A stretch of 62,886 nucleotides of DNA, the filler included, from Kipferlia bialata (lineage: Eukaryota), in the NCBI GenBank assembly GCA_003568945.1. It is 4 parts of 4 records of this genome, joined end to end, with 100 filler letters (N's around TTAATTAATTAA, not from the genome) between each part and the next. Parts side by side here need not be neighbours in the genome. Positions count along the whole stretch, not along the records: positions 1 to 22,857 come from BDIP01000015.1; positions 22,958 to 37,820 come from BDIP01000021.1; positions 37,921 to 56,143 come from BDIP01000022.1; positions 56,244 to 62,886 come from BDIP01000026.1. One strand, written 5' to 3'. A program made the translations under genes and the position numbers. Of this stretch, positions 1 through 62,886 are shown in pieces (the first letter of the stretch is position 1; every line of letters begins with the position of its first letter). The notes under the pieces were generated by a model. That model did no database searches and had not been told where the DNA came from. It saw nothing but the letters and a program-made list of their open reading frames with translations.

Positions 1-8
1 GGGGGAGA

Positions 9-40
<32 letters not shown>

Positions 41-206
41 AGATACACCGGTATCAAAGGAGAGAAAGGATATTGTTGGAGATCGAGAGAGACAGCTAAA
101 CAGAGCCGTTGGAATTAGGAAGTGTAACCACTATGGGTACCAGTGGACAAATCAAGAGAAGGCAACACAAGGGTGGATTGACACAGATAACAATACCACA
201 TCGTAC

Positions 207-533
207 CTGTGTGTCCTCCACGTGCAAGGGATACACTGTCACCGGCCAGCTGGGTATGACATCCCCGGCATCCTTGACCTGGACAGACGGGAACACAACC
301 CCATCACCAACCACATCTTTAGGGGAGGGTGGAGGGGAGGCTGGAGGGCTAGGGGCAGCAGGGTGCATCGCCATATCATCTGGTGCCCGTATGATGCCAG
401 GTAGATGTGTCTGGCGGCGCTTCTGGCTCCAAAGAGGTGCGCTAGCAAGCTCTGGGGGCCCAGGGGACTGGGCAGCAGTCAGAAGGGCCAGCAGAAGCAG
501 AATGAGACACCACAGCACTAGAGATATGCGCAT
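207..533 (-). CDS. First exon of a putative secreted or membrane protein (runs off the window start)
   Basis: ORF begins MRISLVLWCLILLLLALLTAA (signal-peptide-like), followed by a Pro-rich stretch; donor CAG|GTACGA at 207/206. Confidence 0.5.
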
Positions 534-911
534 CTAGTGGTGGTATCGATGATGAGAGGCTAGGGGCCGCTTCTGCGGCCCATGCGCTGCGACTGCTCGG
601 CCCTGCATGAGGGCATTTGAGAGAGTGGAAAGATGGCCTCAATGACTCTTCTGGCCCAAGGCGTTTCAACGGTTGTTGACACTTGATCCTCATTGAGTCA
701 AGTTCTCTCTAATCATGTCGTAAATCACGATACTAGGCCTAGTATCATACTATTTGTGACCTGCAATTTTAACAGGGCCACAGTGAATCATTATGAGAGT
801 TAGTTTAGTCAGGTTAGATAGGTATTCCAATCCACACTCACTCAGACTTTTCCCCTTTCAGAGTTGTCTACCAATCAAACAGTAGATCTATATGGTCATC
901 TGGACCCATAT

Positions 912-1610
912 CTACTTCTTCCGCCCCTTTCCCTTGGCAGAGTCCTGTTGGCACCTCTGTCTCAGGCAGTCCTTCTCGACATCAATGAGATAGTACTCCT
1001 CGTGGCAGTACCTACAGTAAACATGGAAATAAGCATTATATAGTAGTATATATATACATTTATACCTAAAGAAGCAAGACATTATATATAATGATAATGA
1101 GAGAGCACTCCTCGTGGCAGTGCCTGGAGTGAGTAGGAGTAGTAAGCATGTATATACATACTCTTATACTAAAAGGAGCAAGACCCTATATACATATGCT
1201 ATTGAGATAGTACTCCTCGTGGCAGTACCTGTAGTGAGGCTGGTAAAGAGAGACGTGTAAAGCAGTAACACACAATGACATGTTACCATCGCATACATCC
1301 AATGGTGGATATAAACAAGTCTCTGCCACCGGGGCAGATTTATGGACCACATTAGATTACTAGGCCTAGTAAACATAATGTATCCATTATATATGCATAT
1401 ACCTTGGATGAATGATATCCATGTCCCTGAGGCATAGGTGCAACACCTACCATATACATGTGATATGAAATATACTACACAATACATCACTATATATATA
1501 TATACATACTTATATACATATATATATACCTTGGATGGTTGATGACCATGTCCTTGAGGCTGGTGGGTACACGACGCAGACCCGTCACAAGGATAGAGTC
1601 TGGATTCAGT

Positions 1611-1646
<36 letters not shown>

Positions 1647-4600
1647 TGTGTAGGTGTGGTTCAACTTCCATACGTATATAATTATGAAAGCACTAGTGGT
1701 ACCAAAAATTCCCTCGAATCGTACTAATCATACTCATCACGTAGAACATAAGTCATCTATATGGAAAATACACGTATACTACATTATACGTACCGTCAGA
1801 TAGCACACATGACGTGTATGTATCAAATGCGCTGTACTTGTATGGTCCTGTCAGACTCTCCACACCAGGCAGGGTACATAGGGTCTTGGTACGAGCGGAA
1901 CTGTTGTTGAGTGGCATACATACACAATAAACAGAGTGTATATGTACATGAGTCCATCACAATTCCGACTCAGTTCCAGTGGATGTCTTGTTCGGTAGCA
2001 TGAATATATTTGCGTAATAGAGGTGAGAAGTACAGCTGGATACCAAAACGGACCTCACTGCGTCATGCCCATACACATGGCCATCCTTGTCAATCATATA
2101 TGTATGTATATATATATATATATATATCTATATGCATACTATATAGTAATAGTATGAATATAAAATACACTACCTTATTGCGTCATGCCCATACACATGG
2201 CCATCCTTGTCGAAACACACAGACACACACATATTAATAACTATACATTATGAACAATGATGCACACTTCAATACACACCGTAGTATACTATATGTACCT
2301 GACTGCGTCATGCCCATACACCTGGCCATCCTTACACACACACACGCACGCACACACACACATATATATATAGAACCATACTATACACTATATACTACAT
2401 ACCTCACTGCGTCATGCCCATACACATGGCCATCCCTGTCAATCATATATATATAAATATATGTATATATATGTATGCATACTAAATAGTAATAGTATGA
2501 ATATAGAATACACTACCTTATGGCGTCATGCCCATACACATGGCCATCCTTGTCAATCATATATATATGTATATTTANNNNNNNNNNNNNNNNNNNNNNN
2601 NNNNNNNNNNNNNNNNNNNNNNNNNNNNNNNNNNNNNNNNNNTACTAAATAGTAATAGTATGAATATAAAATACACTACCTCACTGCGTCATGCCCACAC
2701 ACATGGCCATTCTTGTCGAAGCTGAGCGAGAGACCATCACCGACGTCCTGAGGGATTAGTTAATCATATACACACATACATACGTATATATAATATATAG
2801 TATATATAGAGAGAGAGTGATATACCTGCATTCCAATACACTCCTTCTCTGAGGCGTGTTGTGTCCACACACCCTCAGGATACGCAGCGCTAGGTGCGGT
2901 ATAGGAGAGGTGGATCTGCTCCTTGGTGTCCTCAGAGGAGGCAGTCAGGTACATGTCCCTTCTGGTTATATACATATCTATGTATGCATATACATATATA
3001 TACACATTGAATACCATTACAATACTATATATAAGGATCAGAGGAGGCAGTCAGATACATGTCCCTATTGGTTAGTATCTTTGTGTGTCTTATCCGGAGT
3101 ATAGTATATATATCCGATGCATGGTACTACTCCTTATTGTCCTGGGAAGGCAGTCACGTGCATATCTCTTGTGGTTAATGGGTAAGATGGTATATATCCC
3201 TAGGTTATGGAGATGGCCGAATTATGACGATCTCCACTATACAGAAAGATTATATGTAGCACAACACATGTAAAGATAGCATACTTGTATGGGACCATAC
3301 CCTCCAATAGTGTGGCAGCTTTATGGTGTGACAATGTAACTCCCAGTTTGTTTAGGATACGAGTGACACATATATAGAATGCAAATGTGAATGGTACTTA
3401 CCCCCCAACGGTGTGGCAGCGTAGCTCCCACTCAACCTCTAGTGAGAAGATTGGTGGTGAGGGTGCTCCTCTCTGGGATGAGAGGTGATTACACAAAGAG
3501 TCATTATACTGTAAATCTCTAGGAATGGAGGAGACATATATATATATATATATACACGCAGAATACTTACCGTCCACGTGTTTGTGTGTGTGTCTAATAT
3601 CCATGGATACACTACACCAGGGTCGTTGTTGGCACTGCTGCTACTGCTCTCCTCCATACCCACATCCCCTTCGGAACTCTCTGACTCATCTTCTGCCTCT
3701 CCATCTCCCTCTTCCTCTCCTTGTTCAGTGATCCTCTCAATAGGGTCGTGTGGTATATCTGGCTGTACCGCACAGACAAGCTAGAGTGAGTACATACGAG
3801 CACACAGTATACGTATGATTATAGACATATATATACATATATACATCTGACTGCGCGGCACAGACAAGCTGGAGTGAGATTGTCTAGGAAGTAAAATTAC
3901 AAACTCAATGAGTAAATAGTTGTCCAGAAGAGAGTATCATGTGTAGAACCAAAACATGGTGTCCCAGGTCTTCTCAGTAGGATACATAAACAAATATATG
4001 TATATTGCATATTTTTGTAATACACATACAGTATGTACCTTGTCCTCTCCCAGCCTATATCTAGTATCTATATATCAAAATATCTAAATATTTACATATA
4101 TATTAAAGTATGTCCTTGATATTATATATACATATGTAAATATATGTATATATATATTGTAGTAGTCCTCTCCCAGTCTGGCCAACGAGACTCGATAAAT
4201 GTAGGATACACATACAATACTAAGTATCATGTATTTATGTATGTTGTATATATGTATATGTTATGTATATATATACTATACCTTGTCCTCTCCCAGCCTA
4301 GCCACCGAGACGTCATAGATGAAGGATAGACATACAATACTGAGCATCATATATATACGTATATTATATATATATATGTTGAATACTATACCTTGTCCTC
4401 TCCCAGCCTAGCCATCGAGACGTCATAGATGAAGGGTCCCTAGGGTTAGTGTGAATGTCCTCATTCCTATATATATCTCAATATATACCGTGTATATGGA
4501 TATACATCACCTATACCGAGTTTGGAAGTGTCTCCAGTATCATGGTATCTACGCTCAGAACATAAATATACAGAGAGTAAATATAATATATAAAATATAC

Positions 4601-6197
4601 AATACAATGTAAACACAACCATGTATATCATGTCAAGAATACCTATCTCTCCTCTGTCAATGTCTCCCATGACATGGTATCTAGACTCATATGAAACATA
4701 TACTATGGTATATTTACCACACTGTATTTCTATGGCATAGAGTACCTCTCTCTCCTCTGTCAATGTCTCCTATGACATGGTGACCAGACTGAGTACATGC
4801 ACATACAGTGGTGAATAGATAGTAAAGCTCTATGTAACCTATATATATGTGATATGTATTACCTTTCCCTCTTCTGATACAATCTCCCATGTCATGGTAT
4901 CTAGGCTCAGGACATGCATCTTCAGAGGGTATGCCTCAGACCGGCAGATGTAGACCTGGGATCAATCCTATATATATATATTCCTCTATACTTGTATGCA
5001 CACACACACACATATATATATATATGTTGTATACAAGTGAAGACTCAGTGTAAATTCTCTATATATAGAGGATAGGTCTCAGGCCGGCAGATGTACACCT
5101 GGGTGAGACAATGCCACAGTAATTATCTATATAATATGAGACAGTGATTAGACTAAAAGCGATAAAGTATTTGTTCACTGTCAACATATACTTACCTTCC
5201 CATTGATACACACTGGGTCTGACCCCATGTATGGAGTCTGACCGTCGGCTGTTCTGAATCCCCCTCCCGCTACTCTCTCTCTCTCTCCTCTCTCTATCTC
5301 CTCTGCTTCCTCTCCCAGCTCTGGCTTGGTACTATCTACCTCAGACAGGGAGAGTGAGAGTGTATCTGTAACCGTTGCCTCCGTCACAGAGTATGACGCA
5401 GGACCGGTGCTTGTCACAAGCAGCACGCGGTTGGGACCTGCCGTGTTAGGTAAGAAGCATGTATTGAAGTATGTATGCCTGCATGAGTGATACACACCGT
5501 ATACACTGTGACCGTTCTGTCATTCACACGGTAACTCACGTATATGTGTACCTACTTGAACGGCCCTGAATCCCAAGTAGAACCGTGTGGGGAGGGGCAG
5601 GCGCTGAACCTGTGTCAAGAATAGTGAAATGTACAAAAGATGTATGTAAAAGTGAGTATCAGTATAGAAGTACAACTTCACGAGTATCATTGGGGATAAT
5701 GTGTACGCAAGTACATGTAGGCTGGATAGAGTCTAAAAACCCGTTAAGGCACCCTGAGTGGAAGCGTAACTATATAAGTACATACAAGTATGTATATATG
5801 TAGAAATTCAAGTATATATGTAGACATACAAGAATAAATATAGATTTTTGAATAGATATATACTAAAATGTATACGTACCCTGAGTGGAGACGCCGCAGA
5901 CTCGAACGCCCCTGTCTCATGCAGGGCGAGGAATGTTGGGATGGCATTCGTCAGAAAGTACTCCTGAGATGATAAGAGAGACAGACGGAGAGAGAGTATG
6001 TGAAACTGTTATTCAGATCAGAAGGTAAATACTCCATATACATATATAAGGTTCGTACCGGTCCGAACTTGCTAGGGTCCTCCCCTTCCATACTGTCCCC
6101 ACACTCTTTGTAGCACAGGGTGAGTGTGTCTATTACACACTGGGGGACGCCCTTGGAGACAGGGCCAGACAGACCTGGGATGGGTAATATATATATG

Positions 6198-6231
<34 letters not shown>

Positions 6232-9200
6232 TCCACTGGGGGACGCCCTTGGAGACAGGGCCTGAGAGGCCTGGGGTATGTCTACAATCACAAAATATGT
6301 GCTGGGTATTGAAGTACCATGCTCTTATTACATCGACAGAGAGGAAAGTAATATGGCAAGTATACTCAACCACAAGCCCAAAAACGCCTGGGGTAGTATA
6401 TGTATACAATACCACAAACTACTTGTCTGAGAGACGCCTATACGTCTATACACTAATAACGAATTACTATATACATATAGAGGCATACATGGGAATTCAC
6501 GTATGGCTCCTCGCTTGAGAGTCCCGTCCTTGGCCAGATAGTGATGGGCCAGGCAGAAACAGGTGCCATTATAGAGCTGAGGTCAACATATATATATACT
6601 ATATGAAATATGAAATATGAAGTCTAATAGCTAAGAAGAATGTGTATACATACTATTGTATAGTCCTATATAGAGTTCCAGACAGTATATCCAGGTATAC
6701 ATTCTTAGGTAGATACTATGTGAAATCTTATAAATACACATAATACATACATACTATTGTATTGTTCTGTATAGAGTTCCAGGGCAGGCAGAAACTGGTT
6801 CTGATGCATCACTTTGCAATGCCTCCTGTATATACATATAAATGTGAATATCTACTGTTATGAGTCATCCCAATGGCCATGGTGGGTACCACTAACACCA
6901 TTCATACCACATATATACTAATACATATACCGCTTTTATCCTTATTCTCCTCTACACAAAGTTGTGTGAATCTACCTCCTGTTTTGAAAGCTCCCAGTGG
7001 CCAGGCCTTGTACTGGACCGAGGGTGGAAGGGGACGACAAGACTAGCAAAGAGACCCTAGAAGGTGAGTATATACGAATAGGGGTATATATATGTATACA
7101 AGACTAGCAAAGAGGCCCTAGCAGGTCAGAATACAAAGTAGGGTACATATATAGATAGAGAGAGAGAGAGAGAGAGGTAGGGGACGACAAGACTCGCAAA
7201 GAGGTCCTGGCATGTGAGTATGCGAATAGTATAGAAGACAAATAGATCAATATAGATAATTATTTGGTATTTGGACTATAGGATATATATACCTCTGTGG
7301 CGATCTTGAAAGACGTGTCTGGTGTTGTCTATAGTAGTATATATGTATACAAATTAGTATTCATACCTCTGTGGCTATCTTGAATGGCGTCCACCAGGGC
7401 TTATCCCCAAGGTTAGAGATACCCTGTGCTAATAGCTCGGCTAAGACAGGGCCGTTGACAACCATATCGTAATTCCTGTTTGTTAAGGGTATATGGAGGG
7501 AGAGAGAGGGGTGAGGGACTGTGCTAATAGACCGGCTAGGACAGGGCCGTTGATAGACTATATCGTAATTCCTTTGAGTTAAGGGTATAAAAAGAGAGAG
7601 CGAGAGTCTTTACCTGGCCGGGTCCAGCACATACTCGAATATGGGGTGTCTGATCACGGCCTGTTTCTCATCATCAGCAGAGTCGGCCAAAGCAGTGATG
7701 ATGTCCTATTGATAAGAGAGAGAAATAGATACAATATACGGAGAGAGAAAGAGAGAATTGTAAGGAGTAACCTGTTGGGATGGAGACATAACAACAAATC
7801 ACGTACCGATAGAAATAGGATATGTCTGCATACACATATATATATATGCATGATAATTAACAGTATGTCTTGGTATACCGTACCGTTGGTTGTAACCGTC
7901 TTGTTCTCTCCTCCCTCTCTCCCTCTGTCTCTTCATCTCCTGGTTTCTCTCTCTCCCTCTCTTCCAGACCTTCTATTGCCTCCACGATATTGATTAAGGG
8001 TCCAGGAGGAGCAATGGATTTCTCTATTGCCTCCAGTAGTGAGTGGAACGCTGTGAGATTCTCCTCAGACTTGAAGAAATGGCGTCTCCTGGGATGAGGT
8101 ATATATATATATATATATACAATCTCCTCAGACTTGAAGAAATGCCGTTTCCTGGGATGAGGTACATAAAATTATATATATGTATATGTATATATACACA
8201 AATACATAGATATATACTAGTAGATAAACAGATGATATATACATACTAGGGTACACACACATACTAGTAGATATATAGATGTCGCTTCTTCTTTAGATAT
8301 CTTACACAAAGTGAAGTAAATGAATACCTAAAAGTCACAACGCCCCAGAGATTCATGTCTACAATATATATGTGTATATAGTGAGAGGGTACAATGTAGT
8401 GTTAATGTATATGATGCTAATATGTAATTGAAAAATCGTATAGACTGCACGTACTCTCTGTCTGTCTCTGTTTGGATGCAGGAATAGGTGATACAGGCCT
8501 GAGAGTCAAAGCAGTGAATATGGATACAAGCTGACTCACTTAGAGACGTATGAGGAGAGATGAAATGCGAATCTTCAATCACACTCTAGTCCCATGTCGA
8601 GATCATATATAGTTCAGTACTACAATTCGAAGAGTGATCTCATGTCAATGTGTATGCGGCGTCTCTCACCTGTCTCTATATATATACCTATATATATCTA
8701 TATATCTATATGTATATACATATTTACACATCACCTGAATGCACTGTACATGCCTGTCACTCCGGGACTGCCCACTGACTCTGGGGTCAGTTTTGTAACA
8801 CTGATACTACGGATATTTGGATATTTTACACTATACATAATATATTAGACATTATATACATATATATATATATACCTCTCAAGATACTTGGTCAAGTGGT
8901 CCACCACTTCTAGCTGGTATGGCACATATGCACGGACATATCTTGCATCAGGCCCATCTCTCTCTCTCTCTCTCGCCCTCTCCATCTCAGGCAGTAACTC
9001 GCCTGGAGTTAGATATGTGCAAAGAGAGAGAGGGAGAGAGGGAGAGAGGGAGAGAGAGAGAAAAAGAGAGAGGGAGAGAGAGAGAGAGGCTCTCCATCTC
9101 AGGGAGCAACACCCCTGGAGTTAGATACATGCAAAGAGAGAGAGGGAGGGAGAGAGATAGAGAAAGAGAGAGAGTGGCTCTAGTGAGGCATCGGACATCG

Positions 9201-10486
9201 CACTGTAATACGTATAGGAATGAAGGGTAAGTGTCATACAATGTATGTATGATACATACACATGTGAACAACACTATTACCTAGATCCAGGACTGCCCTC
9301 TCTGACACAGCCACGTCACACATAGAAAATATATATATATATGTATCTATACATATACATACTAAGAAATATCTATATATACCATTACCTAGCTCCAGTA
9401 CTGCCCCCTCTGCCACAGCCATGTCCTCTATATTATATATATACACTAAGACTTTACTATATATAGTGCATATATACTACATAATATTAAGAAGTATAAT
9501 ACTTCCTCATACCTAGCTCCAGGACTGCCCTCTCTGCCACACCCATGTCATACTCCCCTCCCTCAACCTCTCTGTCTTCCTCTGTCTGAAGAGTGGACAC
9601 AAGAGCATGCACCCTAGTGATAAGTGCAATACGTAGTATAAGAGTATGGTATATAATACAATAGTATACAGTATTACATAGTTATATCTTCCTCTGTCTG
9701 AAGGGTGGACACAAGGGCATGAACCATTGTCGTGAGTGTAAGAGAAGGAACAAGCCTGAAGAGTTTTCGCAGTGTCTCTAAAGAATCTCATAAATATGAA
9801 CTGAAGAGTGGACACAAGAGCATGCTCCCTAGTAAGTGCAATACATAGTATAAGAGTATGGTATACTATAATAGTATATATACAGTATCATATGATATAT
9901 CTCCCTCTGTCTGAAGAGTAGACACAAGAGCACGAACCCTAGGGGACAATTATAACAAGTATGGAAATGTACTGATTGTATCAACAATATCAGGCCCGGG
10001 GCGGGGCGTGGGAGGGGGGGGGACACACACGACATACCTCTGTGTCAAGGTCCTGAAAGACACATCGGGATCGGCTGAGTGAGAGGGAATGGAGTATATG
10101 CAAATGGGTATACCTTACATCCCAGTATATAGTAGAACTGAAAGGAAGGGAGAGACACACAGTACTCATGTATACTCTGTAAAAGGGGGAGGGGTTATAC
10201 AGGTTCCTGTGGCAGGAAAGGAGAGAGTGAGACACACACTCAAAGGAGACAGATGTGTGTTTGGGGGGTAAGGGGGGGGGGGGTATACACACACACAGAG
10301 AGACATACATGTATACATACCTGGTCTCCTGATGTCAGGCTCAGGCACAGGGCCCGGTTCTTCTGAGTGTCAGAAGAACAAATCAGTACCAAGTCATATT
10401 CATACATGTGCAAGAGACAATACTTCTATATGATAACTCAATACCAAGTATATAAACACTTAATATACTGCACAACACTCACCCAT
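912..10486 (-). CDS. Large multi-exon hypothetical protein, possibly with degenerate Kelch-like segments
   Basis: Many GC-richer exons bounded by GT..CTMACCCYAG, e.g. RHFFKSEENLTAFHSLLE, DIITALADSADDEKQAVIRHPIFEYVLDPAR, NYDMVVNGPVLAELLAQGISNLGDKPWWTPF, LKMHVLSLDTMTWEIV. Last exon ...DSAKGKGRKK* with stop at 912-914. Start ATG G|AA at 10486 is tentative; could be more than one gene. Confidence 0.55.
2054..2720 (-). repeat. Array of six copies of an exon 3' end plus donor site
   Basis: GCGTCATGCCCAYACACATGGCCAT core at about 2060, 2180, 2305, 2409, 2523 and 2686; only the last belongs to a complete exon. Confidence 0.9.
2578..2642. other. Assembly gap inside an exon-echo repeat array
   Basis: 65 Ns flanked by near-identical repeat units. 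Confidence 0.95.
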
Positions 10487-10871
10487 TAGTGACTGGGAGT
10501 AATGCCTTGGGTAGAGAACACAATCTACTCTTCAGAAAGATGAGCACAGTGATTGAAACGCCAGACGCTTATAGCGAACTTGGTGGTATATGTAGACTCA
10601 TCTCTGACCCAGAGTCTGTGAATATGACAGATATAATACTAAAGCTCCAATCATCCGTCTCAATTACCATCATGACGAGAGACCACCGAAATTCATATTC
10701 TATTCACGACTATGGTCACAAATGCAAACCAGGGAGAAGATCACATGCTCCTCAAGCTCTCTCTCCCCCTCTCCCTATGGCTCAGAGAACTTAGAGATCA
10801 CCCTCCAGCTCAGCCACCCTGGCCTCCAGCTCTCTCTCTCTCTCTCTCTTTCTGAGTGTATAGTATCCCTC

Positions 10872-13800
10872 TTACAGATCTCCCTCCAACTCAGCCACTC
10901 TAGCCTCTGCCTGCTCCACAAGGGACTCCAGCTGGGTGAGCTTGGCCCTCATGGCAGCTGGTCTGCGGTTAGATAGTAATACATATATATACATATACTA
11001 GGAAGAGAGGGACAGAGAAAATGGGTTAGATATAGAGACACACGCATAAATATATAGGAGAGAGAGAGAGAGAGAGATCCATCAGATGGGAGACAGCTGG
11101 CCTAGAGTTAGATCTACACAGTATAGGGTATAGCGTACCCACAACGTACATATATCATATATATATATATATATATATACTTATCATATATATACATTCA
11201 CTCACCTAGACCCAGGTGGCCACTCCTCGGGCATGCCGTCGGGACCCATCCTAGAGTGAGATATCTATATACATATATAGTCTGTATACATATATAGTAA
11301 TTACTATATACAGAGAGGGGGGGGGGGAGCAAAGATTTGCGATCACACAGAAGTAGTATGTATATATATATATTACACCACAGTACATATCCATGTGGTC
11401 AGGAATACTCATGTAATAGGCCTAGTAGTACCTGATTCCGAAGTCGTCTGCGTCTCCGTCCACTGCCTCAGACACATCAACAACCTGGGGGTTAGACACA
11501 TATCTACATAGAGGAAGAGAGAGAGATGGAGAGAGACAAAGACAAGTCTCCGTCCCCAGTATCAATTCCCCCAACAAGCAGGGAGTGAGGGGGAAATGTG
11601 AACACATATAGGTGTCCAGCCTCCTCAAACAACAATGCCCCAAAACAGAGACATACTATGAGACATACTATATACATAAATGAATAGATATATATATATG
11701 CATACCTTCTGAGCCTCTGCCAGCCTCTCCACTCTCCTCTCCTCCACCATCTCACCAAGCACCCAGTCCTGGGTGTCAGTGACAGTATATAAGAATCTAA
11801 GATATTCAAGAAGATACAGTCAGGTACCAAGCTCACCAAGCACCCAGTCCTGGGGGTAAGTATATATGACAATGAAAGTATACTCTATTCTACTAGTTCT
11901 TCCATTCAAACAGATATAGAGAATAGTGATAAATGAATGTAGATACACCAACAGTATACCTGCAGAGCAATGATGTCCTCTGTCTGCTCCCCTATGCATG
12001 TCACCACTCCATCCTCAAACAGACACAGCCTGCGGCCCTGGGAGGGGACCCTAGGGTCACAATCGAGTAGAAACATGCAGGCAATTTTATAGAGTATCTA
12101 CAACTTCTTCACCTAAAGCCAGCCCAGATGAGGTTGCTATATAGTAATTCATGTTATATACCTAAAGGCGGCGCAGAATGATCTTGTGTCGAGGTTTCAG
12201 TCTGTAACGTATAGACAAAGAATACGCATACATATATATGCAATACCTGAATGCGGCGCAGAATGAGCGTGTGTCGAGGTCCTTGTCACACTGGAGAGAG
12301 TACCCCAGGGTGTTGTCGACAAGGTTGGAGGCAACCTTGGAGGCGTTGATGTCAAACTGGGGTTAGTATATACATGGGTATATATGGAGGGATAGATAGA
12401 GAGAGAGAGAGGGAGAGAGAGAGTTGTCAACCAGGGTGGAGGCAACCTTGGAGGCGTTCATATCAAACTGATATTAGAATATACATATATGAGTATTTAT
12501 ACACAAGAAAAGAGAGAGAGATAGACTCACAGAAACACTGTATATATCCTATGTACACCACCTGCTTGCAGTCTGGGCACATATAGCACAATCTAACAGA
12601 TACATATATATAAATATATCACAACTGGTGTACCTGCTTGCAGTCTGGGCATGATATGGACAGGAGGACAGGGAGCTGCTCGGTCTGAAGGTGAGAGAGT
12701 GCTGACTACAAAAATCTATATTCATACACCATCATACATACTGATATCATATCATACACAATATGTATATGTATACTCTTTATCACCATATCATTACATA
12801 TTCATTCCTATACTATGGTTCATCCTAACCTGAGCAGCGTCGACCATGTCCTCCTCATTGGTGAACCTAGTCATATTTATATGTATACCATATATATACA
12901 CTATATATACACATACACACACATATATATATAATGCACTAACCTGAGCTGCATCCACCATGTCCTCCTCATTGGTGAACCAAGTTATATATACTACATA
13001 TACACTGATTTAATGTATATATACATACCTTTATGTATAAGAATGTCTATATATATATATATATATATACCTGAGCAGCATCCACCATGTCCTCCTCATT
13101 GGTGAATCTGGGCAGGATACCCTTGACAGGCACCACAAACTTGGCCTGATATAAGGGGCTAGAGGGAGGGAGAGAGTGGGTCATACCTCCAGATATGCCT
13201 CGAACGCCAGTGGTATATATGTATGGATATAGATACATACAGCTAGATACAAATATGTGAAAATGACATACGTATAAAGAAACACACACCTCCAGGTATG
13301 CCTCGACCACCAGTGGCATATACTGATAGAAAGATATACATTTGATATTCATAAGATGTATATACATATATATACCTCCAGGTATGCCTCGACCCCCAAT
13401 AATAAGTATAGATAGATATAAGACATATTTTAATTAATATACATATGTATACACACCTCCAGGTATGCCTCGACCACCTCGGGAGACCACTCGTAGGGCA
13501 TGACCTCAACCTGGGGTCAGGGATACATTCACACTCACACATACACACATGTGAATATGATATATTTATACCTTAGGCTCGTTATCCACTCCCACAAACA
13601 GCATGGGCAGCTGGGGCATGTTGGAGACACTCCGTATAGTAATTAGAGTATATAAATATGTGTGTATGAGTGTAAGAAGCTACCTTTGGCTCATTATCAA
13701 CTCCCACAAACAGCATGGGCAGCTGGGGCATGTTGGAGACATAGGGCACATTCTCAGGGTCATTGACATCGACAGAGAAGAAGGCACAGCCAGTGACCTG

Positions 13801-14368
13801 GAATAAGGGTCTAGATGGGGGGAGAGAGAGAGAGTCATTGACATCGACAGAGAAGAAGGAGAGAGAAGGAGAGCGAGAGGATCTGGAAAGAAAGTACAGC
13901 CTGTAACTTGAGATAAGGTCTGGGGAGAGAATCATAGAGAGAGAGGGAGAGAGAGAGAGAGAGAGAGAGTCAGTTATATATTCCAATATCTAACTACTTC
14001 CAATATACTATGTACATGTATAATAGTCTAACTTAGTCCACAGTGGCTCCATCTCCTCCATGAGTGCCAGTGTCATATATGTATATAATAGTAGATATTA
14101 CTAGACATACATATACATACTAAATATACGTATGCATACTATATACACACCTTAGTCCAGAGTGGCTCCATCTCCTCCATGAGTGTCAGTTCCATATATA
14201 CATATATTTATAAACATACAGTGAAATGACCACTATATTACACAAAAGAGTGCAAGACTATCTATCAGTACACATACAATATATACATACCTTAGTCCAC
14301 AGTGGCTCCATCTCCTCCATGAGTGCCAGTGCCTCGGGCTGGAGGGTGGCATCATAGACCATCACGAC
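10872..14368 (-). CDS. Thioredoxin-fold (PDI-like) protein, 5' part missing
   Basis: Phase-consistent exons: VVMVYDATLQPEALALMEEMEPLWTK / VTGCAFFSVDVNDPENVPYVSNMPQLPMLFVG / TEQLPVLLSISCPDCKQ (CxxC) / FDINASKVASNLVDNTLGYSLQCDKD. Coiled-coil C-terminus ...ARVAELEGDL*. Confidence 0.6.
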
Positions 14369-14623
14369 CTAGGGATAAGATATACACACATATATATATA
14401 CATGAAACAAAGAGAGAGAGAGAGAGAGAGAGAGACTTGGGCTGGAGGGTGGCGTCATACACCATGACGACCTGAGTGTTGGATGAATATAGTGGAGAGA
14501 GAGAGGGGGAGAGAGACTAAGGGTGCATCATATCTGGTAAGAGAGAGAAAAGAGAAAAGAAGAAGGGGGGGGGGGGGGGGGGGGGAGAGGGGGGAGAAAA
14601 AAAAAAAAATAATGAAAAAGAAA

Positions 14624-14654
<31 letters not shown>

Positions 14655-14760
14655 GATTATGGAGAGGGAGATACTGATACTGATACCGATACTGATGTTT
14701 AGAGTTATATCACGAGTCATCATCATGAGTGTATATACAACACGTACAGTAGGCCTATAC

Positions 14761-15159
14761 GTTCTGCCTTATCCTTGGTCTCCCTGTACATCTGGAACTG
14801 GGGGGTTAGATACGTATTCATATATATATATATATATATGTATGTATAAAGAATATACAGAGAGAGTATGTTTAGGGTATACAATGACTTACCTTTGGTC
14901 TCCCTGTACATCTGGAACTGGGGGGTGAGATAGATATGTATCATATAGCATGACATTATCCATCATACATACATGTGGGTGTATGTGTAAAGGATGTATA
15001 TCAATAATATGTGTGCTAACATGAAACAATATATAATACGTGTCATAAATACCTGAGTGAACAGGACAACGTCGACCAGACAGAAGTATATCTATTTACA
15101 CACTATATATATATGCATACATATATTCGGTATACAATTATTCTATATATACATATGGC

Positions 15160-15190
<31 letters not shown>

Positions 15191-15626
15191 CTGAGTGAAC
15201 AGGACCACATCCACCAGACAGAAGTAGATGCCGCTGATGCTGGGGGTGAGAGGCACAGATAGGAGGTGGGGGAGGCACACTTAGGGGGTGAGTGACATAC
15301 ATAGGGGTAGGGAGGCATAGATAGTGGGGGAAGGATAGCATAGAAGTCAGAGACAGATAAATTGATATATGATAGGGTAAGACATGAAAGGGCGGATAGA
15401 GATGGGTTATGGGTAAGGGGGTCAATGTATACTCAATAATATCCAGAAAGTCACCACTTTACCACTCATTATGGGAACACACCAAGGCATGGTCTAATAT
15501 ATATTCATCACTTTACCACTCATTATGGGAACACACCAACGCATAGTCTAATATATAATCTTCACTTTACCACTCACATCTGTGTTGGCAGGGCATTGGT
15601 CAGGATGGCACCTGAATGTGAGGGGC

Positions 15627-15665
<39 letters not shown>

Positions 15666-15937
15666 AAAAGGCATTGGTCAGGATGGCACCTGGTGGTAAG
15701 AGAAAGGGGAGAGAGTGAGTGGCGAGAGAGAATGAGGGAATAGGGTTAGGAGAGGGTGATATTGAGAAATGAACAACTCTATGAGATGGAGTTGAGAAGG
15801 AAAGACCGGAAGAAGAGAGAGAGAGATGCGACACTCACCTAGACAGTTTGTGACATCCCCAATGATCCAGTTGATGAGGAAGGCATAGGATATGGAGGAG
15901 ACGCTCTGCAGCCTAGGGATTAGTTGATAGGGGGGGG

Positions 15938-15982
<45 letters not shown>

Positions 15983-16937
15983 AGGCATAGGATATGGAGG
16001 AGACGCTCTGAAGTCTGGGATCAGAAGATACACACTATGAGCACACATAGGATGGGAGGGGGGGGGGGGGCAACAGAGAGAGGGGACTGCATAAGATATA
16101 GAGAAGACACACACTCTGAAGCCAAATGGTAAGCAGTGTACTGCAATGTAGACGAGTGGAGAGAAGGGGAGTGGAGGGTGTAGAATGTGGATGAATAGTA
16201 CTACTCATGTAGATATATAATGTGGGGTTGGGCGTAGAGGGGGGGGGGAGAGCGAGGGAGAACAAAGTAATATGAAGGATGAGGGCACAATGTCATGTCT
16301 AGGGGGAATAGATATATGTCATGAATGCATATACTAGGTATACGAGGAAGCAGACAACATAACAAAAGGACAGGAAAACGTCTTTCGGTCTAGGAGAATA
16401 CAGGCCCCACATTGTTATCGAGAGATAGAGAGAGCGAAGACTAAGTGTCCAAGGCTGGAAAGCTAGAGACAACGGTACGCAAGGGGGTGGAAGAGCTTGA
16501 AACAACAATGATTCGATGTGATAAATGTATGTATATGCTCCCTCTCACCTGTAGTTCTTGAGGATCTGTGGGAACTGTGCCACTATCCAGCACATGACTG
16601 ATAGCAGTCCACATGTGAAGGAGACTAGGTAGGCCACATTGCCAACCTGGGATGATATGACAGAGATTGCATAATACCTTTAGATATCTGTTAGTATATG
16701 TTGGAAGGGGGAGGGGGGGGATGTATACCAACCCAGTGACGCATACATGCTTGTATCTCAGTCAATATCCAGTAATGCGAGACATAAGAAGAGAGATCTC
16801 ACGAAGTCAGTGTGAATAAGAGTGAGAGTTATCCCTACTCCATCTACTGCGCATACCTCCACACATTGCCCCAGATACGTCAGCCACTCATAGTACTGTG
16901 CACCCCCACTGGTGTCACACTGCACCTGGCCCAGCAT
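14761..16937 (-). CDS. PQ-loop transporter (PQLC2/YPQ-like), N-terminal half only
   Basis: Spliced MLGQVQC...CVE / VGNVAYLVSFTCGLLSVMCWIVAQFPQILKNYR / LQSVSSISYAFLINWIIGDVTNCL / GAILTNALPTQI / ISGIYFCLVDVVLFTQ, which is a typical first PQ-loop repeat. No second repeat is seen before the poly-G tract at about 14565-14652. Confidence 0.85.
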
Positions 16938-17217
16938 ATAGGTTGAAGAGACGCATTGACGCACCGAGAAGATCAAACGCAAAGGTTCAGTGTATACCGG
17001 TATAAGTGGGATTCGAACCTGCGCACTCAATGAATAATAGAGTGTCGCAGCTAATACATATGTGTAACGCAAAAACTCCGATCGGATGCCGGTTCTCCGA
17101 TTCTTCTGTAGATTGGATTGATGGTCTCTTGTCCCCCGCCTTGGTAACCGCTGATCTCTCAAACACTACTGTTTGACCACATAATCCACCAGAGAGTAAC
17201 ATTGTGCAGATTTAGTG
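16938..17217. promoter_or_regulatory. 280-bp divergent intergenic region, probable bidirectional promoter
   Basis: Lies between ATG 16937 (-) and ATG 17218 (+); free of microsatellites. Confidence 0.4.
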
Positions 17218-20200
17218 ATGGAATCCGGATCTGGGCCAGTCATTCAGATGCCCAAACAAGACATCGATGCTTACATGGTATGCCCCCCCCCCCCTCCCTC
17301 TCTCTCTCTCTCTTACCATATCTAACATGTCCCTGATGTATTTGCTGTGTCTCACCCCAGGGCCCATCCTGTGGGAAGGTGAGGCTGCAGCCTTGCTCCA
17401 ACTTCTGCTCAATCCAACAGACAGCCCGCCAGTTCAGGGTGGTGCAGCTCTCTCACCCAGTCAAGTCAGTGAGCGAGGGGGAGAGGCCGAGTGAGATCAC
17501 TGGCATCAGCTGGGCACATGACAACCCCGGTGCATATGTTGTGGCATCACGTGCAGATGGATTCGAGGTATATATAGCAGTGCTCTGACTCAGAGTCAGA
17601 GTCTGACTCTATATTATGTGTGGACTCTATAATGTGCACAGAGTACATTAATACTCAGGACACATTATACTAGGGTTGCTGAGCACTTGCTCGCTTCTTG
17701 ACATTTCAAACAGATATAGTAAACTCAAGTATGATACCAGACTAGTATTACCAGTGGTATACATATTGGATCTCTAACTGAAACTCTGAAAACAGTCTCT
17801 CACGACACAGGTTGATGAGATATAGTAGAATGTATATAGCAATATATTACACGTATTCAAATATCCTAAGTCAATGCTTTTGATACCTCCTCACGACACA
17901 GGTTGGAAAGATACCGACCACTGAGGAACAACAGGAGTCCACGTACGTCCATTTATTGACAATATATAAAGTGTATACTTAACGGTATATGGATTGTACT
18001 GACACATGGCTCTCACTCTATATAGGGTTTCCTATCCACCTCAGTCATTTGGATGCGATGCCATTAGTATCACGTCGGTCAGAGTAATTATGTGTGTCCA
18101 GTATGACACTTCTTCTACATCAGATTGCAATGAGAACACACACACACCCATATACGTATATGAGCCTTCTGAATTACAGTTTAAAGACCATATATACAGA
18201 CTCATATAGAGTGTTTGTGTATAGAGTGTACCATTAATGACTCCAGTCCTACATTCACCCTCCCTGACGATCCCGAGATTGTCTGTATTGAGCACCATCC
18301 ATCCATCCCCAACTGTGTGCTTGTGGCTGGAGGGGACGCTGAAGTGTATTCCATTGACACTGTCAGTGGTGCTTGCGTCGGTCTTCACAAGGCAGATCAT
18401 CCAGGTATACTACGCATAAGACATCTACGATATACGTACAGGAACACTATACCATACTATACAATGTGTACAAGTCATAAATTTCAGGTATACAATGTGT
18501 ACCGTATATATGTAATACACTTGCTTTGTACCACCTTCCATGTATCATTTCTTGCATGAGTTCTCCCCTCCGCTCACCCTAGTTGTGGAGCTTGTCCTGT
18601 CCACTGCGACAGAGTCCAGTCCTCTCAGAGTATGCATTCTCTCAGGCACACACGTACTCAGTCTCTTGAAGGTGTGTCTCAAGGGTCCTGTCGATCAGGA
18701 GGGCATAGTGGAAGTGTATCCAGGGATGCATTCTCGTGACAAGACCCCCTGTACCGCAGCTGTGTTTGATCCTGAGAATAGGTATGAGACTGTATGTATA
18801 CATGTGATAGTATACTCGATACATACTATAGAATATATATGCCTCATAGAATGCTTGTGTCTGCATACTCTATATACACTTCAAGTAAGTTACTTGAAGA
18901 TCAAGTAACACTATTGGAGTGACAACAGTGTTCTGCAAATTCCAGTAGGTATCTGAGTGGTTGTGTCTGTACTCACTATATGACCCCAGTGACAGACTGC
19001 TGCTTGGATTTGGGGCCCATGTGGCCTCTTTTGACATTCGAACCGAGCCCTGGGTTGCACTGCATGAGAACACACTGTCAGAGGCTGAGGTAACTCCATG
19101 CATATACATGCTACACAATGCTGTGTGCCTCCACAGCTGTTAGGAACACAACGTTTTGCATGTTACCCGTTCTGTTGTAATAGTTGAAATCGTTCCCTCT
19201 CTCTATCTGGTTCAATCAGCAGGGAATGTTCTGATACTCATCCACAGGCTACTGTCACCGGAATATCCTTCTTTCCGGGTTCCCACGGACAGTTCGTTAC
19301 ATGTGACAGTGGTACGCTGGTACTGAGCAAAGACACCCCTATATGATAGGTATATGTACAACTATATCCGACTCACCCTAGCTGGCAACGTCAGTCTTGG
19401 CCATGTTGACACGGCAGGGACACTGGAGCATGTATACCACTCCAAGACACCCCTAAAGGTATTTGCCCCAATATATACACATTTATAGTATGTTGCATAA
19501 TAGATGATACACTTGTGTATATATCCACATACCATATCTCACTCAGTACGTGGTGGCCCTCCCCTCCCACTGCTGCTGTAACCCAGCTGAGTGTGGGGGC
19601 ACCGCCTCTCTCTCCCAGTCCCCCACCCTACTGTGCTCCCACAGTATGCTTCTGACACACACAGATGGCGCAGTGGAAGTCTACTGTGGCCGCCAGAACA
19701 AGGTAACATACACGCCTATTCTATGTATGTAACGGTACCTGACACGATCTCAAACCAGGCCACTCCCATTGAGACAAGAGCAAGCGAGTTCAGGAAGATA
19801 TGGTCGGGTCCTGTCCGCCTCGATCCGTCCGTCCTATCGTATTTCGCTGCTTCTGCCTGTGTAAAGACAACGCCTGTCAAGGACGGACACGGGACTGGCA
19901 CCCTACCCAATGGTGCACGGGCTACTGGCACCTGGAAGAGTGGCCTACTGCAGGGTCAGGGATCGTGTACAAGACTGGATGGTTCCACATACGTTGGCAA
20001 CTATGTCGACAGCCGGGAGTGCGGACAGGGCACCATGACCTACCGCTGTGGTTCAGTGTACACGGGTGAGTGGAAGGACGGGGTGAGAAGTGGACGTGGC
20101 AAGACGGACTGGGGGAATGGGTGTGTGTATGAGGGAGAGTGGGCCAAGAACGTCATGTGGGGACAGGGACGGCTTACATACCCCACCGGCTGTATATATG

Positions 20201-21097
20201 AGGGAGCGTGGAAGGGCAACAAACAGCATGGGATAGGAAGACTGACATTCGAGAACGGAGACTACGTGGTGGGAGAGTGGAAGAACGGAGAATTTAGTGG
20301 CCCGGTCGACAGTGGAGATATGTCTCCACGCATTCGGGCGCTAGACAACACCACTCTTGAGACCATAGTAGTGGATCAGATCAACCTACCCTTCGGAGCG
20401 AGCCTCGGTGACCTCTCTGACAAGCACGGGCCTATGAGCATTGAGCCCCTCCACACCTATGTCCTCTACATGCCTGATATGGGAGAGACACGCCTGGCCC
20501 AGTTCTGCGAGTCCCTGCGCTCTCTCTCTCTCTCTGTCCTTGACCTGAGCACCGTCAAGAACCCCAGTGCTCTCAAGAGGGAGATGGCCAAGGGCCCCCA
20601 GGTGGTGGTGTCTCCCCACTATGTGATCAAGGCGAGACCTGGGTTAAAGATGCACAAGGTGCACATGGGGGTGTGGAGGGGCATGGTGAAGAGAGGGGTG
20701 ACTCCCAGGGTGTTCATGTGTCTGGAAGAGGTATAATGCTGGTACCAATAGTATTGTGTCCAATGTGGTGCTCATAGTGTAATATATATCCTATTTGCTA
20801 ACCCCCAGGCCCGTGTTAGAGAGTATGAGCAGCAGACTCGTGACAAGTACACCGACCTAGCCACCATAGTCAAGGAGCACTACGTGGACAAGGTGGCTCA
20901 GGAGACACAGGCAGAGATCAGAGAGAGAGGTGAGGGAGTAAAATTTGTCACCATTGGTCACACCAACCTATTCTATCTGTTTGGATATCCATATATACTA
21001 TAAGTTGTATATTGCACTGACCCCAGGTGACACCCTGCAGTGCATCCCACTGAACAGGTACTTCCAGGAGGTATGGCCTAGTACCATTGGGAAGTGA
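17218..21097 (+). CDS. Protein with WD40-like N-terminal region and MORN repeats
   Basis: Exons EITGISWAHDNPGAYVVASRADGFE, EIVCIEHHPSIPNCVLVAGGDAEVYSID and VTGISFFPGSHGQFVTCDS are WD40-like. A large exon at about 19759-20730 has repeated Y-x-G-x-W-x-x-G-x-x-x-G-x-G MORN motifs. Final exon GDTLQC...TIGK* is tentative. Confidence 0.75.
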
Positions 21098-21484
21098 GGA
21101 AGGGGTGGGAGTCCCACTGGGACAACTTAGACCACAAGTACTCGTTGCCATACTTATCAAGTGATATTTAATCACTGACTTGCGAAGACTGGATCGTTTC
21201 TCCGCACCCATGAACACATGAATAGACAAGACTCTTGTCACGAGAGTATATGTGGAGTAATAATTACTCAGTAATACCAATGCATAAGTGGATAATTAGC
21301 CGTCACGCTTCTGAGACGAATTAGACCCATCAAAGACTCACGAACTGCATCTATAACCTAAACACTCGACACCCAACCATTGTGGAAACAACTAAAAGAA
21401 CATACAAAACAGACACACAAAGAACATCTCGATACATCTCCCTGGTGGAAACAATCTCTCTCTCTCTCTCTTTCCACTTGACGT

Positions 21485-22716
21485 TCACCGCCTGGTGAGT
21501 GCAGAGAGACTGCCTCCCATGCTGTCTCCCTTGGGGTTAGATGGAATATTCATCGTTGTATAGTACAATAAGGATACATATATACTGGTGTGATATTGAT
21601 ATATAAACATAAATGTGTGTGTGTATGTGTGTATGTAGTGCAGAGAGGCTGCCTCCCATGCTGTCTCCCTAGGGGTTAGAAGGAAGAGAATGATACAAAT
21701 CAGTATATGGTACGCTATATACATAGACACTATATAAACACTATATAAACATATCTAGTGCAGAGAGACTGCCTCCCATGTCTCCCAAGGGGTTAGAACA
21801 GTGTATAATTGTATACTATACATGCAATATGCAGTATACGTAGTATGTAGTATGTAGTATGTAGAGTAGAAAACGATAATAATGTACAAAACAAATGGGT
21901 AAGGCATGGAAATGGTGTGGTGATAATGAATCGTATCCACACAATTCAACCAAATATGTGTTACAAATACGTACACATATTCTGGATGTATGTATAATAT
22001 ACACACAGAAGATGCCATACCTTGTTGCCCTTCTTGGATGATGTCTTCTTGAGGGCACTGGGGGTGAGAGAGAGTAAGAGAGAATGGTAGAGAGAGACAG
22101 AGATGCCCCAGAACAATTACATATGTAGACGTAATAATACCATAGAGTATCATAAATGTAAAATATACTATCCATACCTAGATGTGAGGTGTCCAGCATA
22201 TGCCCTGTGGAATGACAGTTTGAGACTTCTCTAATCATACATGGACTATATACTGAAAATAATTCATAATAGCAATATTGGAAATGTACCTTGATGTGAG
22301 ATGTCCAGCGTATGCCCTGTGGAATGACAGCTTGTCAGACAGGGAGTCACGCTGGGAGGACAGCTCTCTGTGTTCCCTAGGGATAAGCAATAAATATAGA
22401 AAGAGAACTTGACGAACAGAGAGAGAGAGAGCGAGAGAGTCACACTAGTGATCCAAAGGAATAAGTGCTATACTATGCACTGCACAAAACTAGAGAGAAA
22501 TACACTCACTTCTTGAGATCACTGAGTAATACACTGAGTCCCGATGCCAGTTGGGCCAGTTCGTCTCTGTTGAGTATACATACATATATATACCACTATA
22601 TCTACTTACTTCTTCAAGTCACTCAATAGTACACTGAGTCCTGATGCCAACTGTGCCAGTTCGTCTCTGTTGAGTCTATGGAGGTTGGAAGCAACGGGAC
22701 CTGGGGGCTCAAAGAC
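21485..22716 (-). CDS. 3' end of a hypothetical coiled-coil protein (truncated by contig end)
   Basis: Phase-consistent exons VFEPPGPVASNLHRLNRDELAQLASGLSVLLSDLK / KEHRELSSQRDSLSDKLSFHRAYAGHLTS / SALKKTSSKKGNK / GDSMGGSLSALTRR*. Confidence 0.7.
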
Positions 22717-22803
22717 CTGACAGTAAGTATATATATATACATAGAGAGAGAGAGAGAGGTTGGAGGCAACAGGGCCTGGGGGCTCAAAGACCTGAGGGTG
22801 AGC

Positions 22804-22857
<54 letters not shown>

Positions 22858-22957
22858 NNNNNNNNNNNNNNNNNNNNNNNNNNNNNNNNNNNNNNNNNNN
22901 NTTAATTAATTAANNNNNNNNNNNNNNNNNNNNNNNNNNNNNNNNNNNNNNNNNNNN
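22858..22957. other. Artificial contig linker
   Basis: N44-TTAATTAATTAA-N44, with stops in all six frames. Confidence 0.98.
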
Positions 22958-22979
22958 AACATGCTCAATCTATTACTAT

Positions 22980-23805
22980 CTAGTCTGTCATATCCTCCAT
23001 CTCCTGCTCAGCTGCCTTCTCAGCGGCCTCCTTGGCCTCCCTGGCCTTGCGTCTATCAGTGTTAGCAAGCCTGACATTGCCCTTGGCGGTCAAGGGGGCC
23101 AGCTCGTAGACCTCCTTACGGCGGATCTTGGTGGACTGGGGGGAAGCGACTGCCTCCGCATCCACCACCTCCCTAGCCAGCTGGTCAGCAATGGACTGCT
23201 TGACGGCGAGGGGGGAGGCCATAACCTGGAGCTGCAGGTCCTGGTAGCGCTTCTGGTCGAGGAGAGAGGGGGCGGCCTTGAACTTAGTCAGCATCTGCTT
23301 AACTACCTTGGTGTTGATGGGCACAGGAGGGACCTCCACGGACTCTGTCACATATATCACCTTGCACACGTGCTTGCAGGGGCAATAGCGGGCGGGGAAC
23401 TCCTGGCAAGTGAGTACGATACATATATATATATATATATAGACAGATACACATATAACATTATACTACTATATATAAATATATATGAATACACACTATA
23501 TATACAGAACACACGTACGTCAGTGTTGATCCTGTACTGGGGACAGGTGCACACGTAGTGGTCAGCCACCCAGGTCACCACGTAGTAGTCACCATTGACC
23601 CCGGAGGCCAGGACGTGGAACATTCCGTCTGCCAGCTTGATAACATAGGACTCAGGGATGGCCTTGCTCGACTGTACCATGCGATGACGCCATGCAGCCA
23701 ACCTAGAAGGTAGGTCCTGGCCGGTCATGGAGTTCATGGTATGCCTCTCTAGGACACGAGCGATCTCAAACATCACCTCCCGCATGAGTGTGGATATGCG
23801 CTGAC
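22980..23805 (-). CDS. SWIM zinc-finger protein, C-terminal part; Mutator (MULE) transposase-like
   Basis: Exons 23805-23519 and 23402-22980 splice to ...FHVLASGVNGDYYVVTWVADHYVCTCPQYRINTD|EFPARYCPCKHVCKV..., a CxC-xn-CxH SWIM motif in a typical MULE-like context. No DDE core is visible. Confidence 0.7.
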
Positions 23806-24239
23806 CTTGGGGTTAGTAGGGGGGGGGGGGGGGGGGGGGGAAAGGGGGGGGGGGGGGGGGGGGGGGGGGGTTCATAAGTGTGAATGGTCTGTTGTTAGGC
23901 TCACGGACGAGCACAGATACCATACCATTCTCCCTGTGTTCTCACTAGTTACTGCCACTAACCTTTGCCTCTGGCCACACTCCCAAACACAAACAGGTCA
24001 GCCATCTAGGCCGGAACCAATGCTCACAATGACAGTCTCAGCTGTCAGGCTGTCCCTAGACTACTGGTTCAGGTGACTCCAGACACGAGTAACAGCACAG
24101 GGGCTATACGCGGTCGTGCTTTGGAGAATTGGCAGCCACTGACACCCTTATTGGATTTTTGGGGAATTCACAAAGGGTTTAGTAAACAAAAAGACAGTCA
24201 CTAACCCTCTCTTCCAGGGAAGTAGCTGCGACAGCAAAG

Positions 24240-25816
24240 ATGGTGAGTGTTCTCTTATACGTTTGATTGGCTATATTAGTAGTCTATCCAATGTGTCAGT
24301 AGGAATATGTATCTGTGGGAATGTATGAAATGCGACAGTGGGAGTGTTAAGTGAGAGTGAGTGTGTTGTAGTTGCCTCTCTCCTATATACCCACTACTCT
24401 TTGCAGGGAGTGTTCATTACTCTATATTGGGACCCCAGTGTGTGGTCCTGTGAGGTGGTATCTTCCATTAGTCCCCCTCCCCGTCTCCCACTCATCTCTA
24501 AGATAGGGTAGTGTTGTCTCTCTCTCCCCCCTTCTCCCCTCCACCCCTCACCCCAGGGTAATGATGGCTGTAGCATGATGACGGACAGGCGGTTCCTGGT
24601 CAACGTCAGGCAGAGTGGGGAGAATGCTCTGCCAATTCAGGTGCGTGAGTGTCAATGGAGTGGATATATGTCATTCTTTCCCATTCTCACCCTTAGGATA
24701 AGGAGAGTATTAGACACGCCCGGTGGTGCTGCTGTTCGCTCACAGGTATGGCATGGCGACTGCATCTGGGACCCATCTTACATATTGTCATATAGTGTAT
24801 ATACTGTAGTGTATTGTATTGTACAGTATGCCTCCCACACCCCATCCCTCACTCCAGGCCAGGCCCTGACCAAGGGCCCAGTAGTGTGTGATCGGTTAGG
24901 ATCCCTATTCCTCCGGAAAGCACTGGTCGCTGCTCTTCTCTCCAAGGTACTACTGTTCTCTATCATACTGTCATACGCTTTACTCTCTGCGTTCCCATTC
25001 CCTTCCCCCCTCATCCCTCAGAACCTGCCCTCCCAGTACTCCCACATCAAGAAGTCCTCTGACTTCCTCAACATAGCCCCTGCCCCAGTCACATCCACTG
25101 GCAAGAAGGGGGCAAAGGCCGCCAAGGGTGGGTATCCATATATATATATATATGCTTGTCTGTCTATTCCCATAACTCTGACCCCCTGAACCAGATGTAT
25201 GTCCTCTCTCTCCTTCTCTCTCTCCACCTCCCTCACGCCCAGCCCCCCAGACCCTGCAGTGTGCCCTGTCTGGTGAGGCCATGACTGGGGTCCAGCCCTT
25301 TGTGGTGGTGGACCCATGCGGACACCTGCTGCAGGTATACATATATATGATCAGTATGTCTATATATATACTATGCACTATATACACACCCAATCTCACC
25401 CCAGCACGCTGCCTACGATGAGTGTGTCTCCCTGGTCGAGCCAGGCCAGAAGACCACCTGCCCCGTGTGCAATGTGCCTGTCAAGAGGGTGCAGGTGCTG
25501 TGCCCATCGGTCGGGGAGCTCGCAAAGATGAAGGTATATATATGTATATATGGTAGCTATATATTATTAGTGTATAGAGTGTCTAAGTACTTACGTCAGA
25601 CTGAGCTTGAGACTGAGCTCGCCCCAGCCAAGATATATATATATATATATCCAATATTGTATAATTATATATGTATATATATATGTTTATGCACCCCTGT
25701 GTATCTCTCACCCTCAGACTGAGCTTGAGGCTGAGCTTGCCCTTGCCAAGGAGGCCAAGAAGGCCCTGAAGGCTAAGAAGAAGGAGAAGAAGGCCAAGGG
25801 GGCTGCCAAGAAGTAG
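24240..25816 (+). CDS. RTF2: Replication termination factor 2 homolog
   Basis: Spliced M|GNDGCSMMTDRRFLVNVR..Q|DKESIRHARWCCCSLTG|QALTKGPVVCDRLGSLFLRKALVAALLSK|NLPSQYSHIKK...LQCALSGEAMTGVQPFVVVDPCGHLLQ|...CPVCNVPV, then a Lys-rich tail. Matches the Rtf2 MGxDGG start and RING-like motifs. Confidence 0.88.
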
Positions 25817-25914
25817 GGGTAAATATATCAGTGTGTATTATTAATGGCGGCGGGATGGGTTGACCAGTTATGCAGTGTTATGCAGTGTTATGCAGTGACG
25901 AAGGCCAAATGAGA

Positions 25915-26285
25915 CAGGGCTGTTATACGACCCGCACTACACCCTATATTCACAGCGGATGTCGTGTGGGTCGTGTGGGTGGTGGGTCGTGTTTTGGGTG
26001 CCGACCCGAGGGTACGATACTATATATGGGGATATGGGTAGTGGGAAGGCACGAGACTAGATTTTTCAAACCAACAGTGGCTTCTGGGAGGGCCTAGAAT
26101 GTCCCTATCCTCGTGTTCCACTCCTTTATATGCAGTGTCAGATTTGCTATCAGCGAGCCCGACAAAAACACAAAAGGGTTTAATACAAGTATAAGGCATT
26201 TGAGGGCCGACCCATTGGGTCGTGTTTAAGAATTACCGGGTGGTGGGTCGTGTTTTAGATATTTTGGAAAAACTTAACAGCCCTG
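25915..26285. mobile_element. Non-autonomous DNA transposon (MITE), 371 bp
   Basis: Perfect 11-bp TIRs CAGGGCTGTTA (25915-25925) and TAACAGCCCTG (26275-26285). Flanking direct repeat AATGAGA (25908-25914, 26286-26292). Multiple subterminal GGGTCGTGT motifs. Confidence 0.85.
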
Positions 26286-26382
26286 AATGAGACATCACCA
26301 GCGCCAAAAACACAAAAGGGTCACACTGATCCCAGATTCATTCTCTCTTGTCTCTTCATCAATCTGAGTGGTAGTGCATTCG

Positions 26383-27153
26383 ATGGGTAGCGCCACCGTA
26401 GATGTGCATGCCAACCCCCGGCGCCTCCACATCCTAGGGGTGACCCTGTGCATATTCATCCTGTGGAACGGGGTGTGTGACCTGATTTATGGGTACTCCT
26501 CGACCATGAGTGGCAGGGACTACTTCTCCCCCGCTGTCATCGACATGATTGTATCAGCAGAGGGCAGGTCCCACGGGGTGATGCTGCTGGCCCAGACAGC
26601 TGGGTGGCTCTACCCCTTCTACGCCTTCTATGCCTATGTCATGTGGGTGGGTATGAGGAGGGCAGGGTTCTGGATGGCCCACGTCCCCTGTGGCCTCATA
26701 GCATATGCCATACTCATGATAGGCGGCATCCAGCACTGCGGGTGGGCCTTCCTGACCGTCCCCTCCCAGGCAGCGAGGCTGGTAGGCTCCACAGACAATG
26801 TCTTCTACGACACCACCCAGCGCTACATCGCAGACCACTTCTTCATGGGTGACCTCACCGCTGTCCTCGCACTCAACCTCGGGTGTGTGTGGCAGGCAGT
26901 GGCGGTGGCCAGTGGCCGCACCTCCTTCCCCAGGTGGTTTGTGGCAGTGTCCCCCCTCGGTGCATTAGTCATATCCTCTCTCATTGGTCTCTGCCTCCCT
27001 GCACCCCTGGCCGGACTGGTCCTAGCACCCTTTGGGACGTGGATCATGCTAGTGCCCTGTCTATCATGCACTGTATGGATGTGGAACAGGGTGGGAGAGA
27101 CAACACCTGGGGGACCTGAGGTGGAGGCAGTGGCTAAGGGTCAGACAGTGTAG
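26383..27153 (+). CDS. Intronless multi-pass membrane protein (256 aa)
   Basis: Uninterrupted GC-rich ORF with about 6 hydrophobic segments and an SGRTSFPRWFVAVSPL motif. Confidence 0.85.
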   Translation: MGSATVDVHANPRRLHILGVTLCIFILWNGVCDLIYGYSSTMSGRDYFSPAVIDMIVSAEGRSHGVMLLAQTAGWLYPFYAFYAYVMWVGMRRAGFWMAHVPCGLIAYAILMIGGIQHCGWAFLTVPSQAARLVGSTDNVFYDTTQRYIADHFFMGDLTAVLALNLGCVWQAVAVASGRTSFPRWFVAVSPLGALVISSLIGLCLPAPLAGLVLAPFGTWIMLVPCLSCTVWMWNRVGETTPGGPEVEAVAKGQTV

Positions 27154-27721
27154 TGTGTATATGACTCTCTTTTCATGTAAATATAGTATTCAGTAGGTTG
27201 AGGGACACTCTTTACCATCACCATAAACCACGTATCATTTGGCCTGGTCTTTGACATAGTTGGTGGCAGGTAGGGACCTTTAGTGTGTACAATCATGGGT
27301 TTGGTATTCAATATAGATAACACATATAAGTATCTCTAAATTTTCTCTTTCTCATCTAATGATCTCATCTATCAGGTTCTAGACTGTCAGCTGTATATAT
27401 ATATATAAGTATTTGGTATATACCACCCCGCCCCTCCTTCCCCTTGTTGCCATAGTGATTGACTAGGTCTGTGTCATATGTAGCCACGTCAGCAGGTCGC
27501 TTGTGTTTGATACCCAGATATATGTCTCTCCCTCTGCCTGGTCGAACCAGCAACTCTCTCTCTCTACAGCCACTGTAACAGCGGATACTGTATAGATGAG
27601 AGCCTCACCAAGTTAATCGTTGATTGAGAGTCTCATTCTCACAGTCCCCACTACTACGCTGTCGCCGTTGTCTTCTTATACCCTTGACTGGTCTTAGTGT
27701 ATAGTCAATCTTCGGTCTGAT

Positions 27722-30700
27722 ATGATGCGCCAAGCATATCCAGGTGAAGCGGGGAGAGAAGTCCACCAGCGTCTCTCTTGCACCATCGCGCGTCTACAGA
27801 GAGTGGTGCTCCTTGCCTACATGGTCGGGTGTGTCTTTGCCGCCCTCTACAGTCCCTTTTGGGCTCCATATATGACACATACTGATGCTGATCCCAATCA
27901 CCGGTGGTACAGAGCACCATTGGTGTGCTGTATGACTCCACAGATACTACTGGAATGCTTGGTGGTTATCCCGGTATCTAAGGGTGACAGAAGCCCTTCC
28001 TACACCGAGTCTCTGATTCAGAGTCTGAAGTGTCTTAGGGAACCACCAGATGGAGCCATTCTCCCCAAGGCTCAGTGTACCATCTCTTCATTACATCTGA
28101 TGTTGCTGCTAGACACTATGTCTCTTGGTGTGTTGATAGTGCCCTTGCAGTCTGGCTATGCACTGCGCAAGATAGTCTATTGGACGCACGTTGTTGTTGC
28201 TGTCTGGGCGCTTACTGTTCCTTTGGCAACATGGAGTCCCCTCAGAAACCTCCTGAATGGGAGTACAGAAGCATCCGATGACAATTATGGTATCGAAACG
28301 GTGAGTATTTGTTGAAGTGTGACATTACATATTATTCGTAATAACAGGAGACTCTTTCTGTGTAGTATTTTAGCATAACACGTTTACAGTATGGCGTTAT
28401 ACGATACATTGTACCTTGGTTAACGTAGAGTAACACTTGTGTTATTCTGACTGCAGGAGGCTAGCCTTGCTACCAAGAGACAGCTCATACGGAAGTACCT
28501 ATCTGTCCGTCACTACTTAGTAAAACCACTCGTTTGGGGTAAGGGGTCGCCTCAGACGATATGCCACGGGCGTGTTGAAATGTTGAGGACGCTATACCGT
28601 TCTGCCCGACAGTTGAGTGGCACAAGGTGGAATGATGGTTCCAGGGGAGCGCCCGCCCTTGCATCCACTGGTGGTGGCTATGATATGGAGCTGCTAGATA
28701 TGGTTCAGTACTTAGACAGACTGGTCATAACAGAGATCAGTGGCCCCGCTCAAAGAGTCAGGTACACCAGACAAGTAGGATATGATATACACGCCGCTGG
28801 ATGCAAATATGTCTTTCTAAGTGAGACTTGTCTCTGCCTGAGAATATTCATACCGTATTCGGTCCTGCTTGGTAGCAGTGGTTACAATATACTCACCTCA
28901 GGATTAGGCAATGGCAGTCAAGTAGGCTACAGGTGCCAAATGTAGAAGACCATCCCTTGACACCTGTCCCAGTATCATCAATAGGAACTGTTGTACTCTA
29001 TGGACTGCGTCTACTTGCCACGCTTTCTGGAGACCGTTGTCCATCTATCCGAGGGGTGTTGCTAGAGCGGTATGTTCAACTGATTGTCTTGTGCTGCAGC
29101 CATAGAAGTGACAACTCAATATGTTAAACTATTCATATATACACTACTATTCAATAGTCATACTGACCCAAGCTGTGCTCTGCTCATCTCTGGCACTGAT
29201 GCAGTACCAGAGTACTTGATGGCCACCGTTGCTGGTGATTCGGCACCCGGCCATTCATCTTCTGACACCCTCCATCTGGGACCCTCTCTTGCCGATGAAC
29301 TGCTGGCTGTTTTGCACAACTTGAGCCAGTATCCGTCTCTAGCAGGTACCCTACATACTTAACTTCGACACTGAGTTCGTGGTCTTCAACCATGGGCGTC
29401 ACTCTTCAGTGAAGAGTCTTCACGGTATTCTTTCGCCGACAACGTTACAAACTCTTGTCACAAGACTATCTGACACAGGGATTCAGATGCGTCTAGAGGT
29501 CCTAATGGGTAGTATTGTCAGCCGAGAACTGTACGAGAGATCATCTCACATCTCCCACACCCTGATTATCGATCACCCTCTACAACTGGGAGAAGATGGG
29601 GTACGCGATAATGTTCAAACACCAGTAGTCATGTGTGATACGCAGTTCTAGTCTATGTAATTGAACGTAGAGTTGGGTTCCTCATCAGACTAATCCACTA
29701 GGTTTGGATCGACACGAGAGGCCGGGGGAAAACGGCTTCAGCAGTGGCAACCACCACAGACGACGACTTGTCTACTCGGGTAGAGAGTGATCCTCCACTT
29801 CGTTTCAGCCCCTTCTCTGAGGACAAAGAGGTGCTGGACGAGGACTCATTCAGGTGATGTTTGTCTTTCCCAGTGAAGAATTTTCCACCTGACAGACACT
29901 TTTAATGACTGCTACCTAGTTTCTCCACCGGCTTATCTATACCCACACCCCAGGGATGGTGCAGTGGACTGGCATTCTATGACGACTGCCTGGGGAGAGA
30001 AGTGGGACTACAGAGGGTGCGTCAGAGACAGGACAAGTTGTCATTAACAACTATATTGTAGACCTCTGTGATGAATTAAGAGAATGCATTGTGTAACTAT
30101 TGCTCACTTCTGTCCCACGACTTTACCATCAGCCATGGACCAGACGTTACAACAAACAAGAGCCTTCCCCAGATCGCAGTGTCACAGTCAGTGCTAGAGC
30201 CTTCAGATAGCAATGAGGTAGCAAATACTGAACAGTCCATCTATGACAGTACACATATGACCACGAAATACCTGATCACAAGGATGTATTCACCCCCACA
30301 CCCGGACTGGGTATAACACCACACATGCAGTTGACAGAAGAGGCAGACTCTCCGTTTGGCACGGAGACACAACGTGTCAGTCTGTTCAGATCATGTGGCA
30401 GTCTGCTATCATCTAGAGTCACTTACACGCCTTCTCCGCAACAGGTGCGTGAGTCAAAGAGGAGTGCAGTAGTAGCCTTGGGGCAGCGTCGACTGGTGAT
30501 GATGGCTGCACGGGCCACGAGGACCCGCCCCACGCAGGCGAGATATCATATAGTATCAGTGCTACGATGCTACCTACTTCTGTCTCCCACAATGCTCAAG
30601 ACCATATCTTCTGCTGTCTCTCACTCAAAGCAGTCTGAGATACGAAAGATGTGCCGAACCTACGAGTTTCACACCCCACAAGTAGTCAGAGGATCATGGA

Positions 30701-33700
30701 TGATCAACCCAATAACGAAGGTATTCTGACTTGTTAAGAGAGGACACTAACTAAGTCTATTGATGGTCTAACAACAAGGACGCTAGGGTTAAAATGACTT
30801 GGCGACACCCAGTTACCGAGCCAATGCAAGGCATGCTCAATCATACTAGTAATAATTAGTTGGTATCTACTCCAGCTAGAGCATATATTGTGTCCTGTGG
30901 TACTACTCTAGTACTACTAGAGGCTACCTACATTTTGGGTAGTACCTACATAAATATGCGAGTCTTACCACAGGAACTAATGACCCCACCAATGCGTGGT
31001 TCAAGCGCATCCTTCCATCTGACATTCCTCTGGTGGAGTCAGCAATCACAGCTGGAATGATGGGAGAGAGAAGGTATATTCCCATCAATACTACTCAGCG
31101 ACAAATTCCGTTTCGTATTGAATGCAGTCTCTTGTGGGCTCCTCACCCTTCAGATACAACATCGAGTTTCGGTTTCTGATGACTGCTACTGAGGATCCAC
31201 TGGTGTCCATCAGGGAACCATCAGTTCCGAAGATACAGTCAGAGGTATCCATTGTTGCTCCAATACAGTCCCCTCCAATGACACTAAACACCTTATATGG
31301 TCCCTGTACTCACTTAGGAGTCTGTCCCATTCGTAGTGTTTCTGTGTGGCTCCGGCTCTGTGCTGCGCTATGACACAGACTCCCGCCCTACCTTGTTTGT
31401 CGGGTACTTAATGAGTAACTTATTACTGTATATTACAGCTAGGGAACTCAATGTATGATGCTACAACAGCAAATTGCATATGGCATCACTGCGCCCCGAT
31501 TCCCACTGATGACAACACTCCCAGCACACTATTTCATTGTATTCTTAATATAATGTCGGTTGCTGCATGGTGTGGAGTTATGATCAGGTATGCAGGTTCG
31601 GTACAGTGATATGTAAGTCAGATATAGACTCACATCCAGGTACAACGAGTTCCAGCGTGTCAGTGACCCTGGCTCACAGGAGTCCGGTAGATACAGAGAG
31701 AGGTACTGATATCTCTAATTTACCTGGGTTTATAGTGGTTGTAGGATTGGTCGTCTAACCTCGAACCAATACAGAGAATGTATATTAAGTCGGTGGTACC
31801 ACTGGAGTAACTCACATCTCATCATACTCTAGGACTGAGAAGCCAAGACCAGTGTACCAGAACGAAGTCTCAGCGACACGCACTGAGAGTGTCAGGAACA
31901 GGTTCAGTGGTCTCTTGGCACCCCTATCTTCGTATGTCCGTCACCAGTCTCCGATGCTCCTGTGCCGGACCCCTCTGAATATCTTCGACGCAATGCGTCT
32001 CCGACCCTCTTCTAAGACTCTGCCCCACTATGATCATCCAGTCATGCCTCCTAGGGTCATGTGCCTGAAGAGGGGAGACCCGACATGCCACCAGGTACTT
32101 ACATATTTCTCCACTCCAAGAAGAACATTCTTTTGTATAAGGGAGTTGGCATAAAGAGTCCTATTTAGGTCCAGCCTGAATCCCTATGGTTTCACTTGTC
32201 AAACACTAATACCGTCTCGCAATTACATCAGTGCTCGGGAGTGTTGCTGCGACGGTTCAACTCGATGTATGCATGCCGGGACATGCAAGAGCTCTTGCAA
32301 GACTCTGTGAGAGGAGTGAGGTTTGACGCTGAGTGCTTTGACGCCAAGATGGGTGGTTTTGGTGCTGGATACCTGTTTCTGTACGTCATTCTGACGAACA
32401 AGTTACCGGAAAGGTTGGGTCTCAACACTAGGGTGAGTGTTCTGTTGAGTGGCCTTTGACACAGCGTGTGCTGTAATTGACAACTTGTAACAACAACTAC
32501 TATCGTGACCCCAGGACTGGATGGCATTCCTCTTCAGTGTCCATCAGAACACACACAAGGCACCATTCACCAACACTGTCCACACTCTGGATGCTTTACA
32601 GGTAATGACTGTCCACTCACCCCATTTACTACTCACACCAGTTCGAAGCATATCGGGTCGCTGTATCTTCTAACAACCAGATGGCCATTGCACTGACCAA
32701 CTATACTGGCCCAGTACAGATGTCCCCTGTGCTACGACTACTGCTCCTCGTTGCCGTATACTGCCGCAATCTTGACAGGCCAGGTATGAGTATATGCGCG
32801 GTACTATTGGCAGCACTTTTCATTGCAATGTGTGGACCATATAGACTACACCACTTACACAGGCCTGTCTCAAGACTACATTGTGGATACCAACCACTGT
32901 TTGAGTGTTGTCCATGGGCGAAAGATGCCCTTTGAGAAACAGGTAGGCCTCTATACCCACATCATGGGATATGTGCCTAATAGCAATCGTCTCCTCACCC
33001 CCAGGCCTGTGCCGTTGCCATCAAGTTGATGCGGCATCATGGGATCCTCAGGTTAGTAGATGTAAGATTATACTTTCGTTATTGGTGTGTTACTAAACCC
33101 TTACTGCAGGTCCCTTCCCACTGGATCTGAGGACTTCATCTGTCGCACTATTATAGCAACCCACAAGGACAATGTTCAGTCTCTAAGCTTCTTGGCAATA
33201 AGAGCTACCCTACCGCCCCGTGACCCTTCGGAGTCCCAAAAGTGAGACAAATTTTGTCATATATTCACACTAGAAGACTCTATCATAAAGCCTCCACCAC
33301 TAGCCTCTTACCTCAGGACATGTCCTGTGGCTCTGGTATCCCCTGACAGTGCGTTGGGACAGTTTCAGACACTGGTTGTGCAGTGCCTAGCAGTGACATC
33401 CCTGATGGGAAATACAGCTCGGCCATGGGAGGTACGCAGTATAGGAAGTCCCCCACCTCCCCCAAAATGTGTATAGTTTCCTATGAGTGTCGGATTGATA
33501 CTAGGTGGCCAAAAGGTTTGGGCATGCACGCATGAAACAAGGGTTTGGCAGTGGGTTGCTGGAGGCAGCTGCTGGTTGCATAGTCCCCTACAGACGCAAT
33601 ATGATGGCAGGGTCTCCTAGTGTGACAGCCCAGGTATTGACCACATTGCTCATTTGATTCAATGACTTGTTGAATCTCGATTGCACATTGGACAGTCTTA

Positions 33701-34070
33701 TGCCAAGGTTTGCCAGGCAGCCTATATCCGTGACACGGTGGGACCATACTTAGGTACGCTATCATAGCAGCCTCTCGATAACAGCAGTCAACCGAAAAAT
33801 ATTAGCCAATCAGACAACATAACACCAGCTGCCATCCACCAGATGGCATCAATACTACCGAAAAGCGTTACACTTCGGGACGGGAGGCTAGTGCTGATGA
33901 TTCACGCCCTGTTACAGCAGGTAGTGGATCACGATTTCTATATGTAACATGGTAAAGCCTTATGTTAACACAATTCAGTATATGAAACAATATATGTGTG
34001 ACAACGCCCTTAGTCATGCATCATACTGATATAGGCGGCGCAGAACTATCGTCATTGGGAGTCCGAGTGA
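27722..34070 (+). CDS. Membrane protein with C-terminal degenerate class I cyclic-nucleotide phosphodiesterase domain (5' boundary uncertain; may be more than one gene)
   Basis: Ten phase-consistent 3' exons give APFTNTVHTLDALQ, LLLLVAVYCRNLDRPGLSQDYIVDTNHCLSVVHGRKMPFEKQACAVAIKL, RTIIATHKD, LAVTSLMGNTARPWEVAKRF, QAAYIRDTVGPYL and QNYRHWESE*, colinear with the PDEase_I fold. Hydrophobic segments lie upstream. Confidence 0.75.
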
Positions 34071-34482
34071 ATGTGTAAGATCCCAGAGAGCTCTTCACTG
34101 CCAATGTGAGTCCTAACTTATAAACCAAGATATCAGATTGTGCAATTGAGACTGTCAATGTGAACGAATAGACGCTACTGGCTATATGTCATATAGTATA
34201 CTGTACCCGTGCCAATAGTAGGAATATACTTTGTAGTAAGATGCTCAATACTGTGATTTTCATTCGTCTCCATTTATGCTGTTTGCAATCTATCCACATA
34301 GTGCTTCAGTCCGTTCCTCAAACCTGCGTAAAGGGCCACTGTGACACTGTAAATAAGGCATTGGGCTACATGGAGTCTTCTGTAATTATGCGAATAATTA
34401 GAGCAGTGGAAGACAACTCGACTTTGATACTGTGTCAGTATCACACTGTCATCCGTTGTATCGCCCCTCTGGAAGAGATAGT

Positions 34483-37400
34483 CTACTTGACTAGAGTTAG
34501 GAAGTGCCCCCCATCCTCACCACGGTACACCTCCAATTCAATACGTGCTTCTTTCTCTGGATGACACTCATGAACGTGTAACGTGGCGGTCACATCTCCC
34601 TCAAATTCAACCTTATTACCAACGCGACTACATGACACAGAATCATCAGTCTCATGATACATCAGAGGATCATCATTCTTCTCCGCATACAAGTAACAAT
34701 CACCAGCGAGTTTCCAAGTGAGGTCTCCCGCAGGCACTATCAGTGTAACAGAGTAGCCACTGTCTAAGTCGTCAGGATCACCCATCCCATTCAGGTCGAC
34801 CTGTGTCTCTGTTACTCCAGGACCAACCTCAAATCTGACACTGGCAGTCTGTACTGTGGGTGCGCCTTCATCACAGGGTAGCTGGGCGCCCTCTATACAC
34901 CCCTCTCCCACAATGGTACCAGCCATGTTGCAGCTCCTCAGGTCAGTACCACACAGGTCCACGCCTGTAAGACTCCATCCCCTCATGTCCACTCCACTGA
35001 TAGTTGCCCCTCTCACACTCCTCGCACTCTTCAACTGGACCTCGGTGAGCCCCCTGACACCCACAAGGGAGCAGTCACTCAGGTCACAGTTAACTATTAC
35101 TGCATCAGTCACATCACAGCGGGTGAGGTTGGCGCCTGAAAGGTCAGATCCCGTGACGTCACTCTTGCTGATATCCAGACCCATCAGGTCCATGTTACGT
35201 AAGCTACAGCCTGTAAGTGCCGATAGTGACCCTATCTGCTCTACTGTAATGCCGCCTACTGTTGCAAGGTTGCAGTCAGCCAGTCTTGCACCTGCCATAT
35301 CCCAGCGGGACACATCCTCTCCTTCTAGCTCCTTTTCTGTGATGTGGCGGTTGGTCATATCAACACAGGGAAGACCGCTGTTCTTACCACTGATTGTGCA
35401 TCCCTCCAAGACCATTCCAGACGTGTCACAATCCACAAAGTCACTATTCACAATGGAGAAACAACTAGCTACACCACTGAATGCACACTCGGTGAACGTG
35501 CAGCTAAGTAACCTGGCTTCATTGAGGTCACAGACGGACAGATTGCACCCACTGAAGGTGCAGTGACTGAGTGAGGCGCCGGTCAGTGATGTGAAGGAGC
35601 ACTGCTCGAAGGCCCACTGCTCTAGGCGCCGCCCAGCCAGAGAGTCTGATAGGATCACCCCCCTCACCACTTGACTGGATCCACGGGATATTGCTGACAT
35701 AACAGCATCCTTGCTGGTAAGCGTACCATTATCTGTCCTTGTACATGAGTCTGGCCTCTTTCTCTTAGCACCATGTCCATCTAAGTGAGCTCCACCTCTC
35801 TTCCTAGGAAACCCGACGTCAGTGGTCTTCATGGGGCTCCATACGCCTCTCTTCACACTGAAGCACACGTCCTCCCCACACACCACCCCAGACACACAAG
35901 CTGCACCCACACACTGACCCAATACACTCCCCCCACAACCAGTAGACACGACTGGAAGGCCCCCCACCTGAGGCAATGGGGCAGCCACCCTCTGCCTCCT
36001 CAGACCTGTAGCAGTTGGAAGCACCATGTATGTACTGTCCCTGTCAAACTGGGGCTGCCGTGATAGGGTAATGGGGTGGAAAGTGGTCTCCAATGGGGTA
36101 CCAGCGGTGTTGATCAGCGGAACAGAGAGTAAAAGCCCATCCACAGCAGCATACATGGTGTGCGCAACTGGGGTTCCAAACGCTATTGCTCTGTCTGACA
36201 CAAAGGGTCGAGTCTCCACGTCCTGTTTAGGCTGGAGCATCGTACTCCACGACAACGTCGGAAGGTCACACTCAGCTACCCCAACCACATGTCTACAATC
36301 CCCACTCAGTGCCACTGCAATCACCTTTCTACCCACTCTCCCGGTCAAGGTGGGTTCAAATGACCACTTGTCATCTCCCTTGGATAGCCAAGGGATGGAG
36401 CCGGCCTGTGATGCCGTCTTCACAGCAGGTAGCAGTGGGTAATCGACCAGCGTGGTGAGGTCCATGGCATGAAGGGCAGAGTCCTTGTCTGTATATACCA
36501 GGGTCTGGCCGTGGACTGAGTAGTGAATGACCTCTTGCAGGGGCACACACATCCAGTCCCGTACAGCTATGTCAAGGACACGGTAATGCCCTCTGTCCTG
36601 GCTATACAGAGTGCCAACTGGGCAGCTCACTTGACTCTCTCCGCTCACCATGGAAGGATATACCCCTCCGGTGCTGAGTGATATGCAAGTGGCAGAGGTG
36701 CCAGCGTCACTACTCACATCCTTGGGGTCATGTGATAGTATAGCTGTGTCTCCACAGCTGGATAGACGTGTAGCTGGGAGACATGTGACAGGAGTATCCA
36801 ACTGACAGCACAGGGAGAGTACAGGTGTAGGTGGAGTAGTGTCAAGCCTCAGCATATGAGTCACCCTACCTCCAACCCCCACTGCCACTACAAGTGACCC
36901 ATCCCCTGTGTGTCTCCCACAGATCACTCTGAGTGTGTCTACCCCCTTTGTCACACTCCCATCCAGACACGACTGGAGAACATCCCTAGCACTGTCAGCA
37001 ACATCAACCCCACACTCCACCCAGGCAGCATCACCCCCCTCCATATCGATGACATACAGCTTGGCCAGAGGGGCTATACCCCCCTCAGTACCGGTGGCAG
37101 TAGATGGTTGCACAGAGAGCAGGTGGTGGGTACCCCCCTGGGTGCTCACCCCCACCCTCCCACCCCCTACCCCAGGAGGTACACCTCTCAGACCCAGAAT
37201 CTGTGCCACCTGTCTATCATATAGGGTCACAATGGCGCTGAGACACTTGGTGAGTACAGTAACAGCACATGTGGCCTCACTACTTGTCCCAGAGTCATCG
37301 AAGGGATTGCCACACAGGACAGCGGTATCAGGATCAATATCCAGGCCAGGAATCTCGGCAATGAGTGTCGGAGTGACAGAGGGGTATTTAGTGTCTGCTA

Positions 37401-37500
37401 GTACTGTATCTGCAGACACAGGGGTAACGTCGGAGGAAGGGGAGGAGGAGAAGGATGCAGAGAGGACAAGGGGTCCAAAGGAAGAGGGGTGGGACAGAGC
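34483..37500 (-). CDS. Pentapeptide-repeat protein; 3018-nt terminal exon, with a further exon at about 37613-37700 and the 5' end truncated
   Basis: About 1000-codon open frame with A/S-D/N-L-x-x type repeats (LTGASLSHCTFSGCNLSVCDLNEARL; SDVTGSDLSGANLTRCDVTDA). Acceptor TTAACCCCAG at 37510-37501 is in frame. Confidence 0.88.
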   Translation of the reverse strand, partial: ALSHPSSFGPLVLSASFSSSPSSDVTPVSADTVLADTKYPSVTPTLIAEIPGLDIDPDTAVLCGNPFDDSGTSSEATCAVTVLTKCLSAIVTLYDRQVAQILGLRGVPPGVGGGRVGVSTQGGTHHLLSVQPSTATGTEGGIAPLAKLYVIDMEGGDAAWVECGVDVADSARDVLQSCLDGSVTKGVDTLRVICGRHTGDGSLVVAVGVGGRVTHMLRLDTTPPTPVLSLCCQLDTPVTCLPATRLSSCGDTAILSHDPKDVSSDAGTSATCISLSTGGVYPSMVSGESQVSCPVGTLYSQDRGHYRVLDIAVRDWMCVPLQEVIHYSVHGQTLVYTDKDSALHAMDLTTLVDYPLLPAVKTASQAGSIPWLSKGDDKWSFEPTLTGRVGRKVIAVALSGDCRHVVGVAECDLPTLSWSTMLQPKQDVETRPFVSDRAIAFGTPVAHTMYAAVDGLLLSVPLINTAGTPLETTFHPITLSRQPQFDRDSTYMVLPTATGLRRQRVAAPLPQVGGLPVVSTGCGGSVLGQCVGAACVSGVVCGEDVCFSVKRGVWSPMKTTDVGFPRKRGGAHLDGHGAKRKRPDSCTRTDNGTLTSKDAVMSAISRGSSQVVRGVILSDSLAGRRLEQWAFEQCSFTSLTGASLSHCTFSGCNLSVCDLNEARLLSCTFTECAFSGVASCFSIVNSDFVDCDTSGMVLEGCTISGKNSGLPCVDMTNRHITEKELEGEDVSRWDMAGARLADCNLATVGGITVEQIGSLSALTGCSLRNMDLMGLDISKSDVTGSDLSGANLTRCDVTDAVIVNCDLSDCSLVGVRGLTEVQLKSARSVRGATISGVDMRGWSLTGVDLCGTDLRSCNMAGTIVGEGCIEGAQLPCDEGAPTVQTASVRFEVGPGVTETQVDLNGMGDPDDLDSGYSVTLIVPAGDLTWKLAGDCYLYAEKNDDPLMYHETDDSVSCSRVGNKVEFEGDVTATLHVHECHPEKEARIELEVYRGEDGGHFLTLVK

Positions 37501-37820
37501 CTGGGGTTAAATATATACCACACAAGTCTCAGATAGATCAAAAGAGAGTGAATCAGGCAACATGATGGTCATATAGTGTATGAACATCCTTAGATATGTG
37601 TAGAGATTAATACCTTGAGCATACCCACGGGTGTGGACAGAGGGACAGGGTGCATGTCAGAGGTGTGGAGGGAGAGGTGCAGGGGCTCAATGTGAGGGGA
37701 TTGACAGTGAGATAACAGCAATGTAACTGGAGGCGGAGCAAGAGAGAAAGAGACAGAGAGAGAGGAGAGAGAGGTACGGAAAAGGGGGGGGGGGGGGGGG
37801 GGTAAAACCTCTCGCCTTTC

Positions 37821-37920
37821 NNNNNNNNNNNNNNNNNNNNNNNNNNNNNNNNNNNNNNNNNNNNTTAATTAATTAANNNNNNNNNNNNNNNNNNNNNNNN
37901 NNNNNNNNNNNNNNNNNNNN
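37821..37920. other. Artificial contig linker
   Basis: N44-TTAATTAATTAA-N44. Confidence 0.98.
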
Positions 37921-37999
37921 TTGTACAGCAGATCTCTCTGCACGGGCTCCCCTCTGATTGCCCCCCCCCCCCCCTCTCCTTCTCTCTCCCTCACTCCAG

Positions 38000-39031
38000 G
38001 ATCCCCACCTTCAACCTCATAAAGGAGGGGGAGGAGAAGCCTCTGCGTGTGGGTCTTCACAAGGTGGGTACACAGTGTGTTTGTCAGCAATATATAGTTG
38101 TGTGTATATGTATATGACTTCTAGTATCGAGCTGTCCCTCACCCTCCAGGGAGGCAAGCAGGTCAATGCCGCAAAGCAGGCCTTCACCGTCATGCTGGAG
38201 CGCTTTGTCAAGCTGGCAGCCATGCAGGTATATATAGTATATGTATATATATACTGTATATATACCAAATTGTATGGATGTACTTGTCTGATAGTGTAGA
38301 CTGCTCTGTCATGCTGTCATCTAGGTCTGTGTTCCTGTGTTTAGCTCTATGTGTCTCCTTCTACTCACCCCAGGCCTCCTACGTTGCCCTGGAGGAGGTG
38401 CTCATGGTCACAAACAGAAGGTGGGCTGGACACATATACTAATATTAATGGTGTAAATAATATGTACATCCTTCTACTATGGGAGTTGAAGGGAGCACTG
38501 CATGTCCAGTCTCTCTCTGTCTCTCTCTCTCCCCCCCCCCTCATCCCAGAGTGAATGCCCTTGAGAACGTTGTGATCCCAAAGATTGTCAACTCCATTGC
38601 ATACATTGTGGGAGAGCTGGACGAGATTGAGAGAGAGGAGTTCTTCAGGCTCAAGAAGGTGTGTATATGATCATCTATCTATACAGACACATATACCCTC
38701 TAGAGAGTGGGAGCCGTGTACCTATATATACATCACCTACCGTGCTGACGTGCCAGGTGCAGGACAAGAAGCAGCGTGACAAGGCCCAGGCCAAGAAGGA
38801 GGAGGAGGAGAAGCACAGGCTCAGGGCACTGGCAGCTGAGGCAGCGGGCGAGGAGGCAGAGGGTGAGTTCCCCAAGTGTATCCATATATTATCTCTGTAG
38901 AATGTATGTGGGATATACCCTCCCTCCCTACCCATCCATCCTCTCTTTCACCCCCAGAGGAGGCCCCTACCTTTGACGCCGTAGCATCCATGACCGGCAT
39001 TGTGGAGGAGGACGACGATATTGTCGTATAG
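38000..39031 (+). CDS. ATP6V1D: V-type H+-ATPase subunit D, 3' part
   Basis: [83 protein letters not shown]...[17 protein letters not shown] and [14 protein letters not shown] are diagnostic. Confidence 0.96.
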
Positions 39032-39502
39032 AGTATATAGGTGTAGATACAGGCACCACTCTTAGTAGACCGCGTCCGACCCTCTTTTGGACTCGGTCAC
39101 GTGTGTGAATGGGTCTTTTATGCCCAGATGTGTTGCAGAATAGAATTATGATAGAGTTACTATGACGTGGACCATGAGTGTCATTGAATTTGACCTAGGG
39201 TGCAATCCTACTGCGAATATGCCGTTGCTGTCCTGCCATTCCCCTCATCTTGATCTAGAATCTAAATCAAGATTGACACTCTTGATTTAATTTCTCAAAT
39301 CGAGACACCACCCAGTTGAGCCGCAAAACTACACTCTTCACCAAGATGATAGACTTCGATCTCTATACCTCTATCAGGAGAAGTTGGTTTGTTAGAGGGA
39401 GTTTGCATTGTACTTGAGGACTCACTACTCCTGTTATACCACTCATAGGACGGCAGAGGGCCTTGGGACTGGTGACGGTACCGACTCGCATACGAGTGAG
39501 GC

Positions 39503-42275
39503 ATGGACAATGTCTACGAGCTGGAGCGGTTGCCAATGACATCCACTAGGTAATGTAGGCATGTATGACCAATGGATCGCTGTTGGTGGCTGTTGCGATG
39601 TCTATATCACAGCTCTTCTATATTGTCATTGGCTAACTTGACATTGCCATTACATTTGCACATGGTGTATCCCATCCTCTCACTCCAGGGATGACGTCCT
39701 GATGCGGATAGGGACGATGACATGGGGTAAGTGGTAATCTTTGGGCTTGGGCTTGTATATGATGGGTATATGTCTCACTCGATCGGTACTGGTACCGATA
39801 CCGGTGCCGATACCACTCAGGGATATAGTTTCCCGTGTTGTCTCTCTTGCATTAGCATACGATAATGTACTCTCTCTGTCGCCCCCCCCCCCCCCCCCCC
39901 CCCCCTCCCCCCCCCCCCCCCCCCACCCTTACCTCCCCCCCCCCACATTTACATTGGTCACCCCCACTTACCTTTAGGTCTCATCTCCTATACTCCTCAC
40001 ACGCTCTGCCGCCTACTCTACCTCACTCTCTCACCCCCAGAACGACGTCGTGTCACGTGTCCGTGCCAAGTACGACACAGAGCTCGAGAGCAATGAGGCC
40101 AACATCGATAAGATGAGGGGGAAGCTACGGCCTTTAGTATCCTCGATCAGATGTGCAATGTACTACTGCTGCTACCCTGACTTTGAGGGTTTTCCTGACT
40201 GGTGAGTCTATTGTGCATAATATTTATGTATTCATACACATATATATATAAGATGCAATGCGCATTTGTAACAGGTATATATTAATTATCGTTTACACAG
40301 TCTCACTGTCACTGAAGGGTACGTATACTTTTGTCATGTACCTATAGCAGTACAAGGCGTAAATATACCTGGGATATCTTTCGCAGTCTTCCGTGCACAT
40401 TATGTATGCTCTATGTCCACCATCCCTCTAACCTTAGTATGCACATCTCCCAGACAGACTACCTGGGGGATCCTTCAGCCTCATGCAGAGAGTTTCTCCA
40501 CCCGGCGCTCACCAGGTATGCACATGGCACCTTGAGCACTTGGAAGAGAGACAAGGAGGCTATTGACAAGGTTACCAGGCACTACTATCGTCTATGTAGC
40601 TTGGGCGAGGTGCCGGAGTGGTACCATCAGTTTTCCAGTGCCACCAACTACGAGGACCTCGTGGCTCCAGTCCGACACTACGTTGCCGAGGGGTCGTTCT
40701 TTCTGCACTATCTCTGGCTTCAGGTTCAGAACCTGCAGGAGGAGAGAGACGGGGAAGCCAGGACACGAAATGCTCGTGTGCTGAGATGCCTGGGGGATTC
40801 TTGGGAGGTGGCTTCCGTGATACTGAGGCTCAAGGAGACTGTCACCCTCTGTGCCAACTCCCAGGGGTCTCCTGACGGAAGCCTTGGCCTGCAACCTGGG
40901 GATATCACCGGCAACCGGCCCTTCGTCTACCGGGTCGGGGAGAGGATATACACCGTGACCCCAGAGCAGTATAGGTATGTATAAAACATAACCCACTAAT
41001 CCCACCAGTCCTCACCCAAGGTGGGCAGACAACGAGGCCTTTCTCAAGGAGGTCTTCTCCCCTGAGGACGAGGATACTGAGTCTGAGTCTGAGTCTGGGT
41101 CTGGGTCCGGGTCTGACTCTGACTCTGAGAAGAACCTTTCGGAGCCAGAGGATGCGTCTGACTCTTCCCCTCCCCTGTACTATTACTATGACAACGAGGA
41201 TATCCCAGGCCGCAATATCGACCGTAGCGACACGGTCCAGTGCCAGCCGGCAGCCAGGAGTGACAGTAGTGACACTCGTCAGCCATGCACACTCGGATGC
41301 TCTGTTATGCCTGCTGCAGCCCAGAAGCGTCAGTTCACTGAGATGAGTATGGAGGGGAGTGATGAGGAGGGCGATGACACTGCTCTAGCATGCAGGTCTC
41401 CTTCTGAGAAGAGAGACGCTGAGGGAGTCACTCCCGTCGACCATGAGAGAGATAGAGTGGAGAGGGAGCCCAGCAACTACCAGAGCCACCAGACTCTCAC
41501 GACAGAGGCAGATGGACACCTCAGTATCCTATGTGACACAGAGAAGCACGACAGCAAGACTGCCATGGAGAGAGCCGAGGAGGCAGAGTCTGCTGCTCAC
41601 TCTCTGTGGGCTAGCCTGGGCACTCAGAGAGGTGAGAATGGGAGGCTTATTGTACAGAACACCCAGCTGAGACAAGATAGAGATGGTGCTGTGGAGAGAT
41701 TGCAGGAGGCTGGAAGACTCTTGGAGCAGGAGAAAGCCGTGGTGAGAAAACTGCGCAAGGATCAGGGGGAGGACATTGTAGCCTTTGAGGAGCTCCAAGA
41801 CCTCTGCAAGTCTCTTAAGCACGATCGCGATGCCGCTGTTGCGAGAGCTGAGAGGGCTGAGTCTTCTAGACTCGCTGACAGAGACGCTGCGATTCATGCC
41901 CTGAAGTCCCGCTGTACCTTCCTAGAGGAGATGGGAGATGCAGCTCTGGAGGATGCGGCCAATACAAAGCGTAAGCTGCACAAGACAAAGGGGCAGTTGG
42001 ATGAGATGCATGACCAGTACACTCGGATATTGGGAAAGTACGAGGCTCTCCAGAAGAGTTCCAAGGTGAGTGCAGCTAACGCAGCAGCGGAACTGGCCAG
42101 GTACAAGCGGAAGGTGAAGAACATGGAGGACGAGGAAAGGTGGAGACTCGAGAGAGAGCAGAAGAAGAAGAGACAGGAGCAGGAGAGAAGGCAGGCGAGG
42201 CTGGATGAGACAGGGAGGAACCTTATGGAGCCACTGTCGGAGGAGGAGACTGTGGATGAGGAAGATATAGAATAG
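39503..42275 (+). CDS. Hypothetical protein with acidic/Ser-rich linker and long C-terminal coiled coil
   Basis: Exon at about 40454-40974 splices in frame to an exon at 41021-42275 that contains the 322-aa E/K/R/L-rich ORF. 5' exons are tentative. Confidence 0.65.
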
Positions 42276-42683
42276 GCATATAACAATGGTTATTGGCATT
42301 ACCATGACGTCGGATAGAGGATGGGTTGAGTAAATGTAGTATTATTCTCGTGACAAGACTTGTCAGTCTCTCATGAGGGGACTGTAGCAAGGTCCGAGTG
42401 GAGGCTCTACTGGAGCAGAATGAGACCTACTGCAACTTGTTGTAGTAATATACTCGCTTGTAGACCAAGGATAGGATCTTTACAGTTTAAGCATCTACAC
42501 GTCACTGAGTATCCGTAAGAGAGATCTGGAACCTCTGGTTCCGATTCGGACTGTCGGAATATATCCTGTTTTCTCTCAGTCCCGTTCTTCACACCGTTCA
42601 ATGTCGCTTAACCCGCAGGCTATCAACCCTCTTACCTGTTAACAAATAGATGTAGACTCTACAGCCCCTCGGCGTAGAGCTCT

Positions 42684-45600
42684 TTGAAAGCGATACCCGC
42701 ATATCTCTATGCAGTTTCATCATATGAGAGTCTGCATCATATATTCACAAGAGACCATCTTCTGGCCAGGAGGCCTCAGTACGGTGGTTTGTTTGACTCC
42801 CTCTCCATCGAGTTTCAACTAAGTGTCAACCGTGATCACAGTGACCATTACTGTCAGCCACACTGCCATCACCTATGCCGAAAGGGTACGCAATTGATAT
42901 GGGATAGGTTGTATACCCTAGCAATTTTACTGCATCCACTTCCCTTTACAGTCAATTAGCCGTGTCTAATTCTCCAGGTCTCGCGCACTGCAACTGCTAC
43001 CAATATTGGCCTACCTCTGTGCCACCACCACCCTATGTCTGGTGGCACTGGTTGGTAGCCTTACGTTGGTACTTCCTAAGGCGCATGCACTATCTCTGTT
43101 TGTTGAGAGTTTGAACACCGAGCGATACGGAAGACTGGTCCTCCTCGTGCTCCACTTCAGCCTATTGGCCATGCCCATTATGTACATGTACCTAGGTGGG
43201 TTCACATAAATACAATTATCTCGTGTGTCACACCCTCTTATAGACTCAGCTGTACATTATGTAAGTGCTTGACACTGCTCTTTCACTACACTACAGCTTC
43301 AGTTCTTCGAGTATCGCTAACCCCAGCTCAGCAGTACTGTCTGGTATCACTAGGCAATGGAATGGCTACCCGGTCATGGGGAGAGAGATGGAGACATCTG
43401 AGGACTAGCAAGCCGCAACAGGCCGATAACCAGCCTTGTAAAGCATATGCCGATGCCTTAAATACGAGTACATTCATGGCCATTGGAATTGTTCTCATTG
43501 GCATTGGAGAGTGTCTCGGGTTGGTTCGGAGATTGAACACTCTGTCCCGAAGTGTGAGACTTATTGGAGGCACCACACTATTGTATGCGCAACTCAAAGT
43601 ACGTGTATTGTATCTATTGAAAATAGTAGTGGATCTGTAATGTACTCTCTGTCAGCTCTCATTGCAGACCCTCACTCTATTCAACGAAGCTGATGCGACA
43701 ATTGTGGAAAAGGAGTCAGTGAGCCATAGTCTAGGTGCATATACTCTAGAACATTCATATCAAGAGGAAACGTCTTATGTAGTACATAATATGTACCCAG
43801 TGGCTATTGTCTACTGTCTCAGTGTCGGACACCCTTGAACTGTTCTTTAGTGATACTGAAGTGGGTAACAATATTCACTGACATAGCTCCCAAAACATGC
43901 TACCGGAGCACTAGACACTATAGGAGCATCAGTGTTACACGGACACAGGTACCTCAGTATTGATGGTATTGGTTGCCGCTAGAAGATTGGAGTAATGATA
44001 TATCATTGGAACATGCCTTCTAACCTTCGATCATGGCGCACGCTTGCGTAGTCGCCACTTTACCCGCATTGATTCCAGTGATGTTCCCAGAGAACTTGAA
44101 GGTTCTGATATGATTGATTTCTACTACGAGAGAGTCTCAGAGCTTCCCCTATCTCACATTAAGGCATACCTATGCTTCCTTCCCGTATTCCTAGTTGTCG
44201 GTGCAATGGCGTCTGTGCTACCTGCGGTGCCAGACCAGTATGCACATGCACTGTCCACGTGGCTGCTGCAACCTAGGTTCCTCACTCTTGTTCAAAGACA
44301 GGTATAGATATAGATAATACATTCTCAGACCCCATAGAATTGTGCAGGTACTATCATCGTCTACATAAATAGCCGACTAACCAATCAGCGGTGGCCACAA
44401 AACAACCAACCAGGATCGACACTGCGAACCTATTTGCAGTGGTTGTTGTTGGATGAGTCTGAGACATCGCCACTGTCTGCTTATCAGGTAGTGAGGCCTG
44501 TACATTGTGTTGTGATATACAACTGGAATTGTGCGCTACTACTTGTTATAATATGAGGTACTGTTATCACTTGTGTAAGTAGAACTACTCACCCGTAGGT
44601 GTTGAGTTTGATGGCGAGAGCCCAACCACGTACCAGTACACAGAAGATAGCAGACTACTCTATGACCCAAAGACTTGGTCCTCCCTCCTGTTCGCTGTTG
44701 CACAAGGTATATGTGTGGTGTACTGCCTAACCTTATCTCTCAGTGTCAAACCCTGATTCATTGACACACCACTTGTATGACAGCCTTTAGTTTTTTCATC
44801 TCAGGCTATGTTTGAAATTGCCTTTGTGCTCCCTCTATCCGTGCAGAAGTGGTTGGCTCCCTTCATTCTACCGCAGTCCTTGGTGCTTCGAGACAGGTTA
44901 GAGTACCCTTGATACTCAACTTCTATCATAATACATACCCATACCCAGGGCGTGGCTCCGTCAGACTGTCCTGGCCCAGACCTATACGAGTCTCCTCCAT
45001 ATGCCAGCTGCCATCCATATTGATGACATGGCCTATCACAACTCAGCTGGTAAGAGACTCTGTGATAAGTGGCACATTACTGTAGACTCTCATGAAAGTG
45101 CAGAGATTGTTTCTGTTTACGACTTGAAGAGAGATATACCATCACAATGTGCTATTATGTATGTTCCCACAGTATAGTTGTCTCACTGTCAGGTGACCTT
45201 GCTTCTCTACTATCTGCCATTCAGAACAGTAGGGAATTGGAAAGGTGGGTTCTACCCAGTATATGTCAGATAATATTTCCATACTGACCTGGGGTTCTTC
45301 AGGCACTGTATTCAGTACAGTATTATATATATCTCTACTGATCCAGCCTACACACTGCCGCTAAGGTCTGTGCGTACCAGCTGACTATGGGTAGGGTGCT
45401 CAGCCACAACTCAAGGCTCATGCCCCATGACCCAGAGGTACGATACATAGCGTAGACCAGAAGTTTACACTTCGAGTAGGTAGTAACTCCAGGATGTTGA
45501 CAACCACCACTGGCTGCCTGTACACAGGACGGTTGGCAAGTCCCATCCAAGTGGAGTCTACTGGGAGCCACCCCTACCCTTCACACCTCCTCCAAGACTC

Positions 45601-48600
45601 TGTCGCCTTAGGTATGGTAGAAGTACAAACCATAGGATACCGAGGAAGTGCTTTCTACATCCCAATCGTACACCACTCACAATGCTCGAAGTGACTTGTT
45701 TCTCACTGTGTTACACTAGGTGGCCCCCAGTATCCCATCCACCTCCTGGTGCAGTGGCCCGGTGCTTTCAGGTAGACTCAGAAGTAGGCTCCTGTTACCA
45801 CTCATCTCGTAACCTGGAGACCTGTGTTACAACGACGTATCTGTTGACACCCCGCTGACACAAGCTACCCTACATGCAGTATGTGCATAAGAAACTCATG
45901 ATGGTGACAGAGTCTTGGTACAGGCTATTCCTTCTTCAGCCATACGAGGTAAATACACATTCTGCACTCTCGAGCAAGTATAGTAATTGCCATTGAACCT
46001 ACCATTGAAATAGTCACTACTTTTATGTCTTTTGCTAATGTAGAGAAGCAAACTACTCACTACAGCCACGTGGAGCGTGGTGGCGTCACATCAACCAGAT
46101 GCTCCCAGATACAAGGAACTCTATCCTACTTGAGGAGGTTTGTAGCAGTGACGAGACCCCTTGTTCCAGTGGATGTATCAGTATACTCTAAAATAGCCTT
46201 CTACTGATTAACACCCAGAGCAACGATGAGTTCACAGGTCCCAATGCCACAGACTGTGTCTATGCCACAGTGACAATGGTGCTCTCCAACGGAGACGAGA
46301 GGGTACGTGTAGACTATGCTAATGCTTTCACACCATTTAGAGTAATATAGCTGTACTGAACATTCAGTTTGGTACTGCGTTCACGTGGAACCACATTGTG
46401 GACAGAAGAGGAAGAGACAACAGCCCTCTGGAGGTGATTGCCCACATGTCGTATGTAACCCCAAATACATAGACCAGTGTATATACACCTCAAAATCTAT
46501 AGTATGGACCATAGGGCACTACACTGATGGGTAAACAGACCCCGAACTACGTACTATTCACTAACCGCAGGTACATGGCTGCCTCACCCTGTTCTGGCAT
46601 CGAGACCATCTAGGCCTAATGCGTCGCAGACACTCAATGGGCCTTGACGTTCCACTAGTGCTACCTGACGCTATATGCAGAGACAGGCACTGTGGTTGTG
46701 GCTGTGGTGTAGCCGGGAGAGGCCTGGGAGAAGAGGTGCCGGAGGGTGGACTACCAGTGGACAGCGGGTTACCCAGTGCATCCCTTCTCCTCAGTCCCTG
46801 GTATCGCCGTGAGGAGACCCCAACCTATCTGCCGCTTCGTCTGTTCAAGCCACCCATTCATGTCGTAAAACAGGTAAACTTTCCTGGTGTCGCCAACAGC
46901 ATCCATATTGTTTTCGAGTACTTTGCCGTATATACCCTGACTTCCCTCCAGGGGCAGGTCATGGGTTTCACCAGTGTATATGATCAGGCAGTGGCCAACA
47001 GAGCGGTTAGGTGAGTAGGCCCACTATCCCCACTGACTTAGAATTCTCTACTTGAGATTACTTGCTGATTTCATAGGTACGCACTAGACCAGTTCTGTGT
47101 GGACCTGGACTACAAGACATCTCTACTGGGGAAGGTTGTAGATGTCCCGGCACTACACATGGCCGCTGTGTATCTGTGCAACACAATGGGGTAAGGCTAT
47201 ATATGAGTGTGTCTCTATCCGTAGAACACGATCAGATCTAACCTTGTAGCTTCGAGACCTGTGGTGTCTCTAGCACAGCCTTCACGACGTTCTTGCTTTC
47301 AATATCGGTATGTAAACCAGTATAACGAGACGCTTATCACTCAAGATCCATATTGAACTTCCGTGTAATAGTATAACGATTTAGAGGTGTTTTGCCCCAT
47401 GCTTATGACACCCAGGCTGCATATCCCGCTGGTCACTCAGAGTCCTGTCTCGACAGCCTCCACCTGACCTACCACCTCTGTCATGCAGTGAGGGCTGATT
47501 CTGGGGACACTTCCCTTATGAACAACTATCAGGTTGGAGTGTATGTCTAGCATGTCTGATAGATGAAATGTCGTCCTAATTGATACTTCCGTAACTCCCT
47601 CACTAACTTTAGTCTCTCCTTGCAGTTCTGACAGCACTTGCAGGGGGACTGAGAGAAGGTATTGTGGGAGTGTAGTACACGGAGTATCAGAGCCGCATTC
47701 TCTTTAGAGAGAGTGTAGGCATGGCGTTGAATCTGGTCAATATTGTGATTATTCTCATTAGTACAGGAATCAGCACAGATGGAAGGGTGCAAGTGGCCAG
47801 CTGCCTGCACAGGGAGGACTCTCATATGACACATATCTCAGGGTGAGTGTACCTGTCGGATAGCACTATGGACTAACACAATATTTACATGTGTATCATG
47901 GAGGCTTCATGATGTAGCGGTGATAGCATATGGCGTAAGCAGCAAGCGTTTAACTCTAATCTCACTCCAGACTGGCTCTTGTACTTGTCAAGCAGTTCTT
48001 TTAGTAAAGTCGCGTAATATTACGCACAACTAAAATGGTTAGACCAATCTTGTATAGATCGAGCTGTGAACGCGCGACTCTAATCGTAGGTTGGTGCTTG
48101 TACTTGCCAAGCAGAGTGGAATACTGGAGCACATTCCAATGGGTACATGTGCCATGATGAGGACACTCATACTGACAACATCACCAGACAGGATATGCTC
48201 TCTGATACTCGAGGTACCTAGTATGTTGACTCTACACACTCCAGTGAGTAACTGTTTAATCGATAGCTCTCTCAGTTACCCCTTCTCATAGTAGCTGCAG
48301 CATTGTTCCGCATGGTTGAGAGGGATGCCAAAAAGGGAGAGAGCCAGTGTGATGCATGTGAACAGGCTGCAGGTGAGAGACACGTCACACTGAAGGCCTC
48401 ACAAGTATTTCTTCACGAGAAACTGTCAGACAGATGTAGTAGTACTCTAATAGGTCTCGTAATATCTTTGCTCCTACAATTCATCGCAGCTTGAGGAGGT
48501 TATACCGTCTCTGTTGGCAAGTCCCGACTCTGTGGTGGGGTCCTTACAGTCATTGGTTCTAAGGTGAGTTAACATCGTACAATACTCACTCAAATTCAGC

Positions 48601-49077
48601 TGTCCTTGTGTTTAATACCGCGTACTAAGTAGTAACTTCAGGAGCGTAGTAGCACTCTCTAGCATGGCCTGGTGCCGAAAGGGAGACACACAGCGAAGGT
48701 ACTGTGATGATATAGTGACAGACACAATTACACTATAGGCGTCGTCCTATGTACATCCAATATCTACTTACAGGTGGCAGCAGGACTCGGCTGTAAGGGC
48801 ATCCCTAGAGCGAAGTGCTTTCAACCTCAGTGACAAGTGGGTGGGGGCGGAGAGACAGGTACTAGACAGTGTAGTCATACTCTTCACTATATTCTCATCC
48901 ACTATACCCTATTTTAGTGTAGTATTTGGACTAGGACATAGTAGGAGGTCTGATCCTCAGCTGTGCATTGTGCTCCAGAGGGCACTGTACCAGCCACTCC
49001 TAGACCAGTTGCTGGCCTTAGCTGATGTTCTGAACCTCAAGTACCTGGAGGTGCTGCTCCAAGAACTGAAGAACTGA
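42684..49077 (+). CDS. Multi-TM protein with highly degenerate C-terminal PDE-like domain (5' boundary uncertain)
   Basis: Many short-intron exons with hydrophobic segments at 43000-45350. Phase-consistent 3' exons: FETCGVSSTAFTTFLLSIS|...YPAGHSESCLDSLHLTYHL...|SLLAVLTALAGGLREG|...LVLVLAKQSGILEHIPMGTCAMMRTLILTTSPD|...WCRKGDTQRR|...ALYQPLLDQLLAL...LLQELKN*. Confidence 0.55.
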
Positions 49078-49186
49078 GGGCATGATTGAAATAGATAGAG
49101 GCCGATAATAGAGAAACCCAGTCAGTTATGAACACTCGGGTAGCTGAAACACTAATGGTTTATTACACGATTATTCACACACTGTT

Positions 49187-52100
49187 CTATCTCTTCCCAG
49201 CTCTGAGGAACCTGTCTAGCTGCCCCCCACCCCTGACATCACTGACACTCTCACTCTCACTCTCGCTGTCGTAGGAAGAGGACGCAGAGACGTCAAGCGG
49301 TGTGGGCTTAGGCACCACCACTCTACTCTGTGTGACACTCTCCCTCTGTGGCACTATAGGCTCCATGGATAGGGCCCTTCCCTTCAGAGGCTGCACTGAT
49401 CTCCTAGTGAAGTGGGGTGCACTGCTACGGGTACCTGGGGGTGCAGAGGCACGAACAGGGATGGACACTGCAATGGGGGAGGGAGGGGGCGAGGAGGAGG
49501 GGGAGTGTGTCTCCTGCTGGTAGGCGATGGGGTGGGGCATGGGGTTGTGGACAGCAGTGGCGTTGTAGCCAGCACCCTCTCTCTCTCTCTCTCCCACATA
49601 CACTCCACTTCCATCCAGTGCGTCCTGAGAGGACGTAGAGGCCATGCCCATACGTCCATAGACCCTCTCCCTCTCTCTCTCCCTCTCACTTTCCTGTCCC
49701 ATAGTGCCTGCACCATACTGTTGCTCACCCTGCGGTGGAGTGTGTATGACTGAGGAGGTGCGCACAATGGGTAAGGGGCCAGAGGTAGAGGTAGCGGCAG
49801 GGTGAGGCTGAGGGAAGGCGGGTAGTACACTGGCTCTACTCGGCTGTGCAGAGAGGGATGCCCAGGCAGCACTCTGCCTGGCACTGTGTAGTGAGCCAGG
49901 TCTCCCTCCCTCCCTCTCTCTCCCTGCGGGTCTCCCTAGGGTATAGGGGTCAGGGGAGTATGTGGGTAGGTACCCCTGTACAGGTTGGGCATTGTGGGGG
50001 TCACCCACACTGGACCACTCACTCTCAGAGGGCTCTCCCACCCCCACACCCCCTCTGCCAACTAGAGAGACTGCACCCTGGGTGACAGTGCGGGTGGTGG
50101 GCCTGGTGTCAGACACTGAGGTAGATACACACTGGCACACATATATATACATATTACAATACTGTACTTACTCTGATAGACGTATTTCTGCATTGAATTC
50201 CTACCTGGACCAGGGGCCTAGGGATCCCACACTGTACCTCTGCCTATACAGACTGTTGGTGTTGCTAACAGTGCTACCTCTACCAGGTGGCATGTTGACA
50301 ACAACACCACGACCTCTCTCCCTCTCTCTCTCTCTGTCATACGGGAACCGTCCAGTGTCCATGGAGTACCCACCTCTCTCTCTCCCCCTCTCCCCGTCCT
50401 CGCTCAACCCACTAGTGTCCACATCACTGGCTGTATAGCTCTCGTCAGAGGTATGGGCCGCATCTAGGCTAAGCAGGCCATAGCGCTGCTGAGAAGCCAT
50501 CTTCTGCTTCAGAACCTGAAATAAGGGTGTAGAGGGAGAGAGAGAGACATTGAGGGTGTAGAGAGAGAGAGAAGTGTTTACCTTGTTCTCCCCGAGTACG
50601 TGTCTCATGCACAGGCCCCAGTGGAGGAGGTCTCTCTCTCTCTGACAGCCTGTATATGAGTGAAGTCTACAATACAATCATATAAATATGCTGAATACTC
50701 CTATGGGAACAGTGTCTGGAGGAATATTGTATACGTTTGTGAATACCTGCCACCACGCTAGCTGCCACATCCACTGCCCTCTGTTGTGTATGTACTGCCC
50801 TGTACATATATACATTACATACCACACAATATATATCTTGGTGTATACATACCTGCCACTACACTGGCTGCCACATCCACTGCCCTCTGTCTCAGCTGGT
50901 ACTCCTCCCGGGACACACTGTCTGGGGGGTTAGACAAGGATAGATAGGAATTGATACGTGTGGGAAGAGAGAGAGGGAGACAGAGACAGGGAGAGAGGCT
51001 CAGCAGGCACTCCTCCCGGAGACACTGTCTGGGGTTAGGTACAAACAAGTATACACAAATATGTATTTGTTGACGAAGAGAGATACTAGGCCTAGTACTC
51101 TTCTACAACACAGTCCCTGAAGTATGAACCAATCAGGTATACATGTGAGAAGACTGAGGAGAGAGAGAGAGCCTACCTGACAGCATCTCAAGTAAGGAGA
51201 ACACTCTCCCCCGACACCATTGCTGACTCTCTCTCTCTCTCTATCACTCTATATATATATATATACAGATATACAATATGTATCCTATACCTGACAGCAT
51301 CCCCAATAGTGACAGCACGCTCTCCCCCGACCCCATGGCTCTCTCTCTATATGTATATACATATATACATATGTATCTTACCTGAGAGCATCCCGAGTAA
51401 GGACAGCACGCTCTCCCCCGACCCCATGGCTGATGCACATGCCGATGCACAGGTGGCATCCTTGGGCTGCCTGCCCCTCTTCCTCCTGCTCTCTCTCTCT
51501 CTCTTGGATGGCGACACCCCCCCTCTGCGATTGGAGGAGTTCTCTCTCTCCCCCTCCCCCTTGAGTATCGCTTCGTACACTATGCGGGACGTGTCCTTGC
51601 CCTCCCCCCCACCTATGGCTGTGGTGTCTAGGGTGAGGGGGGGTACAGGTGCACAGGCAGCCGGCATGGACTGGACAGCCTCGTCTGACACCTAGGGGTG
51701 AGGAATGTATACAAAGTCATATTGAGAATATACACATACATATATATAGAGAGAGTTATATCTGATACCTCCCCAAGGCACCCGTAGAGGAGAGAGAGAG
51801 ATGCGGCGGTGGGTGTGAACATCAGGGATGGACAGGGAGCTGCAGACTCTGGTGTAGACAGAGTACTGGCCCCCCATCTGGCACTCGGACTACCCCTCAC
51901 AGTGCTCTCTCTCTCCTTGTCTCTCTCCCTCTCTCTATCAGTGCTTCCACTGCTGCTCCCACCGAGTCTCTCCCTCTCTCTCTCCCCCTCCCTCCTCCCC
52001 TTCTTGGCGGGTAGACTACGTCGCAGCATCTGCATCTCCTCGGCATTGCTGCTCTTCAGGGCCTAGGGTTAGTGAATGACAAGTATTACAAATATGTAGT

Positions 52101-52503
52101 AATATAGACATTTGAAACAAATATACATGTAGGTATTTCTACACTGTACCTGCAGCTGTGCCTCCACCCACACATACATATATAGTATATACACATGTAT
52201 AGTAATATAGGTATATAGATACACCTGTATAGCAATATATGTAGGTAGTTCTACACTGTACCTGCAGCTGTGCCTCCAATGCTAGAGTATAGAACTACAA
52301 ATAGTTATATGTAGAGTAATACATGTAGTTATGCATACCTGCAGCTGTGCCTCCAGGGCAGCCACCAGGGCAGCGGTGTCATTGGACTTGACCTGGGTTA
52401 GAGATGATGAAAAGCATACAGCGCACATGTTCCGAACAGATGTATATCGCTGTTCATTCATGCATACCTGTGTATTGGGCACTGTCTCCACCAGCTTGCG
52501 CAT

Positions 52504-52535
<32 letters not shown>

Positions 52536-53376
52536 CTAGGTGTAGTATATCAATGTAGTATATATCTCCATACCTGTGGAATGGGCACTGTCTCCACCAG
52601 CTTGACCTTGCAAACATCTATATGTCCTCACATATGCATAGAATGTAAAATTCTGTATATATATATATATATATATATACTATTTCATATATATGGCTAT
52701 ATACCTGTGGTATGGGCACTGTCTCCACCAGCTTGCACCGCTTGGCAAAGGCTAGGGTGCTGAGGGTGAGACATATATATAGATAGAGAAACAATCCCAG
52801 TCAAGGAGCTATACAATGTTATCATACCTAATTGTCTCACTCAAGGATGTTTTCTCTGGACACACAGTGGGTATGACACACACACATATATATACTCTAT
52901 AGATAAGTGCATATACACATACTATACCTAATTGTCTCACTGAGTGATGCTGTCTCTGGGCACACTGTGGCTATGACACAGGTGCGGCAGTTGCCAGACA
53001 GACTGTTCTGTAGCAGCCTAGGGGTTGGGATTGAAGATACATTTGGAAGAATACACTGAATGGAGAGGATAATATATATTACACAAGAACACTTTATGCA
53101 GTTGCCACACAGCCTGTTCTGTAGTAGCCTGGGGGTTGGAAGAGTATCAAATGGATATGTAGTATGGTCAGTATATACGTTGTAAGCTTACTGTTTCTGA
53201 ATGGAATACCTCACCTATAAACACATACATTATAATTAGAATATATGTGGATATATATACCTTGTGAGCTTACTGTTTCTGAATGGGATGTGCTTGGTGC
53301 CAGGCTCGGTCAGGGCACTGATGACACTGCCTGGGGTGAGGGGTATATACATATATATAGATAGATATTAATATAC

Positions 53377-53409
<33 letters not shown>

Positions 53410-54533
53410 ATGTCATGGCACTGATGACACTGCCTAAGGTGAGAGAGAGAGGGAGAGAGAGAGAAAGAGAGTAATGTCAGGGCACTGATGCACAGACACA
53501 TGGATAGGGAGAGCAACCTCACTCACCGAGTGCCGACAGCGACTGGTTGATCCGCCTTGCCTCCTCCAGTCTGATGCCCCGGGACTGGCTGCGCTTGACT
53601 CTGGTGGGTTAGACACATCAATTAGGTGTATAATAATATATTTTTATATATATTCTGAGAGGCTGATGCCACGGGACTGGCTGCGCTTAACCCTGGTTGG
53701 TTAGACACATCAATTAGGAATATAATAACATATATATTCTGAGATGCTGATGCCACGGGACTGGCTCCTCTTAACCCTAGCCATCAGATAGAATAATGTA
53801 TATACACACACCCATATATATATATAGTATACTCAGTCGGATGCCACGGGACTGGCTGCGCTTGACTCTCGTGGATAGACACAGTAGTATATATACTGTT
53901 GACAGGATATATTACTATATAAACTAGATACACACCTCTCCGACCCAGCCAGGTCCACCAGTGTCAGGGTGGCCTGGGTGGTGGTGGGGACCTGCACATC
54001 GCCTCCCTCATCAACGTGTACAGTGCGGACACCCTCCCTGGGGTAAGAAGAGTATGTATACATGCATAGATTGAGAGAGAGAAAGAAGAATGCAATGAAC
54101 TTAGATACAGAGAGAGTCATTAGGATAGGGAGGAAACCTCCATGAAGTTTATGCACCTCCCCACAAACACCATATGACCGTTAGACGTCTAGTAGAGGAC
54201 AATACACAAATATACCTTCCCACTGATACCATCAGCACCGTATGACTCCTGGAAGTTGTGGCATTCATAGTATATGTATCATATATATATATATATATAA
54301 AAATATATATATACATGGATGTGCCTATATATGTATATACCTTCCCACTGACACCATCAATACTGTGTGACTTCTGGAGGATGTGGCATTCATCAATACA
54401 CATCATATCATACCATATATATATGTACATATGTGTGTGTGTATGTATATATACCTCCCCACTGACACCATCAGCACTGTGTGACTCCTGGAGGATGTGG
54501 CATTCATCAGGGTGGGGGCCATGGCTCTAGGGT

Positions 54534-54564
<31 letters not shown>

Positions 54565-56064
54565 GGAGAGGGGGAGGAAGAGGGAGAGGGAGAGAGGTGG
54601 CATTCATCAGGGTGGGGGCCACGACCCTATAGTAAGGGAGAGAGAGAGAGAAGGAGTGAGAAAGACGAGATGTGGCTCTGAATATAGTACATCCGTTCAA
54701 TAACCCCTCCTGCAGTGCGTGTAGTGCCTCTTTGGCATATAATCTCTCTCTCTCTCTCTAAATGCAACATATACTAACCATTACCTGTTCAATAACCCCT
54801 CCTCCAGTGCTTGTAATGCCTCTGGGGCAGACGTGACGGTGCGGGAGGTTAGACCACTCACATAGAAGCCAGTGGTATCTTCCCTATAGAGTGAGATAAT
54901 TGAAGAGAGGGAGAGACATAATCAAACATCTACCCACGTACACATGCATAACACAACACAAATATATGCATGATAGTAAGGTAACTAATGATAGTAGATT
55001 TAATGACAGTAAGGAAAAAGAAAGGGATATATATGCATACACGAGTCCATATGAGACTACCTCACTGCCAGTGGCACTGCCCCCTTGTCAAACAGGTCAT
55101 GCACACGGTCGAGGTAGATCTAGAGTCAGATACACATATACATACAGAGAGAGAGAGAGAGAGAGACATACATACCTGCAGGAACGAGATGATGACTGTG
55201 CAAAGGAGAAAACATATTCCACGTTGTTCATGTCTTTATCAAATCATTGATGAACAGAAACATATACAAGAAAACTCTCTACGAACCTGTAGGAACGACA
55301 TGCTGACCGTGCACTCCCCCTGTTCGACATCGCCCTCTCCCTCTCCCTCTCCCTCTCCCCAGCACTGGCCCTTATCTATCTGGTCGAACAGACACTGTAG
55401 GGAGAGAGATACAATGCCAGAGTGGGTGTCCTTGGCAGAGTGGATATTGGTCCTACGGTTAGATGACTATTATATACATATATATGAATACATATACATA
55501 ATTGTGTGAAGAGGGAGACAGAGGGGGAGAGACGCCAGAGTGGGTGTCCTTGGCAGAGTGCACGTTGGTCCAACGGTTACCTAAGTATGTTCATAATACA
55601 TGTTCACAGATACATAGAAACTGTATTTTAACATATATATATGAATATATATGGAGAGAGCAAACTAGCTCTGTATCTAATAGTATGGAACCACTGTCTG
55701 ATGTACTCCATGTCTCCCAGACAATATGTGGACTGTACATACTGTGAACACTATACATACATACATACATACTATAAGAAAATTCTCTATAGCCTACTAT
55801 GGATACCTCTGCCTGATGGACTCCTAGTCCACTATAGAGGTATACATACTGAATACTATATATACATATATAAATATATATTCATAGATGCACATACATG
55901 TATCCATACCTCTGCCTGATGGACTCCCTGTCCAGTAGACTCTTTATATATATATATATATACGCTATCGAATATACAATACATACACTTAGTGTGTAAT
56001 TGTACATAGTAGTGACGTACCTCTGCCTGATGGACTCCCTGTCCACTAGACCCATGGTGTATGT
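49187..56064 (-). CDS. Kinesin-like protein (N-terminal motor, low-complexity tail), 5' truncated
   Basis: TYTMG (after the P-loop), RAMAPTLMNATSSRSHTVL (switch I), LTLVDLAGSER (switch II), EARRINQSLSALG, HIPFRNSKLTR, LLQNSLSGNCRTCVIATVCP, ETISTLAFAKR. Confidence 0.95.
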
Positions 56065-56143
56065 CTGGAGGGTGAGGAAAGATGTATACAAACAGGTCGC
56101 TCAAGGTGGGGGGGGGGGGGGGGGGGGGGGGGGGAAAAAAAAA

Positions 56144-56243
56144 NNNNNNNNNNNNNNNNNNNNNNNNNNNNNNNNNNNNNNNNNNNNTTAATTAATTAAN
56201 NNNNNNNNNNNNNNNNNNNNNNNNNNNNNNNNNNNNNNNNNNN
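56144..56243. other. Artificial contig linker
   Basis: N44-TTAATTAATTAA-N44. Confidence 0.98.
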
Positions 56244-56515
56244 TTATAAACCCCGTTTTCCCCCGACCCCCCCCCCCCCCCCCCCACTCTCTCTCTGATA
56301 CATATATAGCATTCGTCACTCAGTGTTCAACACTGATTTCCTCCTATTCACCCCTGTACTTTCAACTCCCCCTCCTCTCTCTCTTTTAATAAAGGAGTCT
56401 CTTGTAACCACTGCGTAACAAGTGTTAGCTGCCCTCCCTCACACACTGGCATTATCGCTCTCTCGCTGTCTCTCTCTCTCTCTCTCTCTCTCTCCCACTA
56501 CACCCTTATCTCCAG

Positions 56516-57462
56516 GCATCATGTTTGGTCTCCTTGTCCTGGCCGGTGGCTGGTGGCTCATGGTGCACGTGCTGATGTGAGTGGATAGTATTATATACTG
56601 AATATATAGTATGTAGTGTATATAGTGTATGATATATATGTATGTGCTCATGTACGTACGAGTAATATTCCCTGCTTCCTCCTTAACTCCCCCTCCCTAT
56701 TCACTATAGTTACTGCAGGGTCGTCAGTATTATTGTTCCTCTCCCTCTCTCTCTACACTATTTCCCTCTATATCCTATTCTTAACGCATACCAGGGTATC
56801 ATAGTGATGATTCTCTCTCTCCCCCACTTTCTCCTTCTCTCTCTCATATTTCTATCACTATATATACTAATGTTTAGGGTCCTTGGCATCATAGTGATGT
56901 GTCTGTTCCCAGTGCCCATAGTGTATGGTATCATGGGTACGTTATGGACATATGTATGTTATGGGTATATGCATCTATATTTGTATGTATGTAGACATTA
57001 TTTCATACTGGAGGGGTAGAGAGATGAGCCCATAGTGTATAATGTTAGGGTACATTGTTTGTGTATATATACAGCAATAGGTATATGTCTCATACCAGTG
57101 TTCCGCAGTGTCAACAGTGCCCCAGACCCCCCCCCTCTCTCTCTCTCTTTCTTTCTCTGTATATATATGGCCATATATTCCTAATAACAGTCTTCCGCAG
57201 TGTCAACAACGCCCCTGACTCCAAGAAGAGCCAGAAGACCAAGAAGGAGGAGGTATCTATACAGATAGAGTATATATATATATAATAGAGAGAGATAGTA
57301 ATGCCCCAGACTCCAAGAAGAGCCAGAAGACAAAGGAGGAGGAGGTATCTATACAGATAGAGTGTGTATATATATAGAGAGATAGAGAGAAGGAGAGAGA
57401 GAGAGAGACTCCAAAAAGAGCCAGAAGACGAAGAATGAGGAGGTATAGAGAGATTATATATG

Positions 57463-57498
<36 letters not shown>

Positions 57499-57911
57499 AG
57501 GAGAGAGATTACAAGAAGAGCGAGAAGACGAAGAAGGAGGAGGTATGGAGAGTGTATGTGTCTATGTACGTCAAGCGCAAGCATATCGCTCTTTCCTATG
57601 TATCTTAGTATCTAGCATGGGTATTTCCTCGTACCTTGCCCACATGCTTGCTGTCAATGCTTTATATATATGTATCTCTATCTCTCTCGCCCTCTCTCTC
57701 TCTCTCTCTGAATCTATTTGTCTCTCACACCAGTACCTTGCCCATATGCGTGCTTGTGCATATACTCATATATATATCTATATTTATATATATATGAATG
57801 TATATATGTATATATGTAGTGATGGTATGTATCTAACCCTAGTACCTAGCCCACATGCGTGCTGTCAATGCTGCCAAGGCAGCTGAGCAGACAGCTGAGG
57901 ACGCTGTCTAG
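56516..57911 (+). CDS. 3' end of a membrane protein
   Basis: Phase-consistent exons GIMFGLLVLAGGWWLMVHVLM|VLGIIVMCLFPVPIVY|VFRSVNNAPDSKKSQKTKKEE|YLAHMRAVNAAKAAEQTAEDAV*. Confidence 0.65.
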
Positions 57912-58400
57912 AGAGGGAGAGGGAGAGGGAGCGAGAGAGAGAGAGAGAGAGAGAGTATGTAGTAGTAGTCTGCTGAGCAGACAGCTGAGGACGCTGTATA
58001 GAGGGGCTAGAGGGAGAGAGAGGGAGAGAGTATGGAGTAAGCGTACTAGGTCTAGTAGTCGGTAGTTAGAATTGAAGTGCAGGAATGCACAGACACCGCG
58101 TTTCACACGTTCCTCACGTTTCAGACGCTATGGTTAATAATAGAACTCATAGTATATTCGTGGAACTGGGATTATTGAATTATCAATATGAGTTCCCTCT
58201 TCTCTTAGATACCAAAAGAGAGAAGTAGATATCTAACACCTGATTCTCTCTATTCTTCATTGGTACACAAAACAAGTAACAGAAATTGGAAACATACACT
58301 GAAAACAACACACTTAAAGAATGTCTGTAATAGGCACTTGATAATAAGGCCCATGCTACAGCGACTGCAGCGTCTCAGACGTCTCGGGCGTCTCGACCGT

Positions 58401-59289
58401 TCACACCTCCGGGAACAAGTGCCTGAAGAGTGTTGGGTTGAAGTCTGGGAAAGACTTGAAACCTGGGTGTCAGCAACTACACTCATTTGGATAGGAATCA
58501 ATATAATGAACACATACTGTGCAGAAGTTAACATCCACCGCACTCAGGACATAGTGTAGTATATATTAGATAGATATAATAGGATATATATAATACAGTT
58601 CTCTACAATACACATACAAATTGTATAACATATACATATGTATATAATACCTGGGCAGTAGTTGACATCCACCACACTCAGGATGTGTTTTGTTAAGAAT
58701 AGTACAGTATATAATAACAGTATATACAATGAATACATAATGTAGATGTATATATACCTGGGCAGTAGTTGACATCCACAACACTCAGGACACTGGACCC
58801 TCCCTCTCCATCTCCCTCTCCCTCTCTATCTCCCTCTGTCTTTCCCTCTCTATCCCCCTCTCCCTCTCTCTCTCTATCCCCCTTCCTGTCCAGAATGACA
58901 TCGATGCCCAGCATGCTGACACTGGAGGTTAGAAATGTGAATATATATACCCATAGTGTATTTACATAAAAGCATATATATATGCACATATACATACTTT
59001 CATTCATCGGTACCAAGAATGGTGACATCAAAGGACTACTAGTCATAGATATACTCATACATACTCACTTTAGCCTGGCCGATAGGGCCAGACACGTCTT
59101 CCTAAGGACAGACAGCTCAGCCTGGGGTGAATAATAGGGGGTAGAAGATGAAGAAAGGGTGTAGAAGGAGAGAGAATAGTCTTCCTAAGGACAGACAACT
59201 CAGCCTGGGGTGAATATACTATATATTCACCACACACGCATACATATGGGGTGCAAGGAGGTATGAAGAGTGAAGGAGGATAGAAGTAG

Positions 59290-59335
<46 letters not shown>

Positions 59336-61469
59336 CACCTCAGACAGGTTGTGGGGTGTCACTGGGCTGGAGCGCATGAAGGACTGGGGGTAAGGGTAGA
59401 TAAGGGAACCATATTCAATAAGAAAATACACATATTCCATATATATATATCTACTCACTATTACTATATACTCACTACTGTTATACACAATACACATATA
59501 TATATCTGGAGCACATGACGGACTGGGTACAAGGGAGGGATAACATATACGTATCATAAGTGCGTACTATATATACAGATATTACCTACAAAGATATGGA
59601 GGGCAAGAATGATAGGGAGTATGGGGGTAGACTCTAAAAGAAATAGATGATAGTGGGAAGAACACAGAGGTCAAGGCAAATTAATATTCAATACATATTA
59701 CACATATAGAATATTCATATAGAAAATATATGTACCTGACTGTTGAATGGGACAGTGTCCACAGCAGGGTCAGAGAGTGATATATAATGTTACATGAACT
59801 CATAAAATAATACATTATAAGTGTAAGTTGTCTATATAGTCATTGTTATAGTGTCAATTAAGTCTCATACTGACCTGACTGTTGAATGGCACAGTGTCCA
59901 CAGCAGGGTCAGACAGAGTGCGGACTAGGGCCTGGGAATAAGGGCGTAGAGGGAATGCAAATCAAAAATATGGTATCCCGTACCTGTACTGGCTCTGACA
60001 CGTCTCCGCATATCACGTGCATACATGGACATATATATATATAAGTGTGTGTGTATATATACATACATATATTGCTTACACTTATACACTCTATGTATAC
60101 CTGCACCGGTTCTGACACGTCTCTGCATATCACGTGCATGGAGTCACCGATCATATAGACCTAAGAATGAGGGGGTAGCAATCTAATTGAGGGTGTATAC
60201 TCAGGGTGTATAATGGTGTAGTCCATGAATTGGCAAATGGGAAGGAAATAGATGTAAACTAATTTCTATATCTGACAACACTCTCACACCTTGTACACTG
60301 TGCTGTTCAGTAGGAAGGGCATGAATAAGGGTGTAGCACAAGAATATGGGTGTATAGGTGCAACTGCTTATAGTACAGTAAGATCAAATAGAATATATAT
60401 ATATACCTTGTACACTGTGCTGTGCAGTAGGAAGGGCATCGCAATGACAGCCTCCCTGCACCCTTTATCCTCTGTGCTAGACCCTTTATCCACTAGGGAG
60501 AGAGAGGTGTCGGCGGCACAGAGCTGCAGACTGGGTCTGAGTGGAAATTAAATAAACACGCATACATTCAGATATGCATATATATACCCATTTAGATGGA
60601 GAGCTGCCTACACTACAATAAAATAGGTATAATAATTAATATTGGCAATAATTATTAACATATACAATATATTCTACATGCACTATATATATACCTGTGA
60701 CTGATGCTGGGCCCACAGCCCCAGAAGGGCAATATATATATGTGTATATATGTAAATGTATGTAAATAGTAATAATGTATTTATGCATATATGAACTATA
60801 CATATATATATAGTACCTGTGACTGATGCTGGGCCCACAGCCCCAGAAGGGCTTGAGGATGGTGATGCCTGAGTGTAAGGGTGAAGAGGGAGATCAATAT
60901 GGTATACAAAGAGAAGCTAAGAATAATAGATTTTATGAAAACACTGGTGAACATAGAACAATGGGTGGGTGAACGAGCCCATGAAAGTTGAGAAGTGTCC
61001 GAATCATACCTCTGAGTTATCATTATATATGTATTTATACAATAAGTAATATACATGCCTGGGTATGGCAGGTTGACATAAGGTATATGTGAATTCATAT
61101 ACTCATATACAAATACTATTCATATGTATACATAAATATATGTATATATTAATATATTTATACACATATATACTAATGTATATATACTAATGTAAATATA
61201 TATACACATATATACCTGGGTATGGCAGGTTGACTAGAGGGGGTGTGGAGACAGACACACCACTATCTCTCTCCCCCTCTACACCCCTATTCAGGGTCTG
61301 TGACACATCCTGGACAACATCAGACAGGACTGTCGACATGTCCCTCCTGATGGTTAGATAAGTATACATTTATACACATATATATATATACATATATACA
61401 ATATATATACTTATACACAATACAGACAGTACAGTGGACATGTCCCTCCTGAGAGTTAACAATATACAT

Positions 61470-61500
<31 letters not shown>

Positions 61501-62013
61501 GATATATTGTATACTCATATGAACTGCAATATATATATGCAATAGTAACATGACGACATCAGACAGGACAGTCGACATGTCTCTCCTGACAGGGTTAGAT
61601 TCACAGCAATCTACACTTAGATTGTATATATACATATTAATCATAATAAGATAAATTATAGAGGACAGTGGACATATCTCCCCTTAAGGCTATATATGCA
61701 TTTATAAATATGCACATATATATAATTCATATTCTACTACCCAGGCACATGGACGATCTGGTAACATATGGTGGATATGCATATATGTTCCATAGAGAAT
61801 GTAAATTCATACCTATCCAGGAAAGGCTTCACACTCATGACTGGGTCCAATACCCTGATGCCCGGCTGGACGGACAGACAGTGGGAGAGGTCAGACAGGA
61901 GGTCCCAGTCAATACCTGATATAAGGGTGTAGAGAGAGAGAGAGAGAGAGAGAGAGAGGCAGTAGTAGAGGTCAGACAGGAGGTCCCAGTCAATGCCTAT
62001 GGTTGGTACTATT

Positions 62014-62046
<33 letters not shown>

Positions 62047-62586
62047 AACCTTCCTCTGGCAGACTGATGGTACAGGGGGATAGGAACATATATATATATA
62101 TACATATATATATATGTATATACATACTCACCCTCCTCTGGCAATTGAGACACTGGTGGGTGCTGCCTGGGGTTCTCTCCCTTGACCAGTGCTGACACAT
62201 CTTCTTGACTCTCAATGACCCCTTGACTCTCCTTGACCCCTTCTGTTGGGGAGGGAGGGCGAGTCACCAGGGCAGGTTGGAACACCCAGTCAGTCACCTA
62301 GAGGGGTAAGAGCGTTTGAGACGTTTATGGGTAACAAACTTGTAGGCTGGAACACCCAGTCACTGACCTGTAGGGTAGGTAGACTATGGATAATTACACA
62401 TACACATAGAACACATATTGCAAAGATATTTGAACATGATTATACCTTCTGCATCACGACATCACCCCTCCTCAGCATGACTCCTCTGCCTCTTCTCTCT
62501 CTCTCTCTCTCATCCCCTCTCCCCCCTTCTCTCTCCCTCTCCAGGTGCTGTCTGATAAGTGACTCTGGGGTCCTCACATGCATAAC
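58401..62586 (-). CDS. ITPK1: Inositol-1,3,4-trisphosphate 5/6-kinase (ATP-grasp) family, 5' truncated
   Basis: LPYPGITILKPFWGCGPSISHR, VIAMPFLLHSTVYK|VYMIGDSMHVICR, TVPFNSQ, VSMLGIDVILD...VLSVVDVNYCPG|FKSFPDF match ITPK1 motifs (KP...G...SH, KVY.IG, FG.DVI, IDINYFPGY). Confidence 0.82.
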
Positions 62587-62886
62587 CTGAGAGTAAAAGG
62601 GTGTAGAGAGAGAGAGAGAGAGAGATGCTCTGGGTCTCACCTGAAGAGTTACAATTGAGAGGGGAGGGGGGGATCAATGTACTGTGAGACTAGATATAAT
62701 AGAAATAGTAGAGATGCATTCGTAGAGATCTAATAGAAATAATGGATAAGAGAAGTAAAGCTGAAAGGTTCACGGTCCTTGGAAGGAAGTAGCAGACAGA
62801 GAAGGAGAGGTAGAGAGAGAGAGAGAGAGGGGTCGAAACAACCTCGGAGAGAGATATGGAGATAATGAAAGAGGGAACAAGGGGGG

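What the first reader, a model, noticed from the sequence alone, without database searches (positions are those of the whole stretch)
2054..62370. Pervasive 'exon echoes': partial exon copies with splice sites, fixed polarity and synonymous-biased divergence
Seen: in most microsatellite-intron genes on all four contigs, introns hold 1-5 short (25-65 nt) copies of the neighbouring exon end. Copies of [exon 3' end + GT donor] lie downstream of the real exon; copies of [branch point/AG + exon 5' end] lie upstream. Similarity usually stops at the splice site, and the flanking intron differs. In 11 copies compared codon by codon (10791, 12162, 12830, 12944, 13572, 14439, 15053, 22178, 22510, 22756, 54341), all 40 internal changed codons are synonymous, including two-base Arg AGA/CGC and Leu TTG/CTC swaps. 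These were hand-picked, and other copies (about 12424, 25599, 52828) do show replacements. Established: a dead duplicate should collect mostly replacement changes. Inference: these copies were under coding constraint while diverging. Possible explanations: snapshots of diverged alleles captured by unequal recombination or repair at microsatellites; remnants of duplicated exons used alternately and then eroded (exon turnover); gene-conversion donor cassettes; or an unusual splicing or template-switch use. I know of no description of this at such density.
Basis: partly seen in the sequence, partly recalled or inferred. Interest (0 to 1): 0.92.

Follow-up and report, generated by a model that had tools for sequence, protein, structure and literature searches.

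The report
Exon-end echoes from captured alleles
In the free-living protist Kipferlia bialata, many introns hold short extra copies of the neighbouring exon end, spliced out in the one gene checked, that differ from the exon and from each other mostly at silent positions; they are likely pieces of other working alleles left by lopsided recombination, so one genome may record genetic exchange in a lineage where sex has never been seen.

Summary
Confirmed, with weaker numbers. The window is Kipferlia bialata. A blind scan finds 94 partial exon copies, 93 of them in 8 genes, and none in controls. Polarity is merely what a duplication across a splice site gives. Unselected, 108 of 176 changed codons are silent: pN/pS 0.19 (bootstrap 0.11-0.27), against 0.43-0.46 simulated for a dead copy beside a live exon. 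Echo against echo gives 0.24 where dead copies should give about 1. Two gene segments (26 echoes) give 0.50 and fit plain decay. At the one locus laid, contigs show single-copy DNA, and a probable RNA contig skips the echoes. New here: sibling echoes share their cut end (15 of 22 arrays), units are about 100-110 nt, and constraint is strongest next to the splice site. Best reading (0.6): one seed duplication, then repeated unequal exchange with working exon ends of other alleles. No second strain was available, so allelic diversity is inferred. The scan saw a similar layout in a sea urchin gene, where the bias fitted plain decay. Ten literature searches found no description.

The parts
10791..14471 (-). 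Eleven-exon gene segment (my label TRX; no family hit) with 15 echoes; lowest constraint ratio among the larger sets
   Evidence: (21 syn, 3 non-syn, ratio 0.04)
13071..13797 (-). Three exons (13797-13684, 13510-13457, 13145-13071) joined in a probable RNA contig that skips four donor echoes
   Evidence: tables 5 and 8: X2 record 9, joints 13144/13456 and 13508/13682, 0 other letters
13572..13629 (-). 58-nt donor echo of exon 13797-13684, three silent changes, own GTATAA donor
   Evidence: the shared 42-mer has depth 996 against 444-463 beside it
13187..13394 (-). Three donor echoes of exon 13510-13457 (13394-13376, 13311-13290, 13203-13187)
   Evidence: one 570-nt DNA contig spans exon, all three echoes and the next exon with 0 differences
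12830..12979 (-). Two sibling donor echoes with the same cut end and GTTAG donors, differing from each other at three silent sites
10791..10826 (-). Echo of the last exon, ending at the stop codon, five silent changes
14720..16937 (-). PQ-loop gene segment with 4 echoes; the last exon is uncertain (14888-14917 has both AG and GTAAGT)
   Evidence: (PF04193)
916..10362 (-). Long gene or genes of no known family (my labels G3, G3b) with 26 echoes; ratio 0.50, not separable from plain decay; model least certain near 6500-6850 and below 2700
21489..22791 (-). Four-exon gene segment (G6) with 5 echoes, 14 silent and 0 replacement differences in the cores
25600..25632 (+). Only echo on contig 2: acceptor echo of the last exon of a RING-finger gene (Rtf2-like, recalled label)
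49187..56064 (-). Kinesin gene (P0001) with 24 echoes
   Evidence: ratio 0.21
52574..52604 (-). Donor echo that the deposited protein model P0001 includes as an extra exon, duplicating 11 residues
   Evidence: use in RNA not tested
56516..58001 (+). Small membrane-protein gene segment (G11) with 7 echoes; three donor echoes show flank likeness fading with distance while the exon part stays equally close
58407..62586 (-). Twelve-exon gene segment (G12; looks like an inositol-phosphate kinase, recalled, no family hit) with 12 echoes
   Evidence: ratio 0.16
17218..21070 (+). MORN-repeat gene, short introns, no echo at threshold (internal control)
38000..39031 (+). V-ATPase D gene segment, no echo (internal control)
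29702..33920 (+). Gene segments with short plain introns, no echo (internal control; models less certain)
44599..49067 (+). Gene segments with short plain introns, no echo (internal control; models less certain)

Best explanation
The echoes are tandem partial duplicates that straddle an exon end, and they likely carry sequence from other working alleles, brought in by repeated unequal recombination between homologous chromosomes. Step 1 (inferred): a rare seed event makes one junction between intron DNA and the inside of the exon, most likely when repair synthesis overshoots the exon end by about 100 nt and is closed by polymerase-theta end joining. Only products that leave one exon whole and lack the partner splice site survive, which gives the polarity. 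Step 2 (inferred): the echo can now mispair with the working exon end on the homologue. A crossover inside the shared 20-60 nt adds or removes one unit. The new unit keeps the old cut end but takes its splice-proximal codons, its splice site and its intron stretch from an allele that was working until then. After capture the copy is spliced out (shown for one gene) and decays. Shown: the copies, their geometry, the silent bias, the shared cut ends and the gradient. Inferred: the allelic source and both repair steps.
For: Two copies on one chromosome cannot both be the working exon end, so at least half the path between them is unselected and pN/pS should be about 0.5 or more (simulated 0.43-0.46; 0.80-0.92 if only the echo mutates). 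Observed 0.19, bootstrap over exon ends 0.11-0.27, and 0.15-0.23 across five detection settings. Echo against echo, never using exon letters: 27 silent, 22 replacement, ratio 0.24, P 7e-7 against 1. Changes private to the innermost echo: 13 silent, 7 replacement, P 0.0096 against 0.5. The ratio differs by gene (0 to 0.5; chi-square P 0.0013), as protein-level constraint would. Kinesin replacements are better tolerated among 176 homologous rows than random ones (13 changes, P 0.014). Echo acceptors keep a branch-point motif (24 of 32; real 61 of 69; other intron AG 60 of 794) yet differ from the real site at about half of 12 positions, ungapped. Unequal-exchange signs: the first two echoes share the cut end within 3 nt in 15 of 22 arrays (null mean 4.3; 0 of 20000 draws); unit lengths correlate within arrays (rho 0.44, P 0.04); ratio 0.10 in the splice-side half against 0.30 in the cut-end half (P 0.001); intron length rises 110 nt per echo. 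Context from papers: k-mer peaks suggest a diploid genome (PMC5874029); the species is listed with PolQ, Spo11, five Rad52, Msh2, Msh3 and XPF and without Ku70, BRCA1 or Rad54, and fornicates lack Rad51A and have two Dmc1 (PMC8516963); failed strand annealing plus polymerase theta makes tandem duplications in C. elegans (PMC8654963).
Against: No second allele was seen: no other letters at the laid locus, a one-member cluster for P0001, and two metagenome scans found no relative. The model needs silent diversity near 0.2 among alleles, which would be extreme and is unmeasured. Flanks are far more diverged than the silent sites predict: donor positions +3 to +8 match in 48% (control 40%) while four-fold sites match in 84%, so very fast intron turnover or old intron haplotypes must be added. 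G3 and G3b (26 echoes) give 0.50. Changes private to outer echoes give 0.32, not separable from 0.5 (P 0.14). The gradient is not significant once G3 and G3b are left out (P 0.12) and may partly come from alignments running into junction sequence. Sequence just outside shared cut ends is alike in only 5 of 21 sibling pairs. Counts are small and frames rest on my own gene models, checked from outside for two genes only.
Confidence: 0.6

Rival explanations
1. Same mechanism, but the donors were diverged whole-gene copies (subgenomes of a past hybrid or polyploid, or paralogues since lost) rather than ordinary alleles.
For: It meets the same requirement, two copies working at once, and explains deeply diverged intron flanks without extreme polymorphism.
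Against: Arrays hold up to 3-4 separately diverged versions with few shared changes (52 private against 7 shared), more than two subgenomes give. No close paralogue of the kinesin: one hit among 53 candidates, a one-member cluster, next representatives at 33-57% identity.
Confidence: 0.15
2. Same-molecule slippage or sister-chromatid duplication at microsatellites, then neutral decay; the silent bias comes only from the live exon, perhaps with exon-to-echo conversion keeping the exon part alike.
For: Simple repeats lie at the cut end in 38% of echoes against 10% of intron windows. A few echoes keep a clearly related flank, for example near 9825, 53688 and 57303. G3 and G3b fit 0.50. It probably explains a minority of echoes.
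Against: Predicts 0.43-0.46 or more and about 1 between echoes; observed 0.19 and 0.24. Does not give branch-point motifs that differ yet still fit the consensus. No strong drift to A+T (silent 49 against 39; replacement 23 against 23).
Confidence: 0.07
3. Echoes are used today, as alternative exon ends in rare isoforms or through an unusual splicing or template switch, so selection still acts on their codons.
For: GT, AG and branch motifs are mostly intact. The deposited kinesin model uses one echo as an exon. One copy at 14888-14917 has both splice sites.
Against: 0 of 53 donor echoes have a branch-point acceptor at the cut end, and GT(A/G) near acceptor-echo cut ends is below background (9 of 41 against 52%; base composition differs there). 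The probable RNA contig joins across four echoes. Damaging changes occur, such as S to T at a 99%-conserved kinesin serine, and one stop. Contigs drop rare forms, so low-level use is not excluded.
Confidence: 0.08
4. Assembly artefact: two haplotypes of a diploid merged in tandem by a short-read assembler.
For: Short-read draft with many small scaffolds, probably diploid (PMC5874029). Unit length is close to a typical read length. Run X1 may be the source of the assembly and is then not independent.
Against: A merge cannot create intron-to-mid-exon junction words, yet 0.95 of sampled 31-letter words of 10400-20300 are held in X1. One 570-nt contig spans exon, three echoes and the next exon with 0 differences at depth 444; the word shared by exon and echo has depth 996; no other letters are listed. 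Up to four versions exceed two haplotypes. Tested at one 815-nt locus only, with contigs, not single molecules.
Confidence: 0.04

Closest known systems
Human F7 intron 7 37-bp VNTR whose first element spans the exon-intron boundary (PMC1557585, abstract read)
   Same: Tandem copies of an exon end plus donor lie downstream of the true donor and stay silent; the most upstream donor is used.
   Different: One locus with near-identical minisatellite units. Here 59 of 138 exon ends in 8 genes, both donors and acceptors, units with mostly unrelated intron parts, and codon-level constraint between copies.
Tandem duplications from failed strand annealing closed by polymerase theta in C. elegans helq-1 and BRCA1 mutants (PMC8654963, passages read; PMC7368036, search listing only)
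   Same: Head-to-tail duplicates from overshooting repair synthesis; K. bialata is listed with PolQ and without BRCA1 or Ku70.
   Different: There the template is the sister, copies are identical and about 100 bp to 10 kb (median about 1 kb). Here units are about 60-140 nt, tied to exon ends, and diverged like working alleles.
Tandem exon duplication and mutually exclusive exons (PMC8373072, PMC5740500, PMC12343006; search listing only)
   Same: Exon copies in neighbouring introns with protein-level conservation.
   Different: Those copies are whole exons with both splice sites and are spliced in. Echoes are partial, lack the partner site and were skipped where tested.
Expansion of tandem arrays by unequal crossing-over (textbook, recalled)
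   Same: A seed repeat allows mispairing; units share one junction and one length.
   Different: One member of the array is a working exon end, so each inter-homologue exchange would deposit a piece of a selected allele.
Mobile elements that carry a reworded copy of a host gene end, such as the Allomyces atp6 hybrid (recalled; lead from e1-6078749, not checked)
   Same: An incoming, silently diverged gene end displaces the resident one.
   Different: No mobile element or endonuclease gene is seen here, and it affects dozens of nuclear spliceosomal exon ends.

Membership tests
Tandem duplication straddling a splice site (F7-type pseudo-sites) | Direct, adjacent copy of an exon end with its splice dinucleotide | tested here: met
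   87 hits in adjacent introns, none in three controls; GT 39 of 44, AG 32 of 40
Tandem duplication straddling a splice site (F7-type pseudo-sites) | Pseudo-sites silent; the site that keeps the exon whole is used | tested here: met
   Dominant form in one gene only, from a run whose RNA status is a guess
Tandem duplication straddling a splice site (F7-type pseudo-sites) | Intron part of the unit copied along and still alike | tested here: not met
   Unrelated in 82 of 90 scorable echoes; donor +3..+8 identity 48% against 40% control
Dead duplicate decaying beside a live exon | pN/pS about 0.5 against the exon and about 1 between copies | tested here: not met
   0.19 and 0.24 overall; met for G3 and G3b alone (0.50)
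Mutually exclusive or alternative duplicated exons | Whole exon with both splice sites | tested here: not met
   All but one cover at most 78% of the exon; 0 of 53 donor echoes have a branch-point acceptor at the cut end
Mutually exclusive or alternative duplicated exons | Included in some transcripts | tested here: inconclusive
   Skipped in the one contig seen; contigs drop rare forms
Polymerase-theta tandem duplications after failed annealing | Microhomology or templated insertions at the junction | tested here: inconclusive
   Weak continuation of the flank repeat into the echo (1.64 against 1.47 of 6, P 0.045); the donor sequence is unknown
Polymerase-theta tandem duplications after failed annealing | Dependence on PolQ | not testable with these tools
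   Gene listed as present (PMC8516963 supplement); no genetics
Array growth by unequal crossing-over | Units share one junction and similar length | tested here: met
   15 of 22 arrays within 3 nt; length correlation rho 0.44
Array growth by unequal crossing-over | Copy number varies between chromosomes or isolates | not testable with these tools
   Only one sample holds the stretch; no relatives found
Haplotype-merging artefact | Half-depth branches and junction words absent from reads | tested here: not met
   Even depth 444-463, doubled on the shared word, one contig across three echoes; one locus only

The most novel reading that the evidence does not exclude
Exon ends in this organism are continually swapped: unequal exchange both deposits working alleles as echoes and, in the reciprocal product, promotes an echo's splice site and intron stretch into use. 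Introns would then grow and turn over in steps of about 100 nt, and each array would be a readable archive of a hyperdiverse, recombining population inside one genome, possibly a by-product of repair that runs on Dmc1 and polymerase theta alone.
Probability: 0.3. Interest if true: 0.9.

Novelty: new variant of a known kind. Interest (0 to 1): 0.74.

Why it matters
If the allelic reading holds, a single draft genome gives evidence of recombination between strongly diverged alleles in a group where no sexual or parasexual process has been observed directly (PMC8516963), and an estimate of diversity without population samples. It also offers a route of intron growth: echo units make up roughly 47% of intron bases in the 8 affected genes (rough). 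The arrays are a natural test of splice-site choice, since a reduced spliceosome (87 of 174 proteins sought, PMC6679479) passes over intact-looking nearer donors in the gene checked. In practice echoes may mislead annotation: the deposited kinesin model contains one as an exon.

Tried and rejected
No whole genome is held for this window, so all counts come from 62.9 kb. No RNA holder is on record; X2 is only guessed to be RNA, and lack of X2 cover on echoes is not used as evidence, only the joints across them. Reads could be laid on one 815-nt locus only, so artefact and splicing tests are local. Two metagenome scans found no relative. Pfam gave no family for the tested exons of TRX, G3, G6 and G12, apart from one weak hit below cut-off. 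Rejected: polarity as a special mechanism (geometry suffices); frame or detection bias; base-composition drift as the cause of silent bias (0-fold sites 3.4%, four-fold 16%); echoes as full exons of an allele with an extra intron (no acceptor at cut ends); insertion of an element with a long target-site duplication (does not give silent bias between echoes). Expected but not found: younger-looking echoes with related flanks do not have lower pS (0.21 against 0.195). Outer echoes have more replacements than first ones (0.048 against 0.024, P 0.039), but shared changes in one array inflate this, so I do not rest an age order on it. The split into 8 echo-rich and 8 other genes was made after seeing the hits. 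Dropped rows: one duplicate hit; codons with N or an exon stop; exons over 320 nt; 4 echoes unscorable for flanks. Literature searches with no description of this pattern: (two were for mechanism); the genome paper's main text has no 'duplicat', 'tandem', 'microsatellite' or 'exon'. Subscription papers, that paper's supplements and one scanned supplement of PMC8516963 were not seen and could bear on novelty.
Full report
Source. The window is four contigs (1-22857, 22958-37820, 37921-56143, 56244-62886). A translated exon matches kinesin-like protein P0001 of Kipferlia bialata at 100%, a free-living fornicate. No whole genome is held. From passages of the genome paper: short-read assembly, about 51 Mb, 124,912 GT-AG introns, and two k-mer peaks that suggest diploidy (PMC5874029).

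Gene models. I trained a small gene-finder on the window and curated 16 genes or gene segments. Acceptors have the branch motif close to the AG. The kinesin model equals P0001 except that P0001 has 11 extra residues from one echo read as an exon. For the gene I label TRX, a probable RNA contig confirms two introns and continues into the predicted neighbouring exons. The other frames are mine alone; G3 is least certain, and the PQ-loop model has a stop in its uncertain last exon.

The observation. Exons aligned to their adjacent introns give 87 hits at score 14 or more in 258 pairs, and none in 1728 other-gene, 258 reverse-complement and 1418 non-adjacent pairs. Adding gene-end flanks and dropping one duplicate hit leaves 94 echoes of 15-58 nt, 93.5% identical. 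They occupy 59 of 138 intron-facing exon ends in 8 genes and 1 of 128 in the other 8 (the split is after the fact). Polarity holds in 93 of 94. That needs no special cause: duplicating a stretch that crosses a donor leaves the whole exon first and the fragment after it, and the reverse holds at an acceptor. Units are regular: 62 of 65 first offsets lie at 61-143 nt, later spacings at 64-137 nt, and intron length is about 129 + 110 nt per echo.

Is it real DNA? Run X1 holds 0.95 of sampled words of 10400-20300; it may be the source of the assembly. On 13056-13870 one 570-nt contig spans an exon, three echoes and the next exon without a difference at depth 444. The 42 letters shared by another echo and its exon have depth 996, a 130-nt contig crosses from that echo into the exon at 463, and no other letters are listed. 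A haplotype merge would give half-depth branches and no intron-to-mid-exon junction. This is one locus and contigs, not single molecules. In X2, whose RNA status is a guess, a 1082-nt contig joins 13144/13456 and 13508/13682, skipping four donor echoes with no mismatch.

The silent bias. Unselected, 108 of 176 changed codons are silent: pS 0.183, pN 0.035, ratio 0.19, or 0.24 with transitions weighted; bootstrap 0.11-0.27; 0.15-0.23 across detection settings; 1.29 and 2.04 in the wrong frames. The right null is a dead copy beside an exon that still gains silent changes; simulated through the same detector it gives 0.43-0.46. Here it fits only G3 and G3b (26 echoes, 20 silent against 35 replacement, 0.50); the other 68 give 99 against 37, 0.11. 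The cleanest test leaves the exon's letters out: first against second echo, one pair per array, gives 27 against 22, ratio 0.24, P 7e-7 against 1. Changes private to the innermost echo give 0.16 (P 0.0096 against 0.5); those private to outer echoes give 0.32 (P 0.14). The ratio varies by gene (P 0.0013). Among 13 kinesin replacements most are tolerated in homologues (P 0.014), but four look damaging, including a serine kept in 99% of rows. So echoes have a selected past and look dead now.

What this implies. On one chromosome only one copy can be the working exon end, so at least half the path between two copies is unselected. A ratio well under 0.5 therefore needs both versions to have worked at the same time, on different chromosomes or loci, assuming like mutation rates. 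Splice signals agree: echo acceptors keep a branch motif in 24 of 32 cases (real 61 of 69, other intron AG 60 of 794) while differing from the real site at about half of 12 positions. Flanks are unrelated in 82 of 90, and two echoes of last exons stop at or near the stop codon. Likeness ends where coding constraint ends, as between diverged working copies.

New anatomy. Sibling echoes share their cut end: 15 of 22 arrays within 3 nt, null mean 4.3. Unit lengths correlate within arrays. Constraint is graded: 0.10 in the splice-side half and 0.30 in the cut-end half (P 0.001; same direction but P 0.12 without G3 and G3b). Simple repeats lie at the cut end in 38% of echoes against 10% of intron windows. 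The partner splice site is missing: 0 of 53 donor echoes have a branch-point acceptor there.

Mechanism. One seed junction per array, then unequal exchange, accounts for these facts together. If an echo mispairs with the working exon end on the homologue, a crossover in the shared stretch yields a unit with the old cut end and a fresh splice-side part, splice site and intron stretch from a working allele. For the seed I favour overshooting repair synthesis closed by polymerase theta, as shown in C. elegans (PMC8654963, passages); slippage at a microsatellite would serve too. K. bialata is listed with PolQ, Spo11, Rad52, Msh2, Msh3 and XPF and without Ku70, BRCA1 and Rad54 (PMC8516963, supplement rows). 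Fornicates lack Rad51A and keep two Dmc1 (section 8), and Dmc1 may tolerate mismatched partners better (PMC6719624, abstract and one section). These are context, not tests. Both steps and the allelic source are inferred.

Against it. No second allele was seen. Silent diversity near 0.2 would be extreme. Flanks are more diverged than silent sites allow (donor +3..+8: 48% against 40% control; four-fold sites 84%), which the model covers only by adding very fast intron turnover or old intron haplotypes; this remains unexplained. So does the absence of echoes from 7 gene models. Sequence outside shared cut ends is alike in only 5 of 21 pairs. Old subgenomes as donors cannot be excluded.

Comparison and novelty. 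The parts are known: silent pseudo-donors in a repeat spanning an exon boundary (F7, PMC1557585, abstract), tandem duplication by failed annealing, and array growth by unequal crossing-over (recalled). It fails membership as a plain decaying duplicate and as alternative exons. Searches found no account of dense partial exon-end arrays with constraint between copies; the library lacks most subscription papers and I did not read the genome paper's supplements. Verdict: real, not ordinary, a new variant of known processes; interest 0.74.

Noticed in passing
56498 (+); 62606, 61932, 60886, 59949, 50532, 13814, 13162 (-): A recurring intron 3' end, a CT run followed by a CTACACCCTTAT-like motif and CAG, serves as acceptor in four genes on three contigs. 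Bins over two of these have summed depth 56,000-119,000 against 444, hinting at many copies genome-wide, though simple repeats contribute. It may be spread by ectopic copying.
   Followed up: partly
60160-60360 and 50532-50561: Degenerate extra copies of that acceptor motif lie in tandem inside introns; one sits directly before the cut end of the echo at 60322.
   Followed up: no
14888-14917: An upstream copy with a good acceptor and a GTAAGT donor 25 nt later; it could be a real small exon, so the end of the PQ-loop gene is unsettled.
   Followed up: partly
15450-15576: A 54-nt tandem repeat of a donor and intron start with little exon sequence and well-kept intron letters; looks like a recent same-molecule duplication.
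   Followed up: no
17797-17814 against 17889-17906: Short acceptor repeat with kept intron letters and only a few exon bases in the otherwise echo-free MORN gene.
   Followed up: partly
29700-33920 and 44600-49070: Gene segments with short (about 80 nt) introns almost free of microsatellites and without echoes, beside genes whose introns have medians of 220-360 nt: two intron classes in one genome.
   Followed up: partly
34487-37500 (-): A 3-kb exon encoding pentapeptide repeats behind an N-terminal part that looks subtilase-like (recalled); no metagenome relative.
   Followed up: partly
6680-6850: Intron-internal repeat and exon-like sequence suggest a missed or misplaced exon in my G3 model.
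   Followed up: no
14540-14660: Long G and A runs between the PQ-loop and TRX segments; possible gene boundary or assembly join.
   Followed up: no
kinesin and G12 exons, e.g. 51382-52062, 58758-58921: GA repeats inside exons encode ERERER-type runs, so microsatellites have entered coding sequence.
   Followed up: no

Follow-up and report, generated by a model that had tools for sequence, protein, structure and literature searches.

The window, the whole stretch of 62,886 nucleotides (filler included) of Kipferlia bialata DNA that was analysed here, contains nine gene pieces in which 82 exons were modelled by coordinates, and all counts given below apply to it. One of its ORFs is identical to the K. 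bialata protein KIPB_000208. Many of the exons have echoes, by which we mean intronic copies of the first or last 15-70 bases of an exon, usually including the splice site. Besides gene C, which was the starting case, the following genes carry them:

912..10362, minus strand: gene A, Kelch-like (P0005), with 23 modelled exons and 29 echoes, and without a synonymous excess
10791..16646, minus strand: genes B1 (PQ-loop) and B2, with 15 modelled exons and 18 echoes, one of them ending at a stop codon
50205..56064, minus strand: kinesin gene K, with 16 modelled exons and 25 echoes
56516..58001, plus strand: gene F, with 4 modelled exons and 7 echoes, three of them stacked behind exon 57191-57252
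58401..62586, minus strand: gene E, inositol-tetrakisphosphate 1-kinase (P0006), with 12 modelled exons and 12 echoes

The conserved V gene (38000-39032, plus strand, 6 exons), which we take to be V-ATPase subunit D-like, has zero echoes, unlike its neighbours. Introns are also present at 28300-34400 and 43100-48900, where microsatellites and detected local repeats are absent, unlike in the echo-rich genes. A single-frame, 1007-aa pentapeptide-repeat protein is encoded at 34483-37506 (minus strand) and has two paralogs in the same species (~40% identity). The gene at 22980-23812 (minus strand) has an intron within a C-x-C-x(n)-C-K-H pattern that we take to resemble a SWIM zinc finger. Runs of N with an embedded TA-rich linker near 22900, 37870 and 56190 point to scaffold joins, which are likewise marked by homopolymer C/G runs near 23840 and 14600, and the window may combine several contigs.

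Reading frames were taken from RNA contigs for gene C and from the annotated proteins for genes A and E; Pfam matches set those of four kinesin exons and one PQ-loop exon, and open-frame continuity those of B2, D, F, V and the remainder of K. Outside gene C, the live copy was chosen by annotation, Pfam or open-frame continuity, not by RNA. Exons with an unsettled frame (near 8358, 6826, 6576, 6387, 16956 and 14917/14800) were excluded, as were most of gene D and every gene in 26000-50000 except V, and five gene A echoes across an N gap were retained in the counts. Echoes were detected by an ungapped search, with 492 pairs of an exon and a foreign intron as control. Three sets of contigs were compared with gene C: X1 consists of DNA contigs, possibly the window's own source and hence a second assembly rather than a second sample, while X2 and X3 are probable RNA contigs from two samples, spliced at GT-AG introns. 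The features of gene C are:

22756..22791, minus strand: acceptor-side echo of the start of exon C1, with CAG before it and (CT)n/(TA)n after it
22610..22716, minus strand: live exon C1, 107 nt, matched by X2 record 9 with 0 other letters and a joint to 22376
22575..22609, minus strand: 35-nt spacer with the live donor GTAAGT and TA-rich sequence, and a weak in-frame AG before 22595; unlike the echo's flank
22510..22574, minus strand: donor-side echo of the end of exon C1, followed by GTGAGT; present in the DNA contig, skipped by the RNA contig
22290..22376, minus strand: live exon C2, 87 nt, with RNA joints in X2 and X3
22178..22221, minus strand: donor-side echo of the end of exon C2, followed by GTATGG; skipped by X2 and X3
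22021..22057, minus strand: live exon C3, 37 nt, with zero echoes detected
21757..21780, minus strand: far acceptor-side echo of exon C4, decayed, with its AG lost and a 3-nt deletion
21637..21668, minus strand: near acceptor-side echo of exon C4, with TAG intact; skipped by X2 and X3
21488..21529, minus strand: live last coding exon C4, to the stop codon, from an RNA joint and translation

The original prediction compared three of these echoes with their exons, and its comparisons are exact. The main echo (22574-22510) differs from the exon end at 22674-22610 in 10/65 nt, which change 8 codons, echo 22791-22756 differs from the exon start at 22716-22681 in 3/36 nt, and echo 22221-22178 differs from the exon end at 22333-22290 in 4/44 nt; the peptide is unchanged in all three. 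Combined, these amount to 17 nt and 15 changed codons, all 15 of them synonymous. The main echo starts 35 nt after the exon end, with a repeat period of 100 nt, and the near echo of the last exon (21668-21637) has 1 synonymous change in 32 nt. With automatic alignment, the five gene C echoes give 16 synonymous and 1 non-synonymous distinct changes, the latter being an edge change from the alignment running the main echo 4 nt into a TA run. The flanks of the four in-register gene C echoes are indistinguishable from background.

A single DNA contig carries exon C1 and both donor-side echoes with zero differences, which goes against the objection that the copies might never share one molecule. 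This contig, X1 record 1, spans 21300-22716 (1417 nt, 0 other letters, 0 gaps, depth 466) and runs through the two donor-side echoes as well as both last-exon echoes. The acceptor-side echo at 22791-22756 is outside every contig listed and rests on the window's assembly. Probable RNA joints with GT-AG ends and 0 other letters were found at 22610->22376 (X2 only), 22290->22057 and 22021->21529. The probable RNA contigs X2 and X3, which as assembled contigs lose rare variants and forms, join the full gene C exons and skip four echoes, and the major gene C transcript uses full exons. The 5' part of the gene lies beyond the gap upstream of 22860, with the RNA contig extending 367 nt more; a significant Pfam match to gene C is absent.

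The echo at 22574 had been described as having no canonical acceptor, which agrees with the score of the only nearby in-frame AG, 21 nt before it (the exon start would be 22595): -5.5 bits, far lower than the 5th percentile of modelled true acceptors (4.8 bits). As X2 and X3 skip the gene C echoes and the nearby acceptor is far below true ones, these echoes are not ordinary alternative exons. Among the X1 matches listed there is neither a second allele of 21300-22870 (at least 80% identity) nor, in these contigs, a collapsed exon-echo joint. An allelic full exon with echo codons, about which the original prediction had asked, is absent from the X1 matches listed and from two metagenome scans; these scans gave 78 and 591 pattern matches, none of which was confirmed as another strain or relative.

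Across the window, 97 echoes were found on 50/82 modelled exons, compared with 1/492 control pairs. Nearly all (91/97) are in register with the exon edge, successive copies are 61-163 nt apart (mean 106, SD 20), and the exon parts are ~92% alike (269/3190 nt differ). Free ends coincide often within stacks. Decay is seen as lost splice sites, stop codons (contained in two echoes) and one deletion. Three echoes copy a whole exon or finish at or near the stop codon, which indicates that the feature is the edge of the coding sequence and not the splice site alone. Introns with both donor and acceptor echoes number 11/72, as if the two were independent (P 0.63), and for this reason we rejected the idea that a complete foreign intron was inserted as a nested unit along with its two exon flanks. 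Exons with donor echoes end in AG in 30/31 cases, against 27/41 for other exons (P 0.001). This bias and the spacing prompted us to consider recursive splicing at echo AG|GT, which would leave three features uncovered: the acceptor echoes, the echo at 22574 (whose exon ends in AA) and the amino-acid conservation. A fixed total tract length is also unsupported, because echo and spacer lengths are barely anticorrelated (rho -0.17, P 0.18).

At 10791-10826 (minus strand) and 57972-58001 (plus strand), the 3' flank carries an echo of the end of a last exon, stop codon included, in which 5/5 and 1/1 changes, respectively, are synonymous. The decayed whole-exon copy at 4746-4838 (minus strand), which contains stops, equals exon 4955-4863 in length (93 nt). 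A short exon occurs twice at 14770-14917 (minus strand), near-identical and each time with an acceptor, and was excluded from the counts. Five stacked donor echoes at 2054-2554 (minus strand), separated from their live exon by an N gap, have one flank type at the first and fourth unit.

The splice sites of the echoes are well preserved: each position of GT is retained in 92-94% of cases and each position of AG in 94-97%, and 43/48 donors and 25/33 acceptors score higher than the 5th percentile for true sites. A passable in-frame partner is rare: an open acceptor was found for 2/56 donor echoes and a donor for 6/41 acceptor echoes, and 2/97 echoes have an in-register internal GT/AG pair. Donor identity between echo and live copy at positions +3 to +6 is 0.70, 0.50, 0.32 and 0.34, against 0.62, 0.31, 0.39 and 0.40 for unrelated donors. 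Donor flank identity thus equals background from +3 onward, and acceptor flanks are slightly above it. Flanks that beat 95% of unrelated ones number 17/86, the other 69/86 being unrelated to the live intron, and with a free offset 8/59 are alike. Flank likeness does not follow exon divergence (Spearman -0.11, P 0.30), and pS is 0.224 for echoes with like flanks (7) and equally for those with unlike flanks (77), which indicates that the exon part and the flank have separate histories. Up to four mutually unrelated flanks occur within one stack, and in the five-copy stack one flank type recurs out of order. Among 64 spacers, 4 match only the adjacent unit and one more finds a weak match elsewhere in the window; as the spacers form no dispersed family, a shared mobile spacer, mobile element or Introner family was rejected within the window.

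To 223 distinct codon changes, synonymous ones contribute 132, non-synonymous ones 89 and stops 2 (59% synonymous), while the expectation is 26% if the copy is dead and 41% if one copy is live and one dead (P 2e-25 and 6e-8; echoes sharing an exon are non-independent, and P values are therefore too small). The null uses the 12 substitution types measured at non-synonymous sites, with 5 nt trimmed from the free end. Under this spectrum, 136 synonymous nt were seen and 73 expected (119 and 73 without gene C), so that a bias in substitution types was rejected as the cause. For gene C, 15/15 synonymous changes have a probability of 2e-9 at the neutral rate (0.26), 2e-6 with one copy live (0.41) and 4e-4 at the window-wide rate (0.59). 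Being improbable under all three rates, the gene C count is a hand-picked extreme of a genuine window-wide bias. The synonymous bias first read from gene C is therefore real and code-aware, but 15/15 is its best case: the window stands at 59%, and the Kelch-like gene is without excess.

After extension of 91 echoes to the splice site (the 6 out-of-register ones were dropped), pN/pS is 0.29 overall, 0.14 in the 63 echoes outside gene A and 0.16 when genes A and C are left out; in the trimmed set, genes B, D, E, F and K give 0.16. By our own derivation, a copy dead from birth gives about 0.5. The fast-evolving gene A has no excess, with a pN/pS of 0.58 (P 0.99) trimmed and 0.84 extended to the splice site. 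Taken by themselves, the kinesin motor exons give a marginal result (pN/pS 0.28; 29 synonymous changes seen and 21 expected, P 0.051). It is the genetic code that the bias tracks. With gene A excluded, first-position Leu transitions are seen at 9/44 vs 9/589 for non-synonymous ones, and third-position transversions at 47/663 vs 8/623; these two contrasts reject a third-position mutational periodicity. Changes private to the nearer echo, where the live exon equals the farther echo, are synonymous in 19/34 cases (0.26 expected, P 2e-4). In the 91 echoes, the first 14 nt from the splice site have a pN of 0.049, against 0.083-0.093 beyond (P 0.001), and pS from the splice site outward is 0.27, 0.18 and 0.23. 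Replacements per codon are 0.128 in farther and 0.066 in nearer echoes, a difference that is non-significant in a paired test (22 stacks, P 0.17).

The copies of exon edges in these introns are real, and those of gene C are skipped by its assembled RNA. A pN/pS well below 0.5 indicates that both copies were coding through most of their divergence, and hence that two live versions, alleles or homeologs, coexisted. As neither a second allele nor a second isolate was found, we infer the source from the echoes themselves: they may once have been the live exon ends of other alleles or homeologs, deposited by out-of-register recombination, a reading whose chances we judge to be about even. One-sided invasion during break repair makes short linked duplications from a proximal template in the same genome. 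The first copy of an exon edge with its splice site would arise by tandem duplication, or by one-sided homologous repair ended by microhomology joining, and the survivors would be those that leave the exon intact with its own two nearest splice sites. The resulting echo of 20-70 nt would then be a block of homology that can pair with the live exon end of another allele. A crossover at a point p would swap the echo from p to the splice site for a piece that was coding until then, together with the intron of the other allele, and in the reciprocal product the stack would collapse and an old flank would be revived. Repetition would produce stacks with allelic, mostly synonymous differences (pS about 0.2-0.25), cleanest beside the splice site and with unrelated flanks. 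The echoes would be without present function, as a record of exchange between alleles.

If the echo on one allele pairs with the live end on the other, polarity, shared free ends and a mixed flank order are predicted, and the low pN near the splice site is the polarity expected from such a crossover. Passages of the cited papers describe metamonads as lacking NHEJ, and Fornicata as having lost Rad51A and retained two Dmc1 paralogs (PMC8516963), mismatched heteroduplex as stabilised by Dmc1 (PMC6719624), and mirage unit number, in the amphioxus boundary copies discussed below, as differing between haplotypes (PMC3087553). As background only, the absence of NHEJ and Rad51A in Fornicata, which keep the mismatch-tolerant Dmc1, makes inter-allele exchange plausible. 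The inter-allele model assumes that introns are unalignable between alleles and that synonymous sites differ by about 0.2. It leaves unaccounted for the narrow spacing (61-163 nt), the AG bias (30/31 vs 27/41) and flanks that are wholly unrelated; gene A without excess, the marginal kinesin motor exons and the stack-rank trend (P 0.17) also count against it. In a wider form, which we offer tentatively and with some doubt, Kipferlia would keep exchanging exon edges with diverged alleles in a mismatch-tolerant, Dmc1-only manner and store the displaced ends in introns. The introns would then be a genome-wide archive of past alleles and introns, readable from one haploid genome, as well as a major source of intron length and direct sequence evidence of metamonad outcrossing.

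Ordinary tandem duplication of the mirage type within one lineage, with sister-templated copies, concerted evolution in cis and very fast turnover of microsatellite-rich introns, would share its layout with the amphioxus mirages. This account would attribute the bias to the live exon's own evolution and to repeated echo-to-exon conversion under selection, which meets two difficulties: a pN/pS of 0.14-0.16 is far under about 0.5 (0.4 with multi-copy cis conversion, by our own estimate), and private echo changes are also biased to synonymous. Gene A fits the expectation for one live and one dead copy, and a second allele is absent among the X1 matches listed. True tandem units exist, in that 17/86 flanks and 4/64 spacers match the neighbouring unit, but even donor positions +3 to +6, which are constrained, show background identity, and the likeness of flanks is independent of exon divergence. 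On balance, we consider tandem duplication in one lineage rather unlikely.

It is quite improbable that the echoes function now, as parts of a minor isoform, in another life stage or through programmed or frequent DNA collapse from exon end to echo, with their peptide under selection. Such a function would agree with the peak of amino-acid conservation near the splice site, but two echoes contain stop codons. Splice-site strength does not set echoes apart from live exons (43/48 donors and 25/33 acceptors pass), and a weak in-frame AG precedes the echo at 22574; a passable in-frame partner, however, exists for just 2/56 donor and 6/41 acceptor echoes, and an in-register internal pair in 2/97. 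Somatic instability of the Adh3 mirage is mentioned in part of PMC3087553, whereas the collapsed joint is absent among the X1 matches listed (contigs only) and X2 and X3, the probable RNA contigs from the two samples, contain the exons in full, again with 0 other letters.

A similarly low probability applies to a few past hybridisations or a polyploid stage, in which homeologs with conserved exons and saturated introns were repair templates, later lost, with one echo left behind by every one-sided repair. Both the synonymous bias and the lack of kinship among flanks would be accounted for together. Queries with two exons returned one protein apiece, both from Kipferlia bialata, and thus no close paralog is left, as this history would have it; however, up to four unrelated flanks per stack exceed the supply of two parents, and the coincidence of free ends in stacks is unexpected from independent breaks. 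An assembly artefact, with pieces of a second haplotype or strain stitched serially into introns, is very improbable: the window has N gaps and homopolymer runs, a spacing of ~100 nt similar to read length and an echo (22791) outside the listed contigs, but the 1417 nt recur unchanged in a separate assembly (depth 466), where the matches listed include no contig of a second haplotype, donor and acceptor echoes occur independently of each other (11/72, P 0.63), unlike what nested bubbles would produce, and echoes have decayed through lost splice sites, stops and a deletion.

If the echoes are pieces of other alleles, a single genome records allele exchange, with a synonymous diversity near 0.2. 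They would then testify to genetic exchange in a free-living protist whose group is without observed sex; direct observations of sexual or parasexual processes in Metamonada are lacking, according to a passage of PMC8516963. Under any mechanism, where equally strong sites follow each other at intervals of about 100 nt, the spliceosome selects the one nearest the exon, in an organism for which an excerpt of PMC6679479 gives 87/174 surveyed spliceosomal proteins. Echoes also give a path for intron growth in Kipferlia, whose 124,912 introns make it the sole intron-rich fornicate genome in the corresponding part of PMC5874029, and they will misguide gene prediction.

Such copies in Kipferlia, or a synonymous bias in mirages, were not found in the literature, mostly without subscription papers. 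In the portions of the Kipferlia genome paper (PMC5874029) that were covered, 'duplicat' is absent and such copies are unmentioned. The closest likeness is to the mirages of amphioxus (Adh3, globins BflGb6/BflGb9, troponin C and PGBD5), described in parts of PMC3087553 and PMC3902484 as tandem copies of exon-intron boundaries on either side of the exon, with units of 60-160 nt, splice signals often kept and normal splicing; unequal crossing-over was proposed for them there. Echoes are likewise duplications across the exon-intron boundary (91/97 in register, GT/AG kept), and splicing is undisturbed in gene C, where X2 and X3 skip four echoes. In contrast, mirages are reported from few loci of one animal, with minisatellite-like units 81-100% alike, whereas echoes occur on 50/82 exons of a protist and such likeness over exon and intron is confined to 17/86 flanks (8/59 at free offset). 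Echoes also have an amino-acid-conserved exon part, a gradient toward the splice site and 69/86 unrelated intron parts; in the mirage literature covered, with the original Adh3 papers and supplements outside its scope, such density, amino-acid conservation and unrelated flanks are unreported.

Other systems share single features, as far as the portions of their papers go. In the Rogers model of proto-splice-site tandem duplication (PMC2891723), AG|GT is duplicated locally, and 30/31 donor-echo exons end in AG. Intron gain by that model uses the internal AG|GT, which is in register in 2/97 echoes, and gene C RNA uses the whole first copy; echoes make no new intron, and the existing intron gains about 100 nt with each. 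Duplications from SDSA repair (PMC2671141) are short and closely linked and may include exons and splice sites, as echoes do, but SDSA copies proximal DNA of the same genome into identical copies, whereas echoes look like diverged coding alleles tied to exon edges. Mutually exclusive tandem exons (PMC9013439) are neighbouring copies with protein-level purifying selection, as in echoes, and have their own in-frame acceptor and donor; echoes are partial, mostly without partner splice site (2/56 and 6/41, and -5.5 bits for the AG before 22574), and those of gene C are missing from the two probable RNA contigs, which drop rare forms. The 90-bp exon LRR arrays of Tetrahymena (PMC6564038) are also protist exon/intron units, shuffled by ectopic recombination, but they are whole translated exons of one gene family, while echoes are partial, untranslated and found in unrelated genes. 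The echoes are not ordinary alternative exons, and they combine a mirage-like layout, without minisatellite likeness, with an unusual density.

Follow-up and report, generated by a model that had tools for sequence, protein, structure and literature searches.

In the 62,886-nt stretch of DNA that we analysed (the window), introns of the free-living fornicate protist Kipferlia bialata carry partial copies, or echoes, of the ends of their own flanking exons. These echoes are real and occur window-wide; they are repeats of the mirage type, with signs in the copies of selection on both coding sequence and splice sites.

The gene models (9 genes and 92 exons in this one window) were curated by hand because an ab initio gene finder called several of the echoes exons. 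At least one echo adjoins 49 of the 92 modelled exons, and eight of the nine genes are affected. The initial annotation had tied the echoes to conserved motor motifs of a kinesin. This link does not hold: 11 of the 17 kinesin exons have echoes, including exons of the tail, and the spread over genes and exons of the window makes them a general feature. We counted 89 echoes, leaving out 10 of 99 with scores of 12 to 14; at score 15, a single hit was obtained among 340 pairs of an exon and a foreign intron, versus these 89 beside their own exons. The four contigs of the window, joined by N44-TTAATTAATTAA-N44 linkers at 22858-22957, 37821-37920 and 56144-56243, contain 48, 1, 22 and 18 echoes, respectively, which are thus dense in three of the four. 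A frame-blind scan yielded 138 local repeat pairs, none of which starts between 30 and 50 kb; the region 26000-50000 is nearly devoid of local repeats. Two genes are almost echo-free, the V-ATPase D gene (0/6 exons) and one at 24.5-25.8 kb (1/7); their introns are short, although equally TATA-rich.

Upstream echoes begin at the 5' end of the exon in 36 of 37 cases and never extend to its 3' end (0/37), and downstream echoes reach the 3' end in 49 of 52 cases, with only one of the 52 stopping 4 nt or less short of the 5' end. The splice dinucleotide is mostly retained (GT in 41/46, AG in 31/36). The echo unit has a median length of 107 nt (range 61-220), corresponding to ~30 nt of exon sequence and 72 nt of filler at 30% GC. 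Each additional echo goes with 100 nt more of intron length (rho 0.77), and echoes make up as much as ~44% of intron length in the modelled genes. At most five distinct copies are found beside a single exon. The five-copy array at 2054-2720, beside an N gap, is the most classical mirage within the window; its intron parts are partly near-identical, and its copy number is possibly unreliable. Echoes are also found behind terminal exons (10790-10830 and 57972-58001); these lie in the 3' UTR and reproduce the final codons, which differ by synonymous changes, and the stop. The echo at 10830-10790 has five such changes and retains TAA, in a place where use in splicing is impossible.

The echoes that were noted first lie in a minus-strand gene that probably codes for a kinesin (Table 1). 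All 17 modelled exons are open and all introns are GT-AG. Three exons match the Pfam Kinesin family (PF00225) singly, with scores under the whole-protein cut-off, and a deposited kinesin-like protein that contains PF00225 is 100% identical on one exon of the window. A second exon of the window is likewise 100% identical to a protein named from K. bialata. The P-loop motif is absent from the window, and the gene is truncated by the contig edge. The deposited protein corresponds to the 17-exon model apart from one insert of 11 residues. This insert is probably a gene-prediction error derived from the echo at 52574-52606, as the spliced contig described below is without those residues. ERERE or GEGE tracts arise from GA-repeat runs in coding exons (49165-52062, 58800-58883 and 62446-62530), and those of the kinesin exons are also present in the deposited protein. 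For the kelch-like gene, 24 of the first 25 modelled exons are found in the deposited protein, and the last one matches to its stop. The modelled exon 6825-6755 is not in the deposited protein; with its echo, it is included in the counts based on 89 echoes and left out of those based on 88. The segment 6654-6825 is exon-like, ends with TAG, is not part of the deposited protein and has its own echo with third-position changes in three of three cases; it is a possible alternative last exon. Two other modelled genes are putatively ITPK1-like and thioredoxin/PDI-like, labels to which Pfam gave no support, and a reading frame on the minus strand (CTCPQY...CPCKH, 22980-23800) may be SWIM-finger or Mutator-transposase-like.

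Table 1. Positions of the kinesin gene, its exons and echoes, and of the other echo-bearing gene groups
Feature	Position	Strand	Evidence
Kinesin gene, 17 exons modelled, 5' end lost at contig edge; echoes at 11 exons	49165..56064	-	Pfam, deposited protein, spliced contig
Echo taken as an 11-residue exon in the deposited protein model, absent from the spliced contig	52574..52606	-	contig interval of 344 nt equals echo-free model
Working RVKRSQSRGI exon, 74 nt	53527..53600	-	spliced contig at both joints, Pfam
GT-AG intron, 335 nt, contains all three RVKRS echoes, removed whole	53601..53935	-	contig joint 53600/53936
Near RVKRS echo with decoy acceptor CTAACCAACCAG	53663..53704	-	sequence
Middle RVKRS echo (CGC>AGG), CTGATGGCTAG just before	53747..53776	-	sequence
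Far RVKRS echo (CGG>CGT, AGA>CGA), GAG just before	53834..53867	-	sequence
Working exon ending DLAGSER, without echo	53936..54037	-	spliced contig, Pfam
Switch-I second downstream echo, decoy GT	54214..54268	-	within DNA unitig
Switch-I first downstream echo (3' part), decoy GT	54339..54396	-	sequence
Working switch-I exon, 72 nt, AG and GT	54455..54526	-	72 letters at that place in the spliced contig, Pfam
Switch-I upstream echo (5' part, VVAPTLMNAT), decoy acceptor CCCTTACTATAG	54596..54640	-	sequence
Four more genes, 48 echoes beside 46 modelled exons	900..22800	-	one gene compared with deposited protein
Two more genes, 18 echoes beside 16 modelled exons	56500..62600		exon models

The initial annotation had described three echoes of the switch-I exon and three of the RVKRSQSRGI exon with their codon changes, and all six are present on the minus strand as described. 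For switch-I, the upstream echo (54626-54596) reads (R)VVAPTLMNAT, with the changes A>V, M>V, AGA>AGG and ACA>ACC. In the first downstream echo (54396-54341), which contains the sequence LMNATSSRSHTVLMVSVG, all five changed codons are synonymous (CTG>TTG twice, AGG>AGA, GTG>GTA and GGG>GGA), and the second one (54268-54216) has four synonymous changes plus TCC>ACT (S>T). The three RVKRS echoes start at 53692, 53776 and 53867. The arginine swaps comprise CGG>CGT in all three, CGC>AGG and AGA>CGA, and GTC>GTT also occurs; an AGA>AGC change (R>S) at the end of the two nearer ones was missing from the earlier description. The near-perfect decoy acceptor that had been reported is there too (CTAACCAACCAG versus the real CTAACCCACCAG). 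In DNA run X1, which is possibly the source of the window itself, a single unitig spans 53476-54269 with no difference, at a depth of 463 (402-479 for the other listed pieces), and holds four of the six echoes unchanged. Between RVKRS copies, identical runs reach 24 nt at most. Given the zero-difference unitig at the depth of its neighbours and such short runs, the RVKRS array is not an assembly path error. The stretch 54270-54665 is masked as a repeat and is unbridged among the pieces listed.

The decoy splice sites are skipped in the main form of the kinesin mRNA. Run X2, taken as an RNA run by guess, yielded one contig of 3,412 nt that corresponds to the spliced kinesin transcript; rare or minor forms are lost in such contigs. 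It joins 53936 to 53600 over the three RVKRS echoes, and 53526 to 53329, bypassing a decoy at 53433. In all five intervals checked (139, 344, 72, 60 and 97 nt), its lengths equal those of the echo-free exon chain to the base, which indicates that the decoy at 53128, whose score equals that of its real site, is also skipped. For the switch-I stretch, masked in the contig alignment, the choice of the working copy rests on length and splice sites. Thus, the proximal decoy acceptors at 53692, 53433 and 53128 are bypassed, in line with the earlier suggestion that the spliceosome skips strong proximal acceptors. That suggestion came with two explanations, strict exon definition or regulated unproductive splicing. 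Without exception, the inner pair consists of the real AG and GT, with the decoys outside, and this geometry supports pairing of AG and GT across the exon. In contrast, regulated unproductive splicing is unsupported, because the one contig gives no sign of decoy use and the echoes are found window-wide rather than directed to motifs. The synonymous bias had been noticed but left unaccounted for; exon definition cannot be its source. In 53 of 70 cases, use of the decoy is predicted to introduce a stop within the insert; eight further cases would shift the frame, and nine would remain open. In the PQ-loop gene, a 25-nt copy of the start of the last exon (14893-14917) has both AG and GT and could be a cassette exon. 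At 21484-21680, the modelled last exon follows CTAACCCCAAG, and its upstream copy follows a better CTAACCCCTAG.

The differences between the echoes and their exons are mostly silent. Synonymous and non-synonymous changes amount to 99:57 over 88 echoes and to 76:31 over the 60 nearest copies (one per exon side), i.e. a synonymous share of 71% (76/107; bootstrap 0.61-0.81) and a pN/pS of 0.14, with a pS of 0.16. The counts are 51:21 for single-copy sides and 54:20 with kinesin left out. If only the working exon were protected, the share would be 2S/(2S+N), that is 0.38-0.47 for kappa values of 1-8, with 0.41 expected; simulated decay, trimmed in the same way, had mean shares of 0.40-0.44 and a maximum of 0.60, and none of 1800 simulations reached 0.71. 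Wrong reading frames gave 9:98 and 20:87. With alignments extended to the exon edge, the share is 0.60 of unique changes, above the null (p 1.5e-4 or less), and among multiply changed codons the residue is retained in 4 of 11 (CTC/TTG three times, and CGC/AGA). The share tracks gene constraint, with 38:6 in four genes, a group defined post hoc with frames mostly from their own open exon chains, versus 11:12 in the kelch-like gene. The two genes whose frames were checked from outside give 33:23 (0.59, p=0.0075), and the ratio for kinesin by itself is 22:11 (p=0.005). Decay is more advanced in farther echoes (23:26); these and the kelch-like gene are consistent with the decay null. The changes show no AT bias despite the 30% GC of the filler (synonymous 41:30, non-synonymous 16:20), and both directions occur. 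The number of echoes without any difference (26/88 versus 21.6 expected) does not separate the models.

The splice signals of the echoes are of working grade as well. At positions -12 to -4, the decoy acceptors are 59% identical to their own real sites (41% differ). They score 2.10, compared with 2.75 for the real sites (p=0.24) and -3.0 for other intronic YAG, and real sites randomly changed to the same extent score only 0.34. One-base slippage could lower the positional identity of the decoy acceptors with the motif kept. The intron parts are alike in 7 of 81 exon-echo pairs (over 40 nt of filler) and in 3 of 38 echo-echo pairs. Past the donors, identity is at background from intron position +4, and downstream intron parts are no closer than unrelated introns (p=0.26). 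The filler is unrelated in most of the 26 echoes with an identical exon part, and intron similarity does not track the divergence of the exon part (rho -0.17, p=0.12). The pairs with alike filler are also biased towards synonymous changes, 10:2 (Fisher p=0.39, small numbers); this is a failed prediction, as plain duplicates should be without silent bias. Because of the silent excess, the working-grade acceptors and the unrelated intron parts, the copies look like the ends of diverged working exons, unlike decaying dead copies.

From what we observed (the copies and how they are arranged, the fact that the main kinesin mRNA skips them, the excess of synonymous changes, the working-grade splice signals and the mostly unrelated intron parts), we propose, with about even confidence, that the echoes are retired ends of other working alleles, acquired through unequal recombination or break repair between diverged homologues. 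Alleles would differ by ~10-15% at silent sites, and their TA/GA-rich introns would be far more divergent, so that homologues would pair mainly via exons. Strand exchange starting inside an exon would copy the exon end of the homologue, its splice site and ~70 nt of intron. Rejoining out of register, by microhomology joining or by unequal crossing-over with an existing echo, would then leave the exon end of one allele working and that of the other parked ~100 nt out in the intron. Only products with an intact inner AG-exon-GT would survive selection, and whole-exon duplicates would be purged. The retired copies would decay neutrally and be displaced outward by later events, and the spliceosome would ignore the outer sites, likely by pairing, over the exon, the AG and GT that are nearest.

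The allelic diversity required for retired alleles is an assumption. The X1 contigs, which lose variants, contain no second haplotype at 90% identity or more over 49000-56140, and neither these contigs nor two metagenome scans yielded a donor allele. In these metagenome scans, no relative was confirmed among 181 protein pattern matches and the switch-I pattern had no match, a result that is silent on the existence of other isolates. Published context fits with retired alleles and is no test of them. In the respective reports, k-mer peaks of the short-read assembly suggest that K. bialata is diploid (PMC5874029), metamonads are described as devoid of NHEJ and as having retained meiotic genes, with sex unobserved, and fornicates as having two Dmc1 paralogues and no Rad51A (PMC8516963), and Dmc1 is reported to stabilise mismatched triplets (PMC6719624).

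The strongest competitor is that echoes are tandem duplicates kept as spare copies under weak purifying selection in a very large population, since deletion or gene conversion would sometimes turn an echo into a working exon end. With no need for sex, this would account for the excess of synonymous changes, for the retained splice signals, for the way in which the share follows gene constraint and for the stronger decay of farther copies, and it agrees with the 10:2 found where intron parts are alike. However, by a rough, unsimulated estimate, an exchange rate above 1/Ne and echoes lasting to 15% silent divergence would imply a neutral diversity of ~0.3 or more. Exchange between sisters should also make neighbouring intron parts alike, unlike what is seen in all but three of the 38 echo-echo pairs, and no collapsed form is evident among the DNA joints listed. 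We consider spare copies unlikely and prefer retired alleles, which explain the unrelated filler and the independently good acceptors in one step. Both routes need a large, very diverse population. That the echoes are classical mirages, i.e. junction tandem duplicates that decay neutrally, with a silent excess due to selection on the working exon alone, appears quite unlikely. The geometry and the median unit length agree with it, a few arrays are alike over the whole unit (2054-2554), and the kelch-like gene and the farther echoes are at the null. Nevertheless, it predicts a synonymous share of 0.40-0.44 rather than 0.71, alike intron parts rather than 7 of 81, decayed acceptors scoring 0.34 rather than 2.10, and AT-ward non-synonymous changes, which are 16 of 36 (p=0.0006).

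Selection on the products of regulated unproductive or alternative splicing might also keep the echoes coding-like. The decoys do score like real sites, their use would lead to a stop or a frameshift in the numbers given above, and AG and GT occur together in a few copies (14917-14893 and 52606-52574). This is very unlikely, however: in the intervals checked, the single spliced kinesin contig makes no use of a decoy, a transcript destroyed at a premature stop exposes no amino acids of the echo to selection, upstream echoes are without donors and downstream ones without acceptors, and the changes are also synonymous in echoes that follow terminal exons. Direct selection on echo peptides is implausible because a copy carries a single splice site and some copies lie in 3' UTRs. 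An assembly artefact, in which the assembler placed both haplotypes of a diploid one after the other, would yield synonymous differences as well, and the probable diploidy and short-read origin of the assembly (PMC5874029), the unbridged stretch 54270-54665 and the possible identity of X1 with the data behind the window are compatible with it. It is hardly credible in view of the separately assembled unitig that covers exon and echoes at unique-sequence depth, of identical runs of 24 nt, too short for fusing 31-letter-word paths, and of exons with up to five distinct copies. Three other origins were set aside. Within-chromosome gene conversion was rejected by reasoning, since it would preferentially erase silent differences; a single old hybridisation is unlikely, several exons having three distinct versions; and whole-exon duplication followed by erosion was rejected, as there are no downstream 5' fragments.

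The closest known kind of repeat is the amphioxus 'mirage', with a different pattern of divergence. As outlined in a later report (Canestro et al. 2002, via Ebner et al. 2010, PMC3087553), mirages are units across an exon-intron boundary in which AG or GT is duplicated. Both mirages and echoes are tandem units that span 5' as well as 3' boundaries, duplicate the splice site and leave normal splicing undisturbed, which for the echoes is seen in one kinesin contig. Unit lengths overlap (10-72 and 150-160 bp for mirages, 61-220 for echoes). In contrast, mirages are described at a few animal loci, whereas in this metamonad protist echoes adjoin 49 of 92 exons. Whole mirage units are 81-100% alike (BflGb6) and evolve in concert, whereas in echoes the exon part is 94% alike and the intron part mostly unrelated, so that the minisatellite-like similarity of whole units is not found. 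The word 'synonymous' is absent from the text of PMC3087553, and the silent excess reported here exceeds the decay model.

Other systems share some features. Vertebrate duplications by SDSA repair (Pace et al. 2009, PMC2671141) are likewise short and closely linked, some with exons and splice sites, but they are reported to derive from proximal DNA of the same chromosome and to number ~1,000 per human genome, whereas echoes are dense, bound to the ends of exons and seem to have diverged while selected for coding. Intron gain by tandem duplication (Rogers model, PMC4974935, PMC3087553) also involves an intragenic duplication that doubles splice-like sites. There, an exonic AGGT gives rise to a new intron, whereas echoes lengthen existing introns by ~100 nt each with the exon count unchanged; the kinesin contig matches a chain without any new GT-AG intron between exon and echo. 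Mutually exclusive tandem exons (PMC8373072, PMC5740500) are also neighbouring exon copies under purifying selection, but they are whole, have both splice sites and are used, whereas echoes are half-exons with one site, skipped where checked; whole-exon copies with acceptor and donor were not found. Tetrahymena exon arrays consist of whole, used exons and are not comparable (PMC6564038). A search of the literature on Kipferlia, in which 'mirage' was not among the words used, returned no description of such echoes, and the main text of the genome paper (PMC5874029) contains none of 'mirage', 'tandem', 'duplicat' or 'exon'.

Whatever their origin, echoes represent an unusual way for introns to grow, and they mislead gene prediction, one of them being included as an exon in the deposited kinesin. 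Each echo also sets a real splice site against a skipped decoy of equal strength at a distance of 100 nt, which makes it a natural test of exon definition in a protist whose introns are short and whose spliceosome is described as reduced (87/174 proteins; PMC6679479). If echoes are retired alleles, a single genome would hold tens of thousands of samples of past alleles (extrapolated from 89 echoes in 63 kb), and they would provide a handle on recombination in metamonads, cryptic sex and repair without NHEJ and Rad51A. More tentatively, and with doubts that outweigh our confidence, we suggest that exon ends may be renewed genome-wide from diverged homologues, the displaced allele being parked in the intron. 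In that case, introns would preserve in layers the traces of earlier alleles and of cryptic sex, in a group in which no sex has ever been seen, and the echoes would be tolerated because a reduced spliceosome would pair the innermost AG with the innermost GT.
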